IMG/VR virus record: IMGVR_UViG_3300044821_000131
Coordinates: 1 to 64,000 of that record
DNA length: 64,000 nucleotides
Strand: one strand, 5' to 3'
Part shown: in pieces, positions 1 through 64,000 of the stretch
Numbering within the stretch: position 1 is the stretch's first letter
Layout: each line of letters starts with the position of its first letter
The notes under the pieces: generated by a model
Told to the model about the DNA's origin: nothing
What the model saw: the letters and a program-made list of their open reading frames with translations, nothing else
Database searches by the model: none
Position numbers and translations under genes: made by a program

Positions 1-1
1 C

Positions 2-379
2 GTGACGATCGACAATTACGTGACGATCGGCGATGACGTGACGATCGGCAATCGCGTGACGATCGGCGATTACGTGGCGCTCGGCAATGGCGTGACGATC
101 GGCGATGACGTGGTTATTCCCAAAGCTGCGAACATCCAACTCCAATACGACCTGGTCACCATCAACAACTTGGGATCCCGGAACGCGCCCTTATCCGCTG
201 TTAAAATCAAGGATATCGTCCATGTCGCGACTGGGTGCTTCAGTGGCACGATTGATGAGTTTGATAAGAGGGTAAAGGAAGTGCATGGGGAGAGTGAGCA
301 TGGGACGGCATACCGAAATGTGATAAACTACGTAAAACTACACTTTTCGTCGCATGAGAATTTCAAAAGCCAACGTTAA
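2..379 (+). CDS. Hexapeptide-repeat (left-handed beta-helix) protein, paralog 1, 5'-truncated by window edge
   Basis: (T/A)(I/L)GxxV repeats, then the VIPKAANIQLQYDLVTINNLGSRNAPLSAVKIKDIVHVATGCFSG domain shared with the genes at 2714, 47230 and 51461. Confidence 0.85.
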   Translation: MTIDNYVTIGDDVTIGNRVTIGDYVALGNGVTIGDDVVIPKAANIQLQYDLVTINNLGSRNAPLSAVKIKDIVHVATGCFSGTIDEFDKRVKEVHGESEHGTAYRNVINYVKLHFSSHENFKSQR

Positions 380-569
380 ATCGGACGCTGGGGAAGACGG
401 CTCGGATTTTATTGACGTCGACTGTTTTTATAACTTTGTTCACAGTTATCGGGATGCCGTCGAGAGTTTGGATCTGGCGTTGCTCTATGCCCGGAGTGAA
501 AGTCCTTTGGCCAAAAAGTTGCGACAGATTTCTGACCTTATGGATGATATAGACATCGACGTTTAGGTT

Positions 570-737
570 ATGTACGACGAATCATTGGTGGCCAAGTACT
601 GTCCGTATTGCGGGCAGGAAATTGTCACCTACGCTCCGGAACTGTGGACCGCCAGAATGGACGCTTCGCCGGAATTGGAATCGAAAAATTTAATTCAGTA
701 CTACTGTGTAAATTGTGATCAGGCATTTTTTTCATGA
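570..737 (+). CDS. Small Zn-ribbon protein (55 aa, below ORF-track cutoff)
   Basis: Read directly: MYDESLVAKYCPYCGQ...YYCVNCDQAFFS*, two CxxC pairs; ATGA overlap with the ORF at 734. Confidence 0.6.
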   Translation: MYDESLVAKYCPYCGQEIVTYAPELWTARMDASPELESKNLIQYYCVNCDQAFFS

Positions 738-1816
738 GCAAAAAATTTAAATTCAAACCCAACAAGAATAAATCCGCTGGTGCTAGTAACGGCAGTCGAG
801 CAGACAAAGCCGAAGCTGTAGCGCGTCAGCTTGCGTTTGCTGCTGGCGTGAAACACCTCAGCTTGTCCGTTGATTCCGGAATCGTATCGGAAGCACTGGC
901 AGATCTATTTCATCTGTGTGATAGAGAAGGTTGGTCTGTACCGGAAGTAATCAAAGAGGGAATTGGTATTTGGGGATCCGAACGATGATATCTGTTTCAA
1001 TCAATACCTACAAATACGAAGAGTTGTCGGACTCGGCAAAAGAAAAAGCCCGAGACTGGTACCGAACCGCTTCGGCTGACGACAATTTCTGGTCTGAGTC
1101 TGTTCTTGAAGACGCTGAGAGTATTCTCAATATATTGGGCTATGAGTCGGTAAAGATATTTTTTCGCGGTTTCTGGAGCCAAGGCGACGGTGCGTGCTTC
1201 GAGGCTACTTGGCGCAACGGTACCGGACGTGCCGAGAAGTTGAAGGAATACGCTCCGAAAGACGAGGAGTTGCACCGCATAGCTGACGCTCTGCAAAAAG
1301 AAAGCGCGTGTTTCCCTTATATGTACATGAAGATTAAACATAGTGGACACTACTACCATGAGTACTGTACCAGTTTCGATGTCCGATTCACCGATAGCGA
1401 AGACAATGACATGGATACTTCTACGAGGGAGACTGGAGCGCAGACGGCGCAATGTGTGGAAGAACAACTGATCGATCTTTCTCGGGATCTGATGTGTTGG
1501 GTTTATAAATCGCTTGAGCAGGCGTGGGATTGGCAGAATGCAGATGAACAGGTCGCGGAGAGTATCTGCGCCAACGAATATGACTTCACAGTCGATGGTA
1601 AAAGATTTCGGTATTAAAACTATGGCAAAACTCGAAGTAACAACGGTATATCCGTTTATGGAGCTTTCACGTAAGGCGCAGGGCAAAGTATTGCGTCAGT
1701 ACAAACTCGACATGCGAAAATCGACTGGGCGCAAGCTGGCGGATATGGCGGCCATGTCGGCGCTGTCGCGGAGCGGTCTCAGATTTACTATCACCGGTGA
1801 ACTCTACACTGAATAA
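734..1816 (+). CDS. Run of hypothetical phage ORFs (734-988, 985-1617, 1622-1816)
   Basis: Tightly packed co-oriented ORFs with overlapping stop/start codons; no recognisable motifs. Confidence 0.6.
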
Positions 1817-1821
1817 CACAT

Positions 1822-2709
1822 ATGGCATTCGAAGCTAAAATCATCAAAGACTCAATTTGTAACGGTAATCGCCTGACCACGATGCAGCTGACGCATCCGC
1901 GCATCGTTCACGCTGAATTCAACACGCACAGGATGTTCTCCCGGAATGCTTCCAGCAGCCGGGCCATTCCGTTCGCTGTCGCGGTACAGAAGGTATTGGA
2001 AGATCCTTTTATTCCTGTATGGTGGGGTAAGAATCAGAAGGGCATGCAGGCTGTCGAAGAGATTGCTGGTCCGGAGAAGGACTTTGCTATTGTTCGTTGG
2101 TTGCACGCTCGAGATCAAGCTGTCGCACAAGCCAGTTTCTTTTCCGAATCACTCGACGTCCACAAGCAGATCGTCAATCGTCTGATTGAGCCATGGTCAT
2201 GGATCACCGTCTGCTGCACAGGCGACGCCGGCGCTTGGTCCAACTATTTCTCACTGCGCTGTCACAAGGATGCTCAGCCAGAGATTCAGAAACAGGCGTA
2301 CATGGCGCAGCTGGCCTATTATAATAGCAAGCCGGAGAATTTGGAACCCGGTGATTGGCATTTGCCGTACATTCTTTCAGAGGATTACGGATCGACACTT
2401 GACTCGACTTGCTTGAAGGCGCACCTCAAGAAAGTCTCGGTTGGACGCTGCGCCAGGGTTTCATATTTGACCCAAGAAGGTAAGCGTGATCTATCCAAGG
2501 ATGTCGAGCTGCATGATCGTTTATGCAAACAGATTCCGTTTCATGCCTCCCCGTTTGAACATGTGTGCGAGGCTATGGATGATAATGGCCGTTACGCTAA
2601 TTACGTCGGGTGGCGCTCGTATCGTTACATGATGCCGCATGAGTACGTTCGGGATTTCATGTGGAATCATCCAGACATTCTGGCGGAGATAAGTCGTTCC
2701 ATGGATTAA
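1822..2709 (+). CDS. thyX: Flavin-dependent thymidylate synthase (phage type)
   Basis: HAEFNTHRMFSRNASSSRAIP, RCHKDAQPEI, GRCARVSY and HASPFEH motifs typical of phage ThyX. Confidence 0.9.
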   Translation: MAFEAKIIKDSICNGNRLTTMQLTHPRIVHAEFNTHRMFSRNASSSRAIPFAVAVQKVLEDPFIPVWWGKNQKGMQAVEEIAGPEKDFAIVRWLHARDQAVAQASFFSESLDVHKQIVNRLIEPWSWITVCCTGDAGAWSNYFSLRCHKDAQPEIQKQAYMAQLAYYNSKPENLEPGDWHLPYILSEDYGSTLDSTCLKAHLKKVSVGRCARVSYLTQEGKRDLSKDVELHDRLCKQIPFHASPFEHVCEAMDDNGRYANYVGWRSYRYMMPHEYVRDFMWNHPDILAEISRSMD

Positions 2710-2713
2710 ATTT

Positions 2714-3304
2714 ATGAACCTATATCTAAAAGATTCATACGGTAATTGGAAATCACACAGCTACGAAACGTTATCCGATTTGGCCAGGGAGTTTGCCAAA
2801 CGTAACATAAAAATCGGCAATCGTGTGGCGCTCGGCAGTGACGTGGCGATCGGCAATCGCGTGGCGATCGGCGATTACGTGACGATCGGCTATGGCGTGA
2901 CGATCGGCGATTACGTGGCGATCGGCAATTTCGTGAAGATCGGCGATGACGTGGCGATCGGCAATTTCGTGAAGATCGGCAACGACGTGATGATCGGCAA
3001 TTTCGTGAAGATCGGCAATGACGTGGTTATTCCCAAAGCTGCGAACATCCAACTCCAATACGACCTGGTCACCATCAACAACTTGGGATCCCGGAACGCG
3101 CCCTTATCTGCTGTTAAAATCAAGGATATCGTCCATGTCGCGACTGGGTGCTTCAGTGGATCGATTGATGAGTTTGCGAAGAAGGTGAAGGAAGTGCATG
3201 GGGAGAGTGAGCATGGGATGCGTTATTTGGATGCTATTGAGCACATCCGTAAACATTTTGCGCGGGCTATATCAATTAAGTCTCATGACGAAAAAGGTGT
3301 CTAA
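2714..3304 (+). CDS. Hexapeptide-repeat protein, paralog 2 (12 repeats)
   Basis: N-terminal LYLKDSxGxWxxHSYETLSDLA block, 12 x 18-bp units at 2810-3025, shared C-terminal GSRN...GCF domain. Confidence 0.88.
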   Translation: MNLYLKDSYGNWKSHSYETLSDLAREFAKRNIKIGNRVALGSDVAIGNRVAIGDYVTIGYGVTIGDYVAIGNFVKIGDDVAIGNFVKIGNDVMIGNFVKIGNDVVIPKAANIQLQYDLVTINNLGSRNAPLSAVKIKDIVHVATGCFSGSIDEFAKKVKEVHGESEHGMRYLDAIEHIRKHFARAISIKSHDEKGV

Positions 3305-3585
3305 GAAAAGTAAATCCGAAAAGTGCTTGTTGTCGGTAATAGATCAAGCCCGTATTCTTCAGCTATCGAATGACCTGTCGGAAGGTATCGCTAGTGGTAC
3401 GGTCCGAGAATGGCGTACTGTGGCTGAGTTTTTTCGTCAGGAACACGATACTCTGTATAGCCGGCTTCAAAGTATGCACTCTACGCTCGCGGCATTGGAA
3501 CTCGGTGAACGCATGCGCAACACGGCTCTGGAAGAAGTGTCGGAGTGGCTTCGAAGCTTTAAAAATATAACCTGACATTCATAAC

Positions 3586-4782
3586 ATGGCGCATTATCTG
3601 ACAGAACAAGAAAAGCAGGTAGACGTACAGATGGGATCCAGTGCGCCATCGGTATTGGACCCAGAAATCCGTAAGCTGGCTGAAGAACTTAGCACAATTC
3701 ACGGGACCGTACGGATCACTCGTGAAAGTAACGGTGTGCATCTGTATATGGCTTGTCCAAACTGTCTGGAGACTTACGGGTCAGACGAGTTGTTCAAGAT
3801 GCACCTGGCCATAAACGCCGAGAAGTATTTGACCACCGATAACAACGTAGTTGGCATGTGCATGAAGGAAGGCGACAAGTTCAACGTTCTGGACTTGAAA
3901 GCCATGCCTCCTCTGAACGTTCGGGGCCACGAACACAAGCCGGCGGTGGTAATGCATAAAGAGGCAAACGAGAAGTATCTGGAACCAGATCAACACGGTG
4001 TAATGGTCCCGAAGAGCCCGGGTAAAGTTATTCCGGTTCAGGAACTGACGAACGACCATCCTGCCATAATGTATCTGAACTCTCGTAATTTCGACGTGTC
4101 ATCGCTGGCAGATCAGTTTCGGTTGTCTTATTGTGAACAGGAACGTGACGACATATTCTACCGAAAATTGCCGGGTGGTTTTCGGGCGACACCTCAAGGC
4201 CGCTTGGTATTTTATATCGTTCAAAAAGGAGTTGTCGTAGGATGGCAGGCTCGTATTTTGGAAATTGTAAATGATGGTCTGGTCTGGTACTGGCATCCGT
4301 ACAAGAAGTCTTGGACGCCCGTATTACAGACGCAGCCTGACGCCAAACCTTCCCCACTTCCCGGATGGGAGGAGTGGGATCCCGCCAAGTACATCTTGGC
4401 TCATGGTTGTGCACGTAATGAATGCCTTATGGGTTACGACGCGGCGGTGGCTTACAATGTTCGTACTAATGAAGGTTGGTGTGGCTTGGCTGAAGGGCCT
4501 TTGGATGCCGGACGCTGCGGCGCACCGATTATGGCGACGATGGGTAAGTTCTTCAGTGAGTCGCAAGCCCGATTGATTAAGGACGCCGGGTTCTCCAAGG
4601 TGATTTACATAGCGGATAGTGACGCAGCTGGTGAGAAGGGGAAGGCGTATGTGTGGAAGCAGTTTCAGTTTTTGGATATGGCCTCTAAATTAATTGTAGT
4701 CAACCCTCCGGCTGGGTATAAAGATCTTGGCGAGATGCCAGATCAGAACACGGCACGCGAGTACATTTTGTCGCATCTGTGA
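3586..4782 (+). CDS. DNA primase (DnaG-like, TOPRIM)
   Basis: N-terminal CPNC, TOPRIM LAEGPLDA and YIADSDAAG (DxD), C-terminal KDLGEM. Confidence 0.8.
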   Translation: MAHYLTEQEKQVDVQMGSSAPSVLDPEIRKLAEELSTIHGTVRITRESNGVHLYMACPNCLETYGSDELFKMHLAINAEKYLTTDNNVVGMCMKEGDKFNVLDLKAMPPLNVRGHEHKPAVVMHKEANEKYLEPDQHGVMVPKSPGKVIPVQELTNDHPAIMYLNSRNFDVSSLADQFRLSYCEQERDDIFYRKLPGGFRATPQGRLVFYIVQKGVVVGWQARILEIVNDGLVWYWHPYKKSWTPVLQTQPDAKPSPLPGWEEWDPAKYILAHGCARNECLMGYDAAVAYNVRTNEGWCGLAEGPLDAGRCGAPIMATMGKFFSESQARLIKDAGFSKVIYIADSDAAGEKGKAYVWKQFQFLDMASKLIVVNPPAGYKDLGEMPDQNTAREYILSHL

Positions 4783-4816
4783 ATAAAAGACATTTTGACG
4801 TAGCACTGATTAACCA

Positions 4817-6556
4817 ATGAAAAATAGAATACTTCTAGGTGGCGGCGGTTCTGGGGAGGTTGCTATAGACCTTCCGACGCTCATCAAAACCAGGCTTCTA
4901 ATTCAGGCAAACTCCGGAGGAGGAAAGAGTTTTCTTATACGGAGATTGGCTGAACAGCTCTTCGGTACGGTGCCGGTTATCATCATCGACCCCGAAGGTG
5001 AATTCGCCACACTCCGGGAAAAATATGACTACGTCCTGGCGGGTCCTGGTGGTGAAACTCCGGCGGATATACGATCTGCAGGATTGCTGGCGCATAAGTT
5101 GCTTGAGCTGCGAGCTTCCGCAGTGTGCGATTTGTATGAGATGAAGCCTCAAGATCGGCATCAGTGGGTAAAACTTTTCTTGGATTCGTTGATAAATGCA
5201 CCTAAGAAATTGTGGGGCCCAACTGTCGTAATAATTGACGAAGTGCATCAATTTTGTCCAGAGAGCAAAACTGGCGAGAGCGTCGCCAGTGGTTCGGTAG
5301 TAGATTTGGCCACTCGTGGACGCAAGCGTGGCTATTGCAGCATATTCGCCACGCAACGTCTAGGTAAGTTGCGCAAGGACGCGGCGGCAGAGTTGCTGAA
5401 TGTCATGATCGGCATGACGTTCATAGACATTGATCGTGATCGGGCGGTAGATAGTCTGGGCGTTAGTCGGGAGGAAAAGCAGCGCTTCAATAACGAGATC
5501 AAGCTCTTGGAACCCGGTAATTTCTACTGCCTCGGTCGAGCTATCTCCAAGGACCGACTGTTGGTTAAAGTGGGTAGTGTGCTTACTACTCATCCTGAAG
5601 CTGGTGGTAGCAAGTTTACGCTGGTTCCGCCGTCACCAGCGGGTATTAAGGCATTATTGCCCAAGTTGGCAGATTTACCAAAAGCTGTGGAAGAACAGGC
5701 AACCACCGTTGCCGGCTTAAAACAAACTGTAACCGGTTTGCGTCGAGAGATATTGGAATTGAAAAAGGCGAAACCTCCTACTGCAGAACCGTCAAAAGTG
5801 TTGCCGGTTAAATCTGAGTCGGCGCTTTCAGGTAAGGATCGGGCGAGTCTGGCCAAGTTAGGTTCAATAATGGGCCGCGTAGACGGAGCCTGCGAGAAAT
5901 TGACTCAGCTGGGACAGACCCTTAATTCGGAACTCTCCTCTATCAAATCGTCACTGTCGAAAATTTTGTCATCTGACTCGTCTGTTAGAGTACCAACGGT
6001 TAAAACTACGTCGCCGGTTATGGTCAAACCGATGCCCGTCGTGATTCGCGAGGTTTGGAGAGATACGTCCGAGTCAGAAAGTGCTGACTATAAGCCCAGC
6101 AAGTGTCGTCAGAAAATTTTGGGTGTTCTTGCGCAATATCCTGACGGCTGTACGATTGGCAAGATTGCACTCCTGTCGGGGTATCATGTTAGTGGTGGGT
6201 TCAAGAATGAACTGGCTTATCTTCGTACGCACGGACTTATTCTTGGTGGCAACACAGAGCTGATGCGCATTACGAGCTTAGGCTTGGAGAAAGGACCGTT
6301 TGATGCGCTTCCAGTCGGTTCGGACTTTGTTAATTATTGGATGAGTCATTCCAGTTGTAGTTTATGTATGCGTCGTATTATGCAGTCACTTATTGACAAT
6401 CCTGTCGGTCTCGACATATCGAAATTGGCTGAGGCGTCTGGGTATCAGGTCTCTGGCGGATTTAAGAATGAACTGGCACGACTGAGGACGGCCGGACTTC
6501 TGGTTGGTAAGAATACTGGGACGATGACATTAGCCGAGGAGTTTTTCAATGCATAG
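4817..6556 (+). CDS. HerA/FtsK-superfamily ATPase (DUF87/DUF853-like) with two C-terminal winged-helix-like repeats
   Basis: Walker A ANSGGGKS, Walker B VVIIDEVHQF, RGRKRG, ATQRLGKL; coiled coil; duplicated SGYxVSGGFKNELAxLRTxGL. Confidence 0.8.
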   Translation: MKNRILLGGGGSGEVAIDLPTLIKTRLLIQANSGGGKSFLIRRLAEQLFGTVPVIIIDPEGEFATLREKYDYVLAGPGGETPADIRSAGLLAHKLLELRASAVCDLYEMKPQDRHQWVKLFLDSLINAPKKLWGPTVVIIDEVHQFCPESKTGESVASGSVVDLATRGRKRGYCSIFATQRLGKLRKDAAAELLNVMIGMTFIDIDRDRAVDSLGVSREEKQRFNNEIKLLEPGNFYCLGRAISKDRLLVKVGSVLTTHPEAGGSKFTLVPPSPAGIKALLPKLADLPKAVEEQATTVAGLKQTVTGLRREILELKKAKPPTAEPSKVLPVKSESALSGKDRASLAKLGSIMGRVDGACEKLTQLGQTLNSELSSIKSSLSKILSSDSSVRVPTVKTTSPVMVKPMPVVIREVWRDTSESESADYKPSKCRQKILGVLAQYPDGCTIGKIALLSGYHVSGGFKNELAYLRTHGLILGGNTELMRITSLGLEKGPFDALPVGSDFVNYWMSHSSCSLCMRRIMQSLIDNPVGLDISKLAEASGYQVSGGFKNELARLRTAGLLVGKNTGTMTLAEEFFNA

Positions 6557-8213
6557 GTCTGATTGGAGGTTTCGGCTACACGCCGGAGATGAAGTTACTT
6601 GGAATGATCCTGACGGAGGTTCGTGCTCTTTCACTGGGATCGTTTCTGAGCTCGTATACAAGCCAGATTCTTCAGCTTGGATCCTTTTCTCGGATGGACA
6701 CGAGATCGAAGTTTATTTGGAGGAACTATCATGACGCACGATTTTATTATTAATGACTGTAAGGACAAATGAGCAAACCAACATTCTATAGAACGTTTAA
6801 GCGATCATGCACCAATTGGCGTGAGTTTGGATCCAGCAAAAAGCGCACAGTGGAGTCTGGTTTAACTTGGTCTCAGGCACGACAACGTTGTGCCGAGTTC
6901 AATGAAAATAGATCACAAGCACAGATTACTGCAGGCACGATGCTCGAATTTGAAGCCCTATAATTAAAATGAGTAAGACAATCAACACGATAAATTTCGA
7001 TCAGTTGGCAAAGGAATACTGCGAACGGCAGGTACAAACTCCAGAAGGCTTGCGGGAAATACTCATGCACCAGAAACAGACGTATAATCCTGATGGCTGG
7101 ATACTGTTGGAGTGTCGGATGATGGACTCTTCGCGGTGTGGGAGTTACACGATTCTTCCATATGGTCCGAAGAACACGTTTAAAGCTGTTCCGGAATATC
7201 CTATATCCCCAAGAGGCTTGGCATCTGACATGTCTGTTGTGGTGGCGGTTATGCCGTCTTCCGCATTATGAAAATTCCCCCACTTTCGAGTGGTTCGATT
7301 TGGGGTTTTGACTCTAACGGCAATCGTCATAGTCGTGGTTCAATTATGGGCCGTCCGAATATACTTCCTGATAATTGCAAAGAACCTTTGGCCCTCACGG
7401 TGACACGTCTGCCGTGGGTTGACTGTGATTATGATTCAGAAGGTGCCTACTGGGGATTCGTTGCAGGCGACCATATCTGGCGCGCTGTCGGCGAATCTAA
7501 ATATCAATTGGTAGAAGTGTTCGTTCGGGCCAAGTCCGTCGATTCGGCGCGCTTGGCTATCATCGATCTATTGCCGCACGCGCATTTAACTTTTGATGCG
7601 GCGACACTCGGCTTGGACGGTCTTGACCCGTTCACGCGGGCCTACATCGAGTGCGCGTTGTGGTTGTCAGACGAAGAGGCTTCAAGTGGTGACTACGCAA
7701 AGACTGGCTTAGCGGATATCGGGTTCGATCAGATATCTCCGGCTGATTTGCAAGAGATGATTGAGGACTGCCAGCAATTCATGCAAATGCATCACGACAA
7801 TCTGGCGGCAGCTTACACGCGTTTCAGTGATTATATGCCAAGCAGTGCAGGTCACGATTTCTATCTGACCCGCAATGGTCACGGCGTAGGATTTTCCGAT
7901 CGCAATTTGGGCGTTCTTGGCGACGCGTTGTACGATGCCGCGCACAAATTTGGTGAACGTCAATTGGTGCGAGATTCCACTGATGGAAAATTGTATTATG
8001 AGTAAGATAAACTGGACAACTAGTGATAGCAACAAGGCCCGGCGTTTAGGTTGGGACGTGTTTTATAATACGGACGTTGACGAGAACGAGATTCAACGCG
8101 TGGACGAGACCTCGGTATTCGAATCAGATGCTCATGCGATTGAGCATGTTTTAAGGAACGCTAAGCGTAACAAGACCTGTCGCAAGGCAATAAAGTTTGT
8201 ATATGGTTTCTAA
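6549..8213 (+). CDS. Run of hypothetical ORFs (6549-6734, 6769-6963, 6969-7271, 7268-8005, 7998-8213)
   Basis: Contiguous co-oriented ORFs with ATGA-type overlaps; no function recognised. Confidence 0.6.
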
Positions 8214-8216
8214 ATT

Positions 8217-11200
8217 ATGAACAAGCCCACACACCCTCCAATACCTCCGCTGCTGCTTGACGCGGAGGAACAAGTATCGATGCCCTTGATGCCTATGACC
8301 GATGGCGGAGTTACCAAAAAGCCGTCTCGTATGTATCCAGAAGTGTTCGGAGATATGGAACCTCCGAAACAACTCTGGCGGTCGCGTCGTATCGGGGACG
8401 CCATGGTCACTCTGCCGAACCAGAAGAAAGTGAAGGGTGTGTTGCATGTTTGTGGTCGCGGCAGCAAGACCGCCCAGATCATGTTCATTAGCCCGTCCGT
8501 TTTCCGCGAAGAGGAGTCGATCACCCACACTAGTGAGCCTTCCATGCTCAAAGGCCCGGCAGGTAATCTGTTTACTCGATCCTTGTATCGTTGTGGTTTC
8601 AAGGAAGAAGAGTGGTATTACACCGCGGTATGCAAGTACAACGTGCCGAAACTGAAACCGACGGCGCAAGATCTTCGGTGGAATGAACAGATTCTCAGAG
8701 ACGAGATAGAGACCATCAAACCAAAGCTCATCGTGTGTCTGGGCAAGCTGCCGTTTGATATTCTGTTCAAGACCAAGTTCAAGTTGAAAGACATTCAAGG
8801 GGGATTCTTCCGAAGTGAGGAATTCAACTGTATGTTGTACCCGATGGACACGCTGCTGACTCCGCTGATGAAGCCGGAGTACCAAGAGCGGGTCATCGTG
8901 GATCTCAAAGAGATTCGTCGCGCGTTGAACGAGATCCAAGGTACGACCGTGGTCAAGGTGGCGACCAGTTATTCGGTGATCGATACGGCCGAGAAGTTGC
9001 AGAACCTCATGACCGATCTTGGCGATGAGATCAATGCCGACCGGCTGCACGCCGCCTCCATAGACGCGGAATGGCACGGGCAGACTGCTTGGAGTGGACA
9101 GCTTCGTTCGTGGCAGATGGCATGGAAACCCGGGGTTGCCGCCTGTGTACGTCTAACGTCGCCAGTGAAGGGTAAGTCCGAATATGTGATGGACCAGCCG
9201 TTGCCGGTTATTCGTGAGATCATTAAGCCTACCATGAACAATCCTAAGTTGAAATGGATTGGCCATAATGCTCATGCGGATATGGCTTGGATGGATCAGC
9301 ATCTTGATCTCGAAGTGTTCGGAAGATTCCTGTTCGACACTATGTTTGCACAGCAGCTTCTGAACGAATATTCGGATTTGAAGCTGGAACGATGTAGTGT
9401 GCAGTATACGGACCTTGGACGTTACGACATCGATTTGTTGTTGTGGAAGAAGAAGCACAAGTTCGATGAGGAAGACAATGAAGGGTACGGGCTGGTTCCG
9501 GACGAAATCTTAATACCCTACTCACTTCGTGACGTAGATTGCACCCTTCGTATTTATCCGGCGCTCCTGAAGCAGCTTATCCAACAGAATCTCTCCAGTT
9601 ATTACTTCAACTACACGCTGCCATTTACCACGGATGGTTTTTATGAGTTGATGTCTACAGGTTTACCGATCGATTCGGACTATCTGGATGAAATGCGGGA
9701 GACCTTTACACATCATGGTGGAATGTTGTTGGATGAGTTTCGTAAGTCAGTTAAGCGTGAGGCCGACACGCTTCTGCACACCATGTTAAGAGATCGTTCG
9801 ATCAGGATGGGTGGTACGTTGGAACAGGGTACCAATGCCTTCATCGAGATGTTTAAGCTGGCGAAGCGTGGACCGGAAGCCGAAAAAGAATTGCGTGAGC
9901 ACCTGCAGGCTTTCGTTGAGGACTCGTCCGACTTGGCTCAGATGTTGCCGCTTTACCTTCACTGGCGGGACTGCTCGACCTTCAATATTAGCAGTACGGA
10001 TCATCTTCGGCGTTGGCTGTACGACGTGAAGAAGTTCCAGCCCATCAAGACGACGAAGAAGGACGGGATTCAGATGGCTTGGGACAAGGTGCTGAACATG
10101 CCGCCTGATAAGCAGCTTCAGTACACACCCGCGGCGGACAAGCAGACGATCAAGGTATTCGCGGCCAAGGATCCGATGGTGGCACAGATTGAAGAGTTGA
10201 AGTCGGTACAGAATATCACGAAGATATTTTTGAAGGGTGTAGATGAAAAAGGGCGAGAGCAGGGCATCCATAAGTGGATACAGATGGACGGAAGGATACA
10301 TTCTAACTTCGCGGTAACGGAAACTGGCCGGCCCAGGTCTTGGAGACCCAACATTCTCAACTGGCCGAAGGCCATCACCAAGCCGATTGAGAAGGCGTTT
10401 GAGAGAATTAACATCGCTGTAATAAAGCAGGAATCAGCCAAACTTGGAACGGTGGCCGCTGATAAACATGTAAAGGCACTACGTCTGCTGGCCGATTCGC
10501 ATGCTTCGGAGAAGGATCAGTCTGCGGCTATGACCGCCCTTGTCGACGCTGGCTACTCGTCCGATGCTATTGACGCTTTCGTACGTTGTGTATCGTTGCC
10601 GGTATCTCTTCGGTCGGCCGCTCGGGCGCCGGAGGGCTGCGCGTTCATTGACATGGACTTGAAGACGGCGGAAGTGGTGGCCCTCGGGCGTCTGTCTGGT
10701 GACGAGAATTTGATCAAGGTACTCACGGAGCCAGATACCCAGTTTGCCAGGATTGATAAAGAAAATGCAAAGAAGGCAGTTCGTATATGTTACAATGATA
10801 ACGTCGAACTGCCCGAGGCCGAGCTGGATACTGCGCTATTGGTTGCGTTGGATGATCCGAGGATACTCAGGGATGCATCGGGCAATATCCTGCATCCGTT
10901 AAGGGATGTACACTGGGAGATGGCGGAGGAGACTGGCGGCAAGCCTCGGGAGAAGTTGGATGAGCGTTTGTACAGAGACGGAAGCGGCAAGGTGGGTAAC
11001 TTTTGTTTACTACACTCGTCTCGTGTACTAACTCTTCGGGGCGAGATTCCGATACAAGATGTGAAATTGACTGATCTTTTGTGGGATGGCGTAGATTGGG
11101 TTTCTCATGAAGGTGTGGTCTGTAACGGTTTAAAGCAAGTTTATGAATATCAAGGATTGTGGGCAACAGACAACCATGAAGTCTGGACTGAAACCGGAGA

Positions 11201-12044
11201 CAAAGTGTTGTTCGGAGATGCCCGTCGAAACGGCTGGAATTTGCTTCGACCTAATGCGCTACCGCACAAGATTGATGGATTCCGGGTATGGTTGAAAGAC
11301 GGACACTTAGTGTCGTGCGTAAAAGCGTTCGACAATAAGTTTTACGATGCTAGGAATTCGGCTGAGGATTGTGGCTTGGTCTACGACATTATCAACGCCG
11401 GACCCCGGCATCGGTTTACCTGTTCTGGCGTCTTAGTGTCCAATTCCATACCCTACGGTGCTACATCTACACTGTTGGAGCGCATGATCGAAGCAAATAC
11501 GGGCATCAAGCCGCCGGAAGGTACCGGCCAGAAAATGATCGATACGCACGCGCGGCGATATCCTGTAGCCACCAAATTCCAGAAATCTTTGGAAGATATG
11601 ATCCAAGACCCCGGCTATTATCGGTCGATTTCGGGCCGTGTGCGTCATTTCTTTTATACGAATCTCGGGGATCTGGACGGCTTGTCGGAATATACGTTGG
11701 AGGGGATATTGTCCCCGTTGAAGCGCCAAGCGCGTAATTTCCCCATGCAGAATTTGGTGGCGGATTCTACGGCTCGGGCGTTGATTCGATTCATCAAGGA
11801 ACGTCGTGAACGAGATTTCCATCGTTCCCGGGTCATGATGTTGTTGTACGACGCTATGACTGCGATTGCTCCGCTGGAGGCTTTGAAGAATACGGAGGAG
11901 TTGTTACGTAATTGTCTGACTATATGGTGCCCTTGGACAGTACACGGATCGACGTTTAACTTCGATGTCGACACCAGTATTGGATTTAGATGGGGTGTAA
12001 AACCTACAAAGAGAGAGAAGGAATTATTGAAAAAATATCTATGA
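8217..12044 (+). CDS. polA: Family A DNA polymerase with N-terminal uracil-DNA-glycosylase-like domain, 3'-5' exonuclease and intein
   Basis: UDG-like YYTAVCKY and KPKLIVCLGKLPF; exo IDAEW, GHNAHADM, FDTMFA, YSLRDVDCT; pol TETGR, DMDLKTAEV, KVGNF/SIPYG, ARNFPMQ, LLYDAM. Confidence 0.92.
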   Translation: MNKPTHPPIPPLLLDAEEQVSMPLMPMTDGGVTKKPSRMYPEVFGDMEPPKQLWRSRRIGDAMVTLPNQKKVKGVLHVCGRGSKTAQIMFISPSVFREEESITHTSEPSMLKGPAGNLFTRSLYRCGFKEEEWYYTAVCKYNVPKLKPTAQDLRWNEQILRDEIETIKPKLIVCLGKLPFDILFKTKFKLKDIQGGFFRSEEFNCMLYPMDTLLTPLMKPEYQERVIVDLKEIRRALNEIQGTTVVKVATSYSVIDTAEKLQNLMTDLGDEINADRLHAASIDAEWHGQTAWSGQLRSWQMAWKPGVAACVRLTSPVKGKSEYVMDQPLPVIREIIKPTMNNPKLKWIGHNAHADMAWMDQHLDLEVFGRFLFDTMFAQQLLNEYSDLKLERCSVQYTDLGRYDIDLLLWKKKHKFDEEDNEGYGLVPDEILIPYSLRDVDCTLRIYPALLKQLIQQNLSSYYFNYTLPFTTDGFYELMSTGLPIDSDYLDEMRETFTHHGGMLLDEFRKSVKREADTLLHTMLRDRSIRMGGTLEQGTNAFIEMFKLAKRGPEAEKELREHLQAFVEDSSDLAQMLPLYLHWRDCSTFNISSTDHLRRWLYDVKKFQPIKTTKKDGIQMAWDKVLNMPPDKQLQYTPAADKQTIKVFAAKDPMVAQIEELKSVQNITKIFLKGVDEKGREQGIHKWIQMDGRIHSNFAVTETGRPRSWRPNILNWPKAITKPIEKAFERINIAVIKQESAKLGTVAADKHVKALRLLADSHASEKDQSAAMTALVDAGYSSDAIDAFVRCVSLPVSLRSAARAPEGCAFIDMDLKTAEVVALGRLSGDENLIKVLTEPDTQFARIDKENAKKAVRICYNDNVELPEAELDTALLVALDDPRILRDASGNILHPLRDVHWEMAEETGGKPREKLDERLYRDGSGKVGNFCLLHSSRVLTLRGEIPIQDVKLTDLLWDGVDWVSHEGVVCNGLKQVYEYQGLWATDNHEVWTETGDKVLFGDARRNGWNLLRPNALPHKIDGFRVWLKDGHLVSCVKAFDNKFYDARNSAEDCGLVYDIINAGPRHRFTCSGVLVSNSIPYGATSTLLERMIEANTGIKPPEGTGQKMIDTHARRYPVATKFQKSLEDMIQDPGYYRSISGRVRHFFYTNLGDLDGLSEYTLEGILSPLKRQARNFPMQNLVADSTARALIRFIKERRERDFHRSRVMMLLYDAMTAIAPLEALKNTEELLRNCLTIWCPWTVHGSTFNFDVDTSIGFRWGVKPTKREKELLKKYL
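11004..11444 (+). mobile_element. Mini-intein (147 aa) in DNA polymerase motif B
   Basis: Starts CLLHSSRVLT, block B ATDNHEVW, ends VYDIINAGPRHRFTCSGVLVSN, +1 Ser; removal restores KVGNF-SIPYG; no endonuclease motifs. Confidence 0.9.
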
Positions 12045-12487
12045 GTGAACCTTTGGTTGCAAGTGGACAGTCCGCGGTGGCGCAGAGTATATGTTTTGAT
12101 CTGAATCTGCTGCTTGCTGGTCTTACTCACCAGGCCCAACATTGTGCTACCGATAGTAATTTTGTGACGCAGTTTTTGCCTCATTGCCACAATTTGATCG
12201 ATTCAATACGTGATGGTGTTGAGCAACTTACGAATGCCAAGTGTGGAAATGCCAAAATTTTTGTTGCGCTCGAAGGCGACATGGTGAAGATTGAAGGCAC
12301 GTCGTCAATAGATGTCATATTGGCGATTTTGAGTGGTGATGGAAAATACAAATTCAAATTGAACAGAGAAACGTTGGTTCCCTTGTCTGAGGAAGCTTTT
12401 TTACATTTCGTACACGATACTTTGGCTGAAGATCTTCAGCAAGGTAACGTCACGGAAACGCAGTTAAACCTAATCGAAAACAAATAA
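12041..12487 (+). CDS. Hypothetical protein
   Basis: ATG overlaps the polymerase stop (ATGA). Confidence 0.6.
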   Translation: MSEPLVASGQSAVAQSICFDLNLLLAGLTHQAQHCATDSNFVTQFLPHCHNLIDSIRDGVEQLTNAKCGNAKIFVALEGDMVKIEGTSSIDVILAILSGDGKYKFKLNRETLVPLSEEAFLHFVHDTLAEDLQQGNVTETQLNLIENK

Positions 12488-12489
12488 CT

Positions 12490-14004
12490 ATGCCTGCAAT
12501 AAAGAAATCGTTGGTTGGTGGCTCCGAAGGTGAGCCTGAGTTGAATTCCGCGCACCCGTTCTTCTTTCCTGATGTCAAAGCTCTGCAGCTGCTCAGCAAG
12601 AATACTTACGGTCTGCGTCTGCTTCCCGCTTACGACATGCACATGTTGGAAGCCGGGGACGAGAATTACAAGTTGAGTGTGGCCCCGTATCGTGACGTGG
12701 ATAAGATTGATCCAATGAGTGATCAGCCCAAGTTCACGGCTTGGTATTACGTTCTGAAGGCTTACAAGTTCGTCGGCAACGACTCACGGCATTTCGTGTC
12801 ACCGTTGACCGGGCATGCCAAGGATAACCGCGGCATCGATCCCCTGTTCGACATATTCTTCACGGCACGCAATAGCGGCAATCCGGACTGGACCTGCTTG
12901 GTGGCCAAGCCTGAAAAGGCGTCGGATGGCTATCAATCAGTTATCCCGCTGCCGAAACGTTGCGGCGTGGCTAATGCCTTGGTGAATATTGAGAAGACTC
13001 AATCCATCGAGAACCGCATCATTGTGTTCGGCAGTATGTGTCTTGACATGCTCAAGATGACGTTGAATACGATGCGCCCGGTGACTGTCGTTGAGCCTGT
13101 TGATCCGGATTGGCCGAACTATCTGTTTGGCGACGTAACCAGTCCTGCTCGTGGGTCTTGGGCCACCGTCAAGAAGACAATATTCAATACAGCTCAGATG
13201 GCCGACTCGGGAATGCACTTCTCGTCGAAACCCAACCAGTTGGTTGGGCATACGGCTTGGCCGATCGATACAGCCACGGAATGGGGTATCGCGGCACTTG
13301 CTGGTCGTTACAACATTGCGGATACCGAGAAGGTGACTCGGATCTGGACGGCCGAAGAGATCCTCGATTACATCGTATCCGACGGATTCATTCCATACGC
13401 ACTGATCGAGGAAGGCTGCAAGAAGCACTGGCATGTTCCTCCGGAGTCTGGCAACCCGACGTACTCGTTGCCTCCAGAATCGTCGGACGATGACGGTGGC
13501 CAGTTCGGACCAGTTCCTTCGGCTCCCGCTGCACCTGTAGCCCCAGCGGCTCCGGCAGCACCGGTAGCTGCGGCGGCACCAGTGGTTCCGCGTCCGTTTG
13601 TGGCACCGCCTCGTATCGCTGCGCCCGCAGCTCCTGCTTCGCAGACGCCTCCTGCACCGCGCGTCGCGCCGCCAGTGGCTCAAGGACATAATCCGTCAGT
13701 TCCGCGCACTGCGGCTCCGGGAGCGTTGCCTCCTCGGCCGGCGGCGCCGGCATCGGCTCCGAAGGCACCCGCAGCCCCGGGAGCGACTCCTCGTCCTCCG
13801 TCAACTCCGAAACCGGTGGTTGCGGCACCAGTTCCAGTACCTGTGGTTGCCAATACTCAGGCTCCGCTTACGGTGGAGGAGATTCAAGAGTTCAACACCT
13901 TGGCTGATGCCTTCAGTGCTGACCAGTCTTCGTTGACCAGTGATCAGATCCAGCGTTACGCGGCGCTTGGGGAGCGGGTGTCGGCGGCAGCTATACAGCA
14001 GTAA
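12490..14004 (+). CDS. Possible ssDNA-binding/recombination protein with long Pro/Ala-rich linker
   Basis: Lies between polA and recA-like; N-terminal LRLLP...WYYVLKAYKFVG loosely resembles gp32-type SSBs; low-complexity PAAP tract in the C-terminal third. Confidence 0.4.
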   Translation: MPAIKKSLVGGSEGEPELNSAHPFFFPDVKALQLLSKNTYGLRLLPAYDMHMLEAGDENYKLSVAPYRDVDKIDPMSDQPKFTAWYYVLKAYKFVGNDSRHFVSPLTGHAKDNRGIDPLFDIFFTARNSGNPDWTCLVAKPEKASDGYQSVIPLPKRCGVANALVNIEKTQSIENRIIVFGSMCLDMLKMTLNTMRPVTVVEPVDPDWPNYLFGDVTSPARGSWATVKKTIFNTAQMADSGMHFSSKPNQLVGHTAWPIDTATEWGIAALAGRYNIADTEKVTRIWTAEEILDYIVSDGFIPYALIEEGCKKHWHVPPESGNPTYSLPPESSDDDGGQFGPVPSAPAAPVAPAAPAAPVAAAAPVVPRPFVAPPRIAAPAAPASQTPPAPRVAPPVAQGHNPSVPRTAAPGALPPRPAAPASAPKAPAAPGATPRPPSTPKPVVAAPVPVPVVANTQAPLTVEEIQEFNTLADAFSADQSSLTSDQIQRYAALGERVSAAAIQQ

Positions 14005-14017
14005 GTTGGTTTAACCG

Positions 14018-14047
14018 GAGGCGCGTCGTCTGATGGCGACGCGCCTC
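14018..14047 (+). terminator. GC-rich hairpin after the 12490-14004 gene
   Basis: gaggcgcgtcgtc-tgat-ggcgacgcgcctc inverted repeat; weak U-tract. Confidence 0.55.
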
Positions 14048-14054
14048 ATTCTAT

Positions 14055-15527
14055 TTGAAAGGAAGCTTTGTGGGACGAAAGAAAACAGAAAAGACGAATC
14101 CGTTCGCGGGACCCAAGTCCTTTAACATCTTGGAAGACGGCGCCAATCTCGTGAGTGCAGTTCGAGAAACCTTAGCCCGTACCGAGGCCGATGTAATGCT
14201 TGCTGGGGATCCCAACAAGCCCAAGCTCATTCTCCCGGTACCGTCGTTCGCGTTCTGCACCGCCATCAAGGCCCGTGGTTTGGTGGCAGGTACAATCGTG
14301 GATATTATCGGTGCCGACGGTATCGGCAAAACCAGTCTCATGTTCACCATTATGGGCTGGGCGATGGCGGCCAATGGACCGTGCATGTATGTGGAGACCG
14401 AAGGCAAGCCGCTGGATCAGACTCGTATCGAAGCTTGTCTTCATACGGATCGTTCGATTGCCGGTAAGATGTACAAGGCGATCTACATGACACCTGCTCG
14501 CGAATTGCGTGAGGCTGTCAACAAAATCGAAGAGTGGCTTATTTCGATCCGCGCGCCAGGTACAGTCATACCTCCCACTGCCACTGCAGTCATCGGGCTC
14601 GACACGTTTAGCAAGTTGATGTCTCCCTCTGAGGCCGCAGGTTTTTCGGCTTACGACAGTGCGGGGGACAAGGAAAAGAAGAAACAGGAAGACAAGAAGA
14701 AGGCGTTCAAGGCTGCTAAGAAGGGCGTTGAACCCGAGAAGATCAAACAGAAGGAAGCTGAACCGGACGAGTCCAAAGAACTGGGTTCTGGCAGCAACTT
14801 CGGTCATGCCAAACTGTCGCAGGAATGGACTCGGCGTCTGCCCTATTATCTGTCCAAGTACAATGCTATTCTCATCTTGAACCGGCATCAAAACGACAAG
14901 ATCGACATGGGCGGTGGTGGAGGTGTGTTCCTGTCGGCGGAGGCCAAAGATGCGTTTAATCGTACTTCTATTGGTGGCCGGGCTTGGTTGCAGAGTGCGG
15001 CTTACGAATTCATTCTTTCTCGGAAAGACTTTGTTCGCGCGACTGTTTCAGGTATCAGCGTCAAGTTGGCCGCCAATATCAAGATGTCGGTTGCCAAGAA
15101 TGGCTGGGGTCCGTTGCAGGATGGTATGTATCGGCTTTCCTTAATGCCGCGGCGTAATACGGAGAGTCAGTACGAGCCGGTGATTGACTTTGATCCATTC
15201 CTTCCGGATATTTTGAAGGATCACAAGTTGATGAAGTTATCCATGAAGAACGCCAACACGGTGGTATGTTCGGATTTCAACGAGCAGGGCAGAGCCGAGG
15301 AGTACGATCTGTACACGTTTTGCTCTATGTTCTATCAACGTCCGGCATTGGTCGAAGATCTTGGCCGGCGTCTCGGTTTTGCTCACTACGACGATCGTAG
15401 TATTTTCCCCAAGTTTATGACTGTACCCGTACCGACGATTGATACTCCATCGTCCGAGGAGTCTGTGGAAGCTCCAGTTTCGTCCGAGGATACAGCTAGT
15501 GTAGCAGTTGCTTCAGATCCAGCATGA
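14055..15527 (+). CDS. RecA/UvsX-like recombinase (start may be GTG 14070)
   Basis: Walker [14 protein letters not shown], Walker [24 protein letters not shown] motif, VAKN. Confidence 0.8.
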
Positions 15528-16768
15528 ACATTAACCGGTTACAGTTCAGACAAGCTTTGGCCTCGCTGGCGGGCCGCCCATTCCGTTCGATCGTCTGGCC
15601 ATCCAAGAGCGATGGTGATTTAACTGATGATTTTCGGAGTTGGGCTGAGACGGTTGAGGTATCGTATCCAGTTCTAACGGACAGTATATTTGTAATGTCG
15701 GAGCGTTTGCCTATTCTGAATGACATACAACGGAAGCAGCGCTCAGTTTTGGTACAACTCCTCCTGGATAGAAACGATGAGACCGCATTGGTCGTAGATT
15801 CGTTTCTTGGAGGAAAGGACTCTCTCTTCTTGGCTCAGCTGTTCGAGAATCGAACTACGGCTGAGGAGTGGGTGTCCAGCATGTGCCCGGCACGTATGTC
15901 ATTAACCATTCGTCCTATCGACAATCAACACAAGATCATGATCGCATCTCTTGGTAGTTATGTCTCCGTCGGCGGCAGTTGACTAACTGCCTTCTTTTTC
16001 CTCATGGCATAAGACTTGATTTTATCTTTGAGGATTTAGACGGTTGTCTCTACTGCAATTTTAAAGGTCCTTTGGAAGAGCACATTCCGTGCTCCCTGAT
16101 TCGTCAGCCCGCATGGCTGATGGAACGCGTCAGTCGTCTTGCCGGAGCGGATGACCTATATGACGGCCTCTGTGCAGTTGCCGTGGTCTCATCAGCCCGG
16201 GTAGCAGTTATTTTTGAAAAGCATCATTTGGCGGCTCAGATATTTGATCACAAAAGTTTGGCCGCCGGTCTGCGTGTGGCTTGGATTAGTTTAAGCGACT
16301 ATGAAAAAATCGTACATTTTGAGGTCTGACTTCTGTGCCCCGTCGTTGGTGTGGCGCGCAGGAGATGTTTTGGTGAGTGCTGGCGAAGGTTCTACTTTTG
16401 ACCTCCTGAGTGTACATCCTGAAGGTCACCCTTTGCCGTTCACCTTGGTGCCCCGGGATAAGCTTCTCGACATGTCACGTTTTCTTAAGCAGCAGCCCAG
16501 TAAGAATTTCTGGGGCTTACGACGACTCAACGTGTTAAGCTTAAACTACAACGTTGAGTATTTGGAGAATGCGACTACGGAGTCGTGGGGGAATTTGCCG
16601 TTTAGATTTGAGAGTCTCGGTGAGTTGGTTTATTACTGCAAGCTGCACTCGCTGATAACCAGCAGTTATTGGGTCGTTCATTTCGAGTATCTGCCCGACT
16701 TGGTGACGGCGCACTCGATAAAATTGTTTCAACGTAACCGGATCGAAAACACAAAAGAAAATATATGA
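15524..16768 (+). CDS. Three hypothetical ORFs (15524-15982, 15979-16329, 16301-16768)
   Basis: Overlapping stop/start chain between recA-like and recQ. Confidence 0.6.
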
Positions 16769-18456
16769 CAATTGCACAAGAGACAACAGTGGAACGACTA
16801 CCCGAGGTAACAGACCGCAAACACCCGGTACAGAACGATGCCTTCTTGCGAGGTATCAAGAACATGCCCAAGGCTTTGTCTCTCATGGGTTACCAAGAAT
16901 TGCGCAAGGGTCAAGACCGTGCAGTGTACAACCTGTTATCACATCGAGACACTTTGGCCATCTTACCTACTTCTGGTGGTAAGACTGCCATTTACGTCTT
17001 GCCGACGATCTGCATGGACTGGAAGTGTCTAATCTTCAGCCCTTTGGTTTCCTTAATGCAGGATCAGGTGATGGGACTACAGCGTTCAGGTTTATCGGCC
17101 GGGCAGGTGAGCAGTGGTCAGACACCGACGGAGAACATGATGGCGCTGAAAATGTGGGAGATGGGAGAGTTGCAGTTTCTGCTGGTGGCCCCGGAACGTC
17201 TTGAGAGTGCTGAGTTTCTTAAGGCTATGCAGCTCACACGTCCGAATATGGTGTGTCTCGACGAAGCCCACTGCGTTTCTCAATGGGCAGACAGCTTTCG
17301 TCCCGCGTATTGTAAAATAGGTAACTTCATTGCCTTATCGAATCCGGATGTGGTGCTGGCCATCACGGCTACAGCTACTGTGGAGGTGGAGACAGACATT
17401 CGTCGTGTACTAGGCATCAGTGGTGCCGCGCGCGTCGTCTATCTTCCCCGGCGTGAGAATTTGGTGTTCAAGAGTCGGGAGTTTAAGAATGACGATCAGG
17501 TGTTGATGTTCATTGAGAACGCCACCGGTCCTACAATCGTTTACTGTGCTACTCGCAAACGTACCGAGGATTTATTCAATCAGTTTCGTGACGAGATAAC
17601 AGGTGGTTGTTTAGTATATCATGGCGGCATGACACCGGACGCAAGGTTTAGTGCCCAACAGATGTTCATGACGAACCAGACTCGGGTTATGTTCGCGACC
17701 AACGCTTTCGGACTTGGTATCAATAAGCCGGACGTTCGAGCGGTGATTCATCGGGACGCGCCTAACAGTATTGAGGCGTACATCCAAGAAAGTGGCCGCG
17801 CCGGGCGTGATGGCGAGAAGTCGGATTGTGTGTTGCTGTTGGACGAGTCGGCTTTCAGTACACATTCCTATTTCATCAAGTCTACCTATCCTGAGCGGGG
17901 AATAATTGATAAGGTTTATTATCTGATCAAGACCAGCGTGGATAGTTCCGGGCAGCTGTTGATGACTGGCGCCGACATGGCATCCCGGCTGTCGTTACAG
18001 GAGCAAGTGGTCAACTCGGCGCTAGGTATTCTTAAATCGTCTGGTGTGATAGATCGGACGGATGAGCAAAGTCGTCCGGTGACCATTCAGATAATTCAGG
18101 ATCCTACGGATGAGAAGTTTCTCAAGTTGGTGGAAGACGTGAGGAAGTATGGGCTTTTGTTGCCGAATGGAAATTTTGAGGTCAGCATGGAACTGTTGCT
18201 GGCGCAGACCAACCGTAAACAGAAGACCACGGAAACGCACTTCAAGAAATTGGAACAGGATGGGTTTATCATTTACACACGTCCGTTCCGCGGTAAGACC
18301 ACGAGTTTGAAAGGGGACCTCAGTTTGGTTGATTTTGAACGGATTAAGGTTCGTCGGAATGAGGCTTACGAAAAGCTTGACTGTCTTCGGGAGTTCCATA
18401 ATGTTCCTGATCAGGATAAACATGAGTACCTGCAGAATTACTTTGGTGTAAAATGA
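16765..18456 (+). CDS. recQ: RecQ-family DNA helicase
   Basis: PTSGGKT, SPLVSLMQDQV, APERL, DEAHCVSQW-DSFRPAY, TATAT, ATNAFGLGINKPDVR, QESGRAGRDG; no HRDC domain seen. Confidence 0.93.
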   Translation: MTIAQETTVERLPEVTDRKHPVQNDAFLRGIKNMPKALSLMGYQELRKGQDRAVYNLLSHRDTLAILPTSGGKTAIYVLPTICMDWKCLIFSPLVSLMQDQVMGLQRSGLSAGQVSSGQTPTENMMALKMWEMGELQFLLVAPERLESAEFLKAMQLTRPNMVCLDEAHCVSQWADSFRPAYCKIGNFIALSNPDVVLAITATATVEVETDIRRVLGISGAARVVYLPRRENLVFKSREFKNDDQVLMFIENATGPTIVYCATRKRTEDLFNQFRDEITGGCLVYHGGMTPDARFSAQQMFMTNQTRVMFATNAFGLGINKPDVRAVIHRDAPNSIEAYIQESGRAGRDGEKSDCVLLLDESAFSTHSYFIKSTYPERGIIDKVYYLIKTSVDSSGQLLMTGADMASRLSLQEQVVNSALGILKSSGVIDRTDEQSRPVTIQIIQDPTDEKFLKLVEDVRKYGLLLPNGNFEVSMELLLAQTNRKQKTTETHFKKLEQDGFIIYTRPFRGKTTSLKGDLSLVDFERIKVRRNEAYEKLDCLREFHNVPDQDKHEYLQNYFGVK

Positions 18457-18875
18457 GTCTGTACCAAGCACTCGGGGTTTTGGAACAGATGCCGGAGGCT
18501 CCGGTCTTTAAGCCGCGTTCGTTTGAGCCTCCGCCTGGTCATTGTCCTTGTGCTTGCGGTAAGAAGTTTATTGCTCTGAGTGCGATTAAGTTTCACAACA
18601 CCAAATTGATTCAGGGTGTGACCGATTCTATTTGTGATGATTGCGAGCGTAACGTTAAGAATTTCGCAATTGTTGTGTGTATTAAATGTAAGAGCGTGGT
18701 GGCACGCATGCAGCCGAATGTGTTTCGCACCGGTTTTGTTGTCCGTGCTGGCGAGTATTATCACACTAATGCTTGTCCGAATTGTGTAAAAAATCTGAAC
18801 TCGTCCATTCTGATCGAGAAATATTTCTACGAGAAAGAGAACGGGTTCGCAGTAAAGGAATTAAAATGTTATTGA
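18453..18875 (+). CDS. Cys-rich putative Zn-binding protein
   Basis: CPCACG, CDDC, CIKC, CPNC. Confidence 0.6.
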   Translation: MSLYQALGVLEQMPEAPVFKPRSFEPPPGHCPCACGKKFIALSAIKFHNTKLIQGVTDSICDDCERNVKNFAIVVCIKCKSVVARMQPNVFRTGFVVRAGEYYHTNACPNCVKNLNSSILIEKYFYEKENGFAVKELKCY

Positions 18876-21546
18876 CGCTAGTTTTTGGCAGTGTCTGTCT
18901 CGTTTCTGGTGTGGTTGTAGGGGTGGCCCTCAGCGACCGTGGTATTCTCACTCTGGCTGATCTTCAGGCCTGTGCTGATAAATTGATCGCCGGTGGTCGT
19001 GTTCTCACGCGGCGCGACCTTGTTGCGTCTGCATCTCAATCTGCTTAACCTCGGTTAACAAAATATCTTTATTATGACTGAAACAACTGAACTTTTGAAC
19101 AAAGGCTCCTTGACTGATAAAGTTGAACTGCCTGAACCTCGCATTGCCACTGAAGTGGTCGAACGTATTACCGCGCCCCAACGTCATCCGGGTTATGACG
19201 AAACGCGAAAAGCTACTCTGTACTACATCTCGTATGTGACTACGGGGGGCACGGCGGTCACGAAGGAATGCACCAAAGAGGTGGCGGACTGGAACCTTCA
19301 ATCCCAGCCCGAGTATGATGTCCATGCCGCGTTCATTCTGAACATCAATCTCGACAACCAGCAAGTTATCGGCGTTGTGCGCAAGCCACATCTGCGGAAC
19401 GGCCCACTGTCCACACGGCTCAACATTGATCCGAACTTCCTTATTCTGCAGAAATCCGGCAACAATTACGAGCCGATCAATCTGCCGCTTCGGTTCTCCT
19501 CGCCGGTTTTGCAGGAGGCGATCCAGGCGTTGAACGCCGCTGGGCACGTGCGTCCTGGGAACAAACTCGGCAAGTTTGTGGTCAAGAATGTACTGGCCTC
19601 GGAAGTCGAGGACGCGGACTTGGTGGTGCTCGACATCTTGCCCGACTGAGTGTAATGCCGGTCTGTTCTGTGTTATATATATTTGAGCAGTCGTACTGCT
19701 TAAAATAACTATGAACACCGACAAATTAGTTTACGGGGCAGATCTGCCAGACGAGGATACTTTAGCACTGTATTCGGACACCTCGGCAGATCTGCCTTTT
19801 TCGTTTCCAAACGGGGACGCCGACCCAGATCTTTGTTACGCGGCCATGGGTTGTATTCGTTATGCTTCCCACTATACGCTGCTGCGTGGACAGGTTCTTC
19901 CGTTCTGCAACCCTGTTCGTGGTACCTACAATAATACCTTGGAGTTTCTGTTGTATTTACTGGTAGCGAAGGTTCGCTTTGTGGAGCGTGATCGCGGCGC
20001 CCTGTATCGTTTCGAGATTATGTGTGCCGGCAAGCCCGGTTTTGGTAACACTCAGCTGCATGTGGAGGCGGGCATTCATTCGTTTCGGGCGGAATCAACC
20101 CTTGGTTTTCTTGGCCGGAATTACAGTCTGCTTAGTCCTGTGGATCGCACAGATGTTCACTCGATGGTCGTGGCCGACGGCTATTCATCGACGCCGGGTG
20201 GCTTGTTTGAACGTCGTTCGGATGGCCAACTGCCTTTCACACCTCGGTTCTACGTTCCGACACAGGGCGAAGGTAAGAAGTATTTCGACGTTGAATCCCG
20301 GCAATGGATCACCCTGACTGAACTGGTGGACGGTCCGTTATTCTTACCGTTCCCTGATCCTTCAGAACCTATGCCAGTTGAGCGTCTGACTACTCGATTG
20401 GCAACTCGCTTCAAATGGGGAACGTATATATATATTGGTACGGACACCATGTCTCCCCCTACGGTAGATCATGTGGACAAGCAGCACGAGATCATCAAGT
20501 TGCTGGAAACGCGGCAGGATACCTCGTTGGGATTTGACCGGCAATGTGAGATGGGCATACGCCCTGGTATTTGTCGGTTACCTCGAGCGCCGTCTTCGCT
20601 TTCGCTTCGAATGCGCGGACTGCGACAAGTTCTCAACGCAAACGGATTGTACAAGCTTCAAAAACAGTGCTTGGCACTGTAGTAACACGAAGGGACCTTG
20701 TGGTCTCTTCTTTATGTATCGGTTGTTGAATTTAAAAACTGTGGAAACTATGACTGAAAAATTCGGGTCTGAACTTACTCCGGTAACCGTGATCCCTACG
20801 GTGCACATTATCGTTCGGGACAAGGATGCTATTCGCGCTATGATTGGTGGTGACTGCCCGGCGCTCGCCCAGTTGTTACATCACGCTTCCGAACATTTCG
20901 GATCGATGGTGACGCGGCGATCTGACGTTCTGACGCCCTTGGGTCAGGACATTTACGACATATCCTACGATTACCTCATGATGGTGCGCGGGGCACTGAC
21001 GTTCTTGTCTCTGGACGCGATACTGAAATTGGAAGAATCTTATCCGTCTACTCTTAAATACTCGGTCGTAGTTACCCGATGAATTCGGATGCCGACGAGG
21101 CCTTTCTCGCCACTGGAGATTGGTTGTTTCAAGAGGAAAAAAAGATTATCCGGAAGTGGGGTCGTGTGAAGGATCCTGCAAAGCTTCCGGATTCCGAGCG
21201 TCGTAAAATATTACACATACTTGCTCGCATGCATCAATGGTATCGGGACTATCATCGGGAGTGCGAGTAGTTATTTAATTGTTGACGGGCGTCTCTCGTG
21301 TTTGTAATCTCTTCATGAAATTTGAACCGATTACAAATTATGAGCACTCCAAATGTTGACGAAGCCGCCCTGTTACGCGCAAACCTTCTCGGGTTCATGA
21401 CTCAGGTCAAATACGCCACCGGCGCCACTGATGCTGAACTCCCGGCCTTGTACAAAAAGGCCACGGATTATCAGAACCAGGTGATGACCAAACGGGCAAA
21501 AGTTCGGGACTTGATTCTGGCCCAGATCGCCCCGGCGGCGGCCTGA
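18866..21546 (+). CDS. Run of hypothetical ORFs (18866-19048, 19074-19649, 19711-20682, about 20714-21082, 21079-21270, 21340-21546)
   Basis: Co-oriented ORFs with AT-rich leaders; 18866 has one hydrophobic segment. Confidence 0.55.
21282..21310 (+). promoter_or_regulatory. Sigma70-like promoter
   Basis: TTGACG-N17-TAATCT upstream of ATG 21340. Confidence 0.5.
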
Positions 21547-21568
21547 AGTTTTTAGTTGCGCTTTCGCT

Positions 21569-21602
21569 TTGGGACCAGTAGACCTATGTCTGCTGGTCCC
21601 AA
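21569..21602 (+). terminator. Hairpin
   Basis: ttgggaccagtagac-ctat-gtctgctggtcccaa, between the 21340 and 21610 genes. Confidence 0.5.
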
Positions 21603-21609
21603 TTATTTT

Positions 21610-22221
21610 ATGCCCAAGCCGATTTACGCCGATCTATTCAAAGATAAGCTAAACCAGCACCGTGCCGATAATAATTTGTCGTATCAGCAGTTGTCCAAGC
21701 AAATAGGCTTCTCTACGCGGCATGTTATTCGATGGTTAAAAGGAACCTCATACCCGGCAGAAAAAAACTTGAAACAGGTGTGCCTGCGCCTGTGTTGGCC
21801 TTTTGATCAGTTCTCGATTGAAGCTAGATTGGATGCGAAGGCACTTGCCAATTTTTTGTCCTTGGAGGCCATTCAGGCGCGCTATCTGCGTTCCTGTGCC
21901 CGTGATAATTCGATCGAAGCCTATCACATGGTAGGGCTGGCCGCTTGGCATATATTCAACATGCTTCAAGTTAAAAATATTGTTTGCATTTTGACCGCCG
22001 ATTCGGTTCAGAGTGGCACCGCCTACATCACTTGTGCCGTGGCACCAAACTTGGGTGTCGTCATCAAGGTTGTCGGCGAGAAGGAAGGAATCAAGGCCGA
22101 AGTCTCAAACGGTGCAGATGCGGTCTTCGTCGGTCTGAAATTGGTGACGGATCAGACCGCACCAGAATTTACTGTCACTATCCCTAAACTCGTAGCTTAC
22201 TATGGAACCCATGAATCTTAA
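21610..22221 (+). CDS. XRE-family helix-turn-helix protein
   Basis: LNQHRADNNLSYQQLSKQIGFSTRHVIRWLKGTSYP. Confidence 0.7.
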   Translation: MPKPIYADLFKDKLNQHRADNNLSYQQLSKQIGFSTRHVIRWLKGTSYPAEKNLKQVCLRLCWPFDQFSIEARLDAKALANFLSLEAIQARYLRSCARDNSIEAYHMVGLAAWHIFNMLQVKNIVCILTADSVQSGTAYITCAVAPNLGVVIKVVGEKEGIKAEVSNGADAVFVGLKLVTDQTAPEFTVTIPKLVAYYGTHES

Positions 22222-22881
22222 TCGCGGAACCCCACCTTTGGCGTTTGCACAACAAGAGGCACGTCGCCGTGGCGAACTTGACGCCGTACAACCAAATTCT
22301 CAACCCATGGAAACCGATCCGATTTCTCCTGCATCTCCACCCTCGCCACGCATGAGCGGGCGCTTGTTCCCTGTGACATTGACCTATAACCCTCCTCCGG
22401 GCACACACACTCCCGGTGGTGATCCACTGCCCAGTATCAGCATAAAGTTCAAAGCTCGATCCGTGGATATCAAGGAGCATTTCATTTCCTTGAATCACAG
22501 CCCCGACATCGACATTGAATTTACAGCGTTTGCCGAAGATCTGATTTGTAAGATCGGCGAGAAGGCCTATCCGGTGAGTTGGGTTGGATCTACTTTCAGC
22601 TTTCCAGACAACGACGTATATGGTATTCAGTTGTTGCGTCGGCAAGAACCGCCCGGTACATCAGGATCGTGACGGTGGTGTAAACTGAACTATCAATGAT
22701 AAAAAATGGTCGCATCGAAATTGGCAAGACCCCTAGCGTTGTTACTGGCGCCTGTTCTACCCGCATCTTGGAGGGTGAACCAGTCGGCGATCATGAACAC
22801 CCGAATGATCCCGAATTCAGAAAACTTGCCTCTCTGATGGTGTTACCAACTCCCGACGATGTGAAGGAAATCGATGGCTGA
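22202..22881 (+). CDS. Two hypothetical ORFs (22202-22672, 22696-22881)
   Basis: Directly upstream of, and overlapping, the putative portal gene. Confidence 0.55.
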
Positions 22882-25624
22882 TTTTAACGATCTCGGTTAC
22901 GTGGGCTTGGGTGGCGAACGTCGCTTCGACGATCCATTCCTGCTGCCCAGCAGCGCGTCAATGCCGTTGACGCTGGAGACGGCCATCGACATGTGCCTTT
23001 TCCTGTACTACATGAACCCGCAGTACGTACAGGCTTCGGCGCGTGTCGCCCGGCACTTCATTACCGATTTCGATTTTCCTGGCGATGGCAGTAAGCAGGA
23101 AAAGGAAGATTTCAAAACCTATCTCAAATACCAGTTGCAGCTGCCCAGCTTCATGACTGAAATGGGTGACGAATGGAGCTGTTTTTCTGGTGATACGAAA
23201 GTCAACACGCGCGATGGTGTATTTGAGATTAAAGACTTGGCTGACAAACGTGTGGAGGTTTTGTCCAAAGGCGGTGTGTATCGTCCAGCGGATTTCAAGT
23301 GCTATGGTAAGCAGCCACTGATGGAGGTCACATTTAGCGATGGCCGAAAGGTTTACGCAACGGCGGCGCATCAATGGGAAGTGATCAATCGTAGTAACAA
23401 ACAAGTAGTCACTACAACGGACAAACTAATTCCCGGCTATAAGATTGAACGTACGGTGGCGCCTAGACCCGATCGGAACGACGAATACTACGAGGGTATA
23501 CGACATGGATTCATCTTTGGCGACGGCTCTCTTTCTTCCAGAAATAAACGCTCGACAGCTCTGTTTGTTGGCGCGAAAGACGCGGCCTTGTTTCCATTTT
23601 TCAAAGGTTACGGAAACACGCCTCGCCCTAGACGCGACAAAAAGGACATGGTTCGCATATCCGGATTCCCGGCCGCCTATAAAAGTCTACCGTCACGTAC
23701 GGCTAGTCCTTCGTACTGGTACGGTTTTGTTTGCGGTTTCTTGGCCGCGGATGGTTGTGTGTGTCCTTATGGCTGCGCCATGCTTACACAAATATCAAGA
23801 GCTACGATTGAGGCCGTAGTAGAGCAGCTTCCAAGGATCGGTATGTGTGCTGGTCCGATTCGCTCGCAGCGTCGTATCACGGATCTTAGCAAGTACAGCA
23901 AGTATCCAAATGCCGTGTACGATTCGACTATACATTTCGTGACGTTATTGAAACGCTTTATGCTGCCGCAGGATTTTCTGATCCCGGCACATCGTGAAAA
24001 GTTTATAAAGAAATTCAAAGGCGGTAATTACGGGCGTTACGTCATCATCAGGTCTGTCAAGAAAACGGATCGGGTTGAACCTGTATACTGTTGTACTGAG
24101 ATGCAGACACACAGGTTTGTAGTTGATAATGGTATCTTGACGGGCAATTGTTTTGGTAACTGCTTCGTACGCATACACATGCCGTTCGATCGGTTTCTGA
24201 TAGACGACCGGACGAACACGATGTACGCGCTGGATTATTTCGGTCGTAATTCCAAGTACAATTATCAAACCATGACGTATGAGGTTCCGGATCCTCTCCA
24301 TCCGGGCAAACGGGTTCGGCTACGCTTCAGAGATCAGCGGTCGCGCGATGCCTCTCGTATCCGGCTTCGTAAGTTGTATCCACGTTTAGTCACGATTCGA
24401 CACAACATTATTTCTGGTGGAAGTGAATACATTTACCGATTCGATCCCGAGTTTGTGAGCGATGTGAAAAAGGGTCGTTTGTATGTGGTGAACGAGACAC
24501 CGATGAAAATGTTGCAGGCGATCAAGAATAACCACGATTTCGCCTTTGACGCCGATTCCATTTTCCATCTCAAGTCTCCAACGGTGAGTGGTGTTTCGAA
24601 TGCTGGATGGGGCATCCCGAACACGATCGCGAATTACCGCAATCTTCATCAGTTGCAGGTGTATCGCAAGATTGATGAGGCGGTCGGCTTGGACTACATG
24701 CTGCCGTTTCGCCTCTTCAGTCCTGCGGAACACTCTGGACAGAACGACGCGTTCAATTACATGATCTCATCTCGTTGGGGTTCCGAGATCAAGAAGATAA
24801 TTGACTCTCGCCGTCGTGACAAATATGCCATGCACTCGCTGCCATTTCCGGTCACCTACCAAGAATTTGGCGCGCAAGGCAAGACCCTTACTTCGAAGGA
24901 TATGATGGAATTTCAGACCAGCGCGCTGTTGGATGGCATGGGCTATCCGCAAGAGCTGTTTAAAGGCAGTCTTACTTGGATGCAGGTTCCAACGGCGATG
25001 CGTCTGTTCGAGAACTCTTTCATGTTCCTGCACATGGGTTTCAATAACGTTACTGGATGGGTTACGCGACGGGTTAGAACGTATCTCAATCAGCCTCAGA
25101 TGGCTGTCACCATGCAGAAACCGTCCTTGGCGGACAGTTTGGAACGCAAACAGTTGGTGTTTCAATTGGGAGCCATGGGCGAAATCAGCCGTGAAAATGC
25201 CTACAACTCTCTGGGTATTGATGATCCGGTGGGCGAGATGAAGAAGCGGCTCGAAGAAGATATGGAGATTCAACGCGAGCAGATTCGCATGCAGTCGGAA
25301 TTTCAGAAGGAAGTGGAATCCGGATCCCTGTTGGCCCCGGAACAAGCTTCTGGTGGGTCTGCGTCCGGCAGCTTGCCTGGTGGAGGTGCCGCCGGTAGCG
25401 TGACTCCGACCGATTCTCAATCTCAAGCTCAAAGTCTGGCCTCCTACTGGTTGAGTATCCAAAGTCCTGGCGAGCGCCGACAAGCTATGAATGCTGTTCG
25501 AGCTCAGAATCAGGGCTTGTACGCCAGCGCCAAAGAGCAAATGGAGCGCATGAGATCTCAAGGTAGTAGTCAGGGGCGCCAAGCTGTGGAACAGCAGGCG
25601 CAGCAGCAGGGTGCCACGCAGTAA
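22874..25624 (+). CDS. Putative portal protein, intein-containing
   Basis: After intein removal GDEWS-CFGNCFV resembles the portal GNAF motif; LYPRLV, IFHLK, GWGIP, LLDGMGYP; extein about 590 aa with low-complexity C-terminus. Confidence 0.62.
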   Translation: MADFNDLGYVGLGGERRFDDPFLLPSSASMPLTLETAIDMCLFLYYMNPQYVQASARVARHFITDFDFPGDGSKQEKEDFKTYLKYQLQLPSFMTEMGDEWSCFSGDTKVNTRDGVFEIKDLADKRVEVLSKGGVYRPADFKCYGKQPLMEVTFSDGRKVYATAAHQWEVINRSNKQVVTTTDKLIPGYKIERTVAPRPDRNDEYYEGIRHGFIFGDGSLSSRNKRSTALFVGAKDAALFPFFKGYGNTPRPRRDKKDMVRISGFPAAYKSLPSRTASPSYWYGFVCGFLAADGCVCPYGCAMLTQISRATIEAVVEQLPRIGMCAGPIRSQRRITDLSKYSKYPNAVYDSTIHFVTLLKRFMLPQDFLIPAHREKFIKKFKGGNYGRYVIIRSVKKTDRVEPVYCCTEMQTHRFVVDNGILTGNCFGNCFVRIHMPFDRFLIDDRTNTMYALDYFGRNSKYNYQTMTYEVPDPLHPGKRVRLRFRDQRSRDASRIRLRKLYPRLVTIRHNIISGGSEYIYRFDPEFVSDVKKGRLYVVNETPMKMLQAIKNNHDFAFDADSIFHLKSPTVSGVSNAGWGIPNTIANYRNLHQLQVYRKIDEAVGLDYMLPFRLFSPAEHSGQNDAFNYMISSRWGSEIKKIIDSRRRDKYAMHSLPFPVTYQEFGAQGKTLTSKDMMEFQTSALLDGMGYPQELFKGSLTWMQVPTAMRLFENSFMFLHMGFNNVTGWVTRRVRTYLNQPQMAVTMQKPSLADSLERKQLVFQLGAMGEISRENAYNSLGIDDPVGEMKKRLEEDMEIQREQIRMQSEFQKEVESGSLLAPEQASGGSASGSLPGGGAAGSVTPTDSQSQAQSLASYWLSIQSPGERRQAMNAVRAQNQGLYASAKEQMERMRSQGSSQGRQAVEQQAQQQGATQ
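23180..24148 (+). mobile_element. Intein with LAGLIDADG homing endonuclease (323 aa)
   Basis: Starts CFSGDTKV, block B ATAAHQW, GFIFGDGS and GFLAADGC, ends VYCCTEMQTHRFVVDNGILTGN, +1 Cys. Confidence 0.92.
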
Positions 25625-25665
25625 TTCGTTGTCAATTCTTCGGGGATTGGCTAATCTTTCCCGAG

Positions 25666-28600
25666 ATGACACAGCCGCAGCAAAAAAACGTCGTTAGCCT
25701 GCTCAAGCAGCTTCGTGGAAAACCCGTACCGAATCATCCTACAGGCCTGCCGAGTCCTCGTTCAAATGATAACGATGTCACCACGGACGGCGTTTATCGA
25801 GACGAAGGTCTCACCGATCCCGGCATTATCGGCGGCGTCACGGGCACGGGTAATGGCCCGATCATTGGTGTAGGCTAAATTTGTGCAATCACCAGATATA
25901 AATAATTTCTTTTGGAATCAGATGAACCGCACGGGTCCCTCTGATATAGCCCAGCGTGTCGGTATTAATCCGAACCGCGGGCCGGCAAGTTTCATCCCCT
26001 CTCCCGGTACCCAGCCTTGGACTATCGGCTATCAGGCCGGACGTACCCTTCCGGACATGGCTGTTCGACATCAGATGCTTCGACCTTTGCGCGGCGCCAT
26101 AAACAATCTGGGCACTAACAACGCCGGCGCAGCTCTGGCTGGGGCCGGTATTGGTGGCGCTATTGGCGCCGGTTCAGCCTTGGTAGGTGGTGGTAACGTC
26201 GGACGGCGCACGGCCGTAGGCGCCGGTGTCGGCAGCCTCGGTATGTTGCTCCTCAGCTTGTACGCGCGTAATCGTTTGAATAACACGCAGTATCGTCAGA
26301 TCGAGCCTCCAGCGTTGCCGGGCCGTGTAAAAAGCAGTTTCTACGCGGTTGGCGAAGGCAGTCAAGAGATCGGGAGTAAATTGCTCTCTGATTCTGGACT
26401 CAGTTCGGCCGATAAGACCATGTTATTGAATTACGTGCAACGTCTGCCTAATTCTCAAAAAGCCGAGCTCGCACACTTGATCGGACCTGCGGTGGGTGCC
26501 GGTATTGGCATCATCATCGCCCGGTATCTGATGCGTTTGGGTATTGGTGGCACAGCGATTATGGCTTTGTTGGGTGCCGGCGTTGGTCGTCAGATAACGT
26601 CGGGTCCGCGTGACGCGTACGGCCATGTGATCAATACCCGGCGTGATGCTTTTGGTCAACCTCGATTCGTTTAACAATGTCTGCCAAACATACAGATTGG
26701 ATCATGCTTGGTGAAGAGATCGCCACACTCGCTGAATTTCACGCGACATGCGCGGTCAACATCGAGCAGGCCTTGGCGAAGTCGGATATCAAAGCCATGC
26801 CGTCCGATCTTTTGCAGTTGCAACGTCGGAGTATTATCAAACACCGGGAATGGAGCGTGTTGTTGCGTGCGCTCTCTAAAATTCAAGGTTGAGGCGGAAG
26901 TCAATTTAAAATATATTTGGACCGATGCAAAACGAAGCTTTCAATCTGGGTGTGGCTCTGGCTTGTGTGTCACACAATCTGCCGATGACATCTTTTCCCA
27001 AGCTGGCCGGGGTTGCCGCCAAGATGCAGAGCGCCGAGGCAATTCCGGCAAAACGGCTGTTGATAAAATCCGCGCACGATGTGATGGTGCTCTGTGGTAC
27101 CGGTCATACCGCCCCCGCCCGACATCTTGAGATCCTCGCCGATCTTCCTGGCTGGTCTACCCATGCTGAGGACGTCTATCATGACCTAGTGAAGGCTTGT
27201 GCCTTATCCGAAACTCTCGAGAAGCACGCATTTAATGAGGCTGTGGAAGGTGCCGGTAATCTTGCAAAAGGTATCGGCTACGCTGGTGTGCTTGGTGGCG
27301 CTGGTCTCGGTTCCCTCTATTGGATGTTGTCTCGTCATGCGACTCAGAACGAAGCCGATGTGGAGGCTAAAAAGCGGCAGCTTCAGTATTATCAGCATCT
27401 CAATCACGAGCTGCAGGACTCATTGCGTCGTAAGTATCGGTACTCCAACGCCACTGAACCCGGGGTGCAAGTATGACCGGTGATCGTATGCCCGCGGCGC
27501 TTGGTGTTGGCTATGGCGTGCCCCAGACACGTTCGCGCCCGGACAAGAAGTTCAAGCCTGCGGGAGTTGTTCCGGATCTTCCGGACGACTGGTCCGACAC
27601 CCCGACAATTTCAGGTCAGATCAATAATCCCGAACTGTGGCGTGTGAAGGATGAAGAGGTCAAAGTTTTCGATCTTACCCAAGCTGAAGACATCAAGCAG
27701 TATAACGAGCTTCTGACCTGCGTTAACCAGGTCAACACGAACAAACTGATTCGTGATCGAAAGACTGAGGCGTTTCCTGCGATTTCGGGCTGGAAAGTTT
27801 TGGTACATGTGGTTACCATCGAGTTTCGAAAAATACTTAAAACCGAGAAACCAAAATGAACAAAATTGCCGGAGTTGATTGGGGTTCCGTTGCCAAGATG
27901 TTGGCTGGCGGAGCGATGCTTGGTACCGGCGCTGGCGCGGCCGTCACATTTCTGAACCATCTGAAAGAATTGCAGTCCAGCGCCAAGCTTCCTAGCGAGG
28001 ACGGCGGCGATTCTAATGTTCTGTATCTGGAGTTGCCGAGTAAGCGTCTTGCCCCGCAGGCGCCGGCGCGCATGCCTTACAAACGTGCTTCCTCGGCCAA
28101 TCCGAATACAAATACTGCTTCTACGTTTGCTTTGTCGTCGTTGGCTGGGTTGGTTGGCTCGGCTTTGGCTTACAACACGGTTCGCGATGTTTACAATCGG
28201 AGACGCAAGCGTGAGGTCGAAAACGACCTGTCGAATGCTCAGCATATCTATCTGAACCAACTGCCGGCTACCAAAGTCGCCAGTCAGTACTCAATGCCTA
28301 CCAAGATGGTTGGCACTGGTTATCTTGCTCTGTTGCTGACGGCGCTGGGTAGTGCCGTGGTTGCGAACAAGATGTTACAGAAACGTTTTCCACCGCTACA
28401 GAATCCTACGTCCGGGCAGCCGCGCAAGATCGTTATCAGGTCAGTGGATCCCGTCACGCATAAGCCGTTAACCGAGGGCCACGCTTTGAATGATGTTAGC
28501 CCTGACGCCGTCGAGGGTGTGGTGAGAACACAAATGGCCAATACCAAGATGGCCGCGCGCAACGATTTGGTGAATGTGGTGCACGCCGTGGCGTCCGGGC

Positions 28601-29181
28601 GTGGTGAAGAAATCAAGGAACTTATTAAATACGCCGGTGTCGACGGCATGTTGGACGCGGTTAAGGGATCCTCGACCGAAGCAACCGATCCGGTTCTTCG
28701 TAACATCGCAATTACTTGGATATGCAATGATCCATTGGTTAAGGAGGCTTTGGCTCCGACTATCGCCGCGGAGTTCTTCAAGAATGCTTCGTGGACGTTT
28801 GAGTTGTTGCCGCGCTTGTCTGATCTGGGTTTCAAGGAAGCCAGTTTGATCGGTCTTGTGGAGGCATCGACCAGGGCTGTTCGGGCTAACACGCTGGCCC
28901 CGGTGATGGAGAAGATGGCTCTCACAAAAGCTGCCGAGGAGCCTGGTGTGTCGCCGCTGAAGACATTGTTCTTTGCTGGTGCGCTTAACAGCATCATGGA
29001 TCCGCGCAAGCGAGAAGCGGTGCAGGATCAAACCATGAATACGATGGTGAACGAAGAGAGTCCGGTAAAGACTCGTAAGTATCATCACGGTATCGATCTC
29101 GAGATCGGTGACGACGACGCGCGCCGGTTTGCACAAACGATGCTGCCTGCCGTAGATAAGACCTTGGCTCGAAATTCGTAA
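25666..29181 (+). CDS. Probable virion/ejection protein cluster (25666-25878, 25883-26674, 26677-26892, 26925-27476, 27473-27859, 27856-29181)
   Basis: Follows the portal; several Gly-zipper (GxxxG) hydrophobic segments and recurring K-x-A motifs. Confidence 0.5.
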
Positions 29182-29192
29182 GCTCGTCGTAT

Positions 29193-29221
29193 TTGACAGC
29201 CATTCCCTTTCGTCGTACAAC
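29193..29221 (+). promoter_or_regulatory. Sigma70-like promoter
   Basis: TTGACA-N17-TACAAC, 7 nt before ATG 29228. Confidence 0.6.
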
Positions 29222-29227
29222 TGTCTT

Positions 29228-29779
29228 ATGGGCAAGAAACGCATTCCTTTGGGAGTCCTTGGACTTCCGGCTATTCTGCAGCTTCAATCCGAAGGTTTCA
29301 ATGTGTCCAAAGAATTGACGGACCGTGGCCGTTCCGATCTCATTTGTACGGTAGCACCACCGGTATCCAAGGCGCCACTCATCGATCGCATTAACAAGTA
29401 CGGTGTGTCGGCGGCAGAAGATCGCACACATGACGGTATTACTTTCGATTCCAAGCTGGAGAAAAATGCCTATATCCTGTTAAAGGATTATGGTGTGGAT
29501 TTCACATACCATCCGGTGTACGAGTTGCAGGAGGCATTCAAAGATGGAACCGGCCGGTCACACCGGGCTATTCGGTACGAAGGTGATTTCCTGCTCAATC
29601 ATCCGGCTGGTGCTGTTTTGATAGATATGAAGGGCGTGCTGACTCCCAGTTTTAAGATGAAAGAAAAAATGTTGATCCACAAGTATGGGTTGACTCTGTA
29701 CTGTCCGAAATCTCTTAACAAATTGATGCTTCTCTTGGCGGAGCACAATCTTATCGGACCTAAGAAATTGTTGAAGTAA
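29228..29779 (+). CDS. PD-(D/E)XK endonuclease, DUF1064-like
   Basis: FDSKLE, YEGDFL, IDMKG, TPSFKMKEKM. Confidence 0.72.
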   Translation: MGKKRIPLGVLGLPAILQLQSEGFNVSKELTDRGRSDLICTVAPPVSKAPLIDRINKYGVSAAEDRTHDGITFDSKLEKNAYILLKDYGVDFTYHPVYELQEAFKDGTGRSHRAIRYEGDFLLNHPAGAVLIDMKGVLTPSFKMKEKMLIHKYGLTLYCPKSLNKLMLLLAEHNLIGPKKLLK

Positions 29780-29912
29780 ACAAAATTTTTAAATGACAAT
29801 AGCCACCGGCGCACAATTGAGAAAAGTTCTGGATTACTTGCGACAACACCCGGAAGAAGCTGCAGCCGCATTTGGCTTTTGTGATGTCTATAAAGAAACA
29901 TAAATTATACCC

Positions 29913-31161
29913 ATGATCGTACGCGCTCTAATTTTACTCAGCTTGTGGATTGCCGGTATCCTGATACAACTTCGGTTTTGTAATAACTGGTGGGATAATA
30001 ACCGCTCAAAAGGCTGCGGCTGTCATAGTCCCATGGACGAAGCTTCTTTGTTGAAAGGCGTTTTGCTGGCAGTGTCGGCATTCGTGTGGCTGCTATTACC
30101 ATTCGTGGCGGCCATTGTTTATTGGTTCTCAGGGTTTCAAAAATGAAAATGTCGTGGTCGAAACAATCTACGGAAATTAAACATATGACAATCAAAAAGC
30201 GAAAATCAAAATCGCGACCTGCACCACCTCCTTTGAAAACTTATATTGTGATCAACGATGCTGACGGTAACGACTCGTTCGAGGTAGAGGCAGAGTCTGA
30301 CTATCACGCGCACATTATAGCTTTGCAAGAACTCGGTTGGTGGGTATCGACACCAGCATGAGAAATATCATACGCGACAACTACAAATTCGTTGGCCAGG
30401 CATTTTCGGGTCATCTATTCGCGTGGGCGGCATTTATAGCCACTGTTGGTATAGTCCTTATACTCATTGTTCTACCAAGTGCCGACATGACGGTTACATC
30501 TGCGACGGTTACGACGTCTCGGCATCGACCGTCTGTTCAACGATCGCCTCAAGTAGTACTTACATACAAGGAACTGACCAATTTTATCGCGCAGTTGCCC
30601 GCAACCAATTGTTCGGTCCAAGACGTTTTGATATGGACCAACAAGGCCGGAGACAAGACGATCGGAATAACCAAGGACGGCATGGTGTTCCTACGTGTGA
30701 AGTTCTAGTTTGTGATCACGAACACACCCGAGTGTAGACAGTTGATTGATGCATTGGCGCAACTGGTCATGCAGACATGTTCTCCGTATGTTGCAGAGTG
30801 CCGGGTTATAACCGATCCCGAGATGATGCGTATACGGCATATTGTCTTTAGTTGGCTCCGATCTCGGTTTCCACAGACTCCCGTCGACGAGTTTCGACAG
30901 TGGATCACATTAGAAAACAATCCCCGGGCGCCGGGAAAGCTTGAGGCGCGTCTCAATCATCAAAAAATGGTTGAAGACTTGGATAGTGTTCCGGATTGGG
31001 TGTACGCATTGTACTGGGCTTTTAATCCGAATTTTAAACCGACCTTCGAACCGTCGGTAAGAGTTAAACCAGAAACGTGGCCAGCTGCGGTAGAACCCAG
31101 TTCCGGGCATCACGGTAAACAAGAATCCTTTAATTATGACGATCGAACAAATACAGACTAA
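29913..31161 (+). CDS. Small hypothetical ORFs (29913-30146, 30185-30361, 30358-30708, 30712-31161), two with TM-like segments
   Basis: Co-oriented small ORFs; hydrophobic stretches in 29913 and 30358. Confidence 0.5.
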
Positions 31162-31885
31162 TTTTAATAAATTGGAACACAGCATCAGTTTCCACATTCA
31201 AAATTTAGAACTTCGCACAACTCTAATCGACTTCGTGCAGACCAATCAATCGCGGTTGAAGTCATCCCCAGCCTCGACCATGACCAGCCGTCATCACGCT
31301 GAGTCTGGTGGTCTGCTCCAACACATCAATGAGGTTATCGGCCTGTCTTGTGATCTCATTCAATACATGGCGTCCTTCGTTCACCGCGCTGATGTTCTGC
31401 AAGGTCTCGAAGACGTGGTGGTCGCTTCGATACTGCACGATATTCACAAGATAGGAGATCCGTTCGGACGTACCTATTATGAGCCGAACATGGTGAAAGC
31501 CAGTAAGCGTAAGGACGAGACCCAGATGGTGCAGTCCACGGCCAAGCCTTATGCCGTCACTGAAAACACATACAAATGCAGTCATGCACAATTGGTCTCA
31601 CCGATCCTCATCGCCACTGCCGCGCTTGTGGACCGCAATTTGGAGCAGCTACCTGAAGGCGATCTATCGTTGCTGTTTGTGCAGGCCACCTCTCCTAAAT
31701 TGTGGTCTTTGTTGAACGACACGGTAAAGTTCACGATTCGTCATCACGACGGCGCCTACGGCACATCCAAGTACGAGCTGGCCGGCAAGGAGACCGCAGT
31801 GATGCTGGCAGTACATACGGCCGATATGATCTCGTCCCGGAGCAGTCGGTTGTTTGTGACGCCGGCAGAGGTTGCAGAAGACTAA
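31136..31885 (+). CDS. HD-domain phosphohydrolase (YhaM-like HD, no OB fold)
   Basis: HHAESGGLLQH, LHDIHKIG, HHDG, HTADM. Confidence 0.8.
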   Translation: MTIEQIQTNFNKLEHSISFHIQNLELRTTLIDFVQTNQSRLKSSPASTMTSRHHAESGGLLQHINEVIGLSCDLIQYMASFVHRADVLQGLEDVVVASILHDIHKIGDPFGRTYYEPNMVKASKRKDETQMVQSTAKPYAVTENTYKCSHAQLVSPILIATAALVDRNLEQLPEGDLSLLFVQATSPKLWSLLNDTVKFTIRHHDGAYGTSKYELAGKETAVMLAVHTADMISSRSSRLFVTPAEVAED

Positions 31886-31903
31886 GATCTGCTGCAGAAC
31901 TCT

Positions 31904-33827
31904 ATGAAGTATTTTGTAAATGGACATTGCTTGAATCCAAAGGCAAACGATGACCTTGTTGTGCCACCGCTCTGTGCGTGCTGCCATAAACCACAGCATA
32001 AATGGAACACCATGCGCGTTCTCGGATGCGGTGGAGATTACGAGGACTGGCCGTGTAGACTGTGCCAGCCAGAAGAATATGAAAAAACTTTACGAGACGC
32101 CTATCTCTAGTCGGCACGATATAAAAGCTGAGCCGCAGCCAACTAATGATAGTCATGAACCAAATGACTCCTGCGGATAAACAGAACGCGCCAATAGAGC
32201 GATTTGATGCTCCACCGGGCTCGGCGGAGCGTGCTGGCCAGAATATGGAACGCGTTTTTAGGTGGTCTAAGGTCTGTGACTGTAAATCCACCGCGTCAAC
32301 GTGTGAAATTCGATGCAAGGGCGAATACGTCAACGCCACATGGACGATGACTGCGACATTTTACCCAATGCTTTCTTGCGATGAATGCGGCGCGACATGG
32401 AAACTCGACGCAGTTAACGTGGGAGTTGACCTACAGTCCCGCCGAAAGAAATAAAAATATGGTATTAACTCAATAGACCAACGACCAATGACACCAAACC
32501 AAGCCAGAGATGGACTGCTCGAAGCCATGCCGCTGACAACGGAAGCGGTAACGACGATAAAGAAATGGGGACGGGAATGCTCTGATGAGCGCAAGGCTGA
32601 CCCTGAAACCTACAATAAATGCCCGCGCTGCTATGGTCTCCACAGCATCCGTGGAAACTTCGACAACCTGTGTGATGGGTGCGTGAAAACAATCCTCGAA
32701 CACTTCCCAAACCATGAAAGCGTGCCGCACATCAAAGCAGCACTCGCTTAGATGTTTAACGTCCGCATGAGTCGCGGTAAATCGTATGGACATCACAAAA
32801 TTAAGCATTAAAGAATGTGCGGAACTTCAATCGCACGAAGGCAATTCCGAACTGGACAGGCGCGTAATGGAAGAACAGGACCGCATCGTTCGACTTTCCA
32901 TTGAGCAACTCACGGCGCTCTTGCTTGCCAGAAGTATTCGGCCAGATAAAACCGACATCAGGCTGAGAGCGGTAAGAGATGAACTCCTCACTCGCTTAGA
33001 TGTTTAACGTCCGCAGAATCCATGCGGCGATTTCAAAATGACATCCAAAATTGCAACTGAACCGTTCAAGCACGGGAACAACCCGCATTGGCTTCATGCG
33101 GTGGTTCGGCGACTGGTTGCATGTCTGCACGTTCACCGCTGGGAAGAAACGCTTTGGAACGCATGGGGCATAGACGTGGAGCAACGCTGCCGCTGCGGTC
33201 AATACCGGCATCACCTGTTTGAGCATCGTCGCGGTTTCTGTCAAGAACCAAACTGGCAACTTGGAAAACATCCCAACCGATACATGGCAAAATGAACACT
33301 GATAATAGTCGAAAATATGAAAACGAAAATAAGATATTCGGATATGAATGGTCGGACATCCAGCGAGCGCAGCAAGGCGGAAGGCTGGCGCAGCCAGTCC
33401 GAACCGGCAACCTAAACGCATCGGTGCAATGCTTCCGATGTCACAAATACTTTCGGCTGCCGCAAACGATGGAAACCGACCCGTGGCCGGTGCAATGCCT
33501 TCACTGCGGCTATATGCACACGTCGCATGACGGAGAATCGGCTATGTGGCCGAAATGGGGCGATGATAACAAATGGCATACAGTGGCCTAACGCCGTGCG
33601 TGAGCCATCCCGGATTCACGACACACAACAATCAAAAACCTGAACGAATAAAGTGCAGCGGCCAACCGGGATTGGCTCGACGCACTTGTTAGGCAGCACG
33701 GTTTATGAAAACAAAACCAATGATAACGGAAACAGTGACACTCTCTTTTGAGGTGAAGCTCAACTACCAAAACGATGAAGGCCGGGCATGGCTCGTAAAA
33801 TCGCTGAAGCGTGATGCTCGGAGATAA
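31904..33827 (+). CDS. Small cassette-like ORFs (31904-32110, 32146-32454, 32488-32751, 32786-33007, 33038-33295, 33292-33591, 33705-33827)
   Basis: Short, often Cys-rich ORFs separated by attC sites or remnants; 33705 read directly (MKTKPMITET...DARR*). Confidence 0.55.
32741..33015 (+). repeat. 27-bp direct repeat cactcgcttagatgtttaacgtccgca (32741-32767, 32989-33015)
   Basis: Exact match; each copy contains an attC core GTTTAAC and they flank ORF 32786-33007. Confidence 0.9.
33002..33110 (-). other. attC site
   Basis: Minus strand: GCCGAAC-CACCG-CAT[G]AAGC-CA[A]TGCGG...CCGCA-TG-GATTCTG-CGGAC-GTTAAAC. Confidence 0.75.
33586..33694 (-). other. attC site (canonical geometry)
   Basis: Minus strand: R'' GCCTAAC, 5 bp, L'' CGT[C]GAGC, CA[A]TCCCGG...CCGGGA-TG, L' GCTCACG, 6 bp, R' GTTAGGC. 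Confidence 0.9.
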
Positions 33828-33934
33828 GGAAATAGGCCGCACAGCCTTTGCTCTGAACCGTCTAAAGGAAATTTTGCCGAACAGTTGATTCTACCAACTT
33901 GGTTGGTTTATTTGCCAGCGCAAATTTAAAAAAC

Positions 33935-33964
33935 TTGCACACCACAACTCGATTCTGATATAAA
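33935..33964 (+). promoter_or_regulatory. Sigma70-like promoter, extended -10
   Basis: TTGCAC-N18-TATAAA with TG at -15/-14, after an A-tract. Confidence 0.55.
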
Positions 33965-34110
33965 TGACAGCATAGATGTCATAGCAGATGTCCTAAGTTC
34001 CACGTGGAATTCTCTTGGCTGGTCCAGATTGTGACATAATCTATGACACCTTTAGCGTTAACTGTCTCGAAGTATGACACTGTTTTGATCGAATTTGATG
34101 CCGGTGTCAT
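33964..34110. repeat. Cluster of TGACA/TGTCA motifs and short palindromes
   Basis: ATGACA-N7-TGTCAT (33964-33982), ttccacgtggaa, agattgtgacataatct, tatgacac twice (34042, 34073), gtgtcat (34104). Confidence 0.6.
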
Positions 34111-34142
34111 TTCCTGAATTTCGGTAACTAGTTGTCTATTAA

Positions 34143-34577
34143 ATGTTTCTTATGGAACAATCTAAGGTCTGTACTGAAAATGCTGCTCGAAATGTCATTA
34201 TTTCTTGCAAATGCGGCGCCGAAGCTCGGGTCGGTCAGCGCACGTGCCTAGAGTGTCATGCCCGACAAGAGCGAAACTATAGACGAGATCGACACTTGTC
34301 TTTGGAGATATGGTCCGTGTACCTGCAGAGTACTGCGTTACACGCCGACCCCGATACCCGGCAGCACTTTGAGGACAGGATCGACACACATCTGGTCGAG
34401 GTCTTGACATCTGGTACTGACCCGTCCTACATTGCCCTGCCGGTAGGTTTTCTTCCGGATGACGTCGTGATCGTGGCCGATCAGTCAGGTCATATCAAAC
34501 AGGTAAAACTGGATCAAATTATCAATTATGGTACGAAACGGAGAACTACAAAAAAATTATCACATCCTGACCGCTAA
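34143..34577 (+). CDS. Hypothetical protein with N-terminal Cys cluster
   Basis: CKCG and CLECH motifs. Confidence 0.55.
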   Translation: MFLMEQSKVCTENAARNVIISCKCGAEARVGQRTCLECHARQERNYRRDRHLSLEIWSVYLQSTALHADPDTRQHFEDRIDTHLVEVLTSGTDPSYIALPVGFLPDDVVIVADQSGHIKQVKLDQIINYGTKRRTTKKLSHPDR

Positions 34578-34881
34578 GGAAGCCTGCTCTCTCGACCCGG
34601 CTCGCTACCGGGTGCCACCACCTGATGCACTGCGTATGTTGCGCCCAGGGCACGTCGTCAAGCTGTTGGTCGATACTGCAAACAATAAAGGCGAAGAGGT
34701 GTGGGTGGCTGTCACCTACCGCCGCAACGCCAACTTCATCGGTATGGTCCATGGCGAGTTGGGCCGGACTCAGCATCACGGGCTGTATAAAGGTTGCGCC
34801 GTGAAGTTTCGAGATCGGAACGTTTTGGACGTTCTGTTTCAGTTGCCGAAAGATACCCCTAAGAGTGTGAGGATCATTTGA
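34528..34881 (+). CDS. DUF2314-like small beta protein
   Basis: VKL...EEVWVAV...FIG...G..VKF...VLDV pattern. Confidence 0.45.
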   Translation: MVRNGELQKNYHILTAKEACSLDPARYRVPPPDALRMLRPGHVVKLLVDTANNKGEEVWVAVTYRRNANFIGMVHGELGRTQHHGLYKGCAVKFRDRNVLDVLFQLPKDTPKSVRII

Positions 34882-35435
34882 TGCAATACAAGATCTGGGT
34901 GGATCTGGACGGGGTGCTGGCCAACTGGCACAAGAGCGCCTGCGAGGTCTTTGGGGTGCCATACCCAACCCGCACCGTGCTGTATCGTGACTGGATAGCC
35001 GAAACTACCAAGTTGCCAATAAATAAGCTGCTTGATCAGACGGACGATGTGCCCAGCTTCTGGAAGGATATGGAGCTTCTGCCGGTGGCGCCGCGGCTCA
35101 TATCCTACTTGGATGTCAATTTCCCCGATTGGCATTTTCTTACACATCCGACTTTGAGTTCGGTGTCATGGGGCGGTAAAGCGGCATGGGTCCGTAAGTA
35201 TTTCGGTAATGACGGCATGCGGCGCTTGGTGATGATGGGTGGTAAAAAGTCCCTGTTCGCAGATCGATATTCCGTTCTGATCGATGATACCCGCAAAATC
35301 ATCGACGAGTGGACCGCGGCCGGCGGCTTGGCATTTCATTGGGTTGAGTATACTTCTGATTGGAAAGAGGCGCATGAGACGCAACTGATACGGCTGATTA
35401 CGTATCTGGATTCGTTGAAAGAAAGCACAAAATAG
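34878..35435 (+). CDS. HAD-family 5'(3')-deoxyribonucleotidase-like protein
   Basis: WVDLDGVLANW, WGGKAAWV, KSL, VLIDD. Confidence 0.8.
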   Translation: MMQYKIWVDLDGVLANWHKSACEVFGVPYPTRTVLYRDWIAETTKLPINKLLDQTDDVPSFWKDMELLPVAPRLISYLDVNFPDWHFLTHPTLSSVSWGGKAAWVRKYFGNDGMRRLVMMGGKKSLFADRYSVLIDDTRKIIDEWTAAGGLAFHWVEYTSDWKEAHETQLIRLITYLDSLKESTK

Positions 35436-35457
35436 TATTTGCACCGGTGGTTTTCTT

Positions 35458-35985
35458 GTGCGATTAATAAGAACCAGTAGTCGGATGAACCGACTAGGTA
35501 TTATTATGAACGAACAAGAAAACAATACATCCAGTAACAACCCCAATCCTCAGTGTCTTCCGGCCAAGCCCGACTTCTCCGCGGTTTACATGGAGGCCTT
35601 ACGGACGTTGGAGGCGGTCATAGCAGCGAACCCGGAGACTCTTAGCAAGGATCTGTCTTCGGCATTGGAAGTCGGTAATGCACTGTTTCAACTGTTGGAG
35701 GCGTTGGCCCTGTACGGCCGGGGTCTTCAATGTAACTTGGACTCACTCGTGGCGCATCTGCCGGACACGGCCTTTCCAGAGGCCGCGTCTTTGAAAGCGT
35801 TGGCTATTCAGCTTCACACGGCATTTCACGAGGAGTCTCGATTTTGCGCCAACATGGAACGCATGGTGCGGGCGCGCATTCTGGAGAGCGCCGGCATCGA
35901 CCCGAATGACAATGACGCGGTTGTCAAATTTTTTACGAACGTCGGCCAAGCCGTAATGATGGCACCGGCCAACAAGGACAATTGA
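35458..35985 (+). CDS. Hypothetical protein (start possibly 35506)
   Basis: Helical ORF between the HAD and MazG-like genes. Confidence 0.55.
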   Translation: MRLIRTSSRMNRLGIIMNEQENNTSSNNPNPQCLPAKPDFSAVYMEALRTLEAVIAANPETLSKDLSSALEVGNALFQLLEALALYGRGLQCNLDSLVAHLPDTAFPEAASLKALAIQLHTAFHEESRFCANMERMVRARILESAGIDPNDNDAVVKFFTNVGQAVMMAPANKDN

Positions 35986-35997
35986 TTTATAAACAAT

Positions 35998-36603
35998 ATG
36001 GAACAAATTGAATATGCAGACATGGTGGCCAAGCTCAGAAAGCCTGGTGACGCCATCGTGAAAGAACTGAACGCCGATGACGCCGATCTGTTGCACATGA
36101 CCATCGGGCTAGTGGGCGAGGCTTCCGGTGAATTGCTCAGGACGTTGTACGCATCGGAAACACCAACTCAAGCGGCCCAAGACATGGAAAATATCATGGA
36201 GGAGCTCGGCGACATCGAATTCTATTTGGAAGGTATTCGCCAGTGTCTGGGCTTGGAGCGATCAACCGAGATCGACATATCCCGGATTCTTAATGTCCCG
36301 ACTGGCACTCTTTACTTGGCCATTATTCTGGCGTTCACGTCCGCAGATCAGCTGTTGGATCACGTGAAGAAAAAAGTGATTTATCGCAAACCCTTGGATA
36401 TGCATCAGATTCGCGAGGCGCTCGCTATGATTGAATTCTGTCTGTTTGGCTTACGCAACAACTTAGGACTTGGACGGGACCACATCTTGCAGTTGAACAT
36501 GGACAAGCTGGCTAAACGGTATCCGGGGTATAGTTACTCCAATGCTTCGGCACAAGCCCGGGCGGATAAGCTGACAGCCGAGGCGCCTGCAACAGGAGGC
36601 TGA
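35998..36603 (+). CDS. MazG-like nucleoside triphosphate pyrophosphohydrolase
   Basis: LHMTIGLVGEASGEL, EELGDIEFY, NMDKLAKRYP. Confidence 0.8.
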   Translation: MEQIEYADMVAKLRKPGDAIVKELNADDADLLHMTIGLVGEASGELLRTLYASETPTQAAQDMENIMEELGDIEFYLEGIRQCLGLERSTEIDISRILNVPTGTLYLAIILAFTSADQLLDHVKKKVIYRKPLDMHQIREALAMIEFCLFGLRNNLGLGRDHILQLNMDKLAKRYPGYSYSNASAQARADKLTAEAPATGG

Positions 36604-36654
36604 TTTGGGTTATAAATAGATGAGCAGGTAGTTTCTTTTAAGTGCTCGGACAGT

Positions 36655-37698
36655 GTGACGACCGGCCGAAGTTTATGGCCGGTCGTTTTCGTTTATATCA
36701 ACAAACCTCGGTTAACTAAAAATCACATGAATAATTCGAAACAAGATGGTTTGGACATTAGCGTAGTCAGTGAAGCGGCGGCTAGTCGTTATGGTGATTA
36801 CCGTTCACGCATGGACAGTTCGAGAATCACCTTCTCCAAGTCGAGCAAGGAGTTGGCAGCCGAACGCTTGGCCTACTTGGGTCAGCTCGAAGTTCCACCC
36901 AGTTCCGTGCCCATGTTTGACTTGGAGCGCACCAGTAACGAAGTGTTGCATCATCTGACGGAACACAACGTCAAGCAATTGCTCATTTCGAGCATGGCCG
37001 TTCTCGGTGTTCTCCGCGGTAATGACCCGCGTACGGTGTTTCGCCTTACCAAGGATATTCGTGTGCCCGATGAGGTCACCCGGCTCCGCAAGGAGAACGA
37101 ACGTCTGTCTGGCGATATCGTCATTGCTCAAGCGACGGCGGTCAACGCCAAGCGGTATTCCGACAAGCTGGAGGCCAAGATCGAGGAACTGGAAGAACAG
37201 CTGGTGGCCAAGCCCGAGGACACGGCAGCCTTCGAGCAGGCACTACAGACCAACATCGAAGCGTCCGACGCTTTCGGCGTGTATGGTGAACCGCTGCTTG
37301 CGCTGTTCGATCAGGTGATCGAGGCTTTGGAATTGAACAAGGAAAATCCGGACTCGGATTTTATTGTCGGTACGCTTCAGCACGTCATGGACGCCATGAG
37401 CAACGTTATTCTGCCTTGGAAGGAACTTGCACGTCCGCTGACAATCCCGGCCGCGGAAGAAGTCCCGCCGGATCTCGCGGAACGTATCGCGTCGGCGGCG
37501 CCCGAAGCCTTGGAAGTGCCGATCGCACCGGCTCCGCCTGTGGCAACCGAAACTCCTGAAGTGTCAGCGCCGGTCGCGGCACCCGAAAATACTACGATGC
37601 CGGAGGCGACGGAAGTTGCCGCGGTATCCGAGCCTCCGGTGGCTGAAACTTCGACCGAAGTGTCGGTTGTGGAGACGCCCTCGGCGGATACGGTTTAA
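36655..37698 (+). CDS. Coiled-coil protein with acidic Pro/Ala/Glu tail (likely start 36727)
   Basis: Heptad-like RLRKENERLSG...KLEAKIEELEEQL; low-complexity C-terminus. Confidence 0.6.
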   Translation: MTTGRSLWPVVFVYINKPRLTKNHMNNSKQDGLDISVVSEAAASRYGDYRSRMDSSRITFSKSSKELAAERLAYLGQLEVPPSSVPMFDLERTSNEVLHHLTEHNVKQLLISSMAVLGVLRGNDPRTVFRLTKDIRVPDEVTRLRKENERLSGDIVIAQATAVNAKRYSDKLEAKIEELEEQLVAKPEDTAAFEQALQTNIEASDAFGVYGEPLLALFDQVIEALELNKENPDSDFIVGTLQHVMDAMSNVILPWKELARPLTIPAAEEVPPDLAERIASAAPEALEVPIAPAPPVATETPEVSAPVAAPENTTMPEATEVAAVSEPPVAETSTEVSVVETPSADTV

Positions 37699-37709
37699 TT
37701 ACTCATCTC

Positions 37710-37752
37710 GACGGGTGGGAACAAGCAATTGTTCTCACCCGTCTTTTCTTTC
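37710..37752 (+). terminator. Intrinsic terminator
   Basis: gacgggtgggaacaa-gcaa-ttgttctcacccgtc followed by ttttctttc. Confidence 0.8.
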
Positions 37753-37781
37753 TTCTTTATTTATCTGAATCATTTCGTACG

Positions 37782-39187
37782 ATGGCAAAACATGACTCAC
37801 ACATTCCGACAATCGCCCTTACCGCTGGATTTCTGGCGGCTCCCGTCGCTGTACCAGTGGCACTGGTAATCTTTGGCGGCTATCTCATTTACTCGATTTT
37901 ACATTGCGGCAAATCAACACATGAAAACGACACTAACTCGGAACGACCTGGTTCTGATACTCCTTAACTCATATCCCCATCACGACTTTGATATTCCATG
38001 GAATTTCGAAAATTCCAAAACTATTACCGTCCCGGTTGGGGATCCGTTGATAACGGCATTGTTGGAATCATTTGCGGGAGTTGCTGGATCAGCTGACTCC
38101 GTCGAAGATATTTTGGGTTCGCTTTATAATGGGTTGAAATCTTGGCAGACAGACTTGAACGACACTTTGAATAATCTGCAGCGCCACGTGATGAATGTTT
38201 GCACGGCGCAGTACGCGGAATTCTTGGTCGAAAACTCGGCCGTTCACACCGAGAATATTTTTCTTTATTGGCATTCTTTTGCGCACAAGGGTTCGGTTTT
38301 TACCAATTTGACGCGGCTGCTGGTGCGTGATAGATATGAGACAGAATACCGGAAGGCTAGTGCGGAGTTATCGCCGACCCAGCATGGAGAGATGGAGCGA
38401 AACAAAAAAGTCTTGGCAAGCCTTCGACAGCAGCTTATGATCAATTTATCTGGTATTCCCGACGGCATCAGTAAAGAGCCTTTGTGGAAGACCGATAAAA
38501 AAGATGCCACCGATCCAGCAACTCCTGTTGACGAAACTAAGCGCCCGGTCGCCTAAGCAACGAGGGTTCTACGCCATGGTGAGGTCCGTTCAAAATGGCG
38601 AGCGCCCACTTCATAGCGTCACAAAATCTGTATCCGATGCGGCGCAGAAGCTGTTGCCGAAAGATGCTTCGCAGGAATCAAATGTTACCTACACCTCGGA
38701 ACCTCAATCGGTGAGTCCACCTGAAGCGTCTCGTAAGATGTCTTGCGCCCAGCGTTTCTTCGTCGCCGATTTTATCCCGAAGTTGGCCAACATCAGCAGC
38801 ATGATTCTTCGATCACACAAGGCTATCCATCAAGCTGGGGCTGCCCGACGTCAAGTGCTGGCCAAGGAGATCGACAAACTCCGTAAGCACAATGAGAAGC
38901 TGCAAACGCAGGCTCAGAAAGCTGAGGAAAAGGCTGTACAGTCTGAGCAGAAGGTTCGAGAGGCTGAGATGCAAGTAGCACAGGCCGGTAAGACGGTCGA
39001 ACAGATTCAGGCCATGCAAATGGCACAAAGAACTCCTCCTCCACCCGAACAGCCGCCGTATGGTAATATGTTGCTTGGTGGTGCGCCTGGTGGCGCTACT
39101 CCTGGCGCTACTCCTGTGCCGCAAGCTACTCCTGCGCCTCCGGCTAATCCCTCCATTCCCGGTATGACGATGGCGCCTGCGGTATAA
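37782..39187 (+). CDS. Hypothetical ORFs (37782-37967, 37921-38556, about 38576-39187)
   Basis: Co-oriented; the last has a coiled coil and Pro/Gly-rich tail. Confidence 0.55.
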
Positions 39188-39230
39188 TCGTCTTTCCTTC
39201 GGTTTTCAAGGTCGTGAACTTTCGTGTCCG

Positions 39231-39259
39231 TTGACTTAATACATATTTTGATTTAAAAA
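39231..39259 (+). promoter_or_regulatory. Sigma70-like promoter upstream of the region leading into attC array 2
   Basis: TTGACT-N17-TAAAAA just before ATG 39263. Confidence 0.55.
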
Positions 39260-39262
39260 TTC

Positions 39263-39787
39263 ATGAAGATACATCTTTTGGTTGGCCAGCGAAAAGAGAG
39301 CTATGCTGGCGAGTTTGCTCCTGAAGTTTTGGAAGCCATAGACGAATTCGGTAATTGCGAAAATGCCGGCGAATGGCTGCAGGGTAAGATGAAGGAGTAC
39401 CGCGTTGACGCTTCTTTTGAAGCACTAGTCATAGTTACATTGGAAGTTCCTACACTTAAAATTTTGGAACGTTTACGTCCGAATAATGAACCTATTGTCG
39501 CCGAGGTGGTAGACACAGATTTATTGACCCTATATCTAAAAGATTCAGACGGTATTTGGAAATCACACAGCTACGAAACGTTATCCGATTTGGCCGGGGA
39601 GTTTGCCAAACGTAACATAAAAATCGGCAATGACGTGAAGATCGGCAATTTCGTGAAGATCGGCAATGACGTGACGATCGGCAATCGCGTGGCGATTGGC
39701 AATGACGTGATGATCGGCAATCGCGTGACGATCATTGATAACACATGTATACCTCCGGAGCTTATCATTCAAAAAAGACTAAGCTGA
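39263..39787 (+). CDS. Chimeric gene: unrelated N-terminus plus hexapeptide module (paralog 3, 6 repeats, no C-terminal domain)
   Basis: LYLKDSDGIWKSHSYETLSDLA block begins mid-gene; 18-bp units at 39620-39727; ends at a broken attC. Confidence 0.75.
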   Translation: MKIHLLVGQRKESYAGEFAPEVLEAIDEFGNCENAGEWLQGKMKEYRVDASFEALVIVTLEVPTLKILERLRPNNEPIVAEVVDTDLLTLYLKDSDGIWKSHSYETLSDLAGEFAKRNIKIGNDVKIGNFVKIGNDVTIGNRVAIGNDVMIGNRVTIIDNTCIPPELIIQKRLS

Positions 39788-39896
39788 GACATCGGCACGG
39801 TCGAGAAATGACGGATACATTTGAAATCGCAACCAAACTAAAATCTATGGCCTATGGAAAGAGTAGTGCCGATTGTTCTCCAACACCGTGTTCGGC
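39781..39896 (-). other. attC site lacking its R' box
   Basis: aagctgagacatcggcac...gtgccgattgttctccaacaccgtGTTCGGC; arms nearly identical to the 42442-42552 site. Confidence 0.75.
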
Positions 39897-40062
39897 GGAG
39901 CCGTCTTGGACGGCCTTCGTCGCGCGAATGAAAAAGGAAGCTCCAACGTTGGTCCCGGATGAAAATGACGACAAGTGGAAAAATTTGCATGCTGTTTATA
40001 TCATGGGCTACGCTGCTTGCCTCGATACCATGAGAGCAGAATTGGACGTACAGATCGACTGA
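39808..40062 (+). CDS. Small ORF starting inside the attC at 39781
   Basis: MTDTFEIATK...DCSPTPCSAEPSW; DCSPTPCS is encoded by the attC arm. Confidence 0.55.
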   Translation: MTDTFEIATKLKSMAYGKSSADCSPTPCSAEPSWTAFVARMKKEAPTLVPDENDDKWKNLHAVYIMGYAACLDTMRAELDVQID

Positions 40063-40064
40063 CT

Positions 40065-40673
40065 ATGACTTTTGCAACCTTTGATACAGCGACCACTGGA
40101 AAGATTAATTGGAAACAGCCGCTGTCTTGGCATGGACAGCCACGTATTGTCTCCACAGGTGCGGTTCTGTTCGACGATGTCGGACGAGAGCTCGCCAGCT
40201 ATTATTCCCTGATCAGACCGGAGGGGTTTCTTATTCCTTCCGATGCCACCAAGGTTCACGGCATCACCACAGAGAAGGCGGAGCAGTATGGAGTCAATTA
40301 CAACATCGCCATGACTTCGGTGATCTCAATGCTCAACTTGGCGGATTATATTCTGATCTTCAATGAAGCGTTCGATCGCAACATGGTTAATATCGAGGCG
40401 TTGATGCGCAGTAATGCGAATGGATACTTGGAGCGTAATCGTTCTCGTATCCGGTGTATGATGCAGGTTATGACCGCGCGTTGTAAGCTAGCTCATCCCT
40501 ACGACACCGGTGACTACAAGGGGCCCAGTTTGGATGAGGCGTGGCAATACACTTTCGGTTTACCACGAGATGTATCTAAAGTGCATAACGCTGGGGTCGA
40601 TGCGCGTGAGACCGGATTGATAGCTTTGGAACTGATACGTAGAAATGACTGGAATATCAACGACGCAACTTAA
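40065..40673 (+). CDS. DEDDh 3'-5' exonuclease-like protein (ExoI Glu replaced by Ala)
   Basis: FDTATTG, FNEAFD, PSLDEA, HNAGVDA. Confidence 0.75.
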   Translation: MTFATFDTATTGKINWKQPLSWHGQPRIVSTGAVLFDDVGRELASYYSLIRPEGFLIPSDATKVHGITTEKAEQYGVNYNIAMTSVISMLNLADYILIFNEAFDRNMVNIEALMRSNANGYLERNRSRIRCMMQVMTARCKLAHPYDTGDYKGPSLDEAWQYTFGLPRDVSKVHNAGVDARETGLIALELIRRNDWNINDAT

Positions 40674-40679
40674 ACACAC

Positions 40680-41162
40680 ATGAAAGAATTACATCCTGAC
40701 GATCCCCGACTTAAGATAAAAATGAATCGATTGGCCAACACCAAGAATCAGCACCAAGGTATACACAAAAAAGTTTTGTGTGTTTGCTCGGCCGGGCTGC
40801 TCCGATCGCCGACACTGGCCTGGGTTTTATCGAATCCTCCATGGAACTGCAACACCCGCGCTTGTGGTGCTGAACCCGAGTACGCATTGATTCCATTAGA
40901 CTTGGCTCTTGTCGAATGGGCTGATGAAATCGTTTGTGCTGAACAGGAGCACGTGGACGCTGCAAAGGCGTTCGTGAAGCATTGCTCGGATGCAGACAAA
41001 CGGATTTTCAATCTGGATCTACCCGATTATCACAGCACGCGCTCTACCAGTCTGGTCCATCTTATTAACGAGCGTTTGGACGCGGTTAAATTTGAAGGTA
41101 CGGTACCGACAGATCTGTCGTCCACTAAGCGTCGGGATTTATCGTCATCGTCAATTGTCTGA
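40680..41162 (+). CDS. Low-molecular-weight protein-tyrosine-phosphatase-like protein
   Basis: N-terminal VLCVCSAGLLRSPT (CX5RS), WADEIVC, LDLPD. Confidence 0.82.
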   Translation: MKELHPDDPRLKIKMNRLANTKNQHQGIHKKVLCVCSAGLLRSPTLAWVLSNPPWNCNTRACGAEPEYALIPLDLALVEWADEIVCAEQEHVDAAKAFVKHCSDADKRIFNLDLPDYHSTRSTSLVHLINERLDAVKFEGTVPTDLSSTKRRDLSSSSIV

Positions 41163-41207
41163 ACTTGGAATGAGGATAATTTTTGGAGCCGACGGCTGCA
41201 ATTCCGT

Positions 41208-43357
41208 ATGAGCAATCCGCGTGATCCCCTTACACCTGAACAAATCAAGCACTGGCGTGACATGCTTGTCGGTATGTTCGGTCCTTGGGCCTTCATAATG
41301 CCAGAGGAGGACATCCAGCGTATGAGGGAGCATTTACAAAGTGATTTGGATTCACATGAAATCAATGACTCAAAAGAATAAACGGAAACGGTTGGTGTGA
41401 CTTGTTATGCCACGAGAACACTCAATGTCGTGCGAATGGCCAGAGGGTTGTAGCTGTGGAGCATCAGCGTGGAATCGATTGGAGCGTGAGCGTGACTGGT
41501 ATCGCTGTCGCGTAAAACTGTTGGAACAGCACAAGTCAATGCTCCGAGAGCCAGAACTAACGCTGGTATGTGATATCATGGCAAACGGCCAACTAATGCC
41601 CGACCCAGACGGGAAACGATATGGGCCTAACGCAGACTTGTCAGGCATATCGATAACAAAACTGACATAAAACATATGACTGAAACTCCACAAACCAAAA
41701 AAACTCTGCTGCCGAAATACGAAGACGGAAGCGGATATAGGATCGAAAGAGAACTGTGTGTCTTCTGCCACAAACCGCTGCTCGACTCATTCCACTTTGC
41801 CAGCGATGACGGTAAGCAACACTGGCACACATACTGCGCAAACAGAAAAGGCGTAACGTCCCGGATGAGCCGCCCGCGATAGGCGACTCACGAACACCAA
41901 AAGATTTATGATCAAAAAGAAAGCGTCAACGCGGGTTGGCTCCATCGGGCGGGTTATGCCTCAGTTGGTGATATGCGACCATCATGGGCATGACTACTGC
42001 GAGGGATGCCAACATAACGAACCCCACAAAGCAAACAGTGAGGACGACGGCGAACTCTGCACATGCGGCGGAGTCTGTGGGGCAAACGGGCCAAACTTCA
42101 ACGTGCGCTGCCTGCGACATAACGCCTCAAGCTGAGGCACGTCGGACTAAAGACTTTATGAAACCTGTGAAACCAAAAATCCGTAGCGATAAAAACAAAC
42201 CGTCCAACCGACGTTGCCTCCGGCGCGGTGTTAGGCGACACGATTGGATAAACGGCCCCGATATGATTCCGAAGCCTGTAAAAAAGGCGATCAAAGAATG
42301 GCGGGCCATCACAAGTCCAATGGAGAAAATCGGATTCATCCTGCACGCTTTCGACCCGACAATACAGTTCCGCTGTCCCGACAGTAACCGAGTGTTTGAT
42401 ATGTCAATAAGTGCCGTCAAACGCATAAATGCCGCCTTGTCGCCTAACGCCTCAAGCTGAGACATCGGCGACCTGCGATGTCCAGCAACCCAAAACCTTA
42501 TGCTCAAAACTGAAAGCGCCAATACCGATTGTTCTCCAGCGCCGGGTTCGGGTGCTGGCTTGGATAACTGAATGGGTCGAAGCAATCTGGAAGGCGTTTC
42601 GACCGCCAAAACGGAAGCGGCTGGAACTGCGGCTCTGCACATGGACTGCCGCAGACAAGCTGATTCGGGAAGGTGGCGGCGCTTGGACGGTAGCCGCCGA
42701 AGATGACCACAACATGGTGCTTGGGTGTGTGTGGTTGGAACGCCTGGAACAATATCCCGACTTCTCGAAGCAGCAGTCGAACGGTGAAGTCAGCGATGGC
42801 GGGACGCTGACTTCCGAATTGAAATCCAAACGCGAACCCGCCATTCGCTGAATTGTTATGGCACTAATACACGAAGAAACTGAACACGAGCTTGGAGCGA
42901 AACTGATGGTATCGGAACGCCAAGAAGGTGAAACCCGCGCCCCGTGGAAAATCATCACGCTCGACGCAGACCGATTCGAGAATCTAACACCAACGGAACT
43001 CCGAAAGCTCGGAAAGTGGCTCATACACCAAGGGAGGCGCATCGGAAGTGAATACAAGTCCAACGGTGCGTTGAAGGCCAAGAGCCATAACGAAAAGCTG
43101 ATCGACAGCGGAAGGAAATTATGAGCTTTAAAAACGGCGGATATAACAACGGGCTTGGTCGGCCAAAGGCGAAGAAGCTGTTCGCTCCGGCGCGTTGTTC
43201 TACGGCGTGGTTGAGCGTGGAATCCCGTTGGCCAGTCAAGGGTGAACTCGAAACCAAAAGATGCCTGACAATCCTAGACGCGGTAATAGAAGGAAAACGC
43301 GCCCTCCAATGTGGGGCGTGGCGCGTAACAATAACTCAGTGCAACGGAGCGCCGTAG
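41208..43357 (+). CDS. Small cassette ORFs (41208-41381, 41407-41670, 41676-41882, 41908-42135, 42158-42460, up to 42429-42851, 42858-43124, 43121-43357)
   Basis: One ORF per inter-attC segment; no function recognised. Confidence 0.6.
41851..41959 (-). other. attC site
   Basis: Plus strand GCGTAAC-gtcccg-gatgagccgcccgcg...cgcggg[t]tggctc[c]atc-gggcgg-GTTATGC. Confidence 0.82.
42117..42236 (-). other. attC site
   Basis: Minus strand GCCTAAC-ACCGC-GCC[G]GAGG-CA[A]CGTCGG...CCGACG-TG-CCTCAGC-TTGAGGC-GTTATGT. Confidence 0.88.
42442..42552 (-). other. attC site
   Basis: Minus strand CCCGAAC-CCGGC-GCT[G]GAGA-ACAATCGG...CCGATG-TCTCAGC-TTGAGGC-GTTAGGC. Confidence 0.85.
42776..42861 (-). other. attC site with a short deletion next to R''
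   Basis: Plus strand GTCGAAC-ggtga-agtcagcgatggcggg...cccgcca[t]tcgctgaatt-GTTATGG. Confidence 0.75.
43085..43203 (-). other. attC site
   Basis: Minus strand GTAGAAC-AACGC-GCC[G]GAGC-GA[A]CAGC...GCTG-TC-GATCAGC-TTTTC-GTTATGG. Confidence 0.82.
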
Positions 43358-43405
43358 AACAGTTAATTAAACCAACGTTGGTCGTTTAACTCATACGAAA
43401 GCCGA

Positions 43406-43434
43406 TTGCCAAACGGGGCCTCAGTAAGTAGTAT
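43406..43434 (+). promoter_or_regulatory. Sigma70-like promoter for the RNAP-fragment genes
   Basis: TTGCCA-N17-TAGTAT, 6 nt before ATG 43441. Confidence 0.6.
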
Positions 43435-43440
43435 TCAAAA

Positions 43441-44985
43441 ATGACCGACGACGTAGCCGCACCCCCGGGAGTGGAAATTACAGCTTGGGATGACTTTCCC
43501 AAGAAACGCCAGCAGATTCTCACTGGCGCTAAAACTGCCCTGCAAGAATCATTTCCCCAATCCTATGGCGGGGTGCGGCTTGAACTACACGACCTCGATT
43601 ACGACAATCCCAAGGAATTCACATTGTCGGAACAGAAGGACGCCCTGATGAAGAACCAGTTTCTCCATCACAAACTCAAGGGTACGTTAAAATTATTCGA
43701 TGAGAAAACCGGTGCGTTGCTGGATCAGAAAACTCAGACGCTCATGCGAGTTCCTTACCTTACCGAGCGTGGTACATTTCTACATAATGGTAACGAGATC
43801 ACCACCAACAGCCAGGCTCGGCTCATGCCGGGCATCTATACGCGGCGTAAGAATTCTGGTGAAATTGAGTCTCAGGTGAACGCCAAGCGTGGATCGGGAT
43901 CATCCTTCCGTGTACGTCTCGAACCCGAGTCCGGTTTGTTTAAGGTCGACATCGGTCAGAGTAGTCTGCGGCTTTATTCGTTGTTGAAAGATATTGGAGT
44001 GTCCGATCAGCAGATTGAGAAGACTTGGGGACCAGAACTGTTGAAGAAGAATCAGGACTCCTACGATGCCAGGGTGTTCGAGAAGGCTTACGATCGATTG
44101 GTGCGGCGTCCCGATCCGAAGGCCACGCGCGAGCAGAAGGTAGAGGCAATCAAGCAGGCTTTGGACAATACGCAGGTGGATCGGTCGGTGGTCATGAGGA
44201 CATTGCCGAATCTGTTCGCCACCAAGTTCTCCTCGATGTTGGCATTCGATCCTACCATGCCTCGGCCGCAGAGCGAGAAGAAGGAATTCAATCACGACGA
44301 TTGCCTGATGCTGGCGGAGCTGTTGAATCAGAAGTTTCATGCTGGCATTCCGTTGGATGCCCCGACCTCAGAGATCGTAGCCATGGTGATGGGTGAAATA
44401 CAGAAGCTCATGCCGTCGGTGAATGAGCAGATGCTGGCACAGACTGTAGGGCAACAGCAGAAAGAGGCGCGATCGAAACAAGGTTATCTGATGTTGAATT
44501 TCGAACCGGAAGACGCCATGAGGTTTTCCAAGTGGTCAAGGCAGAATATCCCGGATTCGAAACTGGGTGCGTCCGGACGTGAAGACACCCCGCATATCAC
44601 TTTGCGTTGGGGTATCAACACGGGTGATATTGGGCACCTGAAATCATTCTTCTCAGAACAGTCCCCAGTCCAAGCCACGCTCGGCGCTCTGACTCGATTT
44701 CCTGGCGTCGACGACGGAAACCAAGATGCACTAGTGGCGCCGGTAGAGTCCGAATCCATTCACAAGCTACACCATGCTGTCGTATCGACGTTTCATTCTC
44801 ATCTCGGACCCGTCAAGTTCAATACCTACCGGCCACATGTTACTCTAGCCTATTTAAGGCGTGGCGAGATGCCGGAATTGGAAGGTAACAAGGAGTTTCA
44901 TGGCCAGACATTCCAGTTGAAGAAGGTGGTGTATTCCAATCCTCGCACCAGCTCGTATATTGACATTCCGCTGGGTACAAATTAG
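43441..44985 (+). CDS. RNA polymerase beta subunit N-terminal fragment fused to a 2H phosphoesterase domain
   Basis: VPYLTERGTFLHNGNEITTNSQARLMPG matches RpoB IPLMTxxGTFIINGxERVVVSQLxRSPG; C-terminal PHITL (44593) and PHVTL (44836). Confidence 0.82.
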   Translation: MTDDVAAPPGVEITAWDDFPKKRQQILTGAKTALQESFPQSYGGVRLELHDLDYDNPKEFTLSEQKDALMKNQFLHHKLKGTLKLFDEKTGALLDQKTQTLMRVPYLTERGTFLHNGNEITTNSQARLMPGIYTRRKNSGEIESQVNAKRGSGSSFRVRLEPESGLFKVDIGQSSLRLYSLLKDIGVSDQQIEKTWGPELLKKNQDSYDARVFEKAYDRLVRRPDPKATREQKVEAIKQALDNTQVDRSVVMRTLPNLFATKFSSMLAFDPTMPRPQSEKKEFNHDDCLMLAELLNQKFHAGIPLDAPTSEIVAMVMGEIQKLMPSVNEQMLAQTVGQQQKEARSKQGYLMLNFEPEDAMRFSKWSRQNIPDSKLGASGREDTPHITLRWGINTGDIGHLKSFFSEQSPVQATLGALTRFPGVDDGNQDALVAPVESESIHKLHHAVVSTFHSHLGPVKFNTYRPHVTLAYLRRGEMPELEGNKEFHGQTFQLKKVVYSNPRTSSYIDIPLGTN

Positions 44986-44994
44986 TATTCGGGC

Positions 44995-45711
44995 ATGCCT
45001 AGTCATAGCAAAGCGCAGCAACGGGCGTTCGGAATGGCCGCCGCTCTCCAAGAAGGTAAACTTTCTCCCAGCAAGGTGTCTCCCAGTGTACGCCGCATTG
45101 CCCGGGATGTATCTCATACGGATGTGCGTCATTTCGCCACTACCAAGCACACTGGCCTTCCTGAGCATGTTGCCAAGCACGCTTCATATCTGAAGCCAAT
45201 GACGGCCGGCACGGCTGTAGGGGATTTTGGCAGACTTGAAGGCAACCCCAATACTTGGAACATGCCGATGCCGCGCTATAACCAAGCTCCTCCAGCGTGG
45301 GCACCCGCGGAGAAGCCCCTGACATTCATGAGCAGTGTCGGGCAGATGGGCAAAGGCTTATATCGTATGGGTATGGGTGGTGCATCCGCGGCTACGATTG
45401 GTCAAAATGGATCTCCTGGCGTGTTGGAGAACACGTTGGGCAATGCCGTACATGGAGTTGGCGATGTATGGTCGGGACAGGGCGCGTGGGGAAAAGTGCC
45501 TGGGTACATCCGGAAGCCTCTGGCACCGATTGCCGGGCCTTGGTATGGTGCTATGAACACCCCCGGGCAGTTCAGTGGTCCCTACGGCAGGTTCTTGGAC
45601 AACTCCGGTCAGGATCGTGCCATGGCTGCTGCTCCTTATACGTGGGCACAGCATAGTTGGCGCGATATGGTGAATGGCTGGAATCAATTCATGAACAATA
45701 AAATGCAGTAA
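44995..45711 (+). CDS. DUF3008-like N-terminus plus Gly/Met/Trp-rich C-terminus
   Basis: MPSHSKAQQRAFGMAAA...VRHFATTKHTGLPEHV resembles the DUF3008 pattern MPAKSKAQQ...FASTKxKGLP. Confidence 0.55.
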   Translation: MPSHSKAQQRAFGMAAALQEGKLSPSKVSPSVRRIARDVSHTDVRHFATTKHTGLPEHVAKHASYLKPMTAGTAVGDFGRLEGNPNTWNMPMPRYNQAPPAWAPAEKPLTFMSSVGQMGKGLYRMGMGGASAATIGQNGSPGVLENTLGNAVHGVGDVWSGQGAWGKVPGYIRKPLAPIAGPWYGAMNTPGQFSGPYGRFLDNSGQDRAMAAAPYTWAQHSWRDMVNGWNQFMNNKMQ

Positions 45712-47163
45712 ATGCTCACTTACGAAAAGATTTTCGCGCAGGCTAAAAAAGCTTTCGTCGAATCCAAATCTGCTACTGCCGAACCGGCTCAGCCCACAGA
45801 GGATACCGTTCCGGTCAATCCTGACGCGATCTTGGCTATCACCAGCAAGTTGTTAGCTGTGACTAGAGGTGAGGCGGATCCGGACGAACGTGATAGCCTT
45901 CAATTTAAAAGAGTTCACACTCCCGATAAACTGTTCGCCGAACGCATTAAGATGGATGCCCATAAACTGCGTAAGATCGCGATGCGTCGCGTTTCGCGTG
46001 TCCGCAATCTATCACCTATCGGTGTGGCGCATTTCGATCCTTACACGGGAGGATTGATCGTTGGGCATCCGTTATCCAGTCCTTTGGAAGAGACGAACCC
46101 GTTATCGCTTACGGAGCAGGCGAGACGCGTGACGCAGATGGGACCTGGTGGTATTCCTTCCTCGGATTCGATCACGGAAGAGGCACAATCTGTGTCTCCT
46201 TCGATATTCGGTTTCTTGTCAGCGATCGAAGGGCCGGAATGCTTTTCAGATGACACAGAGGTGTTCACTTATAACGGGTGGAAGTTTTGGAGTAGCATTA
46301 CAAATTCGGATCGTCTGGCCTGTCGTGATGAACACGGGCAAATGTTTTTCTCGGCCCCTAGTCGCCTAATAGCTGCACCTTATACTGGACCTATGGTCCA
46401 AGCTGACGCTCGGATGTTTCATTTAAAGGTTACGCCGAATCACAGGTTACTTGTCGCTAAGCACATGAGAAAATCACAAGTTCCCACGACTTGGTTTAAA
46501 ATTTTTGCCGGTGATTTTTCTGATCATAATGTTTTGCGATTCGACACCGGCAGCCTTCCATATTCTGGAAATTCTGTTTTAACATGGTCTCTACCCGATT
46601 ATGCTCTTGATAAGTTCATTCCGGAATACTTGTTCGATGCACCAATTTCTGCCCGACAGAAGTTGTTTGAAGCCCTACTTTTGGGAGATGGTCGGATTAA
46701 CAAAAACCACACCAATTTTACCAGCAGCAGCAAACAATTGGCTACTGATTTTGAACGTTTGGCCGTAGGCTTAGGACACACCACCAATTTTAGAAAATAT
46801 TTCGACAAGCGACCCCATGTACAAGCTTGGACTTATGAGATTAGTATTTTGAAGTTGCGCGAGCGCGTGGCGGCTAGAAAACCCAAGTCTGGTGTTGGCG
46901 GGCTGTTTTCGATAGTCGATTATTCTGGTATTGTGTATTGTGCCACGGTTCCCGGCGGCCTGTTGCTGACTCGACGTGGCGTATCTACCGGTGTATGGTC
47001 AGGCAATAGTGAACGCATCGGTGTAGATACGCGTCTCGCTTGGGGCGCTAACGTTGGCTCAGACGGAAAAATTTATCAGAAACTCTTGAATCGCAGGACT
47101 GGTCAGCATCAGTATGTGTCACCGGACGATCTCGTCGGTCGCACGGTTGGTATCCCTGAATAG
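45712..47163 (+). CDS. RNA polymerase beta subunit middle fragment, intein-containing
   Basis: DERDSLQFKRV (cf DDIDHLGNRR), LEETNPLSLTEQARRVTQMGPGGI (cf [24 protein letters not shown]), FGFLSAIEGPE-SERIG (cf YGRICPIETPEGPNIG). Confidence 0.88.
   Translation: MLTYEKIFAQAKKAFVESKSATAEPAQPTEDTVPVNPDAILAITSKLLAVTRGEADPDERDSLQFKRVHTPDKLFAERIKMDAHKLRKIAMRRVSRVRNLSPIGVAHFDPYTGGLIVGHPLSSPLEETNPLSLTEQARRVTQMGPGGIPSSDSITEEAQSVSPSIFGFLSAIEGPECFSDDTEVFTYNGWKFWSSITNSDRLACRDEHGQMFFSAPSRLIAAPYTGPMVQADARMFHLKVTPNHRLLVAKHMRKSQVPTTWFKIFAGDFSDHNVLRFDTGSLPYSGNSVLTWSLPDYALDKFIPEYLFDAPISARQKLFEALLLGDGRINKNHTNFTSSSKQLATDFERLAVGLGHTTNFRKYFDKRPHVQAWTYEISILKLRERVAARKPKSGVGGLFSIVDYSGIVYCATVPGGLLLTRRGVSTGVWSGNSERIGVDTRLAWGANVGSDGKIYQKLLNRRTGQHQYVSPDDLVGRTVGIPE
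46240..47007 (+). mobile_element. Intein (256 aa) with partly deleted LAGLIDADG domain
   Basis: Starts CFSDDTEV, VTPNHRL, only one ALLLGDG motif, ends VYCATVPGGLLLTRRG...WSGN, +1 Ser. Confidence 0.88.
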
Positions 47164-47192
47164 CACTATTTCTGACGGAACACTTAACAGTC

Positions 47193-47222
47193 ACGCGCAG
47201 TAATCCCTTACTGCGCGTTTTT
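47193..47222 (+). terminator. Intrinsic terminator hairpin, copy 1
   Basis: acgcgcagtaa-tccc-ttactgcgcgt-tttt; identical at 51424. Confidence 0.8.
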
Positions 47223-47229
47223 GCATTTT

Positions 47230-47901
47230 ATGAACCTATTATATCTAAAAGATTCAGACGGTAATTGGCGATCACATAGCTACGAAACGTTATCCGATTT
47301 GGCCGGGGAGTTTGCCAAACGTAACATAAAAATCGGCAATCGCGTGGCGATCGGCAATTACGTGACGCTCGGCAATTACGTGACGATCGGCAGTGACGTG
47401 ACGATCGGCAATTACGTGACGATCGGCAGTGACGTGACGATCGGCAATTACGTGACGATCGGCAATCGCGTGGCGATCGGCAATTACGTGACGATCGGCT
47501 ATGGCGTGACGATCGGCTATGGCGTGACGATCGGCAATCGCGTGAAGATCGGCAATGACGTAAAGATCGGCAATGACGTGACGATCGGCGATGACGTGGA
47601 GATCGGCGATGACGTGATGATCGGCAATTACGTGAGGATCGGCAATTACGTGGTTATTCCCAAAGCTGCGAACATCCAACTCCAATACGACCTGGTCACC
47701 ATCAACAACTTGGGATCCCGGAACGCGGCCTTATCTGCTGTTAAAATCAAGGATATCATCCATGTCGCGACTGGGTGCTTCAGTGGCACGATTGATGAGT
47801 TTGAGAAGAGGGTGAAGGAAGTGCATGAAGAGAGTGAGCATGGGATGCGTTACGGTCTGGTTATTGAAGTTATTCGTAAATGGTTTTCGGTACAACGGTA
47901 A
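47230..47901 (+). CDS. Hexapeptide-repeat protein, paralog 4 (18 repeats)
   Basis: 18 x 18-bp units at 47329-47652; shared N- and C-terminal blocks. Confidence 0.88.
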   Translation: MNLLYLKDSDGNWRSHSYETLSDLAGEFAKRNIKIGNRVAIGNYVTLGNYVTIGSDVTIGNYVTIGSDVTIGNYVTIGNRVAIGNYVTIGYGVTIGYGVTIGNRVKIGNDVKIGNDVTIGDDVEIGDDVMIGNYVRIGNYVVIPKAANIQLQYDLVTINNLGSRNAALSAVKIKDIIHVATGCFSGTIDEFEKRVKEVHEESEHGMRYGLVIEVIRKWFSVQR

Positions 47902-47929
47902 ACAAAAACAAACAACTGAAAGGAAACAT

Positions 47930-48355
47930 ATGAGTCTATTACAAGCATTATTCTGGCCGTGGCGTTTCGTCTCGGAGGTCATTGATACCCATCCAACCGC
48001 CGGACAGATACGTCAGGATCTGCAGCAGAATCGTCCGATAGTCGTATCCAATAACACCGGTGTGGCTGTGGGACTACGCCTCGACGGCACGGACAAAGTC
48101 TCACCGCTGGAGGACGTAATCACGCGCAAGGTTGGAAGTCCCGAGGAGCTGCCTCTGGCCTTGGCCTTCGGTGAAGGTGTTGTGTCCGGGTATGGTCTGG
48201 CGGTGAAACGTGCAATCAATCTTCGACGCTCGTCTCTTGCCGAGGATAATAAGTTGCGCCGAGCCGCCTTAGCCGCAGATGCAGCGGCGAGCGAACCGGA
48301 GCCGGCGTCGGAAGCGTTCGTTGGATCAGAATTGTTGCCGGCCTCTGCTGTCTAG
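47930..48355 (+). CDS. Hypothetical protein
   Basis: ATG after an A-rich leader; precedes the AAA operon. Confidence 0.55.
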   Translation: MSLLQALFWPWRFVSEVIDTHPTAGQIRQDLQQNRPIVVSNNTGVAVGLRLDGTDKVSPLEDVITRKVGSPEELPLALAFGEGVVSGYGLAVKRAINLRRSSLAEDNKLRRAALAADAAASEPEPASEAFVGSELLPASAV

Positions 48356-48372
48356 TCGAGATTACACTCAAC

Positions 48373-48408
48373 AAACGCCCGGATCGACTTTTGTCTTTCC
48401 GGGCGTTT
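48373..48408 (+). terminator. Hairpin
   Basis: aaacgcccgga...tccgggcgttt. Confidence 0.55.
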
Positions 48409-48420
48409 CTCTATTTAATA

Positions 48421-50004
48421 ATGAATTTTACTGAGAAATTGGCCGTCTATCTCAAGGCGGCGTATCCCATAATTGGCGTAGAGACGTACGAAGAAGGGCG
48501 TCTGTTGGAGACTGGAATTTATCCATTAAAAATGCCGGTTGAGCGCCGTCTATACCAGTGGGATTGCGCCACCGGTATGGTCGACACAACTGATCGAAAT
48601 AAGCCGGTGAAGCTGGACAAGACCGCGGATCCAATGGCTATGTTGGCCATCGTCTCTGGTAACGTTGAGAGCGCCATTTTCGTGCTAAAGGACATCCACG
48701 CGCATTTCAACAACGTCCGGCACATACGGATGCTTCGGTCTATGATTAAGACGTTATCGAACCGTAAGCAGACCATCGTGCTTGTGGCGCCGAGGCTGAA
48801 CCTTCCGTTTGATCTCCAGAAGGATGTTCAGATGATGGACTTTGCGCTGCCTACCAAAGCTGAATTGTCGGCCATGACAGAAACTTTTATCGAAACTTCG
48901 ATTCGGCGTAATGAGAACGCCGCGTACAAGGAGTTCCGTTTGTCGTTGTCCGATCGCGAGGCCATCGTCGAAGCAGCCACCGGCATGACTAGTATTGAGT
49001 TCTGTAACGCCTTGTCGTCTTGCTCCATTGGACAGAGCCAAGATAATGGCAAGCTTACGATGACCGGTGATTTCCCGAAACGCATCTTCGACGAGAAAAT
49101 TATTAATCTGAAGAATGGATTACTGGAGTACGTACCGGAGGCTGGTGGTTTCGACACGATCGGTGGTCTAACCCCAGTCAAGGAGTGGGCGAAACAACGC
49201 CGTCTCGGTTACGAGGAAGTCGCGCGCAAGGCGCACCTGCCATATCCTAAAGGCTGTCTCTTGGTAGGCTTGCGCGGATGCGGCAAATCGGTTCTGGCCA
49301 TGGCTATCGCTCAAGCATTCAACTTCCCGTTGTTCAAACTGGATATAGGCAAGATCTTCGGTAGCAAGGTGGGTGAATCCGAAGGCAATGTTAGAGAACT
49401 CATCCGTCTATTGGAAGGTCTCGGTCGTGCCGTCATCTACATGGACGAAATTGAGAAAGGTCTCAATAACAGTGCGGCGTCTGGTCAAGGTGATTCCGGC
49501 ACAGGTTCCCGGGTATTCGGGACTCTGATCTCTTGGATGGCCATTAAGAAGTGTCCGGTGTTTCTTATCGGTACAGCTAACAATATTGATGTCCTGCCAC
49601 CTGAGTTGATTCGTAAAGGTCGGTTCGATGAGATATGGTGGGTGGATCTGCCGACGTCCGAGGAGCGGGTGGATATCTTCAACAAACTGCTACAACACAA
49701 GTTTCAACGTGAGTTTGAGGTGACTGGCGTCAAAGACAAACTGATAACCAGCACCAAGGATTACAGTGGCGCCGAGATTGAGGCGGTTATTGAGGCTGCG
49801 TTGTATGAGATGTTGTCTTCCAAGGATAAGAATTTCAGGAAGATTCTGGAGTCGACGATCGAGCGTACCGAGCCACAGGCTCAGATCAATCCAGAGTATA
49901 TAAACAAGATGCGGGAGAAGTCTAAGGCCGGTTATCGCAAGGCTAATGATCCCGAAGTTCATAATGCAAGTGTATCAAACATGTATCGGAAGGTTCAGTT
50001 ATGA
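48421..50004 (+). CDS. AAA+ ATPase, Ycf46-like
   Basis: Degenerate first domain (IFVLKDIH), Walker A GLRGCGKS, Walker B IYMDEIEK, TANNIDVLPPELIRKGRFDE. Confidence 0.9.
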   Translation: MNFTEKLAVYLKAAYPIIGVETYEEGRLLETGIYPLKMPVERRLYQWDCATGMVDTTDRNKPVKLDKTADPMAMLAIVSGNVESAIFVLKDIHAHFNNVRHIRMLRSMIKTLSNRKQTIVLVAPRLNLPFDLQKDVQMMDFALPTKAELSAMTETFIETSIRRNENAAYKEFRLSLSDREAIVEAATGMTSIEFCNALSSCSIGQSQDNGKLTMTGDFPKRIFDEKIINLKNGLLEYVPEAGGFDTIGGLTPVKEWAKQRRLGYEEVARKAHLPYPKGCLLVGLRGCGKSVLAMAIAQAFNFPLFKLDIGKIFGSKVGESEGNVRELIRLLEGLGRAVIYMDEIEKGLNNSAASGQGDSGTGSRVFGTLISWMAIKKCPVFLIGTANNIDVLPPELIRKGRFDEIWWVDLPTSEERVDIFNKLLQHKFQREFEVTGVKDKLITSTKDYSGAEIEAVIEAALYEMLSSKDKNFRKILESTIERTEPQAQINPEYINKMREKSKAGYRKANDPEVHNASVSNMYRKVQL

Positions 50005-51068
50005 TTGATGTTTTTCCGTCTGCTAGTCAGACTCCAAAGTTGTCGGAAGCGGCTCAGGCCGCGTTGCAGCGTACGTTTCAAGAAGGTTGTATTATTATTC
50101 TCAGCATCGGCAAGAAAAGCTGGAGCACCAAGCTCACTCCCGACCTGCTCGGCCTCGACGCGCTTCCCCCCGCCTGTAAAGGTCGATGGGATCTATTGCA
50201 GGAGGAATCCGATCCTGAGAACCCTGAAGAGCAGGACCTGACCAAGAAGGATCCGGCAGCGAAGATCAGTAGTATCGAAGGCAAGGCTCGAAATTACCTG
50301 CGCAAGCAATCTCTGTCCTTCGGCAACGAAGCCCGGGCCAATTTTCGCTTTGTTCGCACGGATATGATGATCGATACTCTGTTGAGTTTGCAGGAGTTCA
50401 AAAAGCAGTACTTCGATGCGGTCGATGAATTGATTTTGGCACTGCCAGCTATCAAAGAGAATCTCAAGCTTAACAAGCCGAAGCAGTGGGAGAAGTTGAA
50501 AGACTTTTATGACGTGGGTAGCGATTTTATCAAGAAGCAGTATTACTTCGTATATGAATCCATGGCCATGGCCTTCCCGAAAGCTTTGGACAGCATGGAT
50601 ATCGAAGATCTGCTTCGGCGACAAACAATCGAGGGTCGGGTTACTGACGAGTATCGGGCCAAGGCGGAGCTGGTACTGCGTGAGCAGTCGATGCAGGCCA
50701 AAGAAACGGCCAAGGGATTCGTTGAGGACACGATCCGGGCGATACGTGGCCAAGCCGTCAAGGCTTTTCAGGAAATCGGGGCTAAGATTCAAAAGGGTGA
50801 CGCGCTTAATAAGAAGAATATCGAGAAGATTCGGGAGGCAGTTCAGTATGTTAAACGTATGGACTTTCTCGGAGACCGTGACTTCGTAACTCATATGTCG
50901 AACGTGGAAAACATGTTGGATGGCACCTCCACCTTCAAGGACAACGATCAAGCCGTGGCCGAATTGGATAAGATTCTGAAGCAGACCGTGGCGTTTGTGG
51001 GGAGTACGACTGACTCCGCAGTAGCGTCCATGACTGAATCGTATTTCGCCAGAAACTTGTCCTTATAG
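50001..51068 (+). CDS. Helical AAA-associated protein (possibly DUF3150-like)
   Basis: ATGA-coupled to the AAA gene; family guess from context and overall pattern only. Confidence 0.4.
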   Translation: MIDVFPSASQTPKLSEAAQAALQRTFQEGCIIILSIGKKSWSTKLTPDLLGLDALPPACKGRWDLLQEESDPENPEEQDLTKKDPAAKISSIEGKARNYLRKQSLSFGNEARANFRFVRTDMMIDTLLSLQEFKKQYFDAVDELILALPAIKENLKLNKPKQWEKLKDFYDVGSDFIKKQYYFVYESMAMAFPKALDSMDIEDLLRRQTIEGRVTDEYRAKAELVLREQSMQAKETAKGFVEDTIRAIRGQAVKAFQEIGAKIQKGDALNKKNIEKIREAVQYVKRMDFLGDRDFVTHMSNVENMLDGTSTFKDNDQAVAELDKILKQTVAFVGSTTDSAVASMTESYFARNLSL

Positions 51069-51092
51069 TTTGGTCGATTTGACGGTTGTCAT

Positions 51093-51120
51093 TTGACGAC
51101 GCATTCATCCGTGCTATCTT
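51093..51120 (+). promoter_or_regulatory. Sigma70-like promoter
   Basis: TTGACG-N16-TATCTT with extended TG. Confidence 0.45.
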
Positions 51121-51175
51121 GATTGCACGTTAAGTACCTGGTGTTGATGTCGACATCCGGGTCTAAATTTAAAAT

Positions 51176-51406
51176 ATGAATGCAAAAGTATCGTCTGATT
51201 GTGCCGAGTTGTCGTCTCCTTCGTCCGTAGTCCAGTTCTTCATTAAGTTGTTTGAAGACAAGCCCGTGTCCGATATCCGGCGTGCTCTCCTTGCAGTCAA
51301 TAGTGGCGGCTATGCCGATCTATTGCCGAATGAGAGCACGGCCTGTCTGGCGGGCAGTGGTCTCATTGGTCTGCTGGTGGACCGAAAAGCCTGTTTAGTC
51401 GAATAG
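51176..51406 (+). CDS. Hypothetical protein
   Basis: ATG after an AT-rich leader. Confidence 0.5.
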   Translation: MNAKVSSDCAELSSPSSVVQFFIKLFEDKPVSDIRRALLAVNSGGYADLLPNESTACLAGSGLIGLLVDRKACLVE

Positions 51407-51423
51407 TGGAATTATCAACAAGT

Positions 51424-51453
51424 ACGCGCAGTAATCCCTTACTGCGCGTTTTT
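51424..51453 (+). terminator. Intrinsic terminator hairpin, copy 2
   Basis: Identical to 47193-47222; identity extends 40 bp through the ATG. Confidence 0.8.
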
Positions 51454-51460
51454 GCATTTT

Positions 51461-51886
51461 ATGCTCCTATATCTAAAAGATTCAAACGGTATTTGGAAAT
51501 TACACAGCTACGAAACGTTATCCGATTTGGCCAATGAGTTTGCCAAACGTAACATAAAAATCGGCAATGACGTGACGATCGGCGATTACGTGGCGCTCGG
51601 CAATGACGTGGCGCTCGGCAATCGCGTGAAGATCGGCAATGGCGTGGTTATTCCCAAAGCTGCGAACATCCAACTCCAATACGACCTGGTCACCATCAAC
51701 AACTTGGGATCCCGGAACGCGCCCTTATCTGCTGTTAAAATCAAGGATATCGTCCATGTCGCGACTGGGTGCTTCAGTGGCACGATTGATGAGTTTGATA
51801 AGAAGGTGAAGGAAGTGCATGAAGAGAGTGAGCATGGGATGCGTTATCTGAAGGCCATTAAATATATCAAAGATCAATTAACATGA
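51461..51886 (+). CDS. Hexapeptide-repeat protein, paralog 5 (5 repeats)
   Basis: 5 x 18-bp units at 51557-51646; shared N- and C-terminal blocks. Confidence 0.88.
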   Translation: MLLYLKDSNGIWKLHSYETLSDLANEFAKRNIKIGNDVTIGDYVALGNDVALGNRVKIGNGVVIPKAANIQLQYDLVTINNLGSRNAPLSAVKIKDIVHVATGCFSGTIDEFDKKVKEVHEESEHGMRYLKAIKYIKDQLT

Positions 51887-52233
51887 GTCATATTGTAAAA
51901 TTTTCAGCGGCCAAGTTTACAAATTTGGATATACTGAAAAAGGCGTTTGCAAAATTCAATTGGCAATCCGTCGGCAACGTGATACTGCATCCCGAAAAAC
52001 GGGGCAATATCACCTTGGTGCAGAATACGGTTTCGATGGAGTGGGACCTGCAAGGTGACCTGTCGATGGGAGGCATATACGACACCTTCGGTCGAAACTT
52101 TGAGAAGTTGCAGCAGCAATACGGGTTGGAAATGCTTGAACAGTACGTGCAGGAGAAAGCCGGAACTATGGCGTGCGAAACGTTGGAGGATGGCACGATC
52201 ATGGGTGAAATTGAGATGGAGGTGATGCTGTGA
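51883..52233 (+). CDS. DUF1257 (Ycf35)-like protein
   Basis: MSHIVKFS..KFTNLDILKKAF...LQQQYG.E; a usual neighbour of Ycf46-type AAA genes. Confidence 0.6.
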   Translation: MSHIVKFSAAKFTNLDILKKAFAKFNWQSVGNVILHPEKRGNITLVQNTVSMEWDLQGDLSMGGIYDTFGRNFEKLQQQYGLEMLEQYVQEKAGTMACETLEDGTIMGEIEMEVML

Positions 52234-52430
52234 AGGCTAAGATCAAATTCCGGCTGACTCCTGATGGCAAGGTTCATTGGGACAATATCGAGAATGTGGG
52301 ATCGTCCTGCACCAAGGTCATTGACGACGTTTCATCTGATCTTGGTCTACATGTAGAGACGCTGGGTCCGACGACGCCAGCCTTTTACGAGGAAGTCCAG
52401 CAGGATAACGAACAAGACATTACGACATGA
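52230..52430 (+). CDS. DUF2997-like protein
   Basis: IKFRLTPDGKV...GSSC...LG. Confidence 0.65.
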   Translation: MKAKIKFRLTPDGKVHWDNIENVGSSCTKVIDDVSSDLGLHVETLGPTTPAFYEEVQQDNEQDITT

Positions 52431-52943
52431 TTCAGCCACCTAAAATTCCTGAAAACTTGGGCACGCTTGATATGCCCGCCTTGGTCGAGCTTTACCGATT
52501 GACCGGGTCGAAGCGGGTAGCCTCGGCCATTCACAAGTTGAGCCAAGCGCCAGTCCCGACCGCACCGATTGCACCTGTGGTGCACCCAAGACCCGGCGGC
52601 ACTCCGAAAGGATTTCATGTGCCACGACGGGAACAGGGTAGTTATAAACCGAGGCCAATTGAACGCCAGCCCAAGTTGACGTCAGATGAAGGTTAAGGCG
52701 AAAGTATTCTTGCGCCCAGATGGCACAGTCGAAGCCGTGTATCGAGACACACTGTTCCCTTTATTCGGATCCATAACACAGGTCACCCGGGTGACCGATG
52801 TAGAGTTCAATCTATCATCGCAGACGTGGGAATCGAGAGATGTTCACGGCTGTCTGTTGGTACAGAACGTTTCTCGTGATCAGTGTGTTCAAGAGGAACA
52901 CTCCATCGTTGAAGACCGCATGCGCCTCGCGTGCGCAGTTTGA
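52427..52943 (+). CDS. Two small ORFs of the AAA operon (52427-52696, 52686-52943)
   Basis: Overlapping chain; the second has PDGTVEAVY...RVTDVEF. Confidence 0.55.
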
Positions 52944-53089
52944 TTCAATTAACCGACGGCGCTTACATGGGTCGTCGGTCTCTTTCGTTTCGACCAGCCA
53001 GTGTCGAAACACTCATGGTTGCCACCTATTGTCAACCTTGTCATATCCAACAAAATCCCCACTGGTGTCTTTCCTACTAAACTACTGTT

Positions 53090-54553
53090 ATGCAAATACA
53101 GCTAGATAATCCCCCCAGTTCCAAACTTACGTCACAAGAACGTCGGATAACGCAGGCCGTGCCCTCAACGCCCGGCTCCGAAGTTAATCCACAGGTGCGT
53201 CGAGTAACGCAGTCGCAGACGACAATCAATAACTCGAATGTGCGCCAAGCATCGGCATCGTCAACAACCACAGGTTTTCGTAAGCGCATCGACCGAGTGC
53301 CTGGCACCTATACACTGAAGCGCACCGGCGGACCTGGCCACGGATATGGTCAACTGTTGGTACGTCGATGCAATAAAGGCTTTGATGTCATTGCGGACTA
53401 TCTTCCCGGCAATGTCGAGAAGCTCGGACGTTGGTTGAGTTACACACCGCTGGAATACAAAGCGTTCCCATTCATCCCGGTGTATCGCTCTTTCGATTCC
53501 AGGACGCCGGATGAGGTTCAGGTTATGGAGATCAGTGTCAACACGATCGACGGTGTCAAATTCCGGCTGCTCACGCTCGATGCTCAGCCGGCCAGCAACT
53601 GGCGAGACTACGCCGGGGTAAAGTCGGACGTGCACAGCGTGGACGCTGGCGTTCGGACTCGTATCCGGAACTTTACTTCGGTCAAGCTGTATCCGGTCGG
53701 AAAGTCGGTTGTCAATAGCGCGGAAGCCGCGCAGTTTTTCGCACCGAAGCCTGTTGCTCCAGCAGTGGTAGGACCCGCTCCGGTCGCTGTTGCGCCAATC
53801 GCACCGATTCCGTCAAAGCCGTGGATCTCGGCGAAACCGGATTATGTCTGGCCTTTGCCTCAACGACCCAAGACTGTTCCTACGTTGGTCTCACGGCATC
53901 CGCTCAAGAAGCCGGCGACCCCGCACAAGTTCAAGACTCCGGTGTATCAATGGTCGGAGTTGTATCGTATGATTCTTAAGAATTGGAAGCGCGTGGCGCC
54001 GAGTGTACAACCCGCACAACGGTCTGCTGCGGAAACGGCGTCGGCTATAGCCCGCAATGGCCAGCGTAATGCCCGATATGCCTGACAGTATGAAGTTTAA
54101 ACTGGTTAAAAACGCCAAAGTGTTGGTGAAGGATAGAGCAAGCACTTCACCATTCGAATGGGAAATACGGGAAGGTATTGTAATCGACGCGTTGCGCGAT
54201 CACATCTTGGTTAAATTCCATTGGTGGATCTTTCCATACCAGCGTTGGGTGTCGTTACAAGCATCGCCGTCACACGAAGTGGCTTATAGAGACGAAGACA
54301 CCCGGGACTGATTATGATAATAACGAAGATCATTCCCGGTTTTGTTTCTCAACGTTTCGATACTGAGAAACAGTGTTGGCTGGACCAAGAGTTTGTGGGC
54401 GGTGACAGCGAGATATTCGATGCTAATGGTGAGGAGTTGTCGACGCAACTCGCCGAGCAGTTACAACGTGACTACCCGGTGCTGTCAGAGTCTTCTCTGC
54501 CGCTTCTCATGGTTCAGCCGAAATCCGTTGACGGTGTCAGTTTGGCTGGCTAG
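53090..54553 (+). CDS. Hypothetical ORFs (53090-54085 Pro-rich, 54057-54311, 54314-54553)
   Basis: Co-oriented ORFs upstream of tmRNA. Confidence 0.55.
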
Positions 54554-54571
54554 GGTTTGTTTATAGTTTAC

Positions 54572-54991
54572 GGGCACGTACTGGTATCGATTGTTGTTGG
54601 GACTGAAAGACTGCGTGTAGCGGATGGTCGTTGGCCGCTTTAAACTCCGACCAAAACGAAAACGCTAATAGCGGATTCAATATGGGGCCAAGTGTGGCCG
54701 AAGCTGACGCGCTCCTCGCTAAGTTCGGATACACTGAAGCCGTTCTGGCCTGATTAAACAGGCCTCCCGATCTGCCGGGTTAGATGCTCGCTATACCGGC
54801 GGATCGTCACCAGCGAGACCAAGCCTTGGATAGGGCAACGGCTGTTTTTCTGAACAGAGCCGAGAATCTGGTTGGGAGTTTGTCTGAAGCTGGTTGTCGG
54901 TCCTTTCAGGCAGAGTATAAAATCGAATACACACGTAGCGGTTTGAAGCACTAGCAGCAAGACAGGGGTTCGACTCCCCTCGTGTCCACCA
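54572..54991 (+). ncRNA. ssrA: tmRNA (one-piece, 420 nt)
   Basis: Acceptor stem GGGCACG/CGTGTCC-ACCA with G3:U; T-arm aggggTTCGACTcccct; pk1 gcgg/ccgc plus ggtcg/cgacc; probable tag ORF 54664-54753 ANSGFNMGPSVAEADALLAKFGYTEAVLA*. Confidence 0.93.
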
Positions 54992-55047
54992 TTTCCCGGT
55001 GAAAGCTGGGGATTAGCCTGGACGGAAGTTCCGTCCGGTTTTGTTGG

Positions 55048-55082
55048 ACGCCACTGGGCTTGATAACCCAGTGGCGTTTTTA
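55048..55082 (+). terminator. Intrinsic terminator after tmRNA
   Basis: acgccactggg-cttgataa-cccagtggcgt-tttt; two further hairpins lie between it and the CCA end. Confidence 0.8.
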
Positions 55083-55103
55083 ATTATTTAGTATGCTGGA
55101 ATT

Positions 55104-57548
55104 ATGAATACAAGTGAAGAGATTAGGTGCCTGTCCGAGGCGCTTATGGCGAGTTCGCGTGGAATCGAAATCAATTGGTGGTTGTTACGTGCCGCCTCCT
55201 ACGCTCTCGATGAGCTTCAAAAGGAAAGAGAAGCAGACAAAGCAACTATCGATGGCTTGGAACAATATCATACTGGTCTTACTGTTGCCAACGAAAGAGC
55301 TTTTAAAGCTGAAGGAGAAGTCGGGCAACTCCGCCTCGCCATCAAGTCTAAGGACGAAGCGCTTCTGGCGCACGTCAAGTGGCACGAGGAATATGACGAG
55401 TATGGCGGATGGACCGACTCTGATCTATGTGAATTGACTTATAAAGCTTTGAAAACAGACTTCAAATGACCATTACGAAAGAAGAAATTTGTCAACTTAT
55501 AGACGAGTTGCATGCGGCCCCGTATGTGGCTGGCGATCTTCATCATCGATCGGAGTCAGCAATGGCTATTCTGTATCGAGAACGAGAAGAGGCGCGTAAC
55601 CATGATGCGTCAGTGTGCCAGGCGTTAGAGGCGAGAACATCTGAACGCGAGCGCCTGCTGCTCGAAGTAAAGTTAGGGAACGAGCAGATCGACAGACTTA
55701 AGGTGGAAAAACTACGGGCAACTTTGGTCGGGGCGATCCAATGCCAGTGTGGATGTGCGTACTCAAGCATCGATCCCGAGACTGGCGATTTGCATTTCGG
55801 CCCGGGCTTCTTAGTACAACAATGCCCGCGTTGTATTCTAGTTAATACTTTAGAGCAGGAACTCAAAAATAAATGAATAATATAACTGAAACAGATCCGA
55901 CTGTACCTCTTGGTGAGTGCCGAGTATGTCGAACCAAAACTGAGCGAGATGACCTTATTCACTTGGCCATATACGTGGCAGGTAGCGAAGGTATTACCGT
56001 GTGTAACGCGTGTCGTCTCGTACTTGCCGAAGTTGTGCGGGGCATGATGCGTGCCAATATCTCTGGAAGAAAACAGGGGTATTTAGCCGCTAAAAACCCT
56101 CAACACAACAACACGACGCCAACTATAAAAGACGATGCACCGCCGAGACCGTGGCATTTTGTAAACTACGGGTATAATATCGGAGTTTACGAAGGCGCTA
56201 TTAAAACCCGCGACGGCGTTACGGTTGCTCATTTGAAAGCTTGTGAATGCGACGAACTTGAGGCTAGAGCCGCTTTAATCATCCAATCCGTCAATGAACA
56301 CTTCGTCTAAAAAATCATTTGAACCATGCAACTGGCCATTCAACGACGGAGCGGAATACAATCCTTGCGAGCGTTTGAAAATCCGTGGTGGTTATATTTA
56401 CTTCCGCCCGCAATCTGAACATTTTCAATTCACCGTTTCTTGCGGACCTAATAGTGAACGTAGTTTTTCCGGTTGCTATTTCGGACATGACGGAATGACA
56501 GCGGACAAAGTGCGTGCCGATTTAATACGTCGTTCTGGCAGCTTCTAACCATTAACACCAAAAACTATGAAAACTACAAACGCCAAAGCGACTCCGAGCC
56601 CAAAACAGCAAGTTATTATTCAAATCACTTCCCAAAAAACTTACCTTCCCGAATCGAAGATGCGGCAGCAGGTTGAGGCAGATTTAAATAAGCTGTCCAT
56701 GTCAACTGTTTACGGGTTGCAAACATTAATTGCGCTTCGTCTCGCTGAACAAAAAAGCGAACTGGAATGCGAACACGCCGCGCTAAACACCGTTGCGGAA
56801 GCGGCTAAACGGCATTTGGTGGTGGAGAAGGGAAAAGTTAAATGGCTACAAAATTGGCTCCACAATGGCGAGGGGAAAACATTATCAGAGGTTAGTCGCG
56901 CCTCCCTGGGGCAACTTTTAGCTGAAATGTTCCAGCTCACATCTGGCTCGAAATTGCCGCAAACTCTCGCCGCCCTCGCCGCGATCCGTGGAGGTGAAAA
57001 ATGAAAACAACTACAAACGACAAAACGACTCCAGACAAAAACAAAATGTTCAAAACAGCCTATGCAACTGTTGCTTGCGCTTGCATAAAGGTTGGCGATT
57101 GTGTCAGTGTTGAGTTTTCACACTACGGCAACAATGGGTTAGCTTGGTTCTACATTGACCGAAGCCAACACGGCCAACTTCCGCATAAAGTCGCCTATCC
57201 GGCCAACCATTTGAAGGATTTTTGTTTATGAAAGAATCACCATTTCACACACTAGCAACGGCATACGTGGCTAACAGTTATCAATCGTATGAGGAAAAGT
57301 CTGCCGTAATAAATCCAGCTGTCAACGAACACGCCGCCTTAAACGCCGTGGCGGATATGCTTAAAGATGCAGCTAGATTCTTACAAGCTCATTCCGAATC
57401 ATCCACCACCACTTGCGGAAATGCGGATGCTTTCCGTGCGCGTTCAAAGCAATACCGCTCCAACCTCGCCGCCCTCGCCGCGATCCGTGGAAAGAAACAA
57501 GCCATGAATAAAAACAAGGTACGAAAACATGAGAGAAAAATACATTGA
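55104..57548 (+). CDS. Run of small hypothetical ORFs (55104-55469, 55466-55876, 55873-56310, 56294-56548, 56567-57004, 57001-57231, 57228-57548)
   Basis: ATGA-coupled chain typical of phage early regions. Confidence 0.6.
56966..57491 (+). repeat. 27-bp direct repeat ctcgccgccctcgccgcgatccgtgga (56966-56992, 57465-57491)
   Basis: Exact match encoding LAALAAIRG near the end of two ORFs. Confidence 0.85.
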
Positions 57549-58425
57549 GAAGCGTTTCGGCGTGAAGGCTCAGGAGATGGTTCTGATAATCAACAAAATT
57601 CTCGCTGAATATGCCGCCGATGGCTATGACCTGTCCCTGCGCCAACTCTACTACCAACTCGTCAGTCGAAATGTGGTGGAGAACACCGAACGCAGTTACA
57701 AGAACGTCGGCAACATCGTGAGCGATGGAAGGCTGGCCGGCTTGATAGACTGGGACATTATCAAAGACCGTGGTCGCGAGATGATACAGAATCCTCACTG
57801 GTTATCTCCGGCTGACATCCTGAATACCGCTGCTACACAGTATCGCATTGATCGGTGGGACACACAGCCGCGCTACGTAGAAGTGATGGTGGAAAAACAG
57901 GCGCTCGAAGGTGTGCTGATTCCGGTCTGCTCGGACTGGGATGTGCCATTCACGGCCAATAAGGGATACTCTTCATCGAGTGCAATGCACGAAGCTGGTA
58001 AGCGAATCTATAAACGATTGCGCGATGAAAAGGATATCATCATCATCTATCTCGGTGACCACGATCCCAGCGGTATCGATATGACCCGCGATGTGGAAGA
58101 ACGACTGCGCCTCTTTGCGGAATGTCACATCGACGATACAATCACTGTGAACGTGCGTCGGGTAGCTTTAAACATGAGCCAGATCGAAGAAATGCGTCCA
58201 CCTGAAAACCCGGCTAAGATGACGGATAGTCGGGCCGAAGCGTATGTACAGCGATTTGGAGAGTCATCTTGGGAGTTGGACGCAATTGAGCCAAAACGCT
58301 TGGCCCAACTTGTGTCTTCGGCAATCGAACAGGAAGTGGACAAAAAAGCTTGGAAGCAAAGTGGTATTCAACAGCAGGCCGGTCGCGACTACATCGCGAA
58401 GATGGCCCGTGACTACAAACCGTAA
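57529..58425 (+). CDS. Topo VI A/Spo11-like TOPRIM protein
   Basis: LSLRQLYYQLVS (winged helix with Tyr), VEVMVEKQAL, NKGYSS, YLGDHDPSG, RVALN, WELDAI. Confidence 0.75.
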   Translation: MREKYIEKRFGVKAQEMVLIINKILAEYAADGYDLSLRQLYYQLVSRNVVENTERSYKNVGNIVSDGRLAGLIDWDIIKDRGREMIQNPHWLSPADILNTAATQYRIDRWDTQPRYVEVMVEKQALEGVLIPVCSDWDVPFTANKGYSSSSAMHEAGKRIYKRLRDEKDIIIIYLGDHDPSGIDMTRDVEERLRLFAECHIDDTITVNVRRVALNMSQIEEMRPPENPAKMTDSRAEAYVQRFGESSWELDAIEPKRLAQLVSSAIEQEVDKKAWKQSGIQQQAGRDYIAKMARDYKP

Positions 58426-58662
58426 TCCTCCTATGAACAAGCAATTATCGTTGGGTTTGAACCGCGGTTCTCGCCCGACCAAATTTCCAGAAGTCGACTT
58501 GTCGCACCACGACTTCGGTCCGGAGTTTGGCTACTACTACAGAACCCCGATCCAGCTGCGCCCTGAAGGCGGTATGGCCTATCGCTATGGCCGACCTAAT
58601 AACGCCGTCACGGCCGGACATCCGATCGGACATCCAGAAATAGATCTTAGGAATTCGATGAA

Positions 58663-59820
58663 ATGAGCATAAATCCAGCAGACCCGGTAGCGGCACATAT
58701 AAATATTCTGCAAACCGTCGTTGATCAGCTCAAAGCTGCGCGCGAACGGTATAAGCCCGACACCTCTGTAATCTATGTGGTACATGCCGTGTATGAGGAT
58801 AACGAACAGCTGTACGTCAGCTTCTGTGAGTTTCCTGAGCGTGTAGATCATACCGTCGTTCTGAAAAAGATGTGGGCTGAAATCGTGAAAAGTAATGGTT
58901 GGGAACTCGACGACGAAGAAAGCTATGCTGAAAACACTAAGGTGCGCTGGCTGTCAGTTATACATTTCGAAAATTACAAACCTGTGTTTGATTGGACGGA
59001 CAGCTATTACGTGGATTAGTTCGTGTAGTAGATTTCGCTTGCACGAATCTGGTTTCGTGTTAAAACGTTCTTGTGATCGAAGCGCTGCTCGAAACTAGTT
59101 TAGTTGAGGGACCCGAAGGAAAGTCCGTCGAAGGCCTGTCTCTCACCTGCGGCGATTGCGATCTCTGCGTTGAATGCGTAGGATCCGACTGCCGGGAGAA
59201 TCGAGAAAAGCTGAAGGCTATGTTGCATGAACGTTGTCCTGAGAAAGAGCATGGCCGGCACGTTATAAAAATCACCACTTCTTAAACTTAACTTCATCGA
59301 ATCTATGAGTCTCGGCGGCAAATTCAAGACCGAGGGCGGACAAGGCGGAAAACGCGGACATTCCAACATGACCCACTGGAATTATACTGAGGAAATTAAA
59401 CGTCGTAGCAAGAAGCGTCGACGTCTCGAAACGAAACGGCTGAGCTCGGATTATGAGTAGAAAGTCGAATAAACCCTCTGTTTTGTCAGGTATCTCACAA
59501 CAATGAACAAAGAATTACATTATTTACAGCACATCAAGGCTGCCGTTGAGTCGGTCGTGTATGGTCCGTTTTCAAATAGATACGAGGTGCAACAGTGTTT
59601 GCTTCGGCTCCTTACCGTGGCGCCTGGCTTGGCCAATGCTATCAGCCCGGACACCGTGTTCGAACTCGTTATGATGGGCAACAACCAGCTCAAAGCTTAC
59701 ACGTTCGCTGTAGGTTATATGGATAATCTTCGAGCACATGCTTTGGGACAGATCGACCAAGAATTGGATCGAGACTTTCCCTTGTTGCTAAAGCCTGAGC
59801 GTAAAACCAAGAAGAAATAA
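58663..59820 (+). CDS. Small hypothetical ORFs (58663-59019, 59073-59285, 59305-59460, 59503-59820)
   Basis: 59305-59460 read directly (MSLGGKFKTEGGQGGKRGHSNM...basic tail, 51 aa). Confidence 0.55.
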
Positions 59821-59823
59821 ATT

Positions 59824-60228
59824 ATGTTGAGATCCTTAATCACCTGCACTCTGTCTGCACTGCTGCTCGTGGTTGGATCGTCAACCACTTCCGGTCGTCC
59901 TATCTTCGAAGCGCTCGGCCTCATCGAGTCCGGAAATAACGACGCGGCCGTCGGTAAGAAGAAGGAAATCTCGCGTTATCAAATTCGCCCGGCGGTCTGG
60001 AAGGCCTACGCTAAACCTGGTGAGAGTTATTTAAACCCGCAGGATTCGTTATCGGTGGCACAACGTGTATTGTGGGAACGAATTAAGAAGTTCGAGCATC
60101 GGACGAGTCGATCTCCGACGAATTTTGAGATCTACACCTTGTGGAATGCTCCGGCTGAAGTTAATCACCCTAGCCGGGTGGTGGCGGAGCGCGCTGAGCG
60201 TTTCTGCAATCTGGTGTCGACACGCTAG
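59824..60228 (+). CDS. Lysozyme-like / lytic transglycosylase with signal-peptide-like N-terminus
   Basis: Hydrophobic N-terminus, ALGLIESG (catalytic Glu position), GKKKEISRYQI, YTLWN. Confidence 0.68.
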   Translation: MLRSLITCTLSALLLVVGSSTTSGRPIFEALGLIESGNNDAAVGKKKEISRYQIRPAVWKAYAKPGESYLNPQDSLSVAQRVLWERIKKFEHRTSRSPTNFEIYTLWNAPAEVNHPSRVVAERAERFCNLVSTR

Positions 60229-60300
60229 ATTCCCGGATCTTCCTGCCAGTTTTCACTAACCAATAACGGCGCATTCATTGCACTGTTAAAACCATACTAT

Positions 60301-63300
60301 ATGCCAACAAACCCAATTATCCATACTGCCCGTGCTGAAACGGTAATGCTTAGTCTGTGCGATGAAATAGATTATCTTCGACATGAACTTGAAGCTTCTC
60401 AAGAACGTGAACGTCAATTACGGTTGGCCTACGCCAAGCTGCAGAATGATTGCATTCAAGATAGTTATAGCACTATTGGCGCGGTGTTGACACACCTATT
60501 GAAACCAACAATGCCTGGTGCACAAGCAAAACCACACGATGAAATCAAAACAAACCAAAGTACCAGTCCTGAAGCCTGAAGAAGTTCTTTACGATCTGGA
60601 TGACACGGCGTTGGAGCAAGGCGGAGTATTGCGGTGTTGCCTTGCCTTCGTGGCCTCTGAGTATGAAGGCAAGAAGGTGAAGCTGGGCGATAAAAGTTCT
60701 TGCCGGTATTGTAACACAACTTTCACACTCGTGATGGTTCCTCCGGGCATGCTGTCGTGTTATACCAAGAAGGTACTTAAAACAACGCCAGTCTGGAAAC
60801 CGGACTGGCAACTAAAGGAAGAGCATGGGCCACAGATTCTATCCTAAGCATGGTAATGTTCAGCCTCCCGTAGTGCCATCTGTACGTTGGTTGCCCAGGT
60901 GGTTTTGGATAATTTACTGGCGCTTTAAAGCCCGGTCTGATGACCAATTCTGCATCTGGGCAAAGTCGTGCGAGGGCGAAGGTTGGTATTGTGAAGATGA
61001 TATGGGAGGCACTAAATATACGGATGATCCGACAAAGGCTGAAGTGTATTATGTTTATGAATTGCTCCAGTATCTACGCGGCACGTATGTCCATAAAACC
61101 CCAGTACGTCTGGTTAGAATGAAGTATGACCGCAATCCGTGAAACAATGAAAGGAAAAGTTTGATTTATGAATAATAACTATACAGATACACAGTTGAAA
61201 CTCTTACTGGCGAAGATGTTGCCGGAGAAGCTTTGTTGGGTAATAGAAGACAGTCCCGCAACTCTATGCCGGAGAAACAGTGTTGTTCCAGTCCTCGACA
61301 CCGAGCTCCTGGATCTTTGTTGGTGGGTGGAGGAGGAACTTGGTCTGTTCGAGCGTTCAAAATATGCTTGGAATTTGTTATGTGCCTTAATTGCTGACAG
61401 CTTTGAGTTTGGAAACAACTGTTTCTCTATATCATGGCGACAGTTATTTCATGTCACTCACGCCACATGGCAACAACGTGTAATAGCACTAGCTAAAGTG
61501 AAAGGAATTGAGATTGTATGAAAACAGCAGAAGAGTGGATACAAGAAAACAATCCACTGCTCCTTGTGGGTGGCGGAACATATAACGGCATCCTAGAACG
61601 ATACAAACAAATCCAACTCGACGCCATGGAAGAAGGTATGAGGAGGGCAGACAAAGAGCAACGTCAACAATTAGAAAGCACCTTTAGAGCCTTAGGCTGG
61701 AATCTTGAGGTATTAGAAGTGGCTCAAAATGCTAACTCAAAAGCCATCCTCACCACTGCCGACCAACTAACCGAGAAAGATTTATGCCCAACTCGACGCC
61801 ACAACAGCCGGCTGATGAGTTAGCGGAGAAGGTTGCGGCTTCATGTGCTTTAGGCCCAATACTAACATCAATTATCAAACAAAAAATCCTCGACGAACTC
61901 AACCTCGCATCACTCATTGAGGATAGGATGAAGGCCGTGAAGTCGCTGGCTGAACTGCGAGATGCCGTGAAGCGTACCGTGAATCTGGACGACTGTGGCC
62001 ATGCTGACGGCGTGAGCCTCATTCTTGTGGATGCCGTCAAAAACGCTGACGAAGTGCTGAACATATCCGCACCGCAATCCGTGAAGCAATGAAAAGCAAA
62101 CAATGAACACTGACACACCAGAGACTGATTTATGCGTAAAATCAGCCGATAGATATGGCGACCGAGATGTGGTTCCGGCGACCATCGCCCGCCAACTCAA
62201 ACGCGAACTAGACCAAGCCAAAGAACTAATGAAAACCGCCGCAATCTGGATTGAGGCGTGTCCATTTGAAAATTCAATTCCGCTCGGACTAAAACTGCGC
62301 AACGCCGCGATGCCCGAAGTGGAGGGCGTAGAGGCCTTGGCAACTGGTTCGGCGACTCCGATCACGATAGCAGATGCCATCGCTGAATACAAAGCCACGC
62401 GAGGAACGTCGGCTGTCAATCTACTGCATAAAGTACTCGACCAAATAATCGGTCTCCGCTGCCCGCAATGCGGAGAAGACATAAAGGTCACGCTGGAATG
62501 AAACCTGACTGTCAACTTGTGAAATAACATGTACTCACATCAAATTAGTGAAATGGCTGAATTGTTGGCCAAAACCGTCAAGCTACCTATGGAGCCGGCT
62601 GCGAGAACCGCCATGATTTTGGATTTTGTTCATGCTCTCAGTAATTACTGGAGTGACAAAATAGCTATCACTTGGTCTCTCGACGACGTTCGGCATGTGG
62701 CAGAGATGCATGCTGAGGACTATACCTGTTCTGAGGCTCAGTTGCGCGAATGCCTGCACAACATACTGCATGGAAGCTCCGCGGACATAGGTGTAACGTG
62801 GGCGACGATTGACGATGAATTACAGCACCTGACCAGCGATGAAAAAACAACCTGCTTATCCTGTCACGCCAGAGCTTGATAAGGTGAAGGCCGTGCACGA
62901 GAAGGCTCAAGCCATCGGAGAGTTTTTAGATATCTTCCTTTCTGAAAAGGGAGGTTACTCGATCGGCCGACCGCACAAGCATGGCCCACAATGTGGCGTA
63001 ATTTTTGAAGACGATAGCCCAAGCTGTGGTTATCGAACTGGCGAATTCGAGGCATTGAATGGCGCTATTGAACAGCGCCTTGCTGAGTTCTTCGGTATTG
63101 ATCTCAAGAAGGTTGAACGCGAACGCCGGCAGGTTTTAGACTACATACAAACTCTCAATGACAGATAAAACTGAATCCCCTACACTCTCGGATAGCATAC
63201 TCCCGATTTGTCCGCTTTGTGGTCGGGTTTTAACCACTGATGATAAGCTAATTTTGCATTACAACATTACCAGGAAATATTGGGTGACGTCACACTTGGT

Positions 63301-63406
63301 GAAGCGGGACAACGGTGAGCTCGCTCTTCGGGATTTCTCCGGACAACTCTGTCAATGGACGAGTAGATGTGCCTGTGCAGATATACAAACAGTGATAGAT
63401 AGATGA
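60301..63406 (+). CDS. Run of small hypothetical ORFs (60301-60579, about 60538-60847, 60825-61142, 61168-61521, 61518-61823, 61784-62092, 62103-62501, 62529-62879, 62839-63168, 63158-63406)
   Basis: Dense co-oriented chain; no motifs recognised. Confidence 0.55.
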
Positions 63407-63455
63407 ATTATGACTGAATCCGAATCGAACCGGCGCCGCCTGCGAGCAAAACTTT

Positions 63456-63977
63456 ATGAGACACCAACTAAAGCTATGGCCTGAATATTTCAAGGCCGTA
63501 GCTACTGGAACGAGAACTTTCGAGGTGCGTGAAAATGACCGCAACTTCAAGGTGGGTGATGTGCTGGAACTCCGCGAATGGATACCGCAGCAAAATGATC
63601 CCGAATGTGAAATCCATTACTACCTCATGGGTGATGGTAACTGCACCTGTGGCACAAAAGGCAAATACACAGGGCGGCGCCTCGAATTTCGAGTGACCTA
63701 CATGACAGACTTTGGTCAACCGGACAATCAGGTAGTCATGGCTATTATCCCTAACATGCACAAAAATCAATGGCAATTAATCGAAACCGCTCCGCTTGAT
63801 AGCACAGTCATAGATATATGGTCTGCCAGCGAGGGCAGGCTGACAAACTATCGGCGCGTGAAACTGTCAAAAGACAACATCTTTTACGACCCTGACGAAT
63901 CTGGTGCCTGCTGCATCCGTGATGCAACTCATTGGATGTCGATACCGAATCCGCCGAACGCAAAGGAACGAATATGA
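63456..63977 (+). CDS. DUF3850 (ASCH/PUA-like) domain fused to a DUF551-like C-terminus
   Basis: [40 protein letters not shown]; WQLIETAP...[10 protein letters not shown]. Confidence 0.75.
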
Positions 63978-64000
63978 AATGCCCTAAATGCAACCATGAA

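What the first reader, a model, noticed from the sequence alone, without database searches (positions are those of the whole stretch)
2..51886. Five dispersed near-identical hexapeptide-repeat genes with variable repeat number
Seen: copies at 2, 2714, 39263, 47230 and 51461 share a nearly identical 5' block and an about 190-bp 3' block. The 18-bp array length differs (at least 6, 12, 6, 18, 5 units), and the sequences diverge abruptly after gagcatggga into unrelated tails. Inference: ongoing gene conversion or a mobile module that tunes beta-helix length. Such long repeats could also drive genome rearrangement through the phage RecA-like protein.
Basis: partly seen in the sequence, partly recalled or inferred. 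Interest (0 to 1): 0.62.

Follow-up and report, generated by a model that had tools for sequence, protein, structure and literature searches.

The report
Six-copy phage beta-helix repeat gene family
An uncultivated 204-kb soil/peat phage carries six copies of a small rod-shaped repeat protein whose shared core looks homogenised by copy-to-copy recombination, while rod length, exposed surface and last helix differ; the protein family is widespread in phages and its function is unknown.

Summary
The repeats are real, with corrections. The window is the first 64 kb of a 204,257-bp virus record, and the family has six copies. The "copy at 2" is the 3' half of a gene that wraps the contig ends. A sixth copy lies at 78,902-79,693. 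The copy at 39263 is an in-frame fusion that lacks the 3' block.

Each protein has a 31-aa N-cap, 5-24 hexapeptide units, and a 65-aa conserved block plus a final helix. The "unrelated tails" are that final helix. It has diverged (47% nt identity against 95.6% just before it) but keeps the family-invariant Tyr.

Gene conversion is supported. I see patchwork exact tracts of 109-179 nt, many four-gamete incompatibilities, and almost no synonymous differences. Among the 82 units nearly all variation is nonsynonymous at three exposed residues (pi 0.44 against 0.017 at third codon positions). No reverse transcriptase is present.

The C-terminal domain is absent from Pfam and NCBIfam. It occurs in 655 cluster representatives, mostly viral, always behind some beta-solenoid. 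A model supports self-association through this domain and the variable helix.

Unit-number heterogeneity could not be tested, because the public contigs break at every copy. The 61-bp end overlap lies inside a tract shared with copy 6, so the circle closure and the 17-unit count are provisional. Function is unknown; I judge a non-enzymatic binder rod most likely.

The parts
1..379 (+). 3' half of the wrap-around copy (cW). Array units run to 109, the C block is 110-304, and the tail helix plus stop is 305-379. The 5' half is at G000 203907-204257.
   Evidence: The 61-nt exact end overlap lies inside the array. Window 1-113 is 100% identical to G000 79192-79304 in copy 6.
2714..3304 (+). Copy 2, 196 aa. 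N block 2723-2806, 12 units 2807-3022, C block 3023-3217, tail 3218-3304.
39263..39787 (+). Copy 3, 174 aa. Unrelated 88-aa N-terminus 39263-39526. N block 39533-39616, where the family ATG reads TTG and the upstream stop reads CAG. Six units 39617-39724, followed by an unrelated 21-aa end. No C block.
47193..47218 (+). Terminator-like hairpin (11 pairs plus a T run), ending 11 nt before the copy-4 start codon.
   Evidence: The identical 26-mer occurs only here and before copy 5.
47230..47901 (+). Copy 4, 223 aa. N block 47242-47325, 18 units 47326-47649, C block 47650-47844, tail 47845-47901.
51424..51449 (+). The same terminator-like hairpin, before copy 5.
51461..51886 (+). Copy 5, 141 aa. 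N block 51470-51553, 5 units 51554-51643, C block 51644-51838, tail 51839-51886.
14055..15527 (+). UvsX-like recombinase gene, a candidate enzyme for the copy-to-copy exchange. Its link to the family is inferred, not shown.
   Evidence: phrog_97, E 1.7e-11

Best explanation
This is a six-member paralogous gene family in one uncultivated jumbo phage.

Shown or modelled: each product is a short left-handed beta-helix rod built from V-x-I-G-N/D-x units. An N-terminal hairpin-helix caps one end. A conserved, phage-specific C-terminal domain of four strands and two helices caps the other. The family's distribution in other phages is also shown.

Inferred from patterns in one assembly: homologous recombination between the copies, plausibly by the phage's own UvsX-like recombinase, keeps the stretch from the start codon to the codons for SEHG almost identical. 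This is concerted evolution. Unequal exchange in the 18-bp register changes the number of units without breaking the frame. Selection keeps two things different between copies. One is the three outward-facing residues of each unit. The other is the last helix, which lies just beyond the conversion boundary.

Inferred from a model and from indirect evidence: the model places that last helix in a two-fold self-association interface. I therefore read the proteins as non-enzymatic, dimeric binder rods of different length and surface, made from the replication-gene region and probably aimed at host or defence factors.
For: Copies and architecture.

Core identity: the N block shows 2-9 mismatches in 84 nt and the C block 4-14 in 195 nt, with at most 4 synonymous codon changes per pair.

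Boundaries: homology starts at the start codon and ends after GAGCATGGG. Identity drops from 95.6% to 47%.

Mosaic pattern: exact tracts are cW/c6 179 nt, c2/c5 138 nt, c4/c6 113 nt and c5/c6 109 nt. cW and c6 have 26 mismatches in nt 1-224 and then none in 179 nt, P about 3e-10. Four-gamete incompatibilities are 7 of 10 and 18 of 28.

Units: Val is GTG in 75 of 76, Ile is ATC in 74 of 75 and Gly is GGC in 80 of 80, against 37%, 46% and 31% genome-wide. Diversity (pi) is 0.017 at third positions and 0.44 at positions 1-2 of the exposed codons.

Fold: AF2 model with pLDDT 85.5; the beta-helix part aligns to LpxA-type helices at rmsd 1.2-1.7 A over 36-41 residues.

C domain: 655 representatives at E <= 1e-3; G, C and Y are invariant. 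The same domain (TM 0.86-0.93) follows hexapeptide, YdcK, pentapeptide and bactofilin-like solenoids in clusters that are 56-100% viral.

Self-association: ipSAE 0.43 against a best control of 0.01. That mark was reached by 20 of 30 solved homo-pairs and 1 of 23 single chains. Two of three runs passed. The partner's pLDDT was at least 76 and the runs agreed in at least 33% of contacts. The interface covers residues 73-88 and 124-139.

Copy number: summed contig depth over the repeat is about 210-220 against 31-34 for unique sequence.
Against: - All the sequence comes from one metagenome assembly. Exact tracts of 109-179 nt are as long as or longer than common assembly k-mers, and bubble merging could make paralogs look more alike or mosaic.
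- No read or contig bridges an array.
- The circle closure lies inside the tract shared with copy 6.
- No close relative genome was found for a comparative test.
- The self-association score only just reaches the mark, in two of three runs, and the job used three copies whereas the calibration used two.
- The arrays are nearly neutral in charge, so a DNA-mimic reading has no support.
- There is no expression, virion or binding evidence.
- The C domain has no significant match to any solved fold; the best is Z 5.2, which is noise level.
Confidence: 0.62

Rival explanations
1. Assembly artefact. The copies exist, but the near-identity, the mosaic tracts, the unit numbers and the circular join are produced by short-read assembly of repeats.
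For: The contig ends lie in a 179-nt tract shared with copy 6. An independent k=31 assembly of the best-holding run breaks at every copy. The only outside contig, L011, is a hybrid.
Against: - Six intact in-frame genes each have unique flanks and a tail of their own.
- The depth ratio of about 6-7 fits six copies.
- Variable sites inside the blocks lie mostly under 40 nt apart, so single reads link them.
- The codon pattern of the units cannot be created by an assembler.
Confidence: 0.15
2. Recent duplication only. The copies are young and are conserved by purifying selection, without gene conversion.
For: Core identity is high. Copies 4 and 5 also share 63 nt of upstream sequence including a hairpin.
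Against: The tails inside the same domain, and all flanks, are saturated. Synonymous sites are conserved too. Site patterns are mutually incompatible with a single tree. Different pairs share different exact tracts.
Confidence: 0.08
3. A self-mobile cassette, homing or transposing, that inserts between genes.
For: The copies are dispersed between conserved replication genes. The 5' boundary is sharp, about 10 nt before the ATG.
Against: No nuclease, transposase or integrase domain is present; Pfam gives only Hexapep. The 3' boundary lies inside a folded domain. I saw no shared terminal repeats.
Confidence: 0.04
4. Targeted hypermutation of the diversity-generating retroelement type writes the variable positions.
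For: All seven variable sites of the unit could be adenines of one notional template unit.
Against: The 204-kb record has no reverse transcriptase. Only 5 of 16 possible codons occur at unit position 6, and none keeps A at its first base. There are 40 unit types among 82 units, which points to shuffling of a few types.
Confidence: 0.02
5. The 18-bp arrays act at the DNA level, as iteron-like or GATC-cluster sites, and the coding frame is secondary.
For: There is nearly one GATC per unit, 4-22 per gene. The copies sit among replication genes. Third codon positions are frozen.
Against: Homologous proteins with the same three-part architecture but different unit DNA occur in many phages. The frames are intact in all six copies. 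GATC is not rare elsewhere in the genome, at 6.5 per kb.
Confidence: 0.05
6. An ordinary hexapeptide acyltransferase.
For: Pfam Hexapep matches reach E 2e-30, and there are weak LpxA/LpxD NCBIfam hits.
Against: All NCBIfam scores are far below the family cut-offs. The 82 units contain no His and no loop insertions. Unit number ranges from 5 to 24. The same C domain follows pentapeptide solenoids in other phages.
Confidence: 0.04

Closest known systems
PHROG families 5353, 20532 and 7964 (phage proteins of unknown function)
   Same: The N block plus array matches phrog_5353 (E down to 7.6e-36). The C block matches phrog_20532 (E about 1e-14) and phrog_7964.
   Different: These families carry no function. 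Five to six copies in one genome is unusual: Aeromonas phage Ahp1 and Lactobacillus phage LfeInf each have only one C-domain copy.
Left-handed beta-helix (hexapeptide) acyltransferases such as LpxA, LpxD and QdtC
   Same: The repeat periodicity and the modelled fold of the rod.
   Different: No catalytic His, no loops, free variation in length, a different C-terminal domain, and a predicted two-fold rather than three-fold contact.
YdcK-family beta-solenoid proteins (NF040481, PF18836)
   Same: Many relatives that share the C domain have a YdcK-like N-terminus and solenoid.
   Different: The window's copies have another N-cap and a classical hexapeptide. They were not tested against YdcK itself. 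YdcK's function is also unknown.
Pentapeptide-repeat proteins Qnr and MfpA (from my own knowledge: beta-helix rods that dimerise at the C-terminal end and mimic DNA)
   Same: A solenoid rod plus a C-terminal self-association element. Sister clusters carry pentapeptide arrays in front of the same C domain.
   Different: The handedness and cross-section differ. The arrays here are nearly neutral, net -2 to -11. There is no evidence for binding gyrase or any other DNA enzyme.
Concerted evolution of dispersed paralogs by gene conversion (general principle, for example rRNA operons and tuf genes; from my own knowledge)
   Same: A homogenised core with sharp boundaries, mosaic tracts and low synonymous divergence.
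   Different: Here it is combined with in-frame tandem-unit number change and a strong excess of nonsynonymous variation at exposed residues.

Membership tests
Hexapeptide / left-handed beta-helix repeat (PF00132) | Six-residue periodicity with an aliphatic residue and Gly at fixed positions | tested here: met
   Pfam E 6.5e-9 to 2e-30, above the cut-off in all five window copies. Unit composition: V 76/82, I 75/82, G 80/82.
Hexapeptide / left-handed beta-helix repeat (PF00132) | Left-handed beta-helix fold | tested here: met
   Model residues 35-75 align to LpxA-, QdtC- and LpxD-type helices at rmsd 1.2-1.7 A, Z 4.5-5.6. The model's pLDDT there is only 60-70.
Hexapeptide acyltransferase (enzyme) | Catalytic His and a score above the curated family cut-off | tested here: not met
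   No His occurs in any of the 82 units. The best NCBIfam hit is 57 bits against a cut-off of 231.
Hexapeptide acyltransferase (enzyme) | Homotrimer with active sites between subunits | tested here: inconclusive
   In the three-copy model only two copies touch with confidence, through the C domain. A model cannot exclude a trimer.
Phage solenoid proteins with the GSRN...GCF C-terminal domain (unnamed; phrog_20532) | C-terminal domain with invariant Gly-Cys and Tyr, and near-invariant Gly-Ser, Phe, Val and His | tested here: met
   The profile of alignment A1 hits five of the six copies at E 1e-32 to 1e-34. Copy 3 lacks the domain.
Phage solenoid proteins with the GSRN...GCF C-terminal domain (unnamed; phrog_20532) | A solenoid array directly upstream of the domain | tested here: met
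Diversity-generating retroelement target | A reverse transcriptase and a template repeat in the same genome | tested here: not met
   PF00078 search of the whole 204-kb record found nothing, while the control genomes did match.
Free-standing homing or mobile gene cassette | An encoded nuclease or transposase and defined element ends | tested here: not met
   Only Hexapep domains are present. The 3' homology ends inside the domain.
Pentapeptide-repeat DNA mimics (Qnr/MfpA) | Pentapeptide periodicity and a strongly acidic surface | tested here: not met
   No PF00805 hit in the window copies. Net array charge is +2 to -2 in five copies and -11 in copy 6.

The most novel reading that the evidence does not exclude
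The family is a phage-encoded, modular binder scaffold. The exposed face of the beta-helix is diversified by shuffling and selecting a few unit types, using Tyr, Arg, Asp, Asn and Phe at the variable positions. The rod length is reset by unequal exchange. The unconverted last helix keeps each paralog pairing only with itself. One genome would then field several dimeric rods against different host or defence targets, a repeat-protein counterpart to variable binding proteins.
Probability: 0.18. Interest if true: 0.75.

Novelty: new member of a known kind. Interest (0 to 1): 0.45.

Why it matters
The C-terminal domain defines a large, almost purely viral protein family. It is missing from Pfam and NCBIfam, and no function has been tested for it. 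This genome offers a natural series of 5, 12, 17, 18 and 24 units on one conserved frame.

The codon evidence suggests that the exposed face of the rod is under diversifying selection. That makes the family a good entry point for finding what these common phage proteins bind.

There is also a practical warning. The "direct terminal repeat" used to call this record complete lies inside a repeat shared with another locus.

Tried and rejected
- **Near-identical phage records:** none found.
- **Close relatives of the family or of a neighbouring gene:** none in IMG/VR or JGI metagenomes. The nearest phages are about 30% identical and lack the family.
- **Word-based protein search:** swamped by ordinary hexapeptide transferases. 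Only P0007, P0009, P0010 and P0011 were informative.
- **Single-sequence fold of copy 2:** useless, pLDDT 43.
- **PDB searches:** nothing by sequence and nothing significant by Foldseek. In the wide structural search the C domain reached only Z 5.2 (SsgA-like) and Z 4.3 (Pur-alpha). That is within the tool's stated noise, so I make no PC4/Whirly-like claim.
- **tblastn of the C domain against phage records:** too insensitive, 4 records.
- **Reads:** only Logan contigs were available. None bridges an array. The three reported joints (side 30-82 letters, likeness 85) are what repeats produce, and I do not interpret them.
- **Ideas tested and dropped:** the retroelement idea; the idea that copies 2 and 4 moved together with a ThyX-like neighbour, since the two upstream proteins are unrelated; and multi-copy as a general trait of the family.
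Full report
**What the window is.** The window is bases 1-64000 of a 204,257-bp IMG/VR virus record flagged as having direct terminal repeats. Most long ORFs lie on the + strand. They include a DNA polymerase, a primase-like gene, a helicase, a UvsX-like recombinase, a ThyX-like gene, an exonuclease-like gene and a weak terminase hit. No public phage record is close to it. The nearest IMG/VR contigs share about 30% identity in a neighbouring protein. A peat metagenome run holds 95% of the sampled words of the queried 5.9-kb stretch, at about 31-34x depth. Two rhizosphere runs from other studies hold pieces with 0-1 differences at 2-4x.

**Checking the observation.** Tandem 18-bp arrays lie at 1-112, 2813-3026, 39623-39733, 47332-47652 and 51560-51646. 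Translation gives five related products. A search of the whole record finds two more pieces. One is at the far contig end (203901-204257). The other is a sixth copy at 78902-79693.

The last 61 bases of the contig equal the first 61 and lie inside an array. Joining the ends gives an intact 222-aa gene, which I call cW. The "copy at 2" is therefore half a gene.

Unit counts are 17 (cW, if the join is right), 12, 6, 18, 5 and 24.

Each protein has three parts:
- a 31-aa N block
- the array
- a 65-aa C block ending in SEHG, followed by 15-30 further residues

Copy 3 differs. Eighty-eight unrelated residues run in frame into the N block. There the family ATG reads TTG and the usual upstream stop reads CAG. 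The copy ends after six units with no C block.

**How alike, and where it stops.** The 84-nt N block differs by 2-9 bases between copies. The 195-nt C block differs by 4-14, with at most four synonymous codon changes per pair. Upstream homology begins about ten bases before the ATG. Only copies 4 and 5 share more: a 63-nt stretch with an identical 26-nt terminator-like hairpin that occurs nowhere else in the genome.

Downstream, homology ends right after GAGCATGGG in the five copies that have the C block. Mean identity is 95.6% in the C block. It is 47% (32% at protein level) in the next 14 codons.

Those codons are not an unrelated tail. In the AlphaFold model (pLDDT 85.5, built on a 140-sequence alignment) they form the second helix of the C-terminal domain. 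They contain the Tyr that is invariant across the wider family. So the boundary cuts through a folded domain.

**Evidence for copy-to-copy exchange.** Different pairs of copies share different long exact tracts:
- cW/c6: 179 nt inside the arrays
- c2/c5: 138 nt
- c4/c6: 113 nt
- c5/c6: 109 nt

cW and c6 differ at 26 of their first 224 bases and then at none of the next 179 (P about 3e-10). Among informative sites, 7 of 10 pairs in the N block and 18 of 28 in the C block show all four combinations. At this low divergence that points to recombination rather than repeated mutation.

These patterns, the near absence of synonymous change in the core, and the saturated tails and flanks together fit concerted evolution by gene conversion. 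They do not fit recent duplication alone. A self-reinforcing conversion boundary, probably held in place by selection on the last helix, explains why the break is at the same base in the five copies that have the C block. This last step is inference.

**The units.** Across the 82 units almost all variation is nonsynonymous.
- Val is GTG in 75 of 76 units, Ile is ATC in 74 of 75 and Gly is GGC in 80 of 80. Genome-wide those codons make up 37%, 46% and 31%.
- Nucleotide diversity is 0.017 at third codon positions and 0.037 at positions 1-2 of the three core codons. It is 0.44 at positions 1-2 of the three exposed codons.
- The exposed residues are T/K/A/M/E/R at unit position 2, N/D/S/Y at position 5 and D/Y/R/G/F at position 6.
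- There are only 40 distinct units among the 82.

Homogenisation should erase all kinds of differences equally. The surviving differences at exposed residues therefore imply selection for a varied surface, or a targeted mutator. I tested the retroelement version of a mutator. The record has no reverse transcriptase, and the codon spectrum is too narrow. I dropped that idea.

**What the protein is.** Pfam sees only hexapeptide repeats. Scores against the NCBIfam acyltransferase models are far below their cut-offs. The arrays hold no His and no loops. An enzyme is therefore unlikely.

PHROGs has three matching families, all of unknown function.

An exhaustive search with the C-terminal 93 residues found 655 cluster representatives at E <= 1e-3. 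They share a motif with invariant Gly-Cys and Tyr. The domain sits at the C-terminal end of small proteins, or stands alone at 66-90 aa. It follows arrays of hexapeptide, YdcK-type or pentapeptide repeats of very different lengths. Thirteen of the top 148 hits have the same three-part layout as the window's genes. One relative, P0009, pairs the N block and array with a DUF5758-like end instead.

Structure-based searches of predicted models give the same picture. They show that the clusters are 56-100% viral and include Bacillus, Listeria, Staphylococcus, Aeromonas and Lactobacillus phages.

Neither Pfam nor NCBIfam has the domain. No solved structure matches it significantly.

Two other phages that I checked carry one C-domain copy each. 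Five or six copies in one genome is therefore unusual.

**Self-association.** I ran a three-copy complex prediction.
- Score: ipSAE 0.43 against a best control of 0.01.
- Calibration: that mark was reached by 20 of 30 solved homo-pairs and 1 of 23 single chains.
- Runs: two of three passed; the partner's pLDDT was at least 76; the runs agreed in at least 33% of contacts.
- Caveats: my own alignment was used, and the job held three copies rather than the calibrated two.

The confident contacts are symmetric between two copies. They involve residues 73-88 and the last helix, 124-139. The model supports self-association through the C domain but does not show it. If it is right, the helix that escapes conversion lies in the interface, and that could keep paralogs from pairing with each other. 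This is inference.

**What could not be settled.** Only k=31 contigs were available for the runs. They stop at every copy: 46500-47222, 47823-51453, and 51817 onward. Unit-number heterogeneity and recombinant junctions are therefore untested. Summed depth over the repeat is about 6-7 times the unique depth, which fits six copies.

The end overlap lies inside the 179-nt tract shared with copy 6. The circular join and the count of 17 units rest on a repeat that an assembler cannot resolve from short reads.

The only close outside sequence is a 1,082-bp ENA contig (L011). It joins the copy-6 upstream flank (97% identical) through six units to a cW-type C block and tail. It then continues into a RumA/TrmA-like methyltransferase that this genome lacks. 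It is either a recombinant locus in a related strain or a chimeric contig. A rhizosphere run shows the same tail variant.

**Verdict.** The finding is real. The gene-conversion reading is the best supported one, the mobile-module reading is not supported, and function remains open. My working model is a set of non-enzymatic dimeric rods with diversified surfaces, encoded among replication and nucleotide-metabolism genes. Relatives sit in similar neighbourhoods: next to ERF and an exonuclease in L014, and near RecA in phage LfeInf. I put about 0.6 on the evolutionary mechanism together with the architecture, and much less on the binder function.

Noticed in passing
window 54572-54991 (+): A full-length tmRNA gene. 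Rfam RF00023 scores 103 bits against a gathering score of 47. ARAGORN gives the tag peptide ARYTGGSSPARPSLG.
   Followed up: partly
window 22874-25624 (+): A 916-aa ribonucleotide-reductase-like gene with an intein splicing domain hit at residues 141-423. Its tblastn relatives include intein-containing RNRs of Nodularia phages.
   Followed up: partly
window 45712-47163 (+): The gene just upstream of copy 4 has a weak RNA polymerase Rpb2 domain 3 hit (22.3 bits, cut-off 21) and a weak phrog_85 hit. It may be a fragment of a split multisubunit RNA polymerase beta subunit, as in some jumbo phages.
   Followed up: no
window 1-61 and G000 204197-204257: The 61-bp direct terminal repeat behind the record's completeness call lies inside an 18-bp repeat array, within a 179-nt tract that is identical in copy 6. 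The closure is plausible, since it restores an intact gene, but it is not independent of the repeat.
   Followed up: yes
L011 (ENA ERZ27245393 k141_2149879) 1-1082: A hybrid gene: copy-6 upstream flank, six units, and a wrap-copy C block and tail. It is followed on the minus strand by a RumA/TrmA-like methyltransferase fragment that is absent from this genome. It is either a recombinant relative or a chimeric contig.
   Followed up: partly
window 47193-47218 and 51424-51449: An identical 26-nt GC-rich hairpin plus T run precedes copies 4 and 5 only. These two copies share 63 nt of upstream sequence, which suggests a more recent exchange that included the terminator.
   Followed up: yes
window 2771-3058, 47290-47685 (-): Long antisense ORFs inside the arrays. 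They are by-products of the repeat, not genes.
   Followed up: no
window 32001-34000 and 42001-44000: AT skew rises to about 0.19-0.20 in these two stretches, against roughly -0.09 to 0.14 elsewhere. The cause was not examined.
   Followed up: no
P0009 (Logan contig, 294 aa): The same N block and hexapeptide array are joined to a DUF5758-like C-terminus instead of the GSRN...GCF domain. The N-cap plus rod is therefore reused with other end domains.
   Followed up: partly

Follow-up and report, generated by a model that had tools for sequence, protein, structure and literature searches.

Integron attC sites in reverse orientation relative to the genes of a 204-kb peat phage

attC sites in the accessory-gene region of the phage

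The analysed window comprises the first 64 kb (64,000 nucleotides) of a 204,257-bp viral record with direct terminal repeats (IMGVR_UViG_3300044821_000131), which is rated 100% complete and was found in its entirety only in a peat metagenome. The genome has a GC content of 51%, nearly all genes are located on the + strand, and it encodes a family-A DNA polymerase fused to a UDG domain, helicases, a split RNA-polymerase-like subunit, and a tmRNA. No near-identical phages were found in the INPHARED collection, and the NT5C-like gene flanking the locus has no relatives in viral contigs. Between positions 32754 and 33882, small + strand ORFs lie among attC-type sites in different states of preservation (array 1), and a second cluster is located at 41625-43206 (array 2; Table 1). 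Pfam and PHROGs searches did not assign a function to the ORFs of these arrays.

Table 1. Features of the two attC arrays, with scores of the covariance model R1
Position	Strand	Feature	R1 (bits)	E-value
32741-32767	+	Copy 1 of an exact 27-nt direct repeat (100% identity, spacing 248; other copy at 32989-33015), spanning the end of ORF 32488-32751 and the first 14 nt of an attC-type left arm (GTTTAAC...)		
32754-~32815	+	Left-half attC remnant: R box GTTTAAC, left arm, loop region with ATG 32786; right arm missing	not scored	
32786-33007	+	Cassette ORF, 73 aa, from the loop ATG of the remnant to the TAA inside the next R box (GTTTAA|C); no family match		
33002-33110	+	Degenerate attC, bottom strand on +; R boxes GTTTAAC/GTTCGGC; extra T on the 3' arm kept	14.2	0.1 (window); 0.0047 (3-kb search)
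33038-33295	+	Cassette ORF, 85 aa; ATG in the attC loop, first ~24 residues encoded by the loop and 3' arm		
33292-33591	+	ORF, 99 aa, zinc-ribbon-like (CxxC...CxxC; weak Pfam hits below cut-off); start overlaps the previous stop (ATGA), stop is the TAA of the GCCTAAC R box		
33586-33694	+	Intact attC, bottom (recombinogenic) strand on +; 5' to 3': R' GCCTAAC, unpaired spacer, L box, 50-nt loop, L'' arm with extrahelical T and G, R'' GTTAGGC	54.0 (- strand: 21.2)	4.5e-12
33705-33827	+	Short ORF, 40 aa, following the intact site; would belong to the same cassette; no family match		
33876-33882	+	GCCGAAC, possibly the terminal half R box where the last cassette meets the phage backbone		
39768-39896	+	Weak attC-like match between the two clusters	14.4	0.09
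41625-41646	+	Collapsed site: R boxes with almost no interior	11.8	0.43
41851-41959	+	attC of array 2, travelling with ORF 41908-42135 as one cassette	53.3	6.7e-12
42117-42236	+	attC of array 2 with the best score; ATG 42158 in its loop opens a 100-codon ORF	63.6	1.4e-14
42442-42552	+	attC of array 2 with a degenerate R'' (GTTCGGG)	53.3	6.8e-12
42776-42862	+	Weak attC-like site	21.5	0.0013
43084-43206	+	Last attC of array 2	36.3	1.8e-7

The site at 33586-33694 is a 109-nt imperfect hairpin with fully complementary R boxes. As single-stranded DNA it folds with z = -3.9 (+ strand) and -3.5 (- strand), with 0 of 200 shuffles folding as well, and it is the only strict RYYYAAC/GTTRRRY pair with complementary arms in the whole genome, ruling out a chance inverted repeat. 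The geometry that an earlier note had read on the - strand (R'' GCCTAAC, 5 nt, an 8-nt L'' with an extra C, a second extra A, L', 6 nt, R' GTTAGGC) is exactly present. On the + strand, the 3' arm carries an extra T, 5 bp, an extra G, 3 bp, 5 unpaired nt, and GTTAGGC, with the extrahelical G being the 16th and the T the 22nd nucleotide from the 3' end, compared to G16 and T23 on the bottom strand of the reference site attC-aadA7 (PMC5027507).

In contrast, the site at 33002-33110, which the note had regarded as a second full site, is degenerate and does not fold better than shuffles (z -0.8). It is nevertheless homologous over its whole length to better-preserved sites in two other phage contigs, L196 (156-265, 24 bits) and L004 (4311-4408, 29.4 bits). 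Of the several half-sites proposed around these two, only the remnant at 32754 is convincing. Two ORFs end in the 27-nt repeat in different frames, and the similarity between the two copies continues to the respective loop ATG (32786 and 33038). The GCCGAAC at 33876-33882 is only plausible, as a 7-mer alone is weak evidence, although the same variant R box occurs in full sites of the loci L024, L043, and L048. Thus, array 1 consists of one intact site, one degenerate site, and one remnant and is, as the note had stated, more decayed than the other cluster.

A covariance model from bacterial integrons recovers the sites

The left ends of the sites share the motif RYNTAACGYC, which in this genome occurs only at 32.7-33.6 kb and 41.6-42.4 kb. 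A 20-mer from one site matched another viral contig, in which six such sites flank small ORFs between a RecT/exonuclease module and replication genes. A degenerate 3'-arm pattern then identified 45 viral stretches, nearly all with the matching left arm, and a two-arm pattern found at least 120 stretches in bacterial genomes, including Verrucomicrobiota MAGs, with up to 16 sites per 8 kb. Five of these MAGs were searched for integron integrases. Four have matches above the TIGR02249 cut-off (403-475 bits, against less than 90 bits for ordinary Xer-type recombinases), and the fifth, labelled Chloroflexia, has a match split by a stop. In the three MAG loci inspected, the array begins a few hundred bases from the 5' end of intI. 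These are therefore genuine chromosomal integrons, and the repeats are their attC sites.

We aligned 65 non-redundant sites from these bacterial arrays, in which 96.4% of the cells pair and 14 of 15 inner-stem pairs show compensatory changes, while every slid control collapses. The covariance model R1, built from these sites only, was run over the window with filters off and recovered 33586-33694 strand-specifically, together with four to six more sites at 41.8-43.2 kb (Table 1). The E-values are rough because calibration was short. Nothing scored in the remaining 140 kb of the phage. The genome contains no tyrosine recombinase (no PF00589 or TIGR02249 match) and hence no complete integron, and no integron integrase was found in 11 near-complete viral records. 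Array 2, with four strong sites plus weaker ones, those at 53-64 bits lying within 0.7 kb, clearly qualifies as a cluster of attC sites lacking an integrase (CALIN; Cury et al. 2016), a kind of element already reported in phages (Qi et al. 2023, PMC9892861).

The viral members of the family keep their structure. They are 95.1% paired, 15 of 15 inner pairs covary, and the AAC/GTT triplets are invariant, although R-box pairing is looser than in bacterial sites (85.5% vs. 97.8%). Across the family, the sites are 58-160 nt long, and related viral contigs hold up to about 17 of them.

Reversed polarity, cassette exchange, and start codons in the loop

The note's claim of an inverted polarity is correct, as three criteria agree that the phage + strand, which is the gene-sense strand, is the attC bottom strand. 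The extrahelical bases lie on its 3' arm, as defined for bottom strands (PMC5027507); in three MAGs this orientation lies on the intI coding strand, with the array on the intI 5' side, which in a canonical integron is the bottom strand; and homology breakpoints fall at the left-hand AAC. Gap placement in arm alignments was unreliable for calling polarity and was replaced by family-consensus orientation and the covariance model. A codon-usage log-likelihood did not discriminate the coding strand of the short ORFs, as all - strand ORFs score negative and + strand ORFs score near zero.

The inversion is the rule for phage-borne members of this family. In bacterial arrays, cassette ORFs are found on the top strand in 197 cassettes and on the bottom strand in 16. 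In viral loci, a first count gave 48:1 in favor of the bottom strand, and with model-derived sites the count was 59:4 over about 26 distinct loci, including complete genomes with terminal repeats. The viral contigs are partly related to each other, so that these counts are not fully independent, and the ORF calls are mechanical. The flanking phage genes lie on the same strand and match phage primase/helicase, helicase, and exonuclease VIII families. We also considered that the top-strand orientation might be excluded from phages because it forms hairpin-plus-U-run terminators, but a simple scan gave no terminator-like call at any site of the window on either strand, and in the host array only 3 of about 20 sites were flagged on the top strand, with a total not above shuffles, leaving this idea speculative.

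At least one cassette has moved between unlike phages. The block from the AAC of site 41851-41959 through ORF 41908-42135 to CATAAC is about 90% identical in the phage studied here, in L004, and in a further phage contig, L022. The three upstream flanks are unrelated, the three downstream attC sites differ, and homology starts and stops at the AAC triplets. In the ORF core, synonymous changes predominate. Among 135 viral sites, pairs sharing only the downstream flank usually share the site (4 of 7 at 0.91 identity or more), but pairs sharing only the upstream flank do not (1 of 8). A cassette is therefore an attC plus the ORF that follows it on the sense strand, cut at AA|C, as predicted for integrase-mediated exchange of bottom strands. 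Together with the same architecture in about 30 viral contigs, this supports the note's view of a recurring process rather than one capture. For array 1 itself, no ORF was found in another context: ORF 33292-33591 has no relatives, and for ORF 33038-33295 only the attC-encoded N-terminus matched (residues 3-24, in L196).

The position of ATG 33038 inside an attC, remarked upon in the note, is a recurrent feature and also applies to ATGs 41908 and 42158. In 58% of the viral sites, an ATG in the attC loop opens an ORF of at least 45 codons on the sense strand, compared to 9% of the bacterial sites. Loop ATGs are in frame with the downstream ORF in 79 of 141 cases, against one third expected, and the open frame reaches the loop in 92 of 114 sites.

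Origin and possible function of the reversed cassettes

Taken together, the region 32754-33882 is probably a small, partly decayed CALIN in which each unit is a reversed cassette. On the sense strand, the attC bottom strand comes first, followed by a small ORF that often starts in the attC loop and ends at or near the RYYYAA of the next site. The sites belong to the attC family that fills the sedentary chromosomal integrons of Verrucomicrobiota, which are therefore the probable host, although this assignment rests on attC family distribution only and the family also occurs in MAGs labelled Chloroflexia, Acidobacteriota, and others.

Although integrase activity itself is not shown, the most likely explanation, which we hold with reasonable confidence, is that the host integron integrase acts in trans during infection, folding the bottom strands and exchanging cassettes by attC x attC recombination among phages and occasionally with the host array. 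According to the literature, bottom strands recombine about 1000-fold better than top strands, and folding is favored on the lagging-strand template, an orientation that natural chromosomal integrons avoid. GC skew is positive along the entire + strand, so this strand would be the lagging-strand template exposed as single-stranded DNA, although the skew may reflect transcription rather than replication. As recombination keeps polarity, only cassettes with their ORF on the bottom strand would be expressed from phage transcripts, and a separate phage pool of reversed cassettes would be maintained. In array 1, only 33586-33694 still looks recombination-competent, and with two of its three sites decayed this array may be a fossil. 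No recombination was observed: contigs of the source metagenome cover 31400-35400 as one contig at even depth 30 without joints or alternative junctions, and a rhizosphere run yielded only short identical fragments, but assembled contigs drop rare variants.

More tentatively, phages of Verrucomicrobiota, from 40-kb phages to this 204-kb phage, may maintain their own pool of reversed cassettes, with the start codon embedded in the attC loop, and shuffle them by borrowing the host's integrase. The reversed polarity could then serve to place the recombinogenic strand where it is exposed in replicating phage DNA, and to keep phage cassettes silent if captured by the host integron and host cassettes silent if captured by the phage. 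If so, the integron would be a gene-exchange system shared by phage and host, with two pools separated by polarity.

Alternatively, the hairpins could work at the RNA level in phage transcripts, for example as processing sites or by presenting the start codon in a loop, with their likeness to attC reflecting ancestry only. The folded strand is indeed the transcribed sense strand, U-G wobbles are tolerated on it (55 of 134 at one pair), the frames of the loop ATGs fit such a role, and genes here lack Shine-Dalgarno sequences. However, the same wobble pattern is seen in bacterial arrays, where the sense transcript is the other strand and the bottom-strand fold is therefore selected as DNA. In addition, the R-box AAC/GTT triplets, which an RNA role would not need, are 100% kept in viral sites, and cassette homology breaks exactly at AAC. 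We thus consider this explanation unlikely on its own, although an added RNA role is not excluded and may coexist with recombination.

It is still less likely that the sites are only homology anchors, at which phage recombinases of the RecT/exonuclease VIII type shuffle modules without any integrase. Arrays in other phage contigs are located next to exonuclease VIII and RecT-like genes, and the ~100-nt repeats are long and similar enough for recombineering-type exchange. Homologous exchange would, however, place breakpoints anywhere inside the repeats, whereas those observed fall at the AAC triplets at both ends, with the whole upstream attC kept and the whole downstream attC replaced. The attC also co-segregates with one flank only, and the phage studied here shows no such recombinase next to its arrays. 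Finally, a single piece of host integron picked up by illegitimate recombination or misassembly and now decaying would fit the decay of array 1 and the cassette ORFs' codon usage, which is unlike that of the phage core genes, but is very unlikely given the ORF polarity opposite to host arrays, the absence of homologs for 95 of 96 phage cassette ORFs in about 0.7 Mb of sampled host arrays, the two clusters separated by 8 kb of phage genes, the even coverage of the region, and the sharing of one cassette with other phages and not with bacteria.

attC clusters in phages have been reported only as rare, small finds. Qi et al. (PMC9892861) described 17 small CALINs in which attC sites without intI flank small accessory ORFs, as in the virulent-type phage genome studied here, and five of six phage attCs tested there were recombined by IntI1. 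That study describes co-oriented cassettes as typical of bacterial arrays and does not mention jumbo phages, ORFs lying systematically on the bottom strand, or start codons inside the attC, and two further full-text searches found no such report. The phage sites share attC family, geometry, covariation, and crossover triplet with sedentary chromosomal integron arrays, here the Verrucomicrobiota MAG arrays L179, L181, and L182. These host arrays have intI at one end and their ORFs on the top strand, and natural chromosomal integrons keep bottom strands on the leading-strand template, whereas the phage appears to have the opposite arrangement. The link between chromosomal arrays and dozens of phage genomes offers a way to find phage accessory genes, possibly including counter-defence genes, and to assign hosts to uncultured phages by attC type. 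Reverse-oriented cassettes also exist in bacterial arrays, where they are a minority (16 of 213), and the one phage cassette ORF with a homolog in the sampled host arrays (from locus L037, 56% identity) matches an ORF that there too lies on the bottom strand.

Integrase genes and cassettes in related contigs

We found that a viral contig with a Mu B-like transposition protein (G019, locus L192) carries three attC sites immediately upstream of an integrase, which is co-oriented with the phage genes and scores 263.6 bits on the integron-integrase model (cut-off 265); this may be a phage-borne integron with reversed cassettes. Another viral contig (G036, locus L193) has one attC site just upstream of an integrase-like gene (229.5 bits), in addition to a separate array of at least 17 sites elsewhere on the contig (locus L043).

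Of the phage cassette ORFs, only one, from the viral locus L037, has a homolog (56% identity) in the sampled bacterial arrays (locus L079). In the bacterium it also lies on the attC bottom strand, which hints at occasional phage-to-host cassette transfer. Furthermore, a 744-kb contig (CAVPYC010000001.1; loci L060, L069, L078, and L093) of a MAG labelled Chloroflexia holds dozens of sites of the same attC family and an integrase gene split by a stop, reflecting either cross-phylum sharing of an attC type or a binning or labelling problem.

Other members of the degenerate array 1 site

The homolog of the degenerate site of array 1 (window 33002-33110) in another phage contig (locus L196) is followed by an ORF that is in frame with the loop ATG and appears to encode a Dam-like adenine methyltransferase, as judged from its NPPY-type motif. 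In the source sample, a 196-nt low-depth contig shares the right arm of the same window site and then continues into a different sequence with its own TTTATG start context, and is another family member in the same community.

Further features of the phage genome

Directly after array 2, the phage encodes a 514-aa protein with a 2'-5' RNA ligase-superfamily domain and a weak Acb1 (anti-CBASS) match below cut-off, which may be a counter-defence gene next to the cassette region. The ~300-nt non-coding stretch after array 1 holds repeated TGACAT/ATGTCA motifs and AT-rich tracts and may be a regulatory region ahead of the next gene block. In addition, two strong terminator-like hairpins (12 and 15 pairs, followed by T runs) flank an ORF.

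The 1275-aa family-A DNA polymerase carries an N-terminal uracil-DNA-glycosylase-superfamily domain, and a 916-aa ORF has an intein-splicing-domain match below cut-off. Finally, the phage encodes a full-length tmRNA (103 bits, Rfam RF00023) with the unusual tag peptide ARYTGGSSPARPSLG, followed by a stop.

Positions of additional features in the phage window and in related viral and bacterial sequences
Feature	Sequence	Coordinates	Strand
Family-A DNA polymerase and ORF with intein-splicing-domain match	window	8217-12044 and 22874-25624	+
Region shared with the 196-nt contig	window	33079-33113	
Non-coding stretch after array 1	window	33830-34140	
Terminator-like hairpins	window	36657-36687 and 37710-37743	+
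ORF flanked by the hairpins	window	36655-37698	
2'-5' RNA ligase-superfamily protein	window	43441-44985	+
tmRNA	window	54572-54991	+
Three attC sites and integrase	L192 (G019)	15098-16142 and 16445-17422	
One attC site and integrase-like gene	L193 (G036)	173-264 and 474-1361	
Site homologous to window 33002-33110 and Dam-like ORF	L196	156-700	
Integrase gene split by a stop	G004:C2 (MAG labelled Chloroflexia)	165179-166118	
Bacterial homolog and phage cassette ORF	L079 vs L037	2610-2837 vs 7441-7943	+ vs -

What the first reader, a model, noticed from the sequence alone, without database searches (positions are those of the whole stretch)
33876..43376. Both arrays end on the right in a related motif that may be an attI-like entry site
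Seen: on the minus strand array 1 ends GTTG-GTAGAAT-CAACT-G/TTCGGC and array 2 ends GTTG-GTTTAAT-TAACT-G/TTCTAC, i.e. inverse-core-like 7-mer, 5-bp spacer, GTT core, each next to an accaac/gttggt hairpin. Given the polarity, this end is where attI would lie. Inference: phage-borne primary insertion sites; alternatively truncated short attC sites.
Basis: partly seen in the sequence, partly recalled or inferred. Interest (0 to 1): 0.62.

Follow-up and report, generated by a model that had tools for sequence, protein, structure and literature searches.

The report
Orphan integron attI sites in a jumbo phage
The shared motif at the right end of both gene-cassette arrays is the docking site (attI) of a so-far undescribed family of integrons carried by environmental phages; this 204-kb phage has two copies but no integrase gene of its own.

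Summary
A motif, GAACAGTTRATTnnACCAAC(0-3 nt)GTTGG, occurs twice in the whole 204-kb phage genome, at 33879 and 43357 (+), each at the right end of an attC array.

- The same motif (consensus AACAGTTAATTCAACCAAC-NNN-GTTGGCAttatca) was found in 41 metagenome loci and 6 IMG/VR viral contigs.
- In 12 loci an integron-integrase gene starts 9-14 nt to its right. Five are full length (TIGR02249, catalytic RKHRHY conserved).
- To its left lie attC cassettes on the same strand, with the first cassette's attC distal.
- Similarity stops exactly at the predicted crossover AA|C. Near-identical backbones carry unrelated cassettes up to that base.
- The 8 nt left of AAC are the reverse complement of the nearest attC's outer box (permutation p<1e-4; End 2: 8/8).
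- Wherever the contigs are long enough to judge, they carry phage genes.
- The closest relative (L071) has the motif at the same place, upstream of the RNA-polymerase beta gene, with a different cassette.

The short-attC and terminator readings fail. This phage has no intI, so any use would need an integrase in trans; that is inferred. End 2 lacks the 3-nt spacer found in all 47 other copies and may be decayed. Cassette genes run towards attI, opposite to the class 1 example compared.

The parts
33880..33910 (+). attI copy 1 ('End 1'): AACAGTTGATTCTACCAAC-TTG-GTTGG then TTTATT. Predicted crossover between 33881 and 33882 (AA|C on +, G|TT on the minus strand).
   Evidence: Matches the full 27-nt pattern shared by 47 other loci, including the 3-nt spacer.
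43358..43388 (+). attI copy 2 ('End 2'): AACAGTTAATTAAACCAAC-GTTGG, with no 3-nt spacer. Predicted crossover between 43359 and 43360. It lies 58 nt upstream of the RNA polymerase beta-fragment gene (43441).
   Evidence: All 47 other copies have a 3-nt spacer. The relative L071 has an intact copy at the same locus.
33586..33694 (+). attC 'A', the attC of the attI-proximal cassette of array 1. Boxes GCCTAAC / GTTAGGC, with extrahelical T and G in the 3' arm.
   Evidence: Hairpin -25 kcal/mol; covariance model 79.8 bits.
33592..33881 (+). First cassette of array 1: attC A plus 185 nt of content, with only a 40-codon ORF at 33705-33827.
   Evidence: Bounded by the crossovers in GCCTAA|C and GCCGAA|C. 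The junction matches the reverse complement of the attC outer box at 5 of 8 positions.
33002..33110 (+). attC 'H' of array 1. Its loop holds the start of ORF 33038-33295.
   Evidence: 32.7 bits. Its arms are 84-85% identical to an attC of relative L071.
31904..33001 (+). Older part of array 1: small + strand ORFs (31904-32110, 32146-32454, 32488-32751, 32786-33007) separated by decayed attC remnants (about 32115-32232), with a 27-nt perfect boundary repeat at 32741 and 32989.
   Evidence: (D8, D19). The remnants are not detected by the attC model.
41851..41959 (+). attC 'B' of array 2.
   Evidence: 63.3 bits.
42117..42236 (+). attC 'C' of array 2. Its arms and loop are nearly the same as an attC lying next to attI and intI in metagenome locus L070.
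   Evidence: 74.4 bits.
42442..42552 (+). attC 'D' of array 2.
   Evidence: 68.7 bits.
42776..42861 (+). attC 'E' of array 2.
   Evidence: 42.9 bits.
43085..43203 (+). attC 'I', the attC of the attI-proximal cassette of array 2. It was not in the set used to build the model.
   Evidence: 29.6 bits, E 8e-4.
43091..43359 (+). First cassette of array 2. ORF 43121-43357 (78 aa) starts in the attC loop and stops at the TAG just before AAC. The cassette's two ends are complementary over 11 nt (43197-43207 against 43350-43360).
   Evidence: (8 of 8).
40674..43440 (+). Array 2 region as an insertion. In three relatives the exonuclease gene (here 39975-40673) lies directly beside the beta-fragment gene (here 43441).
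39787..39896 (+). Isolated decayed attC 'F' inside the ordinary gene block, followed at 39943-39954 by CCAACGTTGGTC, the same spacer-less core as End 2.
   Evidence: D10; 16.5 bits, E 0.36.

Best explanation
The motif is the attI site, the double-stranded primary recombination site, of a family of integrons carried by environmental phages.

In complete members the layout on one strand is: cassette array, then attI (about 38 bp), then intI starting 36 nt after the crossover. The integrase would exchange strands at G|TT (AA|C on the + strand), so new cassettes enter between the array and the conserved AGTTRATT..CCAAC-NNN-GTTGG part.

That conserved part contains several core-like elements. By analogy with the L, R and DR boxes of attI1 (inferred), these are AAC-A-GTTAATT, two direct ..CAAC repeats and an inverted GTTGGCA.

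The jumbo phage in this window carries two such sites, each heading a short cassette array, and has no intI. They are therefore orphan landing pads. Either an integrase supplied in trans by a co-infecting phage, a prophage or the host serves them (inferred), or they are relics. End 1 is intact. End 2 has lost the 3-nt spacer and may no longer work.

Cassette genes lie on the attC bottom strand. They read towards attI together with the phage's other genes, often start in their own attC loop, and in most related loci end at the TAA/TGA that attI supplies (AAC-AGT-TRA).
For: - The motif is unique to the two array ends in the genome.
- 41 metagenome loci and 6 IMG/VR loci hold the motif. Bases left free in the search pattern are also conserved: 'CA' at the two N positions and CAttatca after GTTGG.
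- The left flank carries about 0.14 bits per position, except GCCY just before AAC, which fits RYYYAAC.
- 12 loci have an IntI match starting 9-14 nt after the motif.
- TIGR02249 scores are 246-281 bits against a cut-off of 265. Three of the five full-length proteins pass and two fall below.
- Identity to IntI1 is 37-40%, with R146, K171, H277, R280, H303 and Y312 and the IntI-specific patch invariant.
- Of 67 attC model hits in 42 loci, 58 lie upstream of the motif on its strand.
- Pairs of loci are 95-100% identical to the right of the motif and at random level (23-34%) to its left, with no shared run beyond 2 nt left of AAC.
- The junction is complementary to the outer box of the nearest attC: 7-8 of 8 positions in 15 of 23 loci, mean 5.5 against 2.9 for non-cognate pairs, 0 of 10,000 permutations as high.
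- L071's beta-protein N-terminus is 70% identical to this phage's. It has the motif 64 nt upstream of that gene, with a different cassette.
- Array 2 is an insertion relative to three relatives.
- intI remnants next to the motif in L053, L061, L062 and L078 show a path from complete integron to orphan attI.
- The contigs carry phage genes: terminase, head, clamp and virion proteins.
Against: - No integrase is encoded in this phage: PF00589 gives no candidate and tblastn gives only noise.
- No recombination was observed. The public runs are kept only as contigs and show no alternative joints.
- End 2 lacks the spacer present in every other copy.
- End 1's junction matches its attC box at only 5 of 8 positions, and its first cassette holds only a 40-codon ORF.
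- There is no sequence similarity to attI1. attI sites of different classes are not expected to be alike; that rests on established knowledge, not on a test here.
- The motif search fixed 22 of 27 bases, so conservation inside the pattern is partly circular.
Confidence: 0.82

Rival explanations
1. The two copies in this phage are relics. The arrays, with their attI, were inherited or acquired as a block from an intI-bearing phage. intI was lost, and nothing recombines there any more.
For: - No intI anywhere in the 204-kb genome.
- End 2 has a unique 3-nt deletion.
- Much of array 1 consists of decayed attCs.
- intI remnants beside the motif in other phage contigs show that loss happens.
Against: - L071 and this phage share the intI-less arrangement upstream of the beta gene yet have different first cassettes. 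This implies turnover after, or independent of, intI loss.
- Three near-identical intI-less backbones (L063, L065, L077) carry three different first cassettes.
- End 1 is intact, and the ends of the first cassette at End 2 are still perfectly complementary.
Confidence: 0.3
2. The motif is mainly a promoter or translation-start region for the gene to its right (Pint in complete elements), and its position at the array end is secondary.
For: - In many loci a gene starts 4-14 nt after GTTGGCAttatca, whatever that gene is.
- In class 1 integrons attI1 lies between the cassettes and the intI1 start, where the intI promoter would be expected; the promoter itself was not examined here.
Against: - It does not explain the sharp loss of similarity exactly at AA|C, the RYYYAAC junction, or the junction-attC complementarity.
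- The sigma-70-type scan does not call the motif.
- In this phage End 1 is 230 nt from the next gene.
- The two roles do not exclude each other.
Confidence: 0.1
3. The motifs are truncated or unusually short attC sites.
For: - They start with an R-box-like ..GAAC and contain AAC/GTT triplets.
- End 2 can pair AGTTAA with TTAACT.
Against: - The fold is no better than shuffles for End 2 (z 0.0), and the outer stem is absent in End 1.
- The attC model does not hit them at E up to 5.
- About 38 nt are conserved in sequence across 49 copies, while attCs of the same loci vary freely.
- The site lies between array and intI.
Confidence: 0.03
4. The motif is an intrinsic terminator or RNA hairpin that closes the cassette operon.
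For: - Both sites lie at the 3' end of co-directional small ORFs.
- End 1 passes a minimal terminator scan: 6-bp stem followed by TTATTTG.
Against: - End 2 is not called, and neither has a stable stem.
- The consensus has a 5-bp stem, a free 3-nt loop and no T run.
- Terminator-like sites elsewhere in this region have 12-15-bp G+C-rich stems, at 36657 and 37710.
Confidence: 0.03

Closest known systems
attI1 of class 1 integrons (seen here in AB571791.1, locus L104)
   Same: - It lies between intI and the first cassette.
- The crossover is at G|TT (GGCTAA|C on the intI strand).
- The R box is followed by an inverted GTT element and by further ..AAC repeats in direct orientation.
- The integrase reads away from the site.
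   Different: - No sequence similarity.
- About 140 nt separate the crossover from the intI1 start there, against 36 nt here.
- The class 1 cassette gene (dfrA12) lies on the strand opposite to intI1. Here cassette genes are co-directional with intI and run into attI, which supplies their stop codon.
- The copies in this phage have no intI beside them.
Clusters of attC sites lacking an integrase (CALINs) in virulent phages; Qi et al. 2023, PMC9892861
   Same: - attC arrays in lytic phage genomes without intI.
- That paper noted inverted GTTRRRY-like motifs at the borders of phage CALINs.
   Different: - No conserved attI was defined for the virulent-phage CALINs. Their border motifs were discussed as possible sites of illegitimate recombination or as terminators.
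- Here the border motif is a conserved 38-bp site that abuts intI in related phage contigs.
- The integrases found here are at most 40% identical to those in GenBank phage records.
Sedentary chromosomal integrons and their attC families in bacteria
   Same: - Same-polarity attCs of 86-120 nt, related to one another within the family.
- One 17-nt arm is shared with attCs in bacterial MAGs (loci L007, L008, L020, L031).
   Different: - The bacterial intI genes in two of those MAGs (G001 behind L007, G003 behind L020) have no such motif upstream.
- In L007, L020 and L031 the cassette genes lie on the strand opposite to that arm. In the phage they lie on the same strand.
Promoter-stem-loop cassettes (PeSLs) of T4-type phages (from my own knowledge, not tested here)
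   Same: Small accessory phage genes separated by repeated hairpin elements in hyperplastic regions.
   Different: PeSLs are thought to shuffle by homologous recombination. They have no dedicated recombinase, no attC geometry and no attI.

Membership tests
attI (integron primary recombination site) | Lies at the end of the cassette array from which the attC top strand reads away; the first cassette's attC is distal. | tested here: met
   In the window all attCs are on the + strand, which is the bottom strand. The last attC ends 185 nt (End 1) and 154 nt (End 2) left of the motif. In 42 related loci, 58 of 67 attC hits lie upstream on the motif's strand.
attI (integron primary recombination site) | Crossover at G|TT; sequence on the cassette side is variable and fits TTRRRY. 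| tested here: met
   Similarity ends at AA|C in 34 unique loci. Positions -4 to -1 read G, C, C, Y (24, 20, 24, 24 of 34), and 26 of 34 fit at least 3 of the 4 RYYY positions.
attI (integron primary recombination site) | Adjacent to an integron-integrase gene that reads away from it. | tested here: not met
   Not met in the window: there is no tyrosine recombinase in the whole phage genome. Met for the same motif elsewhere: IntI starts 9-14 nt after it in 12 loci.
attI (integron primary recombination site) | Different cassettes are found inserted at the site in otherwise identical backbones. | tested here: met
   L063/L077: 98% identity right of the motif, 23% left. L063/L065: 99% and 25%. 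L055/L066: 95% and 28%. L052/L074: 88% and 23%. L071 against this phage at the beta-gene locus.
attI (integron primary recombination site) | The cassette next to it is a closed unit: its attI-side end is complementary to the outer box of its own attC. | tested here: met
   Cognate mean 5.5 of 8 against 2.9 for non-cognate pairs; 0 of 10,000 permutations as high. End 2 scores 8 of 8 and End 1 scores 5 of 8.
attI (integron primary recombination site) | Bound by its IntI and recombined with attC. | not testable with these tools
   Needs a recombination or binding assay. The public runs are contigs only and show no joints.
attC site | Imperfect palindrome with R''/R' and L''/L' boxes and extrahelical bases, able to fold as single-stranded DNA. 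| tested here: not met
   For the motif itself the fold z-score is -2.2 (End 1) and 0.0 (End 2), with no shared outer stem. It is not hit by the attC covariance model.
Complete integron (intI + attI + cassettes) | All three parts present at one locus. | tested here: not met
   The window has attI and cassettes but no intI. Complete versions exist in L046, L049, L060, L066 and L070.
Integron integrase (for the genes next to the motif in related loci) | TIGR02249 match over the whole length, the catalytic RKHRHY residues, and the IntI-specific extra segment. | tested here: met
   246-281 bits against a cut-off of 265; 3 of 5 pass and 2 fall below, all covering model positions 2-315. R146, K171, H277, R280, H303 and Y312 are invariant, as is the segment L212-F233 of IntI1.
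Intrinsic terminator | Stable G+C-rich stem followed by a T run. | tested here: inconclusive
   End 1 passes a minimal scan with a 6-bp stem. End 2 does not. The consensus lacks a T run.

The most novel reading that the evidence does not exclude
Lytic environmental phages, jumbo phages included, run an integron system of their own. A phage-encoded IntI clade and a conserved 38-bp attI serve a shared pool of small-gene cassettes whose genes lie on the attC bottom strand, so that arrays are read with the phage's one-way transcription. Many phages keep only the attI landing pad and rely on an integrase supplied in trans during co-infection. This would make cassette exchange a communal, phage-to-phage process.
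Probability: 0.45. Interest if true: 0.88.

Novelty: new variant of a known kind. Interest (0 to 1): 0.78.

Why it matters
Integrons are known as bacterial gene-capture platforms. In phages, mainly attC clusters and a few borrowed bacterial integrons have been reported (PMC9892861).

The evidence here is consistent with a distinct integron family on phage contigs:
- its own attI;
- its own integrases, at most 40% identical to those in GenBank phage records;
- a very compact platform, with 36 nt from crossover to intI;
- cassette genes turned to run with the phage's transcription, with the stop codon supplied by attI;
- frequent intI-less copies of attI.

If the sites are active, they give lytic phages a site-specific way to swap small accessory genes. 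Counter-defence genes are the obvious candidates, but no function was found here.

The motif is also a practical handle. One conserved primer site next to a variable cassette allows the phage cassette pool to be amplified or mined from peat, soil and freshwater metagenomes. The system can be tested directly with standard attI x attC assays.

Tried and rejected
1. The first viral-contig scan used a pattern that forced the spacer-less form and found nothing. The relaxed pattern found 6 contigs.
2. The search for related loci with the beta-fragment protein found no close relative. GenBank phages match it only distantly.
3. Relatives at about 50% protein identity (L001-L004) have no array or motif between the exonuclease and beta genes. 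They were useful only to show that array 2 is an insertion.
4. The scan of bacterial genomes for the attC arm TAACGCCTCAAGCTGAG gave 38 single hits, about what chance predicts. Only four are real attCs (L007, L008, L020, L031). I used three of them (L007, L020, L031) for polarity, not as host evidence.
5. A strict RYYYAAC...GTTRRRY scan found only one attC. Energy-based scans had false positives outside the arrays.
6. The RNAalifold consensus for the attC alignment gave only 6 pairs, so model R1 is mostly a sequence model. My column-pair structure was not good enough to rebuild it.
7. A codon-usage model trained on the phage's long genes scored both strands of the arrays negative, so it could not decide the coding strand. 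A contest of longest contained ORFs was also undecided at 25 against 16. The coding strand was settled by the frames that end at the attI stop codon and by protein-like translations.
8. Pfam and PHROGs gave no significant family for 12 of the 15 array ORFs tested.
9. The genome search cannot reach the metagenome records behind the loci.
10. Laying public runs gave contigs only and no joints, which is no evidence either way.
11. The intI genes of two bacterial MAGs with related attC arms have no such motif upstream.
The other four found nothing beyond PMC9892861.

Full report
**What the window is.** The window is the first 64 kb of a 204,257-bp virus record with direct terminal repeats, rated complete. 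It encodes a DNA polymerase, a terminase, a helicase and split RNA-polymerase beta fragments, as jumbo phages do. It has no tyrosine recombinase: PF00589 gives no candidate, and tblastn with an integron integrase gives only noise. The DNA comes from a peat metagenome. A rhizosphere metagenome from another study holds short, near-identical pieces.

**The observation.** On the + strand the shared block is 33879-33910 and 43357-43388, 78% identical over 32 nt. The pattern occurs only at these two places in the window, with 0 expected by shuffling. Even with 5 substitutions allowed it occurs only there in the whole genome. The ACCAAC/GTTGGT 'hairpin' is weak: the fold z-score is -2.2 for End 1 and 0.0 for End 2.

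**The arrays.**
- Left of each motif lie attC-type sites. Examples are 33586-33694 (GCCTAAC ... GTTAGGC, -25 kcal/mol) and 41851-41959.
- A covariance model built from six phage and 25 metagenomic sites finds eight sites in the 204-kb genome. All are on the + strand and all lie in the two arrays, apart from one weak isolated site at 39787-39896. The site at 43085-43203 was not in the training set.
- The older left part of array 1 holds decayed remnants.
- In three relatives the exonuclease gene abuts the beta-fragment gene. The 2.8 kb at 40674-43440 is therefore an insertion here.

**Polarity.**
- In every good site the extra, unpaired bases lie in the 3' arm of the + strand. The T sits 21-23 nt from the 3' end in attCs A, B and C and 16 nt in attC E. 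In the canonical attC bottom strand, as I recall it, the distance is 22 nt.
- Bacterial attCs that share the 17-nt arm TAACGCCTCAAGCTGAG have their cassette genes on the other strand in L007, L020 and L031.
The position of intI in related loci confirms this independently (see below).

**The decisive comparison: the motif elsewhere.**
- A pattern of the motif with a 0-3-nt spacer found 41 metagenome loci and 6 IMG/VR viral contigs. All have a 3-nt spacer.
- In 34 unique contexts the consensus is AACAGTTAATTCAACCAAC-NNN-GTTGGCAttatca. This includes conservation at bases the pattern left free.
- The left flank carries about 0.14 bits per position, apart from GCCY just before AAC, which completes an RYYYAAC box.
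- In 12 loci an IntI match starts 9-14 nt after the motif. Five are full length, and four (L053, L061, L062, L078) are remnants.
- These proteins match TIGR02249 over its whole length at 246-281 bits against a cut-off of 265. They are 37-40% identical to IntI1. R146, K171, H277, R280, H303, Y312 and the IntI-specific segment are invariant.
- Of 67 attC model hits in 42 loci, 58 lie upstream of the motif on its strand. Five lie downstream and belong to further arrays. Four belong to a separate inverted array in L048.

**Evidence of insertion at the site.**
- L063 and L077 are 98% identical over 200 nt to the right of the motif and 23% identical to its left. L063/L065 show 99% and 25%. L055/L066, which are intI-linked, show 95% and 28%. 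L052/L074 show 88% and 23%. The identical run left of AAC is 0-2 nt.
- The 8 nt left of AAC are the reverse complement of the outer box of the nearest attC. This holds at 7-8 of 8 positions in 15 of 23 loci. The mean is 5.5 against 2.9 for non-cognate pairs, and none of 10,000 permutations reached it. End 2 scores 8 of 8 and End 1 scores 5 of 8. This is the signature of a circular cassette opened at its own attC and joined to attI.
- L071 is the closest relative found, with a beta N-terminus 70% identical against about 50% for other relatives. It has the motif 64 nt upstream of the beta gene, as End 2 does (58 nt), but with another first cassette.

**These elements sit on phage contigs.**
- Contigs with the motif encode a large terminase (L062, L054), a head or pilot protein (L070), a sliding clamp (L043), a virion protein and an exonuclease (L072), and NUDIX-carrying proteins not otherwise identified (L054, L065). 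Genes are tightly packed and co-directional.
- Six contigs are IMG/VR viral records.
- Apart from L071, none shares proteins with this phage at E 1e-5, so the system spans different phage lineages.
- The integrases are at most 40% identical to any in GenBank phage records.
- The intI genes of two bacterial MAGs with related attC arms have no such motif upstream.

**An unexpected feature: gene direction.**
- In the class 1 example, the cassette gene (dfrA12) and intI1 are divergent, and the crossover lies about 140 nt from the intI1 start.
- Here cassette genes run towards attI and on into intI, which starts 36 nt after the crossover.
- In 23 of 34 unique loci the frame that ends at the TAA/TGA inside attI (AAC-AGT-TRA) is open for at least 60 codons. 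In five more, the frame ending at a TAA in the junction box is open for as long. The control rate is 16-20% of stop codons.
- In the phage, the + strand translations are ordinary small proteins, several with paired CxxC motifs. The minus-strand translations are not protein-like.
- Genes often start in their own attC loop. The attC at 42117 and one in L070 encode the same N-terminal peptide, but the rest of the two proteins is unrelated.
- A codon model and a contest of ORF lengths could not decide the strand.

**Interpretation.** The motif is the attI of an integron family found on phage contigs. The window holds two intI-less copies.
- Shown: the identity of the motif with sites that abut intI, the polarity, the sharp crossover boundary, the closed-cassette signature, and cassette turnover in related backbones, intI-less ones included.
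- Inferred: that an integrase supplied in trans acts on this phage's copies, which sub-elements bind the integrase, and that End 2's missing spacer impairs it.

**Rivals.**
- Relic sites are plausible, especially for End 2.
- A promoter or start-region role is not exclusive of the attI role.
- A short attC or a terminator is rejected on fold, model and consensus.

**Literature.** The library holds one directly relevant paper, PMC9892861. It reports attC clusters in virulent phages and a few integrons in mostly temperate phages, and notes GTTRRRY-like inverted motifs at their borders. Four searches found no description of a conserved phage attI or of this integrase group.

Noticed in passing
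window 39787-39954: An isolated decayed attC (39787-39896, 16.5 bits) lies inside the ordinary gene block. It is followed 46 nt later, inside ORF 39745-40062, by CCAACGTTGGTC (39943-39954). This is the same spacer-less 12-mer as the core of End 2, a form not seen in any of the 47 other motif copies. It may be a relic of a third attI or the product of gene conversion.
   Followed up: partly
window 42158-42236 and L070:5160-5270 (-): attC loops hold start codons, and the 3' arm encodes the first 15-25 residues. Two unrelated cassettes share the peptide MKPK.RS..KPSNR because they share the attC.
   Followed up: partly
window 42117-42135 and 42442-42460: Inside the array, the conserved arm of the next attC supplies the stop codon for the preceding gene (AAC GCC TCA AGC TGA), just as attI supplies AAC AGT TRA at the array end.
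   Followed up: partly
window 32741-32767 and 32989-33015: A perfect 27-nt direct repeat covers the end of an ORF, its TAG and a GTTTAAC box. Only the second copy still continues into a foldable attC (33002-33110).
   Followed up: partly
window 43441-47163: The RNA polymerase beta subunit is split. 43441-44985 is an N-terminal beta fragment fused to a 2H phosphoesterase domain (PF13563); relatives carry NUDIX or other domains instead. 45712-47163 has an Rpb2 domain-3 match plus a weak LAGLIDADG match.
   Followed up: partly
window 33926-34143: The 230-nt gap after End 1 holds a TTGCAC-18-TATAAA promoter-like site that I read by eye; the scan did not call it. It also holds at least six TGACA/TGTCAT words, possibly an operator region for the gene block that follows.
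   Followed up: no
window 39605-39748: Six tandem 18-nt units in ORF 39263-39787 encode a repeated hexapeptide (IGN-D/R-V-x) (family D1).
   Followed up: no
L061 (7331 nt), L058, L048, and L056/L072 (one 45.5-kb contig): Other contigs also have more than one array. L061 has a decayed intI beside the motif, then three more attCs and a second, different tyrosine recombinase (328 aa, 34% identical to IntI). L058 has attCs downstream of the motif. L048 has a separate inverted array. Contig ERZ869921.130 has two motif copies.
   Followed up: partly
attCs of window and of L044-L083: In this attC family the extrahelical base nearer the R box is usually C (sometimes A or G), within ..CTG-C-AGC... As I recall it, the canonical base is G. 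The second extrahelical base is T, as in canonical sites.
   Followed up: no
window 41114-44600: A rhizosphere metagenome from another study holds 151-295-nt contigs with 0-1 differences from this phage, at low depth. It also holds a 56-nt contig of higher depth that matches only the attI motif.
   Followed up: no

What the first reader, a model, noticed from the sequence alone, without database searches (positions are those of the whole stretch)
41404..43376. Integron-type attC cassette array in a phage, with every gene inverted relative to the attC sites
Seen: five consecutive 86-120 bp attC sites, one small ORF between each. Extrahelical bases and spacer lengths place the canonical top strand on the minus strand, while all ORFs are on plus. 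The GTT box left of each ORF matches the AAC box right of it (6/7, 7/7, 5/7, 7/7, 7/7; 32/35) better than the boxes within a site match (23/35). Known: that pattern is what IntI-mediated assembly via circular cassettes leaves. No tyrosine recombinase is seen in the window. Inference: the phage uses a host or distal IntI to shuffle a pool of reverse-oriented, phage-like mini-genes.
Basis: partly seen in the sequence, partly recalled or inferred. Interest (0 to 1): 0.92.

Follow-up and report, generated by a model that had tools for sequence, protein, structure and literature searches.

The report
Inverted integron cassette array in phage
A 204-kb phage, probably of Verrucomicrobiota, carries genuine integron attC sites without an integrase. 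Unusually, its small genes lie on the recombining (bottom) strand and often start inside the attC hairpin loop, and one such cassette occurs in five different sequence contexts.

Summary
Inside 41404-43376 there are four intact attC sites of 109-120 nt: 41851-41959, 42117-42236, 42442-42552 and 43085-43203. There are also one truncated and three collapsed sites, which together delimit seven small + strand ORFs. Two more sites lie outside the given coordinates, at 33586-33694 and 39768-39896.

The sites have exact attC geometry: extrahelical bases at positions 16 and 23/24, a 6-bp stem between them, and a 5-6 nt spacer. A covariance model built only from attCs next to intI genes in Verrucomicrobiota MAGs scores them at 29-73 bits. 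They covary strongly.

Three independent lines put the recombinogenic bottom strand on +, the coding strand:
- the position of the extrahelical bases;
- the polarity of the same attC family relative to intI in bacteria;
- which attC travels with ORF3.

The ORF3 cassette occurs in five contexts, bounded at the AAC triplets wherever the flanking site is intact.

No IntI was found in 88% of the contig, so this is a CALIN (a cluster of attC sites lacking an integrase), presumably served by a host IntI. Phage CALINs are already published (Qi 2023). What looks new is the inverted architecture, with starts in the attC loop and stops often in the next attC. I rate it a new variant of a known kind.

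The parts
41386..41410 (+). Junction A: a truncated attC. Only the 3' half is present (part of L'', a GACTT spacer, and R'' GTTATGC at 41404-41410). It is the left end of the array, and the ATG of ORF1 lies inside the R'' box.
   Evidence: Sequence reading; weak covariance-model hit 41293-41410, 7.1 bits; repeat D4, shared with junction F.
41407..41670 (+). ORF1 (87 aa), with no database match. It is cassette 1, flanked by GTTATGC on the left and GCCTAAC on the right (6/7 complementary).
41625..41646 (+). Junction B: a collapsed attC consisting of R' GCCTAAC, 8 nt, then a mutated R'' GTCAGGC. There are no L boxes.
   Evidence: covariance-model hit of 11.7 bits.
41676..41882 (+). ORF2 (68 aa), Cys/His-rich, with only a weak PHD-like zinc-finger match. 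Its last 8 codons and its stop are encoded by the 5' arm of attC C.
41851..41959 (+). attC C (109 nt), bottom strand on +. R' is GCGTAAC and R'' is GTTATGC; the spacer is 6 nt and the extrahelical bases are C17 and T24. The loop holds an A-rich leader and the ATG of ORF3.
   Evidence: Scanner 13/13 stem pairs; covariance model 50.8 bits, E about 1e-9; folds end to end as ssDNA.
41908..42135 (+). ORF3 (75 aa), Cys/His-rich. The cassette runs from 41857 to 42122. Its stop codon, the TGA of GCTGAG, lies 12 nt inside the next cassette.
   Evidence: Ten of 13 variable positions in the cassette body are + frame third codon positions, and the antisense ORF is interrupted in the relatives. The cassette occurs in five contexts.
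42117..42236 (+). attC D (120 nt), bottom strand on +. R' is ACATAAC and R'' is GTTAGGC; the extrahelical bases are C16 and T23. The loop holds the ATG of ORF4.
   Evidence: Scanner 13/13; covariance model 73.1 bits, E about 1e-14, against 8.2 bits on the reverse strand.
42158..42460 (+). ORF4 (100 aa). It starts in the loop of attC D, and its stop is the TGA in the L' box of attC E. The flanking boxes, GTTAGGC and GCCTAAC, match 7/7.
   Evidence: (inverted repeat I14).
42442..42552 (+). attC E (111 nt), bottom strand on +, of the three-extrahelical-base type (C16, T20, T24). The ATG in its loop opens only a 23-codon ORF.
   Evidence: Scanner 13/13, all Watson-Crick; covariance model 53.5 bits.
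42552..42851 (+). ORF5 (about 99 aa if it starts at the GTG in R''). The start is uncertain, because the frame is open from 42429.
   Evidence: no family match.
42831..42861 (+). Junction F: a collapsed attC consisting of R' CGCGAAC, 17 nt, then R'' GTTATGG. The ATG of ORF6 lies inside R''.
   Evidence: Covariance-model hit 42776-42862, 18.8 bits, E 0.004. CGCGAAC pairs 6/7 with the R'' of site E, and GTTATGG pairs 7/7 with CCATAAC of site G (read).
42858..43124 (+). ORF6 (88 aa). It reads through the 5' arm of attC G and ends in an ATGA overlap with ORF7 inside the loop.
43085..43203 (+). attC G (119 nt), bottom strand on +. R' is CCATAAC and R'' is GTTCTAC; the extrahelical bases are C16 and T23. 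The loop holds the ATG of ORF7.
   Evidence: Scanner 12/13; covariance model 29.4 bits, E about 1e-4.
43121..43357 (+). ORF7 (78 aa). Its stop codon, TAG, lies inside the terminal R' half-site.
   Evidence: the 12/12 inverted repeat 43196-43207 / 43350-43361 (I16).
43354..43360 (+). Junction H: the terminal R' half-site GTAGAAC, 7/7 complementary to the R'' of site G. It is the right end of the array, where it meets the phage backbone.
33586..33694 (+). A solitary textbook attC (109 nt) outside the given coordinates. R' is GCCTAAC, R'' is GTTAGGC, and the extrahelical bases are G16 and T23. It is 95% identical to an attC in the unrelated phage contig L008. Weak decayed sites lie at 33002-33110 and 32114-32234.
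   Evidence: Scanner 13/13; covariance model 58.2 bits on + against 24.1 on -; blastn.
39768..39896 (+). A decayed attC that has lost the AAC of its R' box. Its arms resemble those of site E. The loop holds an ATG at 39809 that opens an 84-codon ORF running to 40062.
   Evidence: Covariance model 24.4 bits, E 2e-4; sequence.

Best explanation
The region is a CALIN: a cluster of genuine integron attC sites with no integrase nearby. It sits in the accessory-gene region of a 204-kb jumbo phage.

**Shown**
- The attC sites belong to the family used by chromosomal integrons in MAGs labelled mostly Verrucomicrobiota, so the host is probably in that phylum.
- The cassettes are built in reverse of the textbook design. 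The gene lies on the attC bottom strand, the strand IntI recombines. On the + strand a cassette reads as its own attC (minus the first six bases of R'), then the gene body, then the RYYYAA of the next junction.
- The start codon and an A-rich leader often sit in the terminal loop of the gene's own attC hairpin. The reading frame runs out through the AA|C crossover point, and the stop is often supplied by the conserved GCTGAG of the next attC.
- Cassettes are single mobile units exchanged between unrelated phages.

**Inferred**
- A host IntI, induced during infection, acts in trans on single-stranded phage DNA to excise, insert and swap cassettes by attC x attC recombination.
- Only reversed cassettes persist, because only they are co-directional with the phage's one-way transcription.
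- This arrangement would also put the recombinogenic strand on the lagging-strand template, which is the recombination-prone configuration.
For: **Geometry and significance**
- The sites match the published attC rules, as shown. There are 5 strict hits against 0.33 expected. The R100 aadA1 attC serves as a positive control.

**attC model**
- Model R1 was built from 58 attCs in intI-adjacent bacterial arrays. It hits the window sites at 29-73 bits on + only, and also hits the R100 aadA1 attC at 43.8 bits.

**Covariation**
- In 37 phage-borne sites, 93.8% of cells pair. Fourteen of the 15 L-box/stem pairs show compensatory changes. No shuffle of 500 reached the observed values, and slid controls pair at 31-40%.

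**The same family next to intI**
- They hold 426 strict sites in arrays of uniform polarity, and at least 15 loci also carry a full-length IntI homologue. In the six loci I read in detail, my bottom strand is the strand of the intI coding sense, as in canonical integrons.
- The IntI homologues carry the integron-specific insert.

**Polarity and mobility**
- The ORF3 cassette occurs in five contexts. Its left-hand attC travels with it and its right-hand attC does not.
- R''/R' complementarity is 88/100 within a cassette and 70/124 within a site.

**Gene strand**
- ORF3 shows selection in the + frame.
- In phage contig L211, N6_N4 and Dam methyltransferase cassettes lie on the bottom strand and start inside the attC (Pfam E 3e-23 and 4e-30).
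- The longer ORF is on the bottom strand in 20/25 phage cassettes, against 50/293 bacterial cassettes (p=1.4e-10).
- An ATG in the loop opens an ORF of at least 45 codons at 22/31 phage sites, against 57/399 bacterial sites.

**Other points**
- No IntI was found in 88% of the contig, nor in the available parts of L008 and L009.
- The contig is a real phage, with DNA polymerase, large terminase, primase and a UvsX-like recombinase.
- The lagging-strand argument combines the positive GC skew along + with PMC13108822.
Against: - There is no direct evidence of recombination in the phage: no circles and no read-level variants.
- Three of the seven internal junctions are collapsed and could not bind IntI, so part of the array is decaying.
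- L009 and L216 share 10 nt beyond the AAC although the rest of the right-hand attC differs. This points to some exchange inside attC sites rather than only at AA|C.
- Codon-usage models could not confirm the coding strand for ORFs other than ORF3. Cassette ORFs score like non-coding sequence under both the phage-trained and the bacterial-cassette-trained models.
- No phage cassette body has a homologue in the sampled bacterial arrays, so phage-host exchange is not shown.
- The first extrahelical base is C in most sites, not the usual G.
- The last 25 kb of the contig was not examined.
Confidence: 0.75

Rival explanations
1. Fossil capture. One or more pieces of a host chromosomal integron were picked up by illegitimate or homologous recombination. 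They now sit inertly in the phage, and the cassette pattern reflects past IntI action in bacteria only.
For: Three internal junctions are collapsed, one is truncated, and the R' of site 39768 has decayed. No IntI was found in the phage. Qi et al. also suggest capture by off-target recombination.
Against: - Host arrays of this family are about 83% canonical, with the longer ORF on the top strand in 243 of 293 cassettes, whereas phage arrays are 80% inverted. The phage arrays are therefore not a random sample of host arrays.
- The related phages L008 and L009 share backbone flanks, yet only the ORF3 cassette is common to their arrays.
- The ORF3 cassette has five different pairs of neighbours; every context with identifiable flanking genes (window, L008, L009) is phage.
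- No phage cassette body was found in the bacterial arrays sampled.
Confidence: 0.15
2. The phage supplies its own recombinase, either an IntI in the unexamined last 25 kb of the contig or a different enzyme that recognises these hairpins. In that case the array is part of a complete phage-borne integron-like system.
For: Twelve percent of the contig was not seen. Qi et al. report complete integrons in some temperate phages. In IMG/VR, 294 contigs encode IntI relatives.
Against: - No IntI-profile hit and no Phage_integrase label in contig positions 1-179,260.
- None of the five array-bearing viral contigs is among the 80 best IntI hits.
- No attI-like platform or integrase is adjacent to any of the five phage arrays.
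Confidence: 0.07
3. The repeats are structured regulatory or processing elements, such as terminators, RNase III sites or PeSL-like promoter-stem-loop modules. On this view they spread by homologous recombination, and their likeness to attC is coincidental.
For: - The hairpins lie on the mRNA-sense strand and present the start codon in the loop.
- ERF and exonuclease recombination genes sit next to the arrays in L008 and L009, and a homologous exonuclease gene sits next to the L212 array.
- One junction shares 10 nt beyond the AAC.
Against: - The geometry is exactly that of attC.
- A model trained on intI-adjacent attCs hits the sites, and the same model hits a class 1 attC.
- The same family lies beside intI genes.
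- Neither promoter-like nor terminator-like motifs are in excess, and there is no Rfam match.
- The outer R-box positions pair with the neighbouring site rather than within a site. Nothing in a purely RNA-level role predicts this.
Confidence: 0.03

Closest known systems
CALINs (clusters of attC sites lacking an integrase) in virulent and temperate phages: Qi, Rajabal, Ghaly, Tetu and Gillings 2023, Front Microbiol (PMC9892861)
   Same: These are attC arrays with no nearby IntI, inside phage genomes. The cassettes include DNA methyltransferases, as in the related phage array L211. In that study, five of six tested phage attC sites were recombined by IntI1.
   Different: In the one published example I re-examined, Tetrasphaera phage TJE1, two scanner-detected attC-like sites follow the genes, with their bottom strand opposite the coding strand. 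That is the canonical design. In the present arrays the genes lie on the bottom strand, often start inside the attC loop, and often stop in the next attC. The present case also documents one cassette in five contexts and ties the sites to a specific host integron family.
Sedentary chromosomal integrons of Verrucomicrobiota MAGs
   Same: They use the same attC family, with the consensus GCCTAAC / GCT-GAGCCA ... TGGCTC-C-GGC / GTTAGGC. Geometry and size classes (about 99-130 nt) are the same, and array polarity is uniform.
   Different: The bacterial arrays lie next to an IntI gene. The median cassette is 464 bp, against about 270-350 bp in the phage arrays. About 83% of bacterial cassettes carry the gene on the top strand. 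No cassette bodies are shared with the phage arrays.
Reverse-oriented cassettes in chromosomal integrons, such as toxin-antitoxin cassettes with their own promoter in Vibrio
   Same: The gene is on the strand opposite to the usual one relative to the attC, and it is expressed independently of the Pc promoter.
   Different: In bacteria these are a minority scattered among canonical cassettes. Here reversal is the rule for whole arrays, and the translation start is embedded in the attC loop. That TA cassettes carry their own promoter is stated in PMC13108822. That they are often reversed is from my own knowledge and was not checked here.
PeSL mobile regulatory cassettes of T4-type phages
   Same: These are repeated stem-loop modules that flank small accessory ORFs in hyperplastic phage regions and mediate modular shuffling.
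   Different: PeSLs are early promoter plus stem-loop units that recombine by homology. The present sites show no promoter or terminator signal, have attC geometry, and exchange at the AA|C of an R box.

Membership tests
Integron attC recombination site | Inverse core sites: R' RYYYAAC at the 5' end of the bottom strand and R'' GTTRRRY at the 3' end, with the AAC/GTT triplets conserved | tested here: met
   AAC and GTT are present in all four intact sites and in 33586. The outer positions are relaxed: only GCCTAAC (sites E and 33586) and GTTAGGC (sites D and 33586) fit the strict consensus.
Integron attC recombination site | Extrahelical bases on the arm opposite the AAC triplet in the bottom strand. 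The first is at position 16 and the last is a conserved T at 23/24, with a 6-bp stem between them and an optional base at position 20. | tested here: met
   Positions are 16/23 in D, G and 33586, 16/20/24 in E, and 17/24 in C, which has a 6-nt spacer. T23/24 is invariant in the 16 sites of the window, L008 and L009. The first base is mostly C rather than G, which is a deviation in identity but not in position.
Integron attC recombination site | Unpaired central spacer of about 5-6 nt per arm, a paired L box, a variable terminal structure, and a total length of 57-141 bp | tested here: met
   The 3' spacer is 5-6 nt and the 5' spacer is 5-7 nt. Lengths are 109-120 nt in the window and 59-136 nt in the relatives for intact scanner-confirmed sites; one model hit in L008 (6455-6656) spans 202 nt. 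The stem is 96.7% paired, with compensatory changes in 14 of 15 pairs.
Integron attC recombination site | Recognised by an attC covariance model | tested here: met
   IntegronFinder's own model was not available. A model built here from 58 attCs in intI-adjacent arrays scores the window sites at 73.1, 58.2, 53.5, 50.8 and 29.4 bits on the + strand, and scores the R100 aadA1 attC at 43.8 bits.
Integron attC recombination site | Cassette signature: the R'' and the RYYYAA of the next junction belong to one cassette, and exchange occurs at AA|C of the bottom strand | tested here: met
   Complementarity is 88/100 within cassettes against 70/124 within sites. The ORF3 cassette is bounded by AAC triplets in four of four intact left junctions and five of five right junctions.
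Integron attC recombination site | Recombined by an integron integrase as a folded single strand | not testable with these tools
   This needs a suicide-conjugation or excision assay. Qi et al. showed it for other phage attCs.
Complete integron | An intI gene, an attI site and a Pc promoter adjacent to the array | tested here: not met
   There is no IntI-profile hit in the window, in L008 or L009, or in contig positions 1-179,260. The array is flanked by phage genes.
CALIN (cluster of attC sites lacking an integrase) | At least two attC sites in the same orientation with no integron integrase nearby | tested here: met
   Four intact co-oriented sites lie within 1.35 kb, and there is no IntI within at least 40 kb on either side.
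Canonical integron cassette | A promoterless ORF on the top strand, followed by its attC | tested here: not met
   The ORFs lie on the bottom strand and are preceded by their own attC.
PeSL-type promoter-stem-loop cassettes of T4-type phages | An early sigma-70-type promoter plus a terminator-like stem-loop at each junction | tested here: not met
   There are 3 promoter-like sites against 2.0 expected and 4 terminator-like sites against 3.7 expected. None lies at the repeats on the + strand.

The most novel reading that the evidence does not exclude
Phages of Verrucomicrobiota maintain their own pool of reversed integron cassettes. Each cassette carries its translation start in the loop of its attC and borrows its stop from the next attC. 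The cassettes circulate among unrelated phages by hijacking host IntI.

The reversal would not be accidental. It lets genes stay co-directional with phage transcription and replication while the recombinogenic bottom strand sits on the lagging-strand (and non-template) strand. That is the configuration which makes Vibrio arrays hyper-recombinogenic. The result would be a fast-shuffling phage store of counter-defence genes (methyltransferases and small Cys/His-rich proteins), mirroring bacterial integrons as stores of defence genes.
Probability: 0.3. Interest if true: 0.85.

Novelty: new variant of a known kind. Interest (0 to 1): 0.66.

Why it matters
Integrons are usually treated as bacterial devices in which promoterless genes sit upstream of their attC and are read from a platform promoter. 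This case shows the same recombination sites used in a lytic-type jumbo phage and in at least four smaller viral contigs (three with phage genes beside the array), with the gene-attC relationship reversed and the coding sequence threaded through the recombination hairpin.

It gives a concrete, testable example of cassette traffic between unrelated phages, and it points to host integron integrases (from MAGs labelled Verrucomicrobiota) as candidate recombinases.

If the cassettes prove to be counter-defence genes, phages would be using the integron system against hosts that use it to store defence genes. The case also warns annotators. Here attC sites lie inside ORFs, and the A-poor antisense strand carries long spurious ORFs.

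Tried and rejected
**No match found**
- Rfam scan of 40500-44500 at E up to 10: nothing.
- Nucleotide search of 40001-48000 against 50,697 phage records: no match.
- Pfam and PHROGs on the seven cassette ORFs: no significant family.
- Strict RYYYAAC/GTTRRRY regular expressions: not enriched. The outer box positions are too relaxed for this test.
- Homologues of phage cassette bodies in 857 kb of bacterial arrays: blastn and tblastn found only attC-length matches.

**Uninformative tests**
- MFE folding z-scores of single sites ranged from -0.3 to -2.5. The long loops dilute the signal.
- Codon-usage log-odds models were trained on phage core genes and on bacterial top-strand cassette ORFs. Neither discriminates the coding strand in the cassettes. 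Even ORF3, which is confirmed as coding, scores as non-coding, so I dropped this approach.

**Hypotheses not supported**
- That long attCs mark reversed cassettes in bacteria: not supported.
- Promoter or terminator signals at the junctions: no excess.
- That reversal is general to phage CALINs: rejected, because phage TJE1 is canonical.
- That the long minus-strand ORFs (41370-41771, 42127-42642, 42452-43081) are the real cassette genes: rejected. They cross cassette boundaries. The minus ORF inside the ORF3 cassette has a stop in the relatives. The minus strand is A-poor (AT skew 0.19), which depletes stop codons.

**Search for an integrase elsewhere**
- I walked 53-179 kb of the contig and found none.
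- One look-up was wasted on a gene whose called start differs from mine.
Full report
**1. What is there**

The window is the first 64 kb of a 204,257-bp IMG/VR contig. All its genes are on the + strand. It encodes a DNA polymerase, a large terminase, a primase, a helicase and a UvsX-like recombinase, and the contig carries pieces of a multisubunit RNA polymerase. It is a jumbo phage.

Between 41.4 and 43.4 kb lie seven tightly packed small + strand ORFs with no family match. Their junctions carry a DNA repeat of 109-120 nt. The repeat falls in different reading frames in different copies, so it is conserved as nucleic acid and not as protein.

**2. Are the repeats attC sites?**

I took the published rules from Nivina et al. 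2016 (PMC5027507). The bottom strand reads 5'-RYYYAAC ... GTTRRRY-3'. The extrahelical bases lie on the arm opposite the AAC, the first at position 16 and a conserved T at position 23 or 24. [quoted passage not shown] I coded this geometry as a scanner.

- The scanner finds five strict sites in 64 kb: 33586-33694, 41851-41959, 42117-42236, 42442-42552 and 43085-43203. All have the + strand as bottom strand. Sixty dinucleotide shuffles gave a mean of 0.33 and a maximum of 2.
- It recovers the aadA1 attC of plasmid R100 with the same layout, on the strand opposite aadA1.
- Site 33586 is a textbook case: GCCTAAC/GTTAGGC with G16 and T23.
- Sites D and G have C16/T23, site E has C16/T20/T24, and site C has a 6-nt spacer with C17/T24.

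**3. An independent model**

I scanned one genome per species with a 21-nt pattern from the 3' arm. Of the 80 stretches listed, 62 are labelled Verrucomicrobiota; most come from soil and peat MAGs.

- These loci hold 426 strict sites in arrays of uniform polarity.
- At least 15 loci also carry a full-length IntI homologue, 43-53% identical to IntI1 and bearing the integron-specific insert.
- In the six loci I read in detail, the strand my scanner calls 'bottom' is the strand of the intI coding sense, with the array upstream of intI. This is the canonical layout, so it validates the strand call for this family.

I then built a covariance model from 58 attCs of these intI-adjacent arrays only.

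- It scores the window sites at 73.1, 58.2, 53.5, 50.8 and 29.4 bits on the + strand. The reverse strand scores far lower.
- It finds a decayed sixth site at 39768-39896 (24.4 bits).
- It weakly marks junctions F, B and A.
- It also hits the class 1 aadA1 attC at 43.8 bits.

Across 37 phage-borne sites, 93.8% of cells pair and 14 of the 15 L-box/stem pairs show compensatory changes. Slid controls pair at 31-40%.

**4. Map of the array**

Four sites are intact (C, D, E and G). Junction A is a truncated 3' half. Junctions B and F are collapsed sites in which the R' and R'' boxes are only 8-17 nt apart. Junction H is a terminal R' half-site.

Together these junctions delimit seven cassettes. For each cassette, the GTT box to its left matches the AAC box to its right: 44/49 positions overall, against 34/49 for the two boxes of a single site. 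Across five phage arrays the same-cassette figure is 88/100 variable positions, against 70/124 for same-site pairs, which is close to random pairing (p<5e-5).

**5. Polarity and mobility from relatives**

ORF3 with its left-hand attC occurs at 91-99% identity in several other places:
- two other viral contigs, L008 and L009;
- two metagenome contigs identical to L008 (L214 and L215);
- a distinct metagenome contig, L216;
- an ENA contig, L217.

That makes five distinct contexts with different neighbours.

- The shared DNA begins at the AAC of the left site in all four cases where that site is intact.
- It ends at the CATAAC of the right site in all five cases.
- The flanks are unrelated.

The attC to the left of the gene travels with it, which fits only the model in which + is the bottom strand. 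L008 and L009 share backbone genes on both sides of their arrays, but within the arrays they share only this cassette. Cassette order is therefore not fixed.

One anomaly remains. L009 and L216 share 10 nt after the AAC, although the rest of the right-hand attC differs.

**6. Which strand codes?**

- For ORF3, 10 of the 13 variable positions in the cassette body (downstream of the attC) are + frame third codon positions, and the antisense ORF has a stop in the relatives.
- In phage contig L211, which carries an SU10-type capsid gene, two cassettes encode Pfam-supported DNA methyltransferases on the bottom strand. Both start inside the attC.
- The longer ORF is on the bottom strand in 20 of 25 phage cassettes, against 50 of 293 bacterial cassettes (Fisher p=1.4e-10).
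- An ATG in the attC loop opens an ORF of at least 45 codons at 22 of 31 phage sites, against 57 of 399 bacterial sites.
- In six cases the stop falls exactly 12 nt past the next R' box, at the TGA of the conserved GCTGAG. The C-terminus of ORF3 therefore differs with its neighbour.

For ORFs 1, 2 and 4-7 the evidence is ORF tiling only. Codon models were uninformative. The long minus-strand ORFs cross cassette boundaries, and the A-poor minus strand explains them.

**7. Recombinase**

An IntI profile finds nothing in the window, L008 or L009, while it detects the control at E=8.5e-176. I walked the source contig out to 179,260 of 204,257 bp and found no IntI, no Phage_integrase label and no further attC site.

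In IMG/VR, 294 contigs encode IntI relatives, but none of the five array-bearing contigs is among the best 80. The array is therefore a CALIN. A host IntI acting in trans is the simplest source of recombinase, but that is an inference.

**8. Why reversed? (inference)**

In Vibrio, placing the attC bottom strand on the lagging-strand template greatly increases cassette excision, and natural chromosomal arrays avoid that arrangement (PMC13108822).

In this phage, GC skew is positive along + throughout the window. That suggests the parental + strand is the lagging-strand template. A gene that must be co-directional with phage transcription while its attC bottom strand lies on the lagging-strand template has to sit on the bottom strand. 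That is exactly the reversed design. I did not test this idea.

**9. Comparison with what is known**

Qi et al. 2023 (PMC9892861) already reported 17 CALINs in phages and showed that IntI1 recombines five of six phage attCs tested. 'An attC array in a phage' is therefore a new member of a known kind.

I re-examined their phage TJE1. My scanner finds two attC-like sites there, directly after orf2 and orf3, with the bottom strand opposite the genes. That is the canonical design. The Verrucomicrobial model R1 did not detect these two short sites, so this control rests on the scanner alone.

Reversal is therefore not general to phage CALINs and appears to be the new element here. The other new elements are the starts in the attC loop and stops in the next attC, the documented traffic of one cassette between phages, and the link to Verrucomicrobial integrons.

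PeSL-type cassettes and terminator or processing elements were considered and rejected.

**10. Verdict**

- Novelty: a new variant of a known kind.
- Interest: 0.66.

Noticed in passing
window 33586-33694, 39768-39896, and weak hits at 33002-33110 and 32114-32234: There are further attC sites outside the given coordinates, all with + as the bottom strand. One is a textbook site that is 95% identical to an attC in the unrelated phage contig L008, although the flanking genes differ. One is decayed. The 31.9-33.8 kb block shows the same high AT skew (0.20) as the main array (0.19).
   Followed up: partly
window 43441-44985: This 514-aa protein has a C-terminal 2H/LigT-type phosphoesterase domain (Pfam 2_5_RNA_ligase2, E 1.8e-9) and a weak match to the anti-CBASS protein Acb1 (E 7.7e-4). 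It may be a counter-defence nuclease for cyclic nucleotides.
   Followed up: no
window 45712-47163; contig positions about 92.6-94.5 kb and 117-119 kb (L222, L224): Pieces of a multisubunit RNA polymerase are scattered along the contig (Rpb2_3, Rpb2_6, Rpb1_5). The piece at 45712-47163 seems to contain an intein-like insertion. I read this from the sequence; it matched no Pfam intein or Hint family at E<=0.001.
   Followed up: no
L009:10216-10232 compared with L216:1508-1524: The ten bases after the AAC crossover point (ATACCAAGCT) are identical in two contexts of the ORF3 cassette, although the rest of the right-hand attC differs. This suggests mosaic attC sites, or exchange inside the site as well as at AA|C.
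   Followed up: partly
window 41370-41771, 42127-42642 and 42452-43081 (minus strand): Long antisense ORFs of 133-209 aa overlap the array and cross cassette boundaries. They are best explained by stop-codon depletion on the A-poor minus strand, and they could mislead gene callers.
   Followed up: yes
L008:434-1150 and L009:5914-6843: The small phages that share the ORF3 cassette encode pentapeptide-repeat proteins with a DUF5758 C-terminal domain. In L008 and L009 the arrays sit directly downstream of an ERF recombinase and DUF3799 exonuclease module; in L212 the array sits next to a homologous DUF3799 exonuclease gene.
   Followed up: no
IMG/VR loci L131-L210: A search found 294 IMG/VR contigs that encode relatives of integron integrases (48-58% identical to the Verrucomicrobial IntI for the best 80). 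I did not check whether these are true phages with complete integrons or chromosomal integrons mis-called as viral.
   Followed up: no
L217:618-790: The cassette after ORF3 in this ENA contig encodes a paralogue of ORF3, with the same Cys/His pattern. This points to a small family of Cys/His-rich cassette proteins. Several ORFs in window 32.1-33.6 kb also carry paired CxxC motifs.
   Followed up: no
window 39263-39787 and 47221-47901: Two hexapeptide-repeat (left-handed beta-helix) proteins are encoded here. The first ends at the TGA of the GCTGAG box of the decayed attC at 39768.
   Followed up: no
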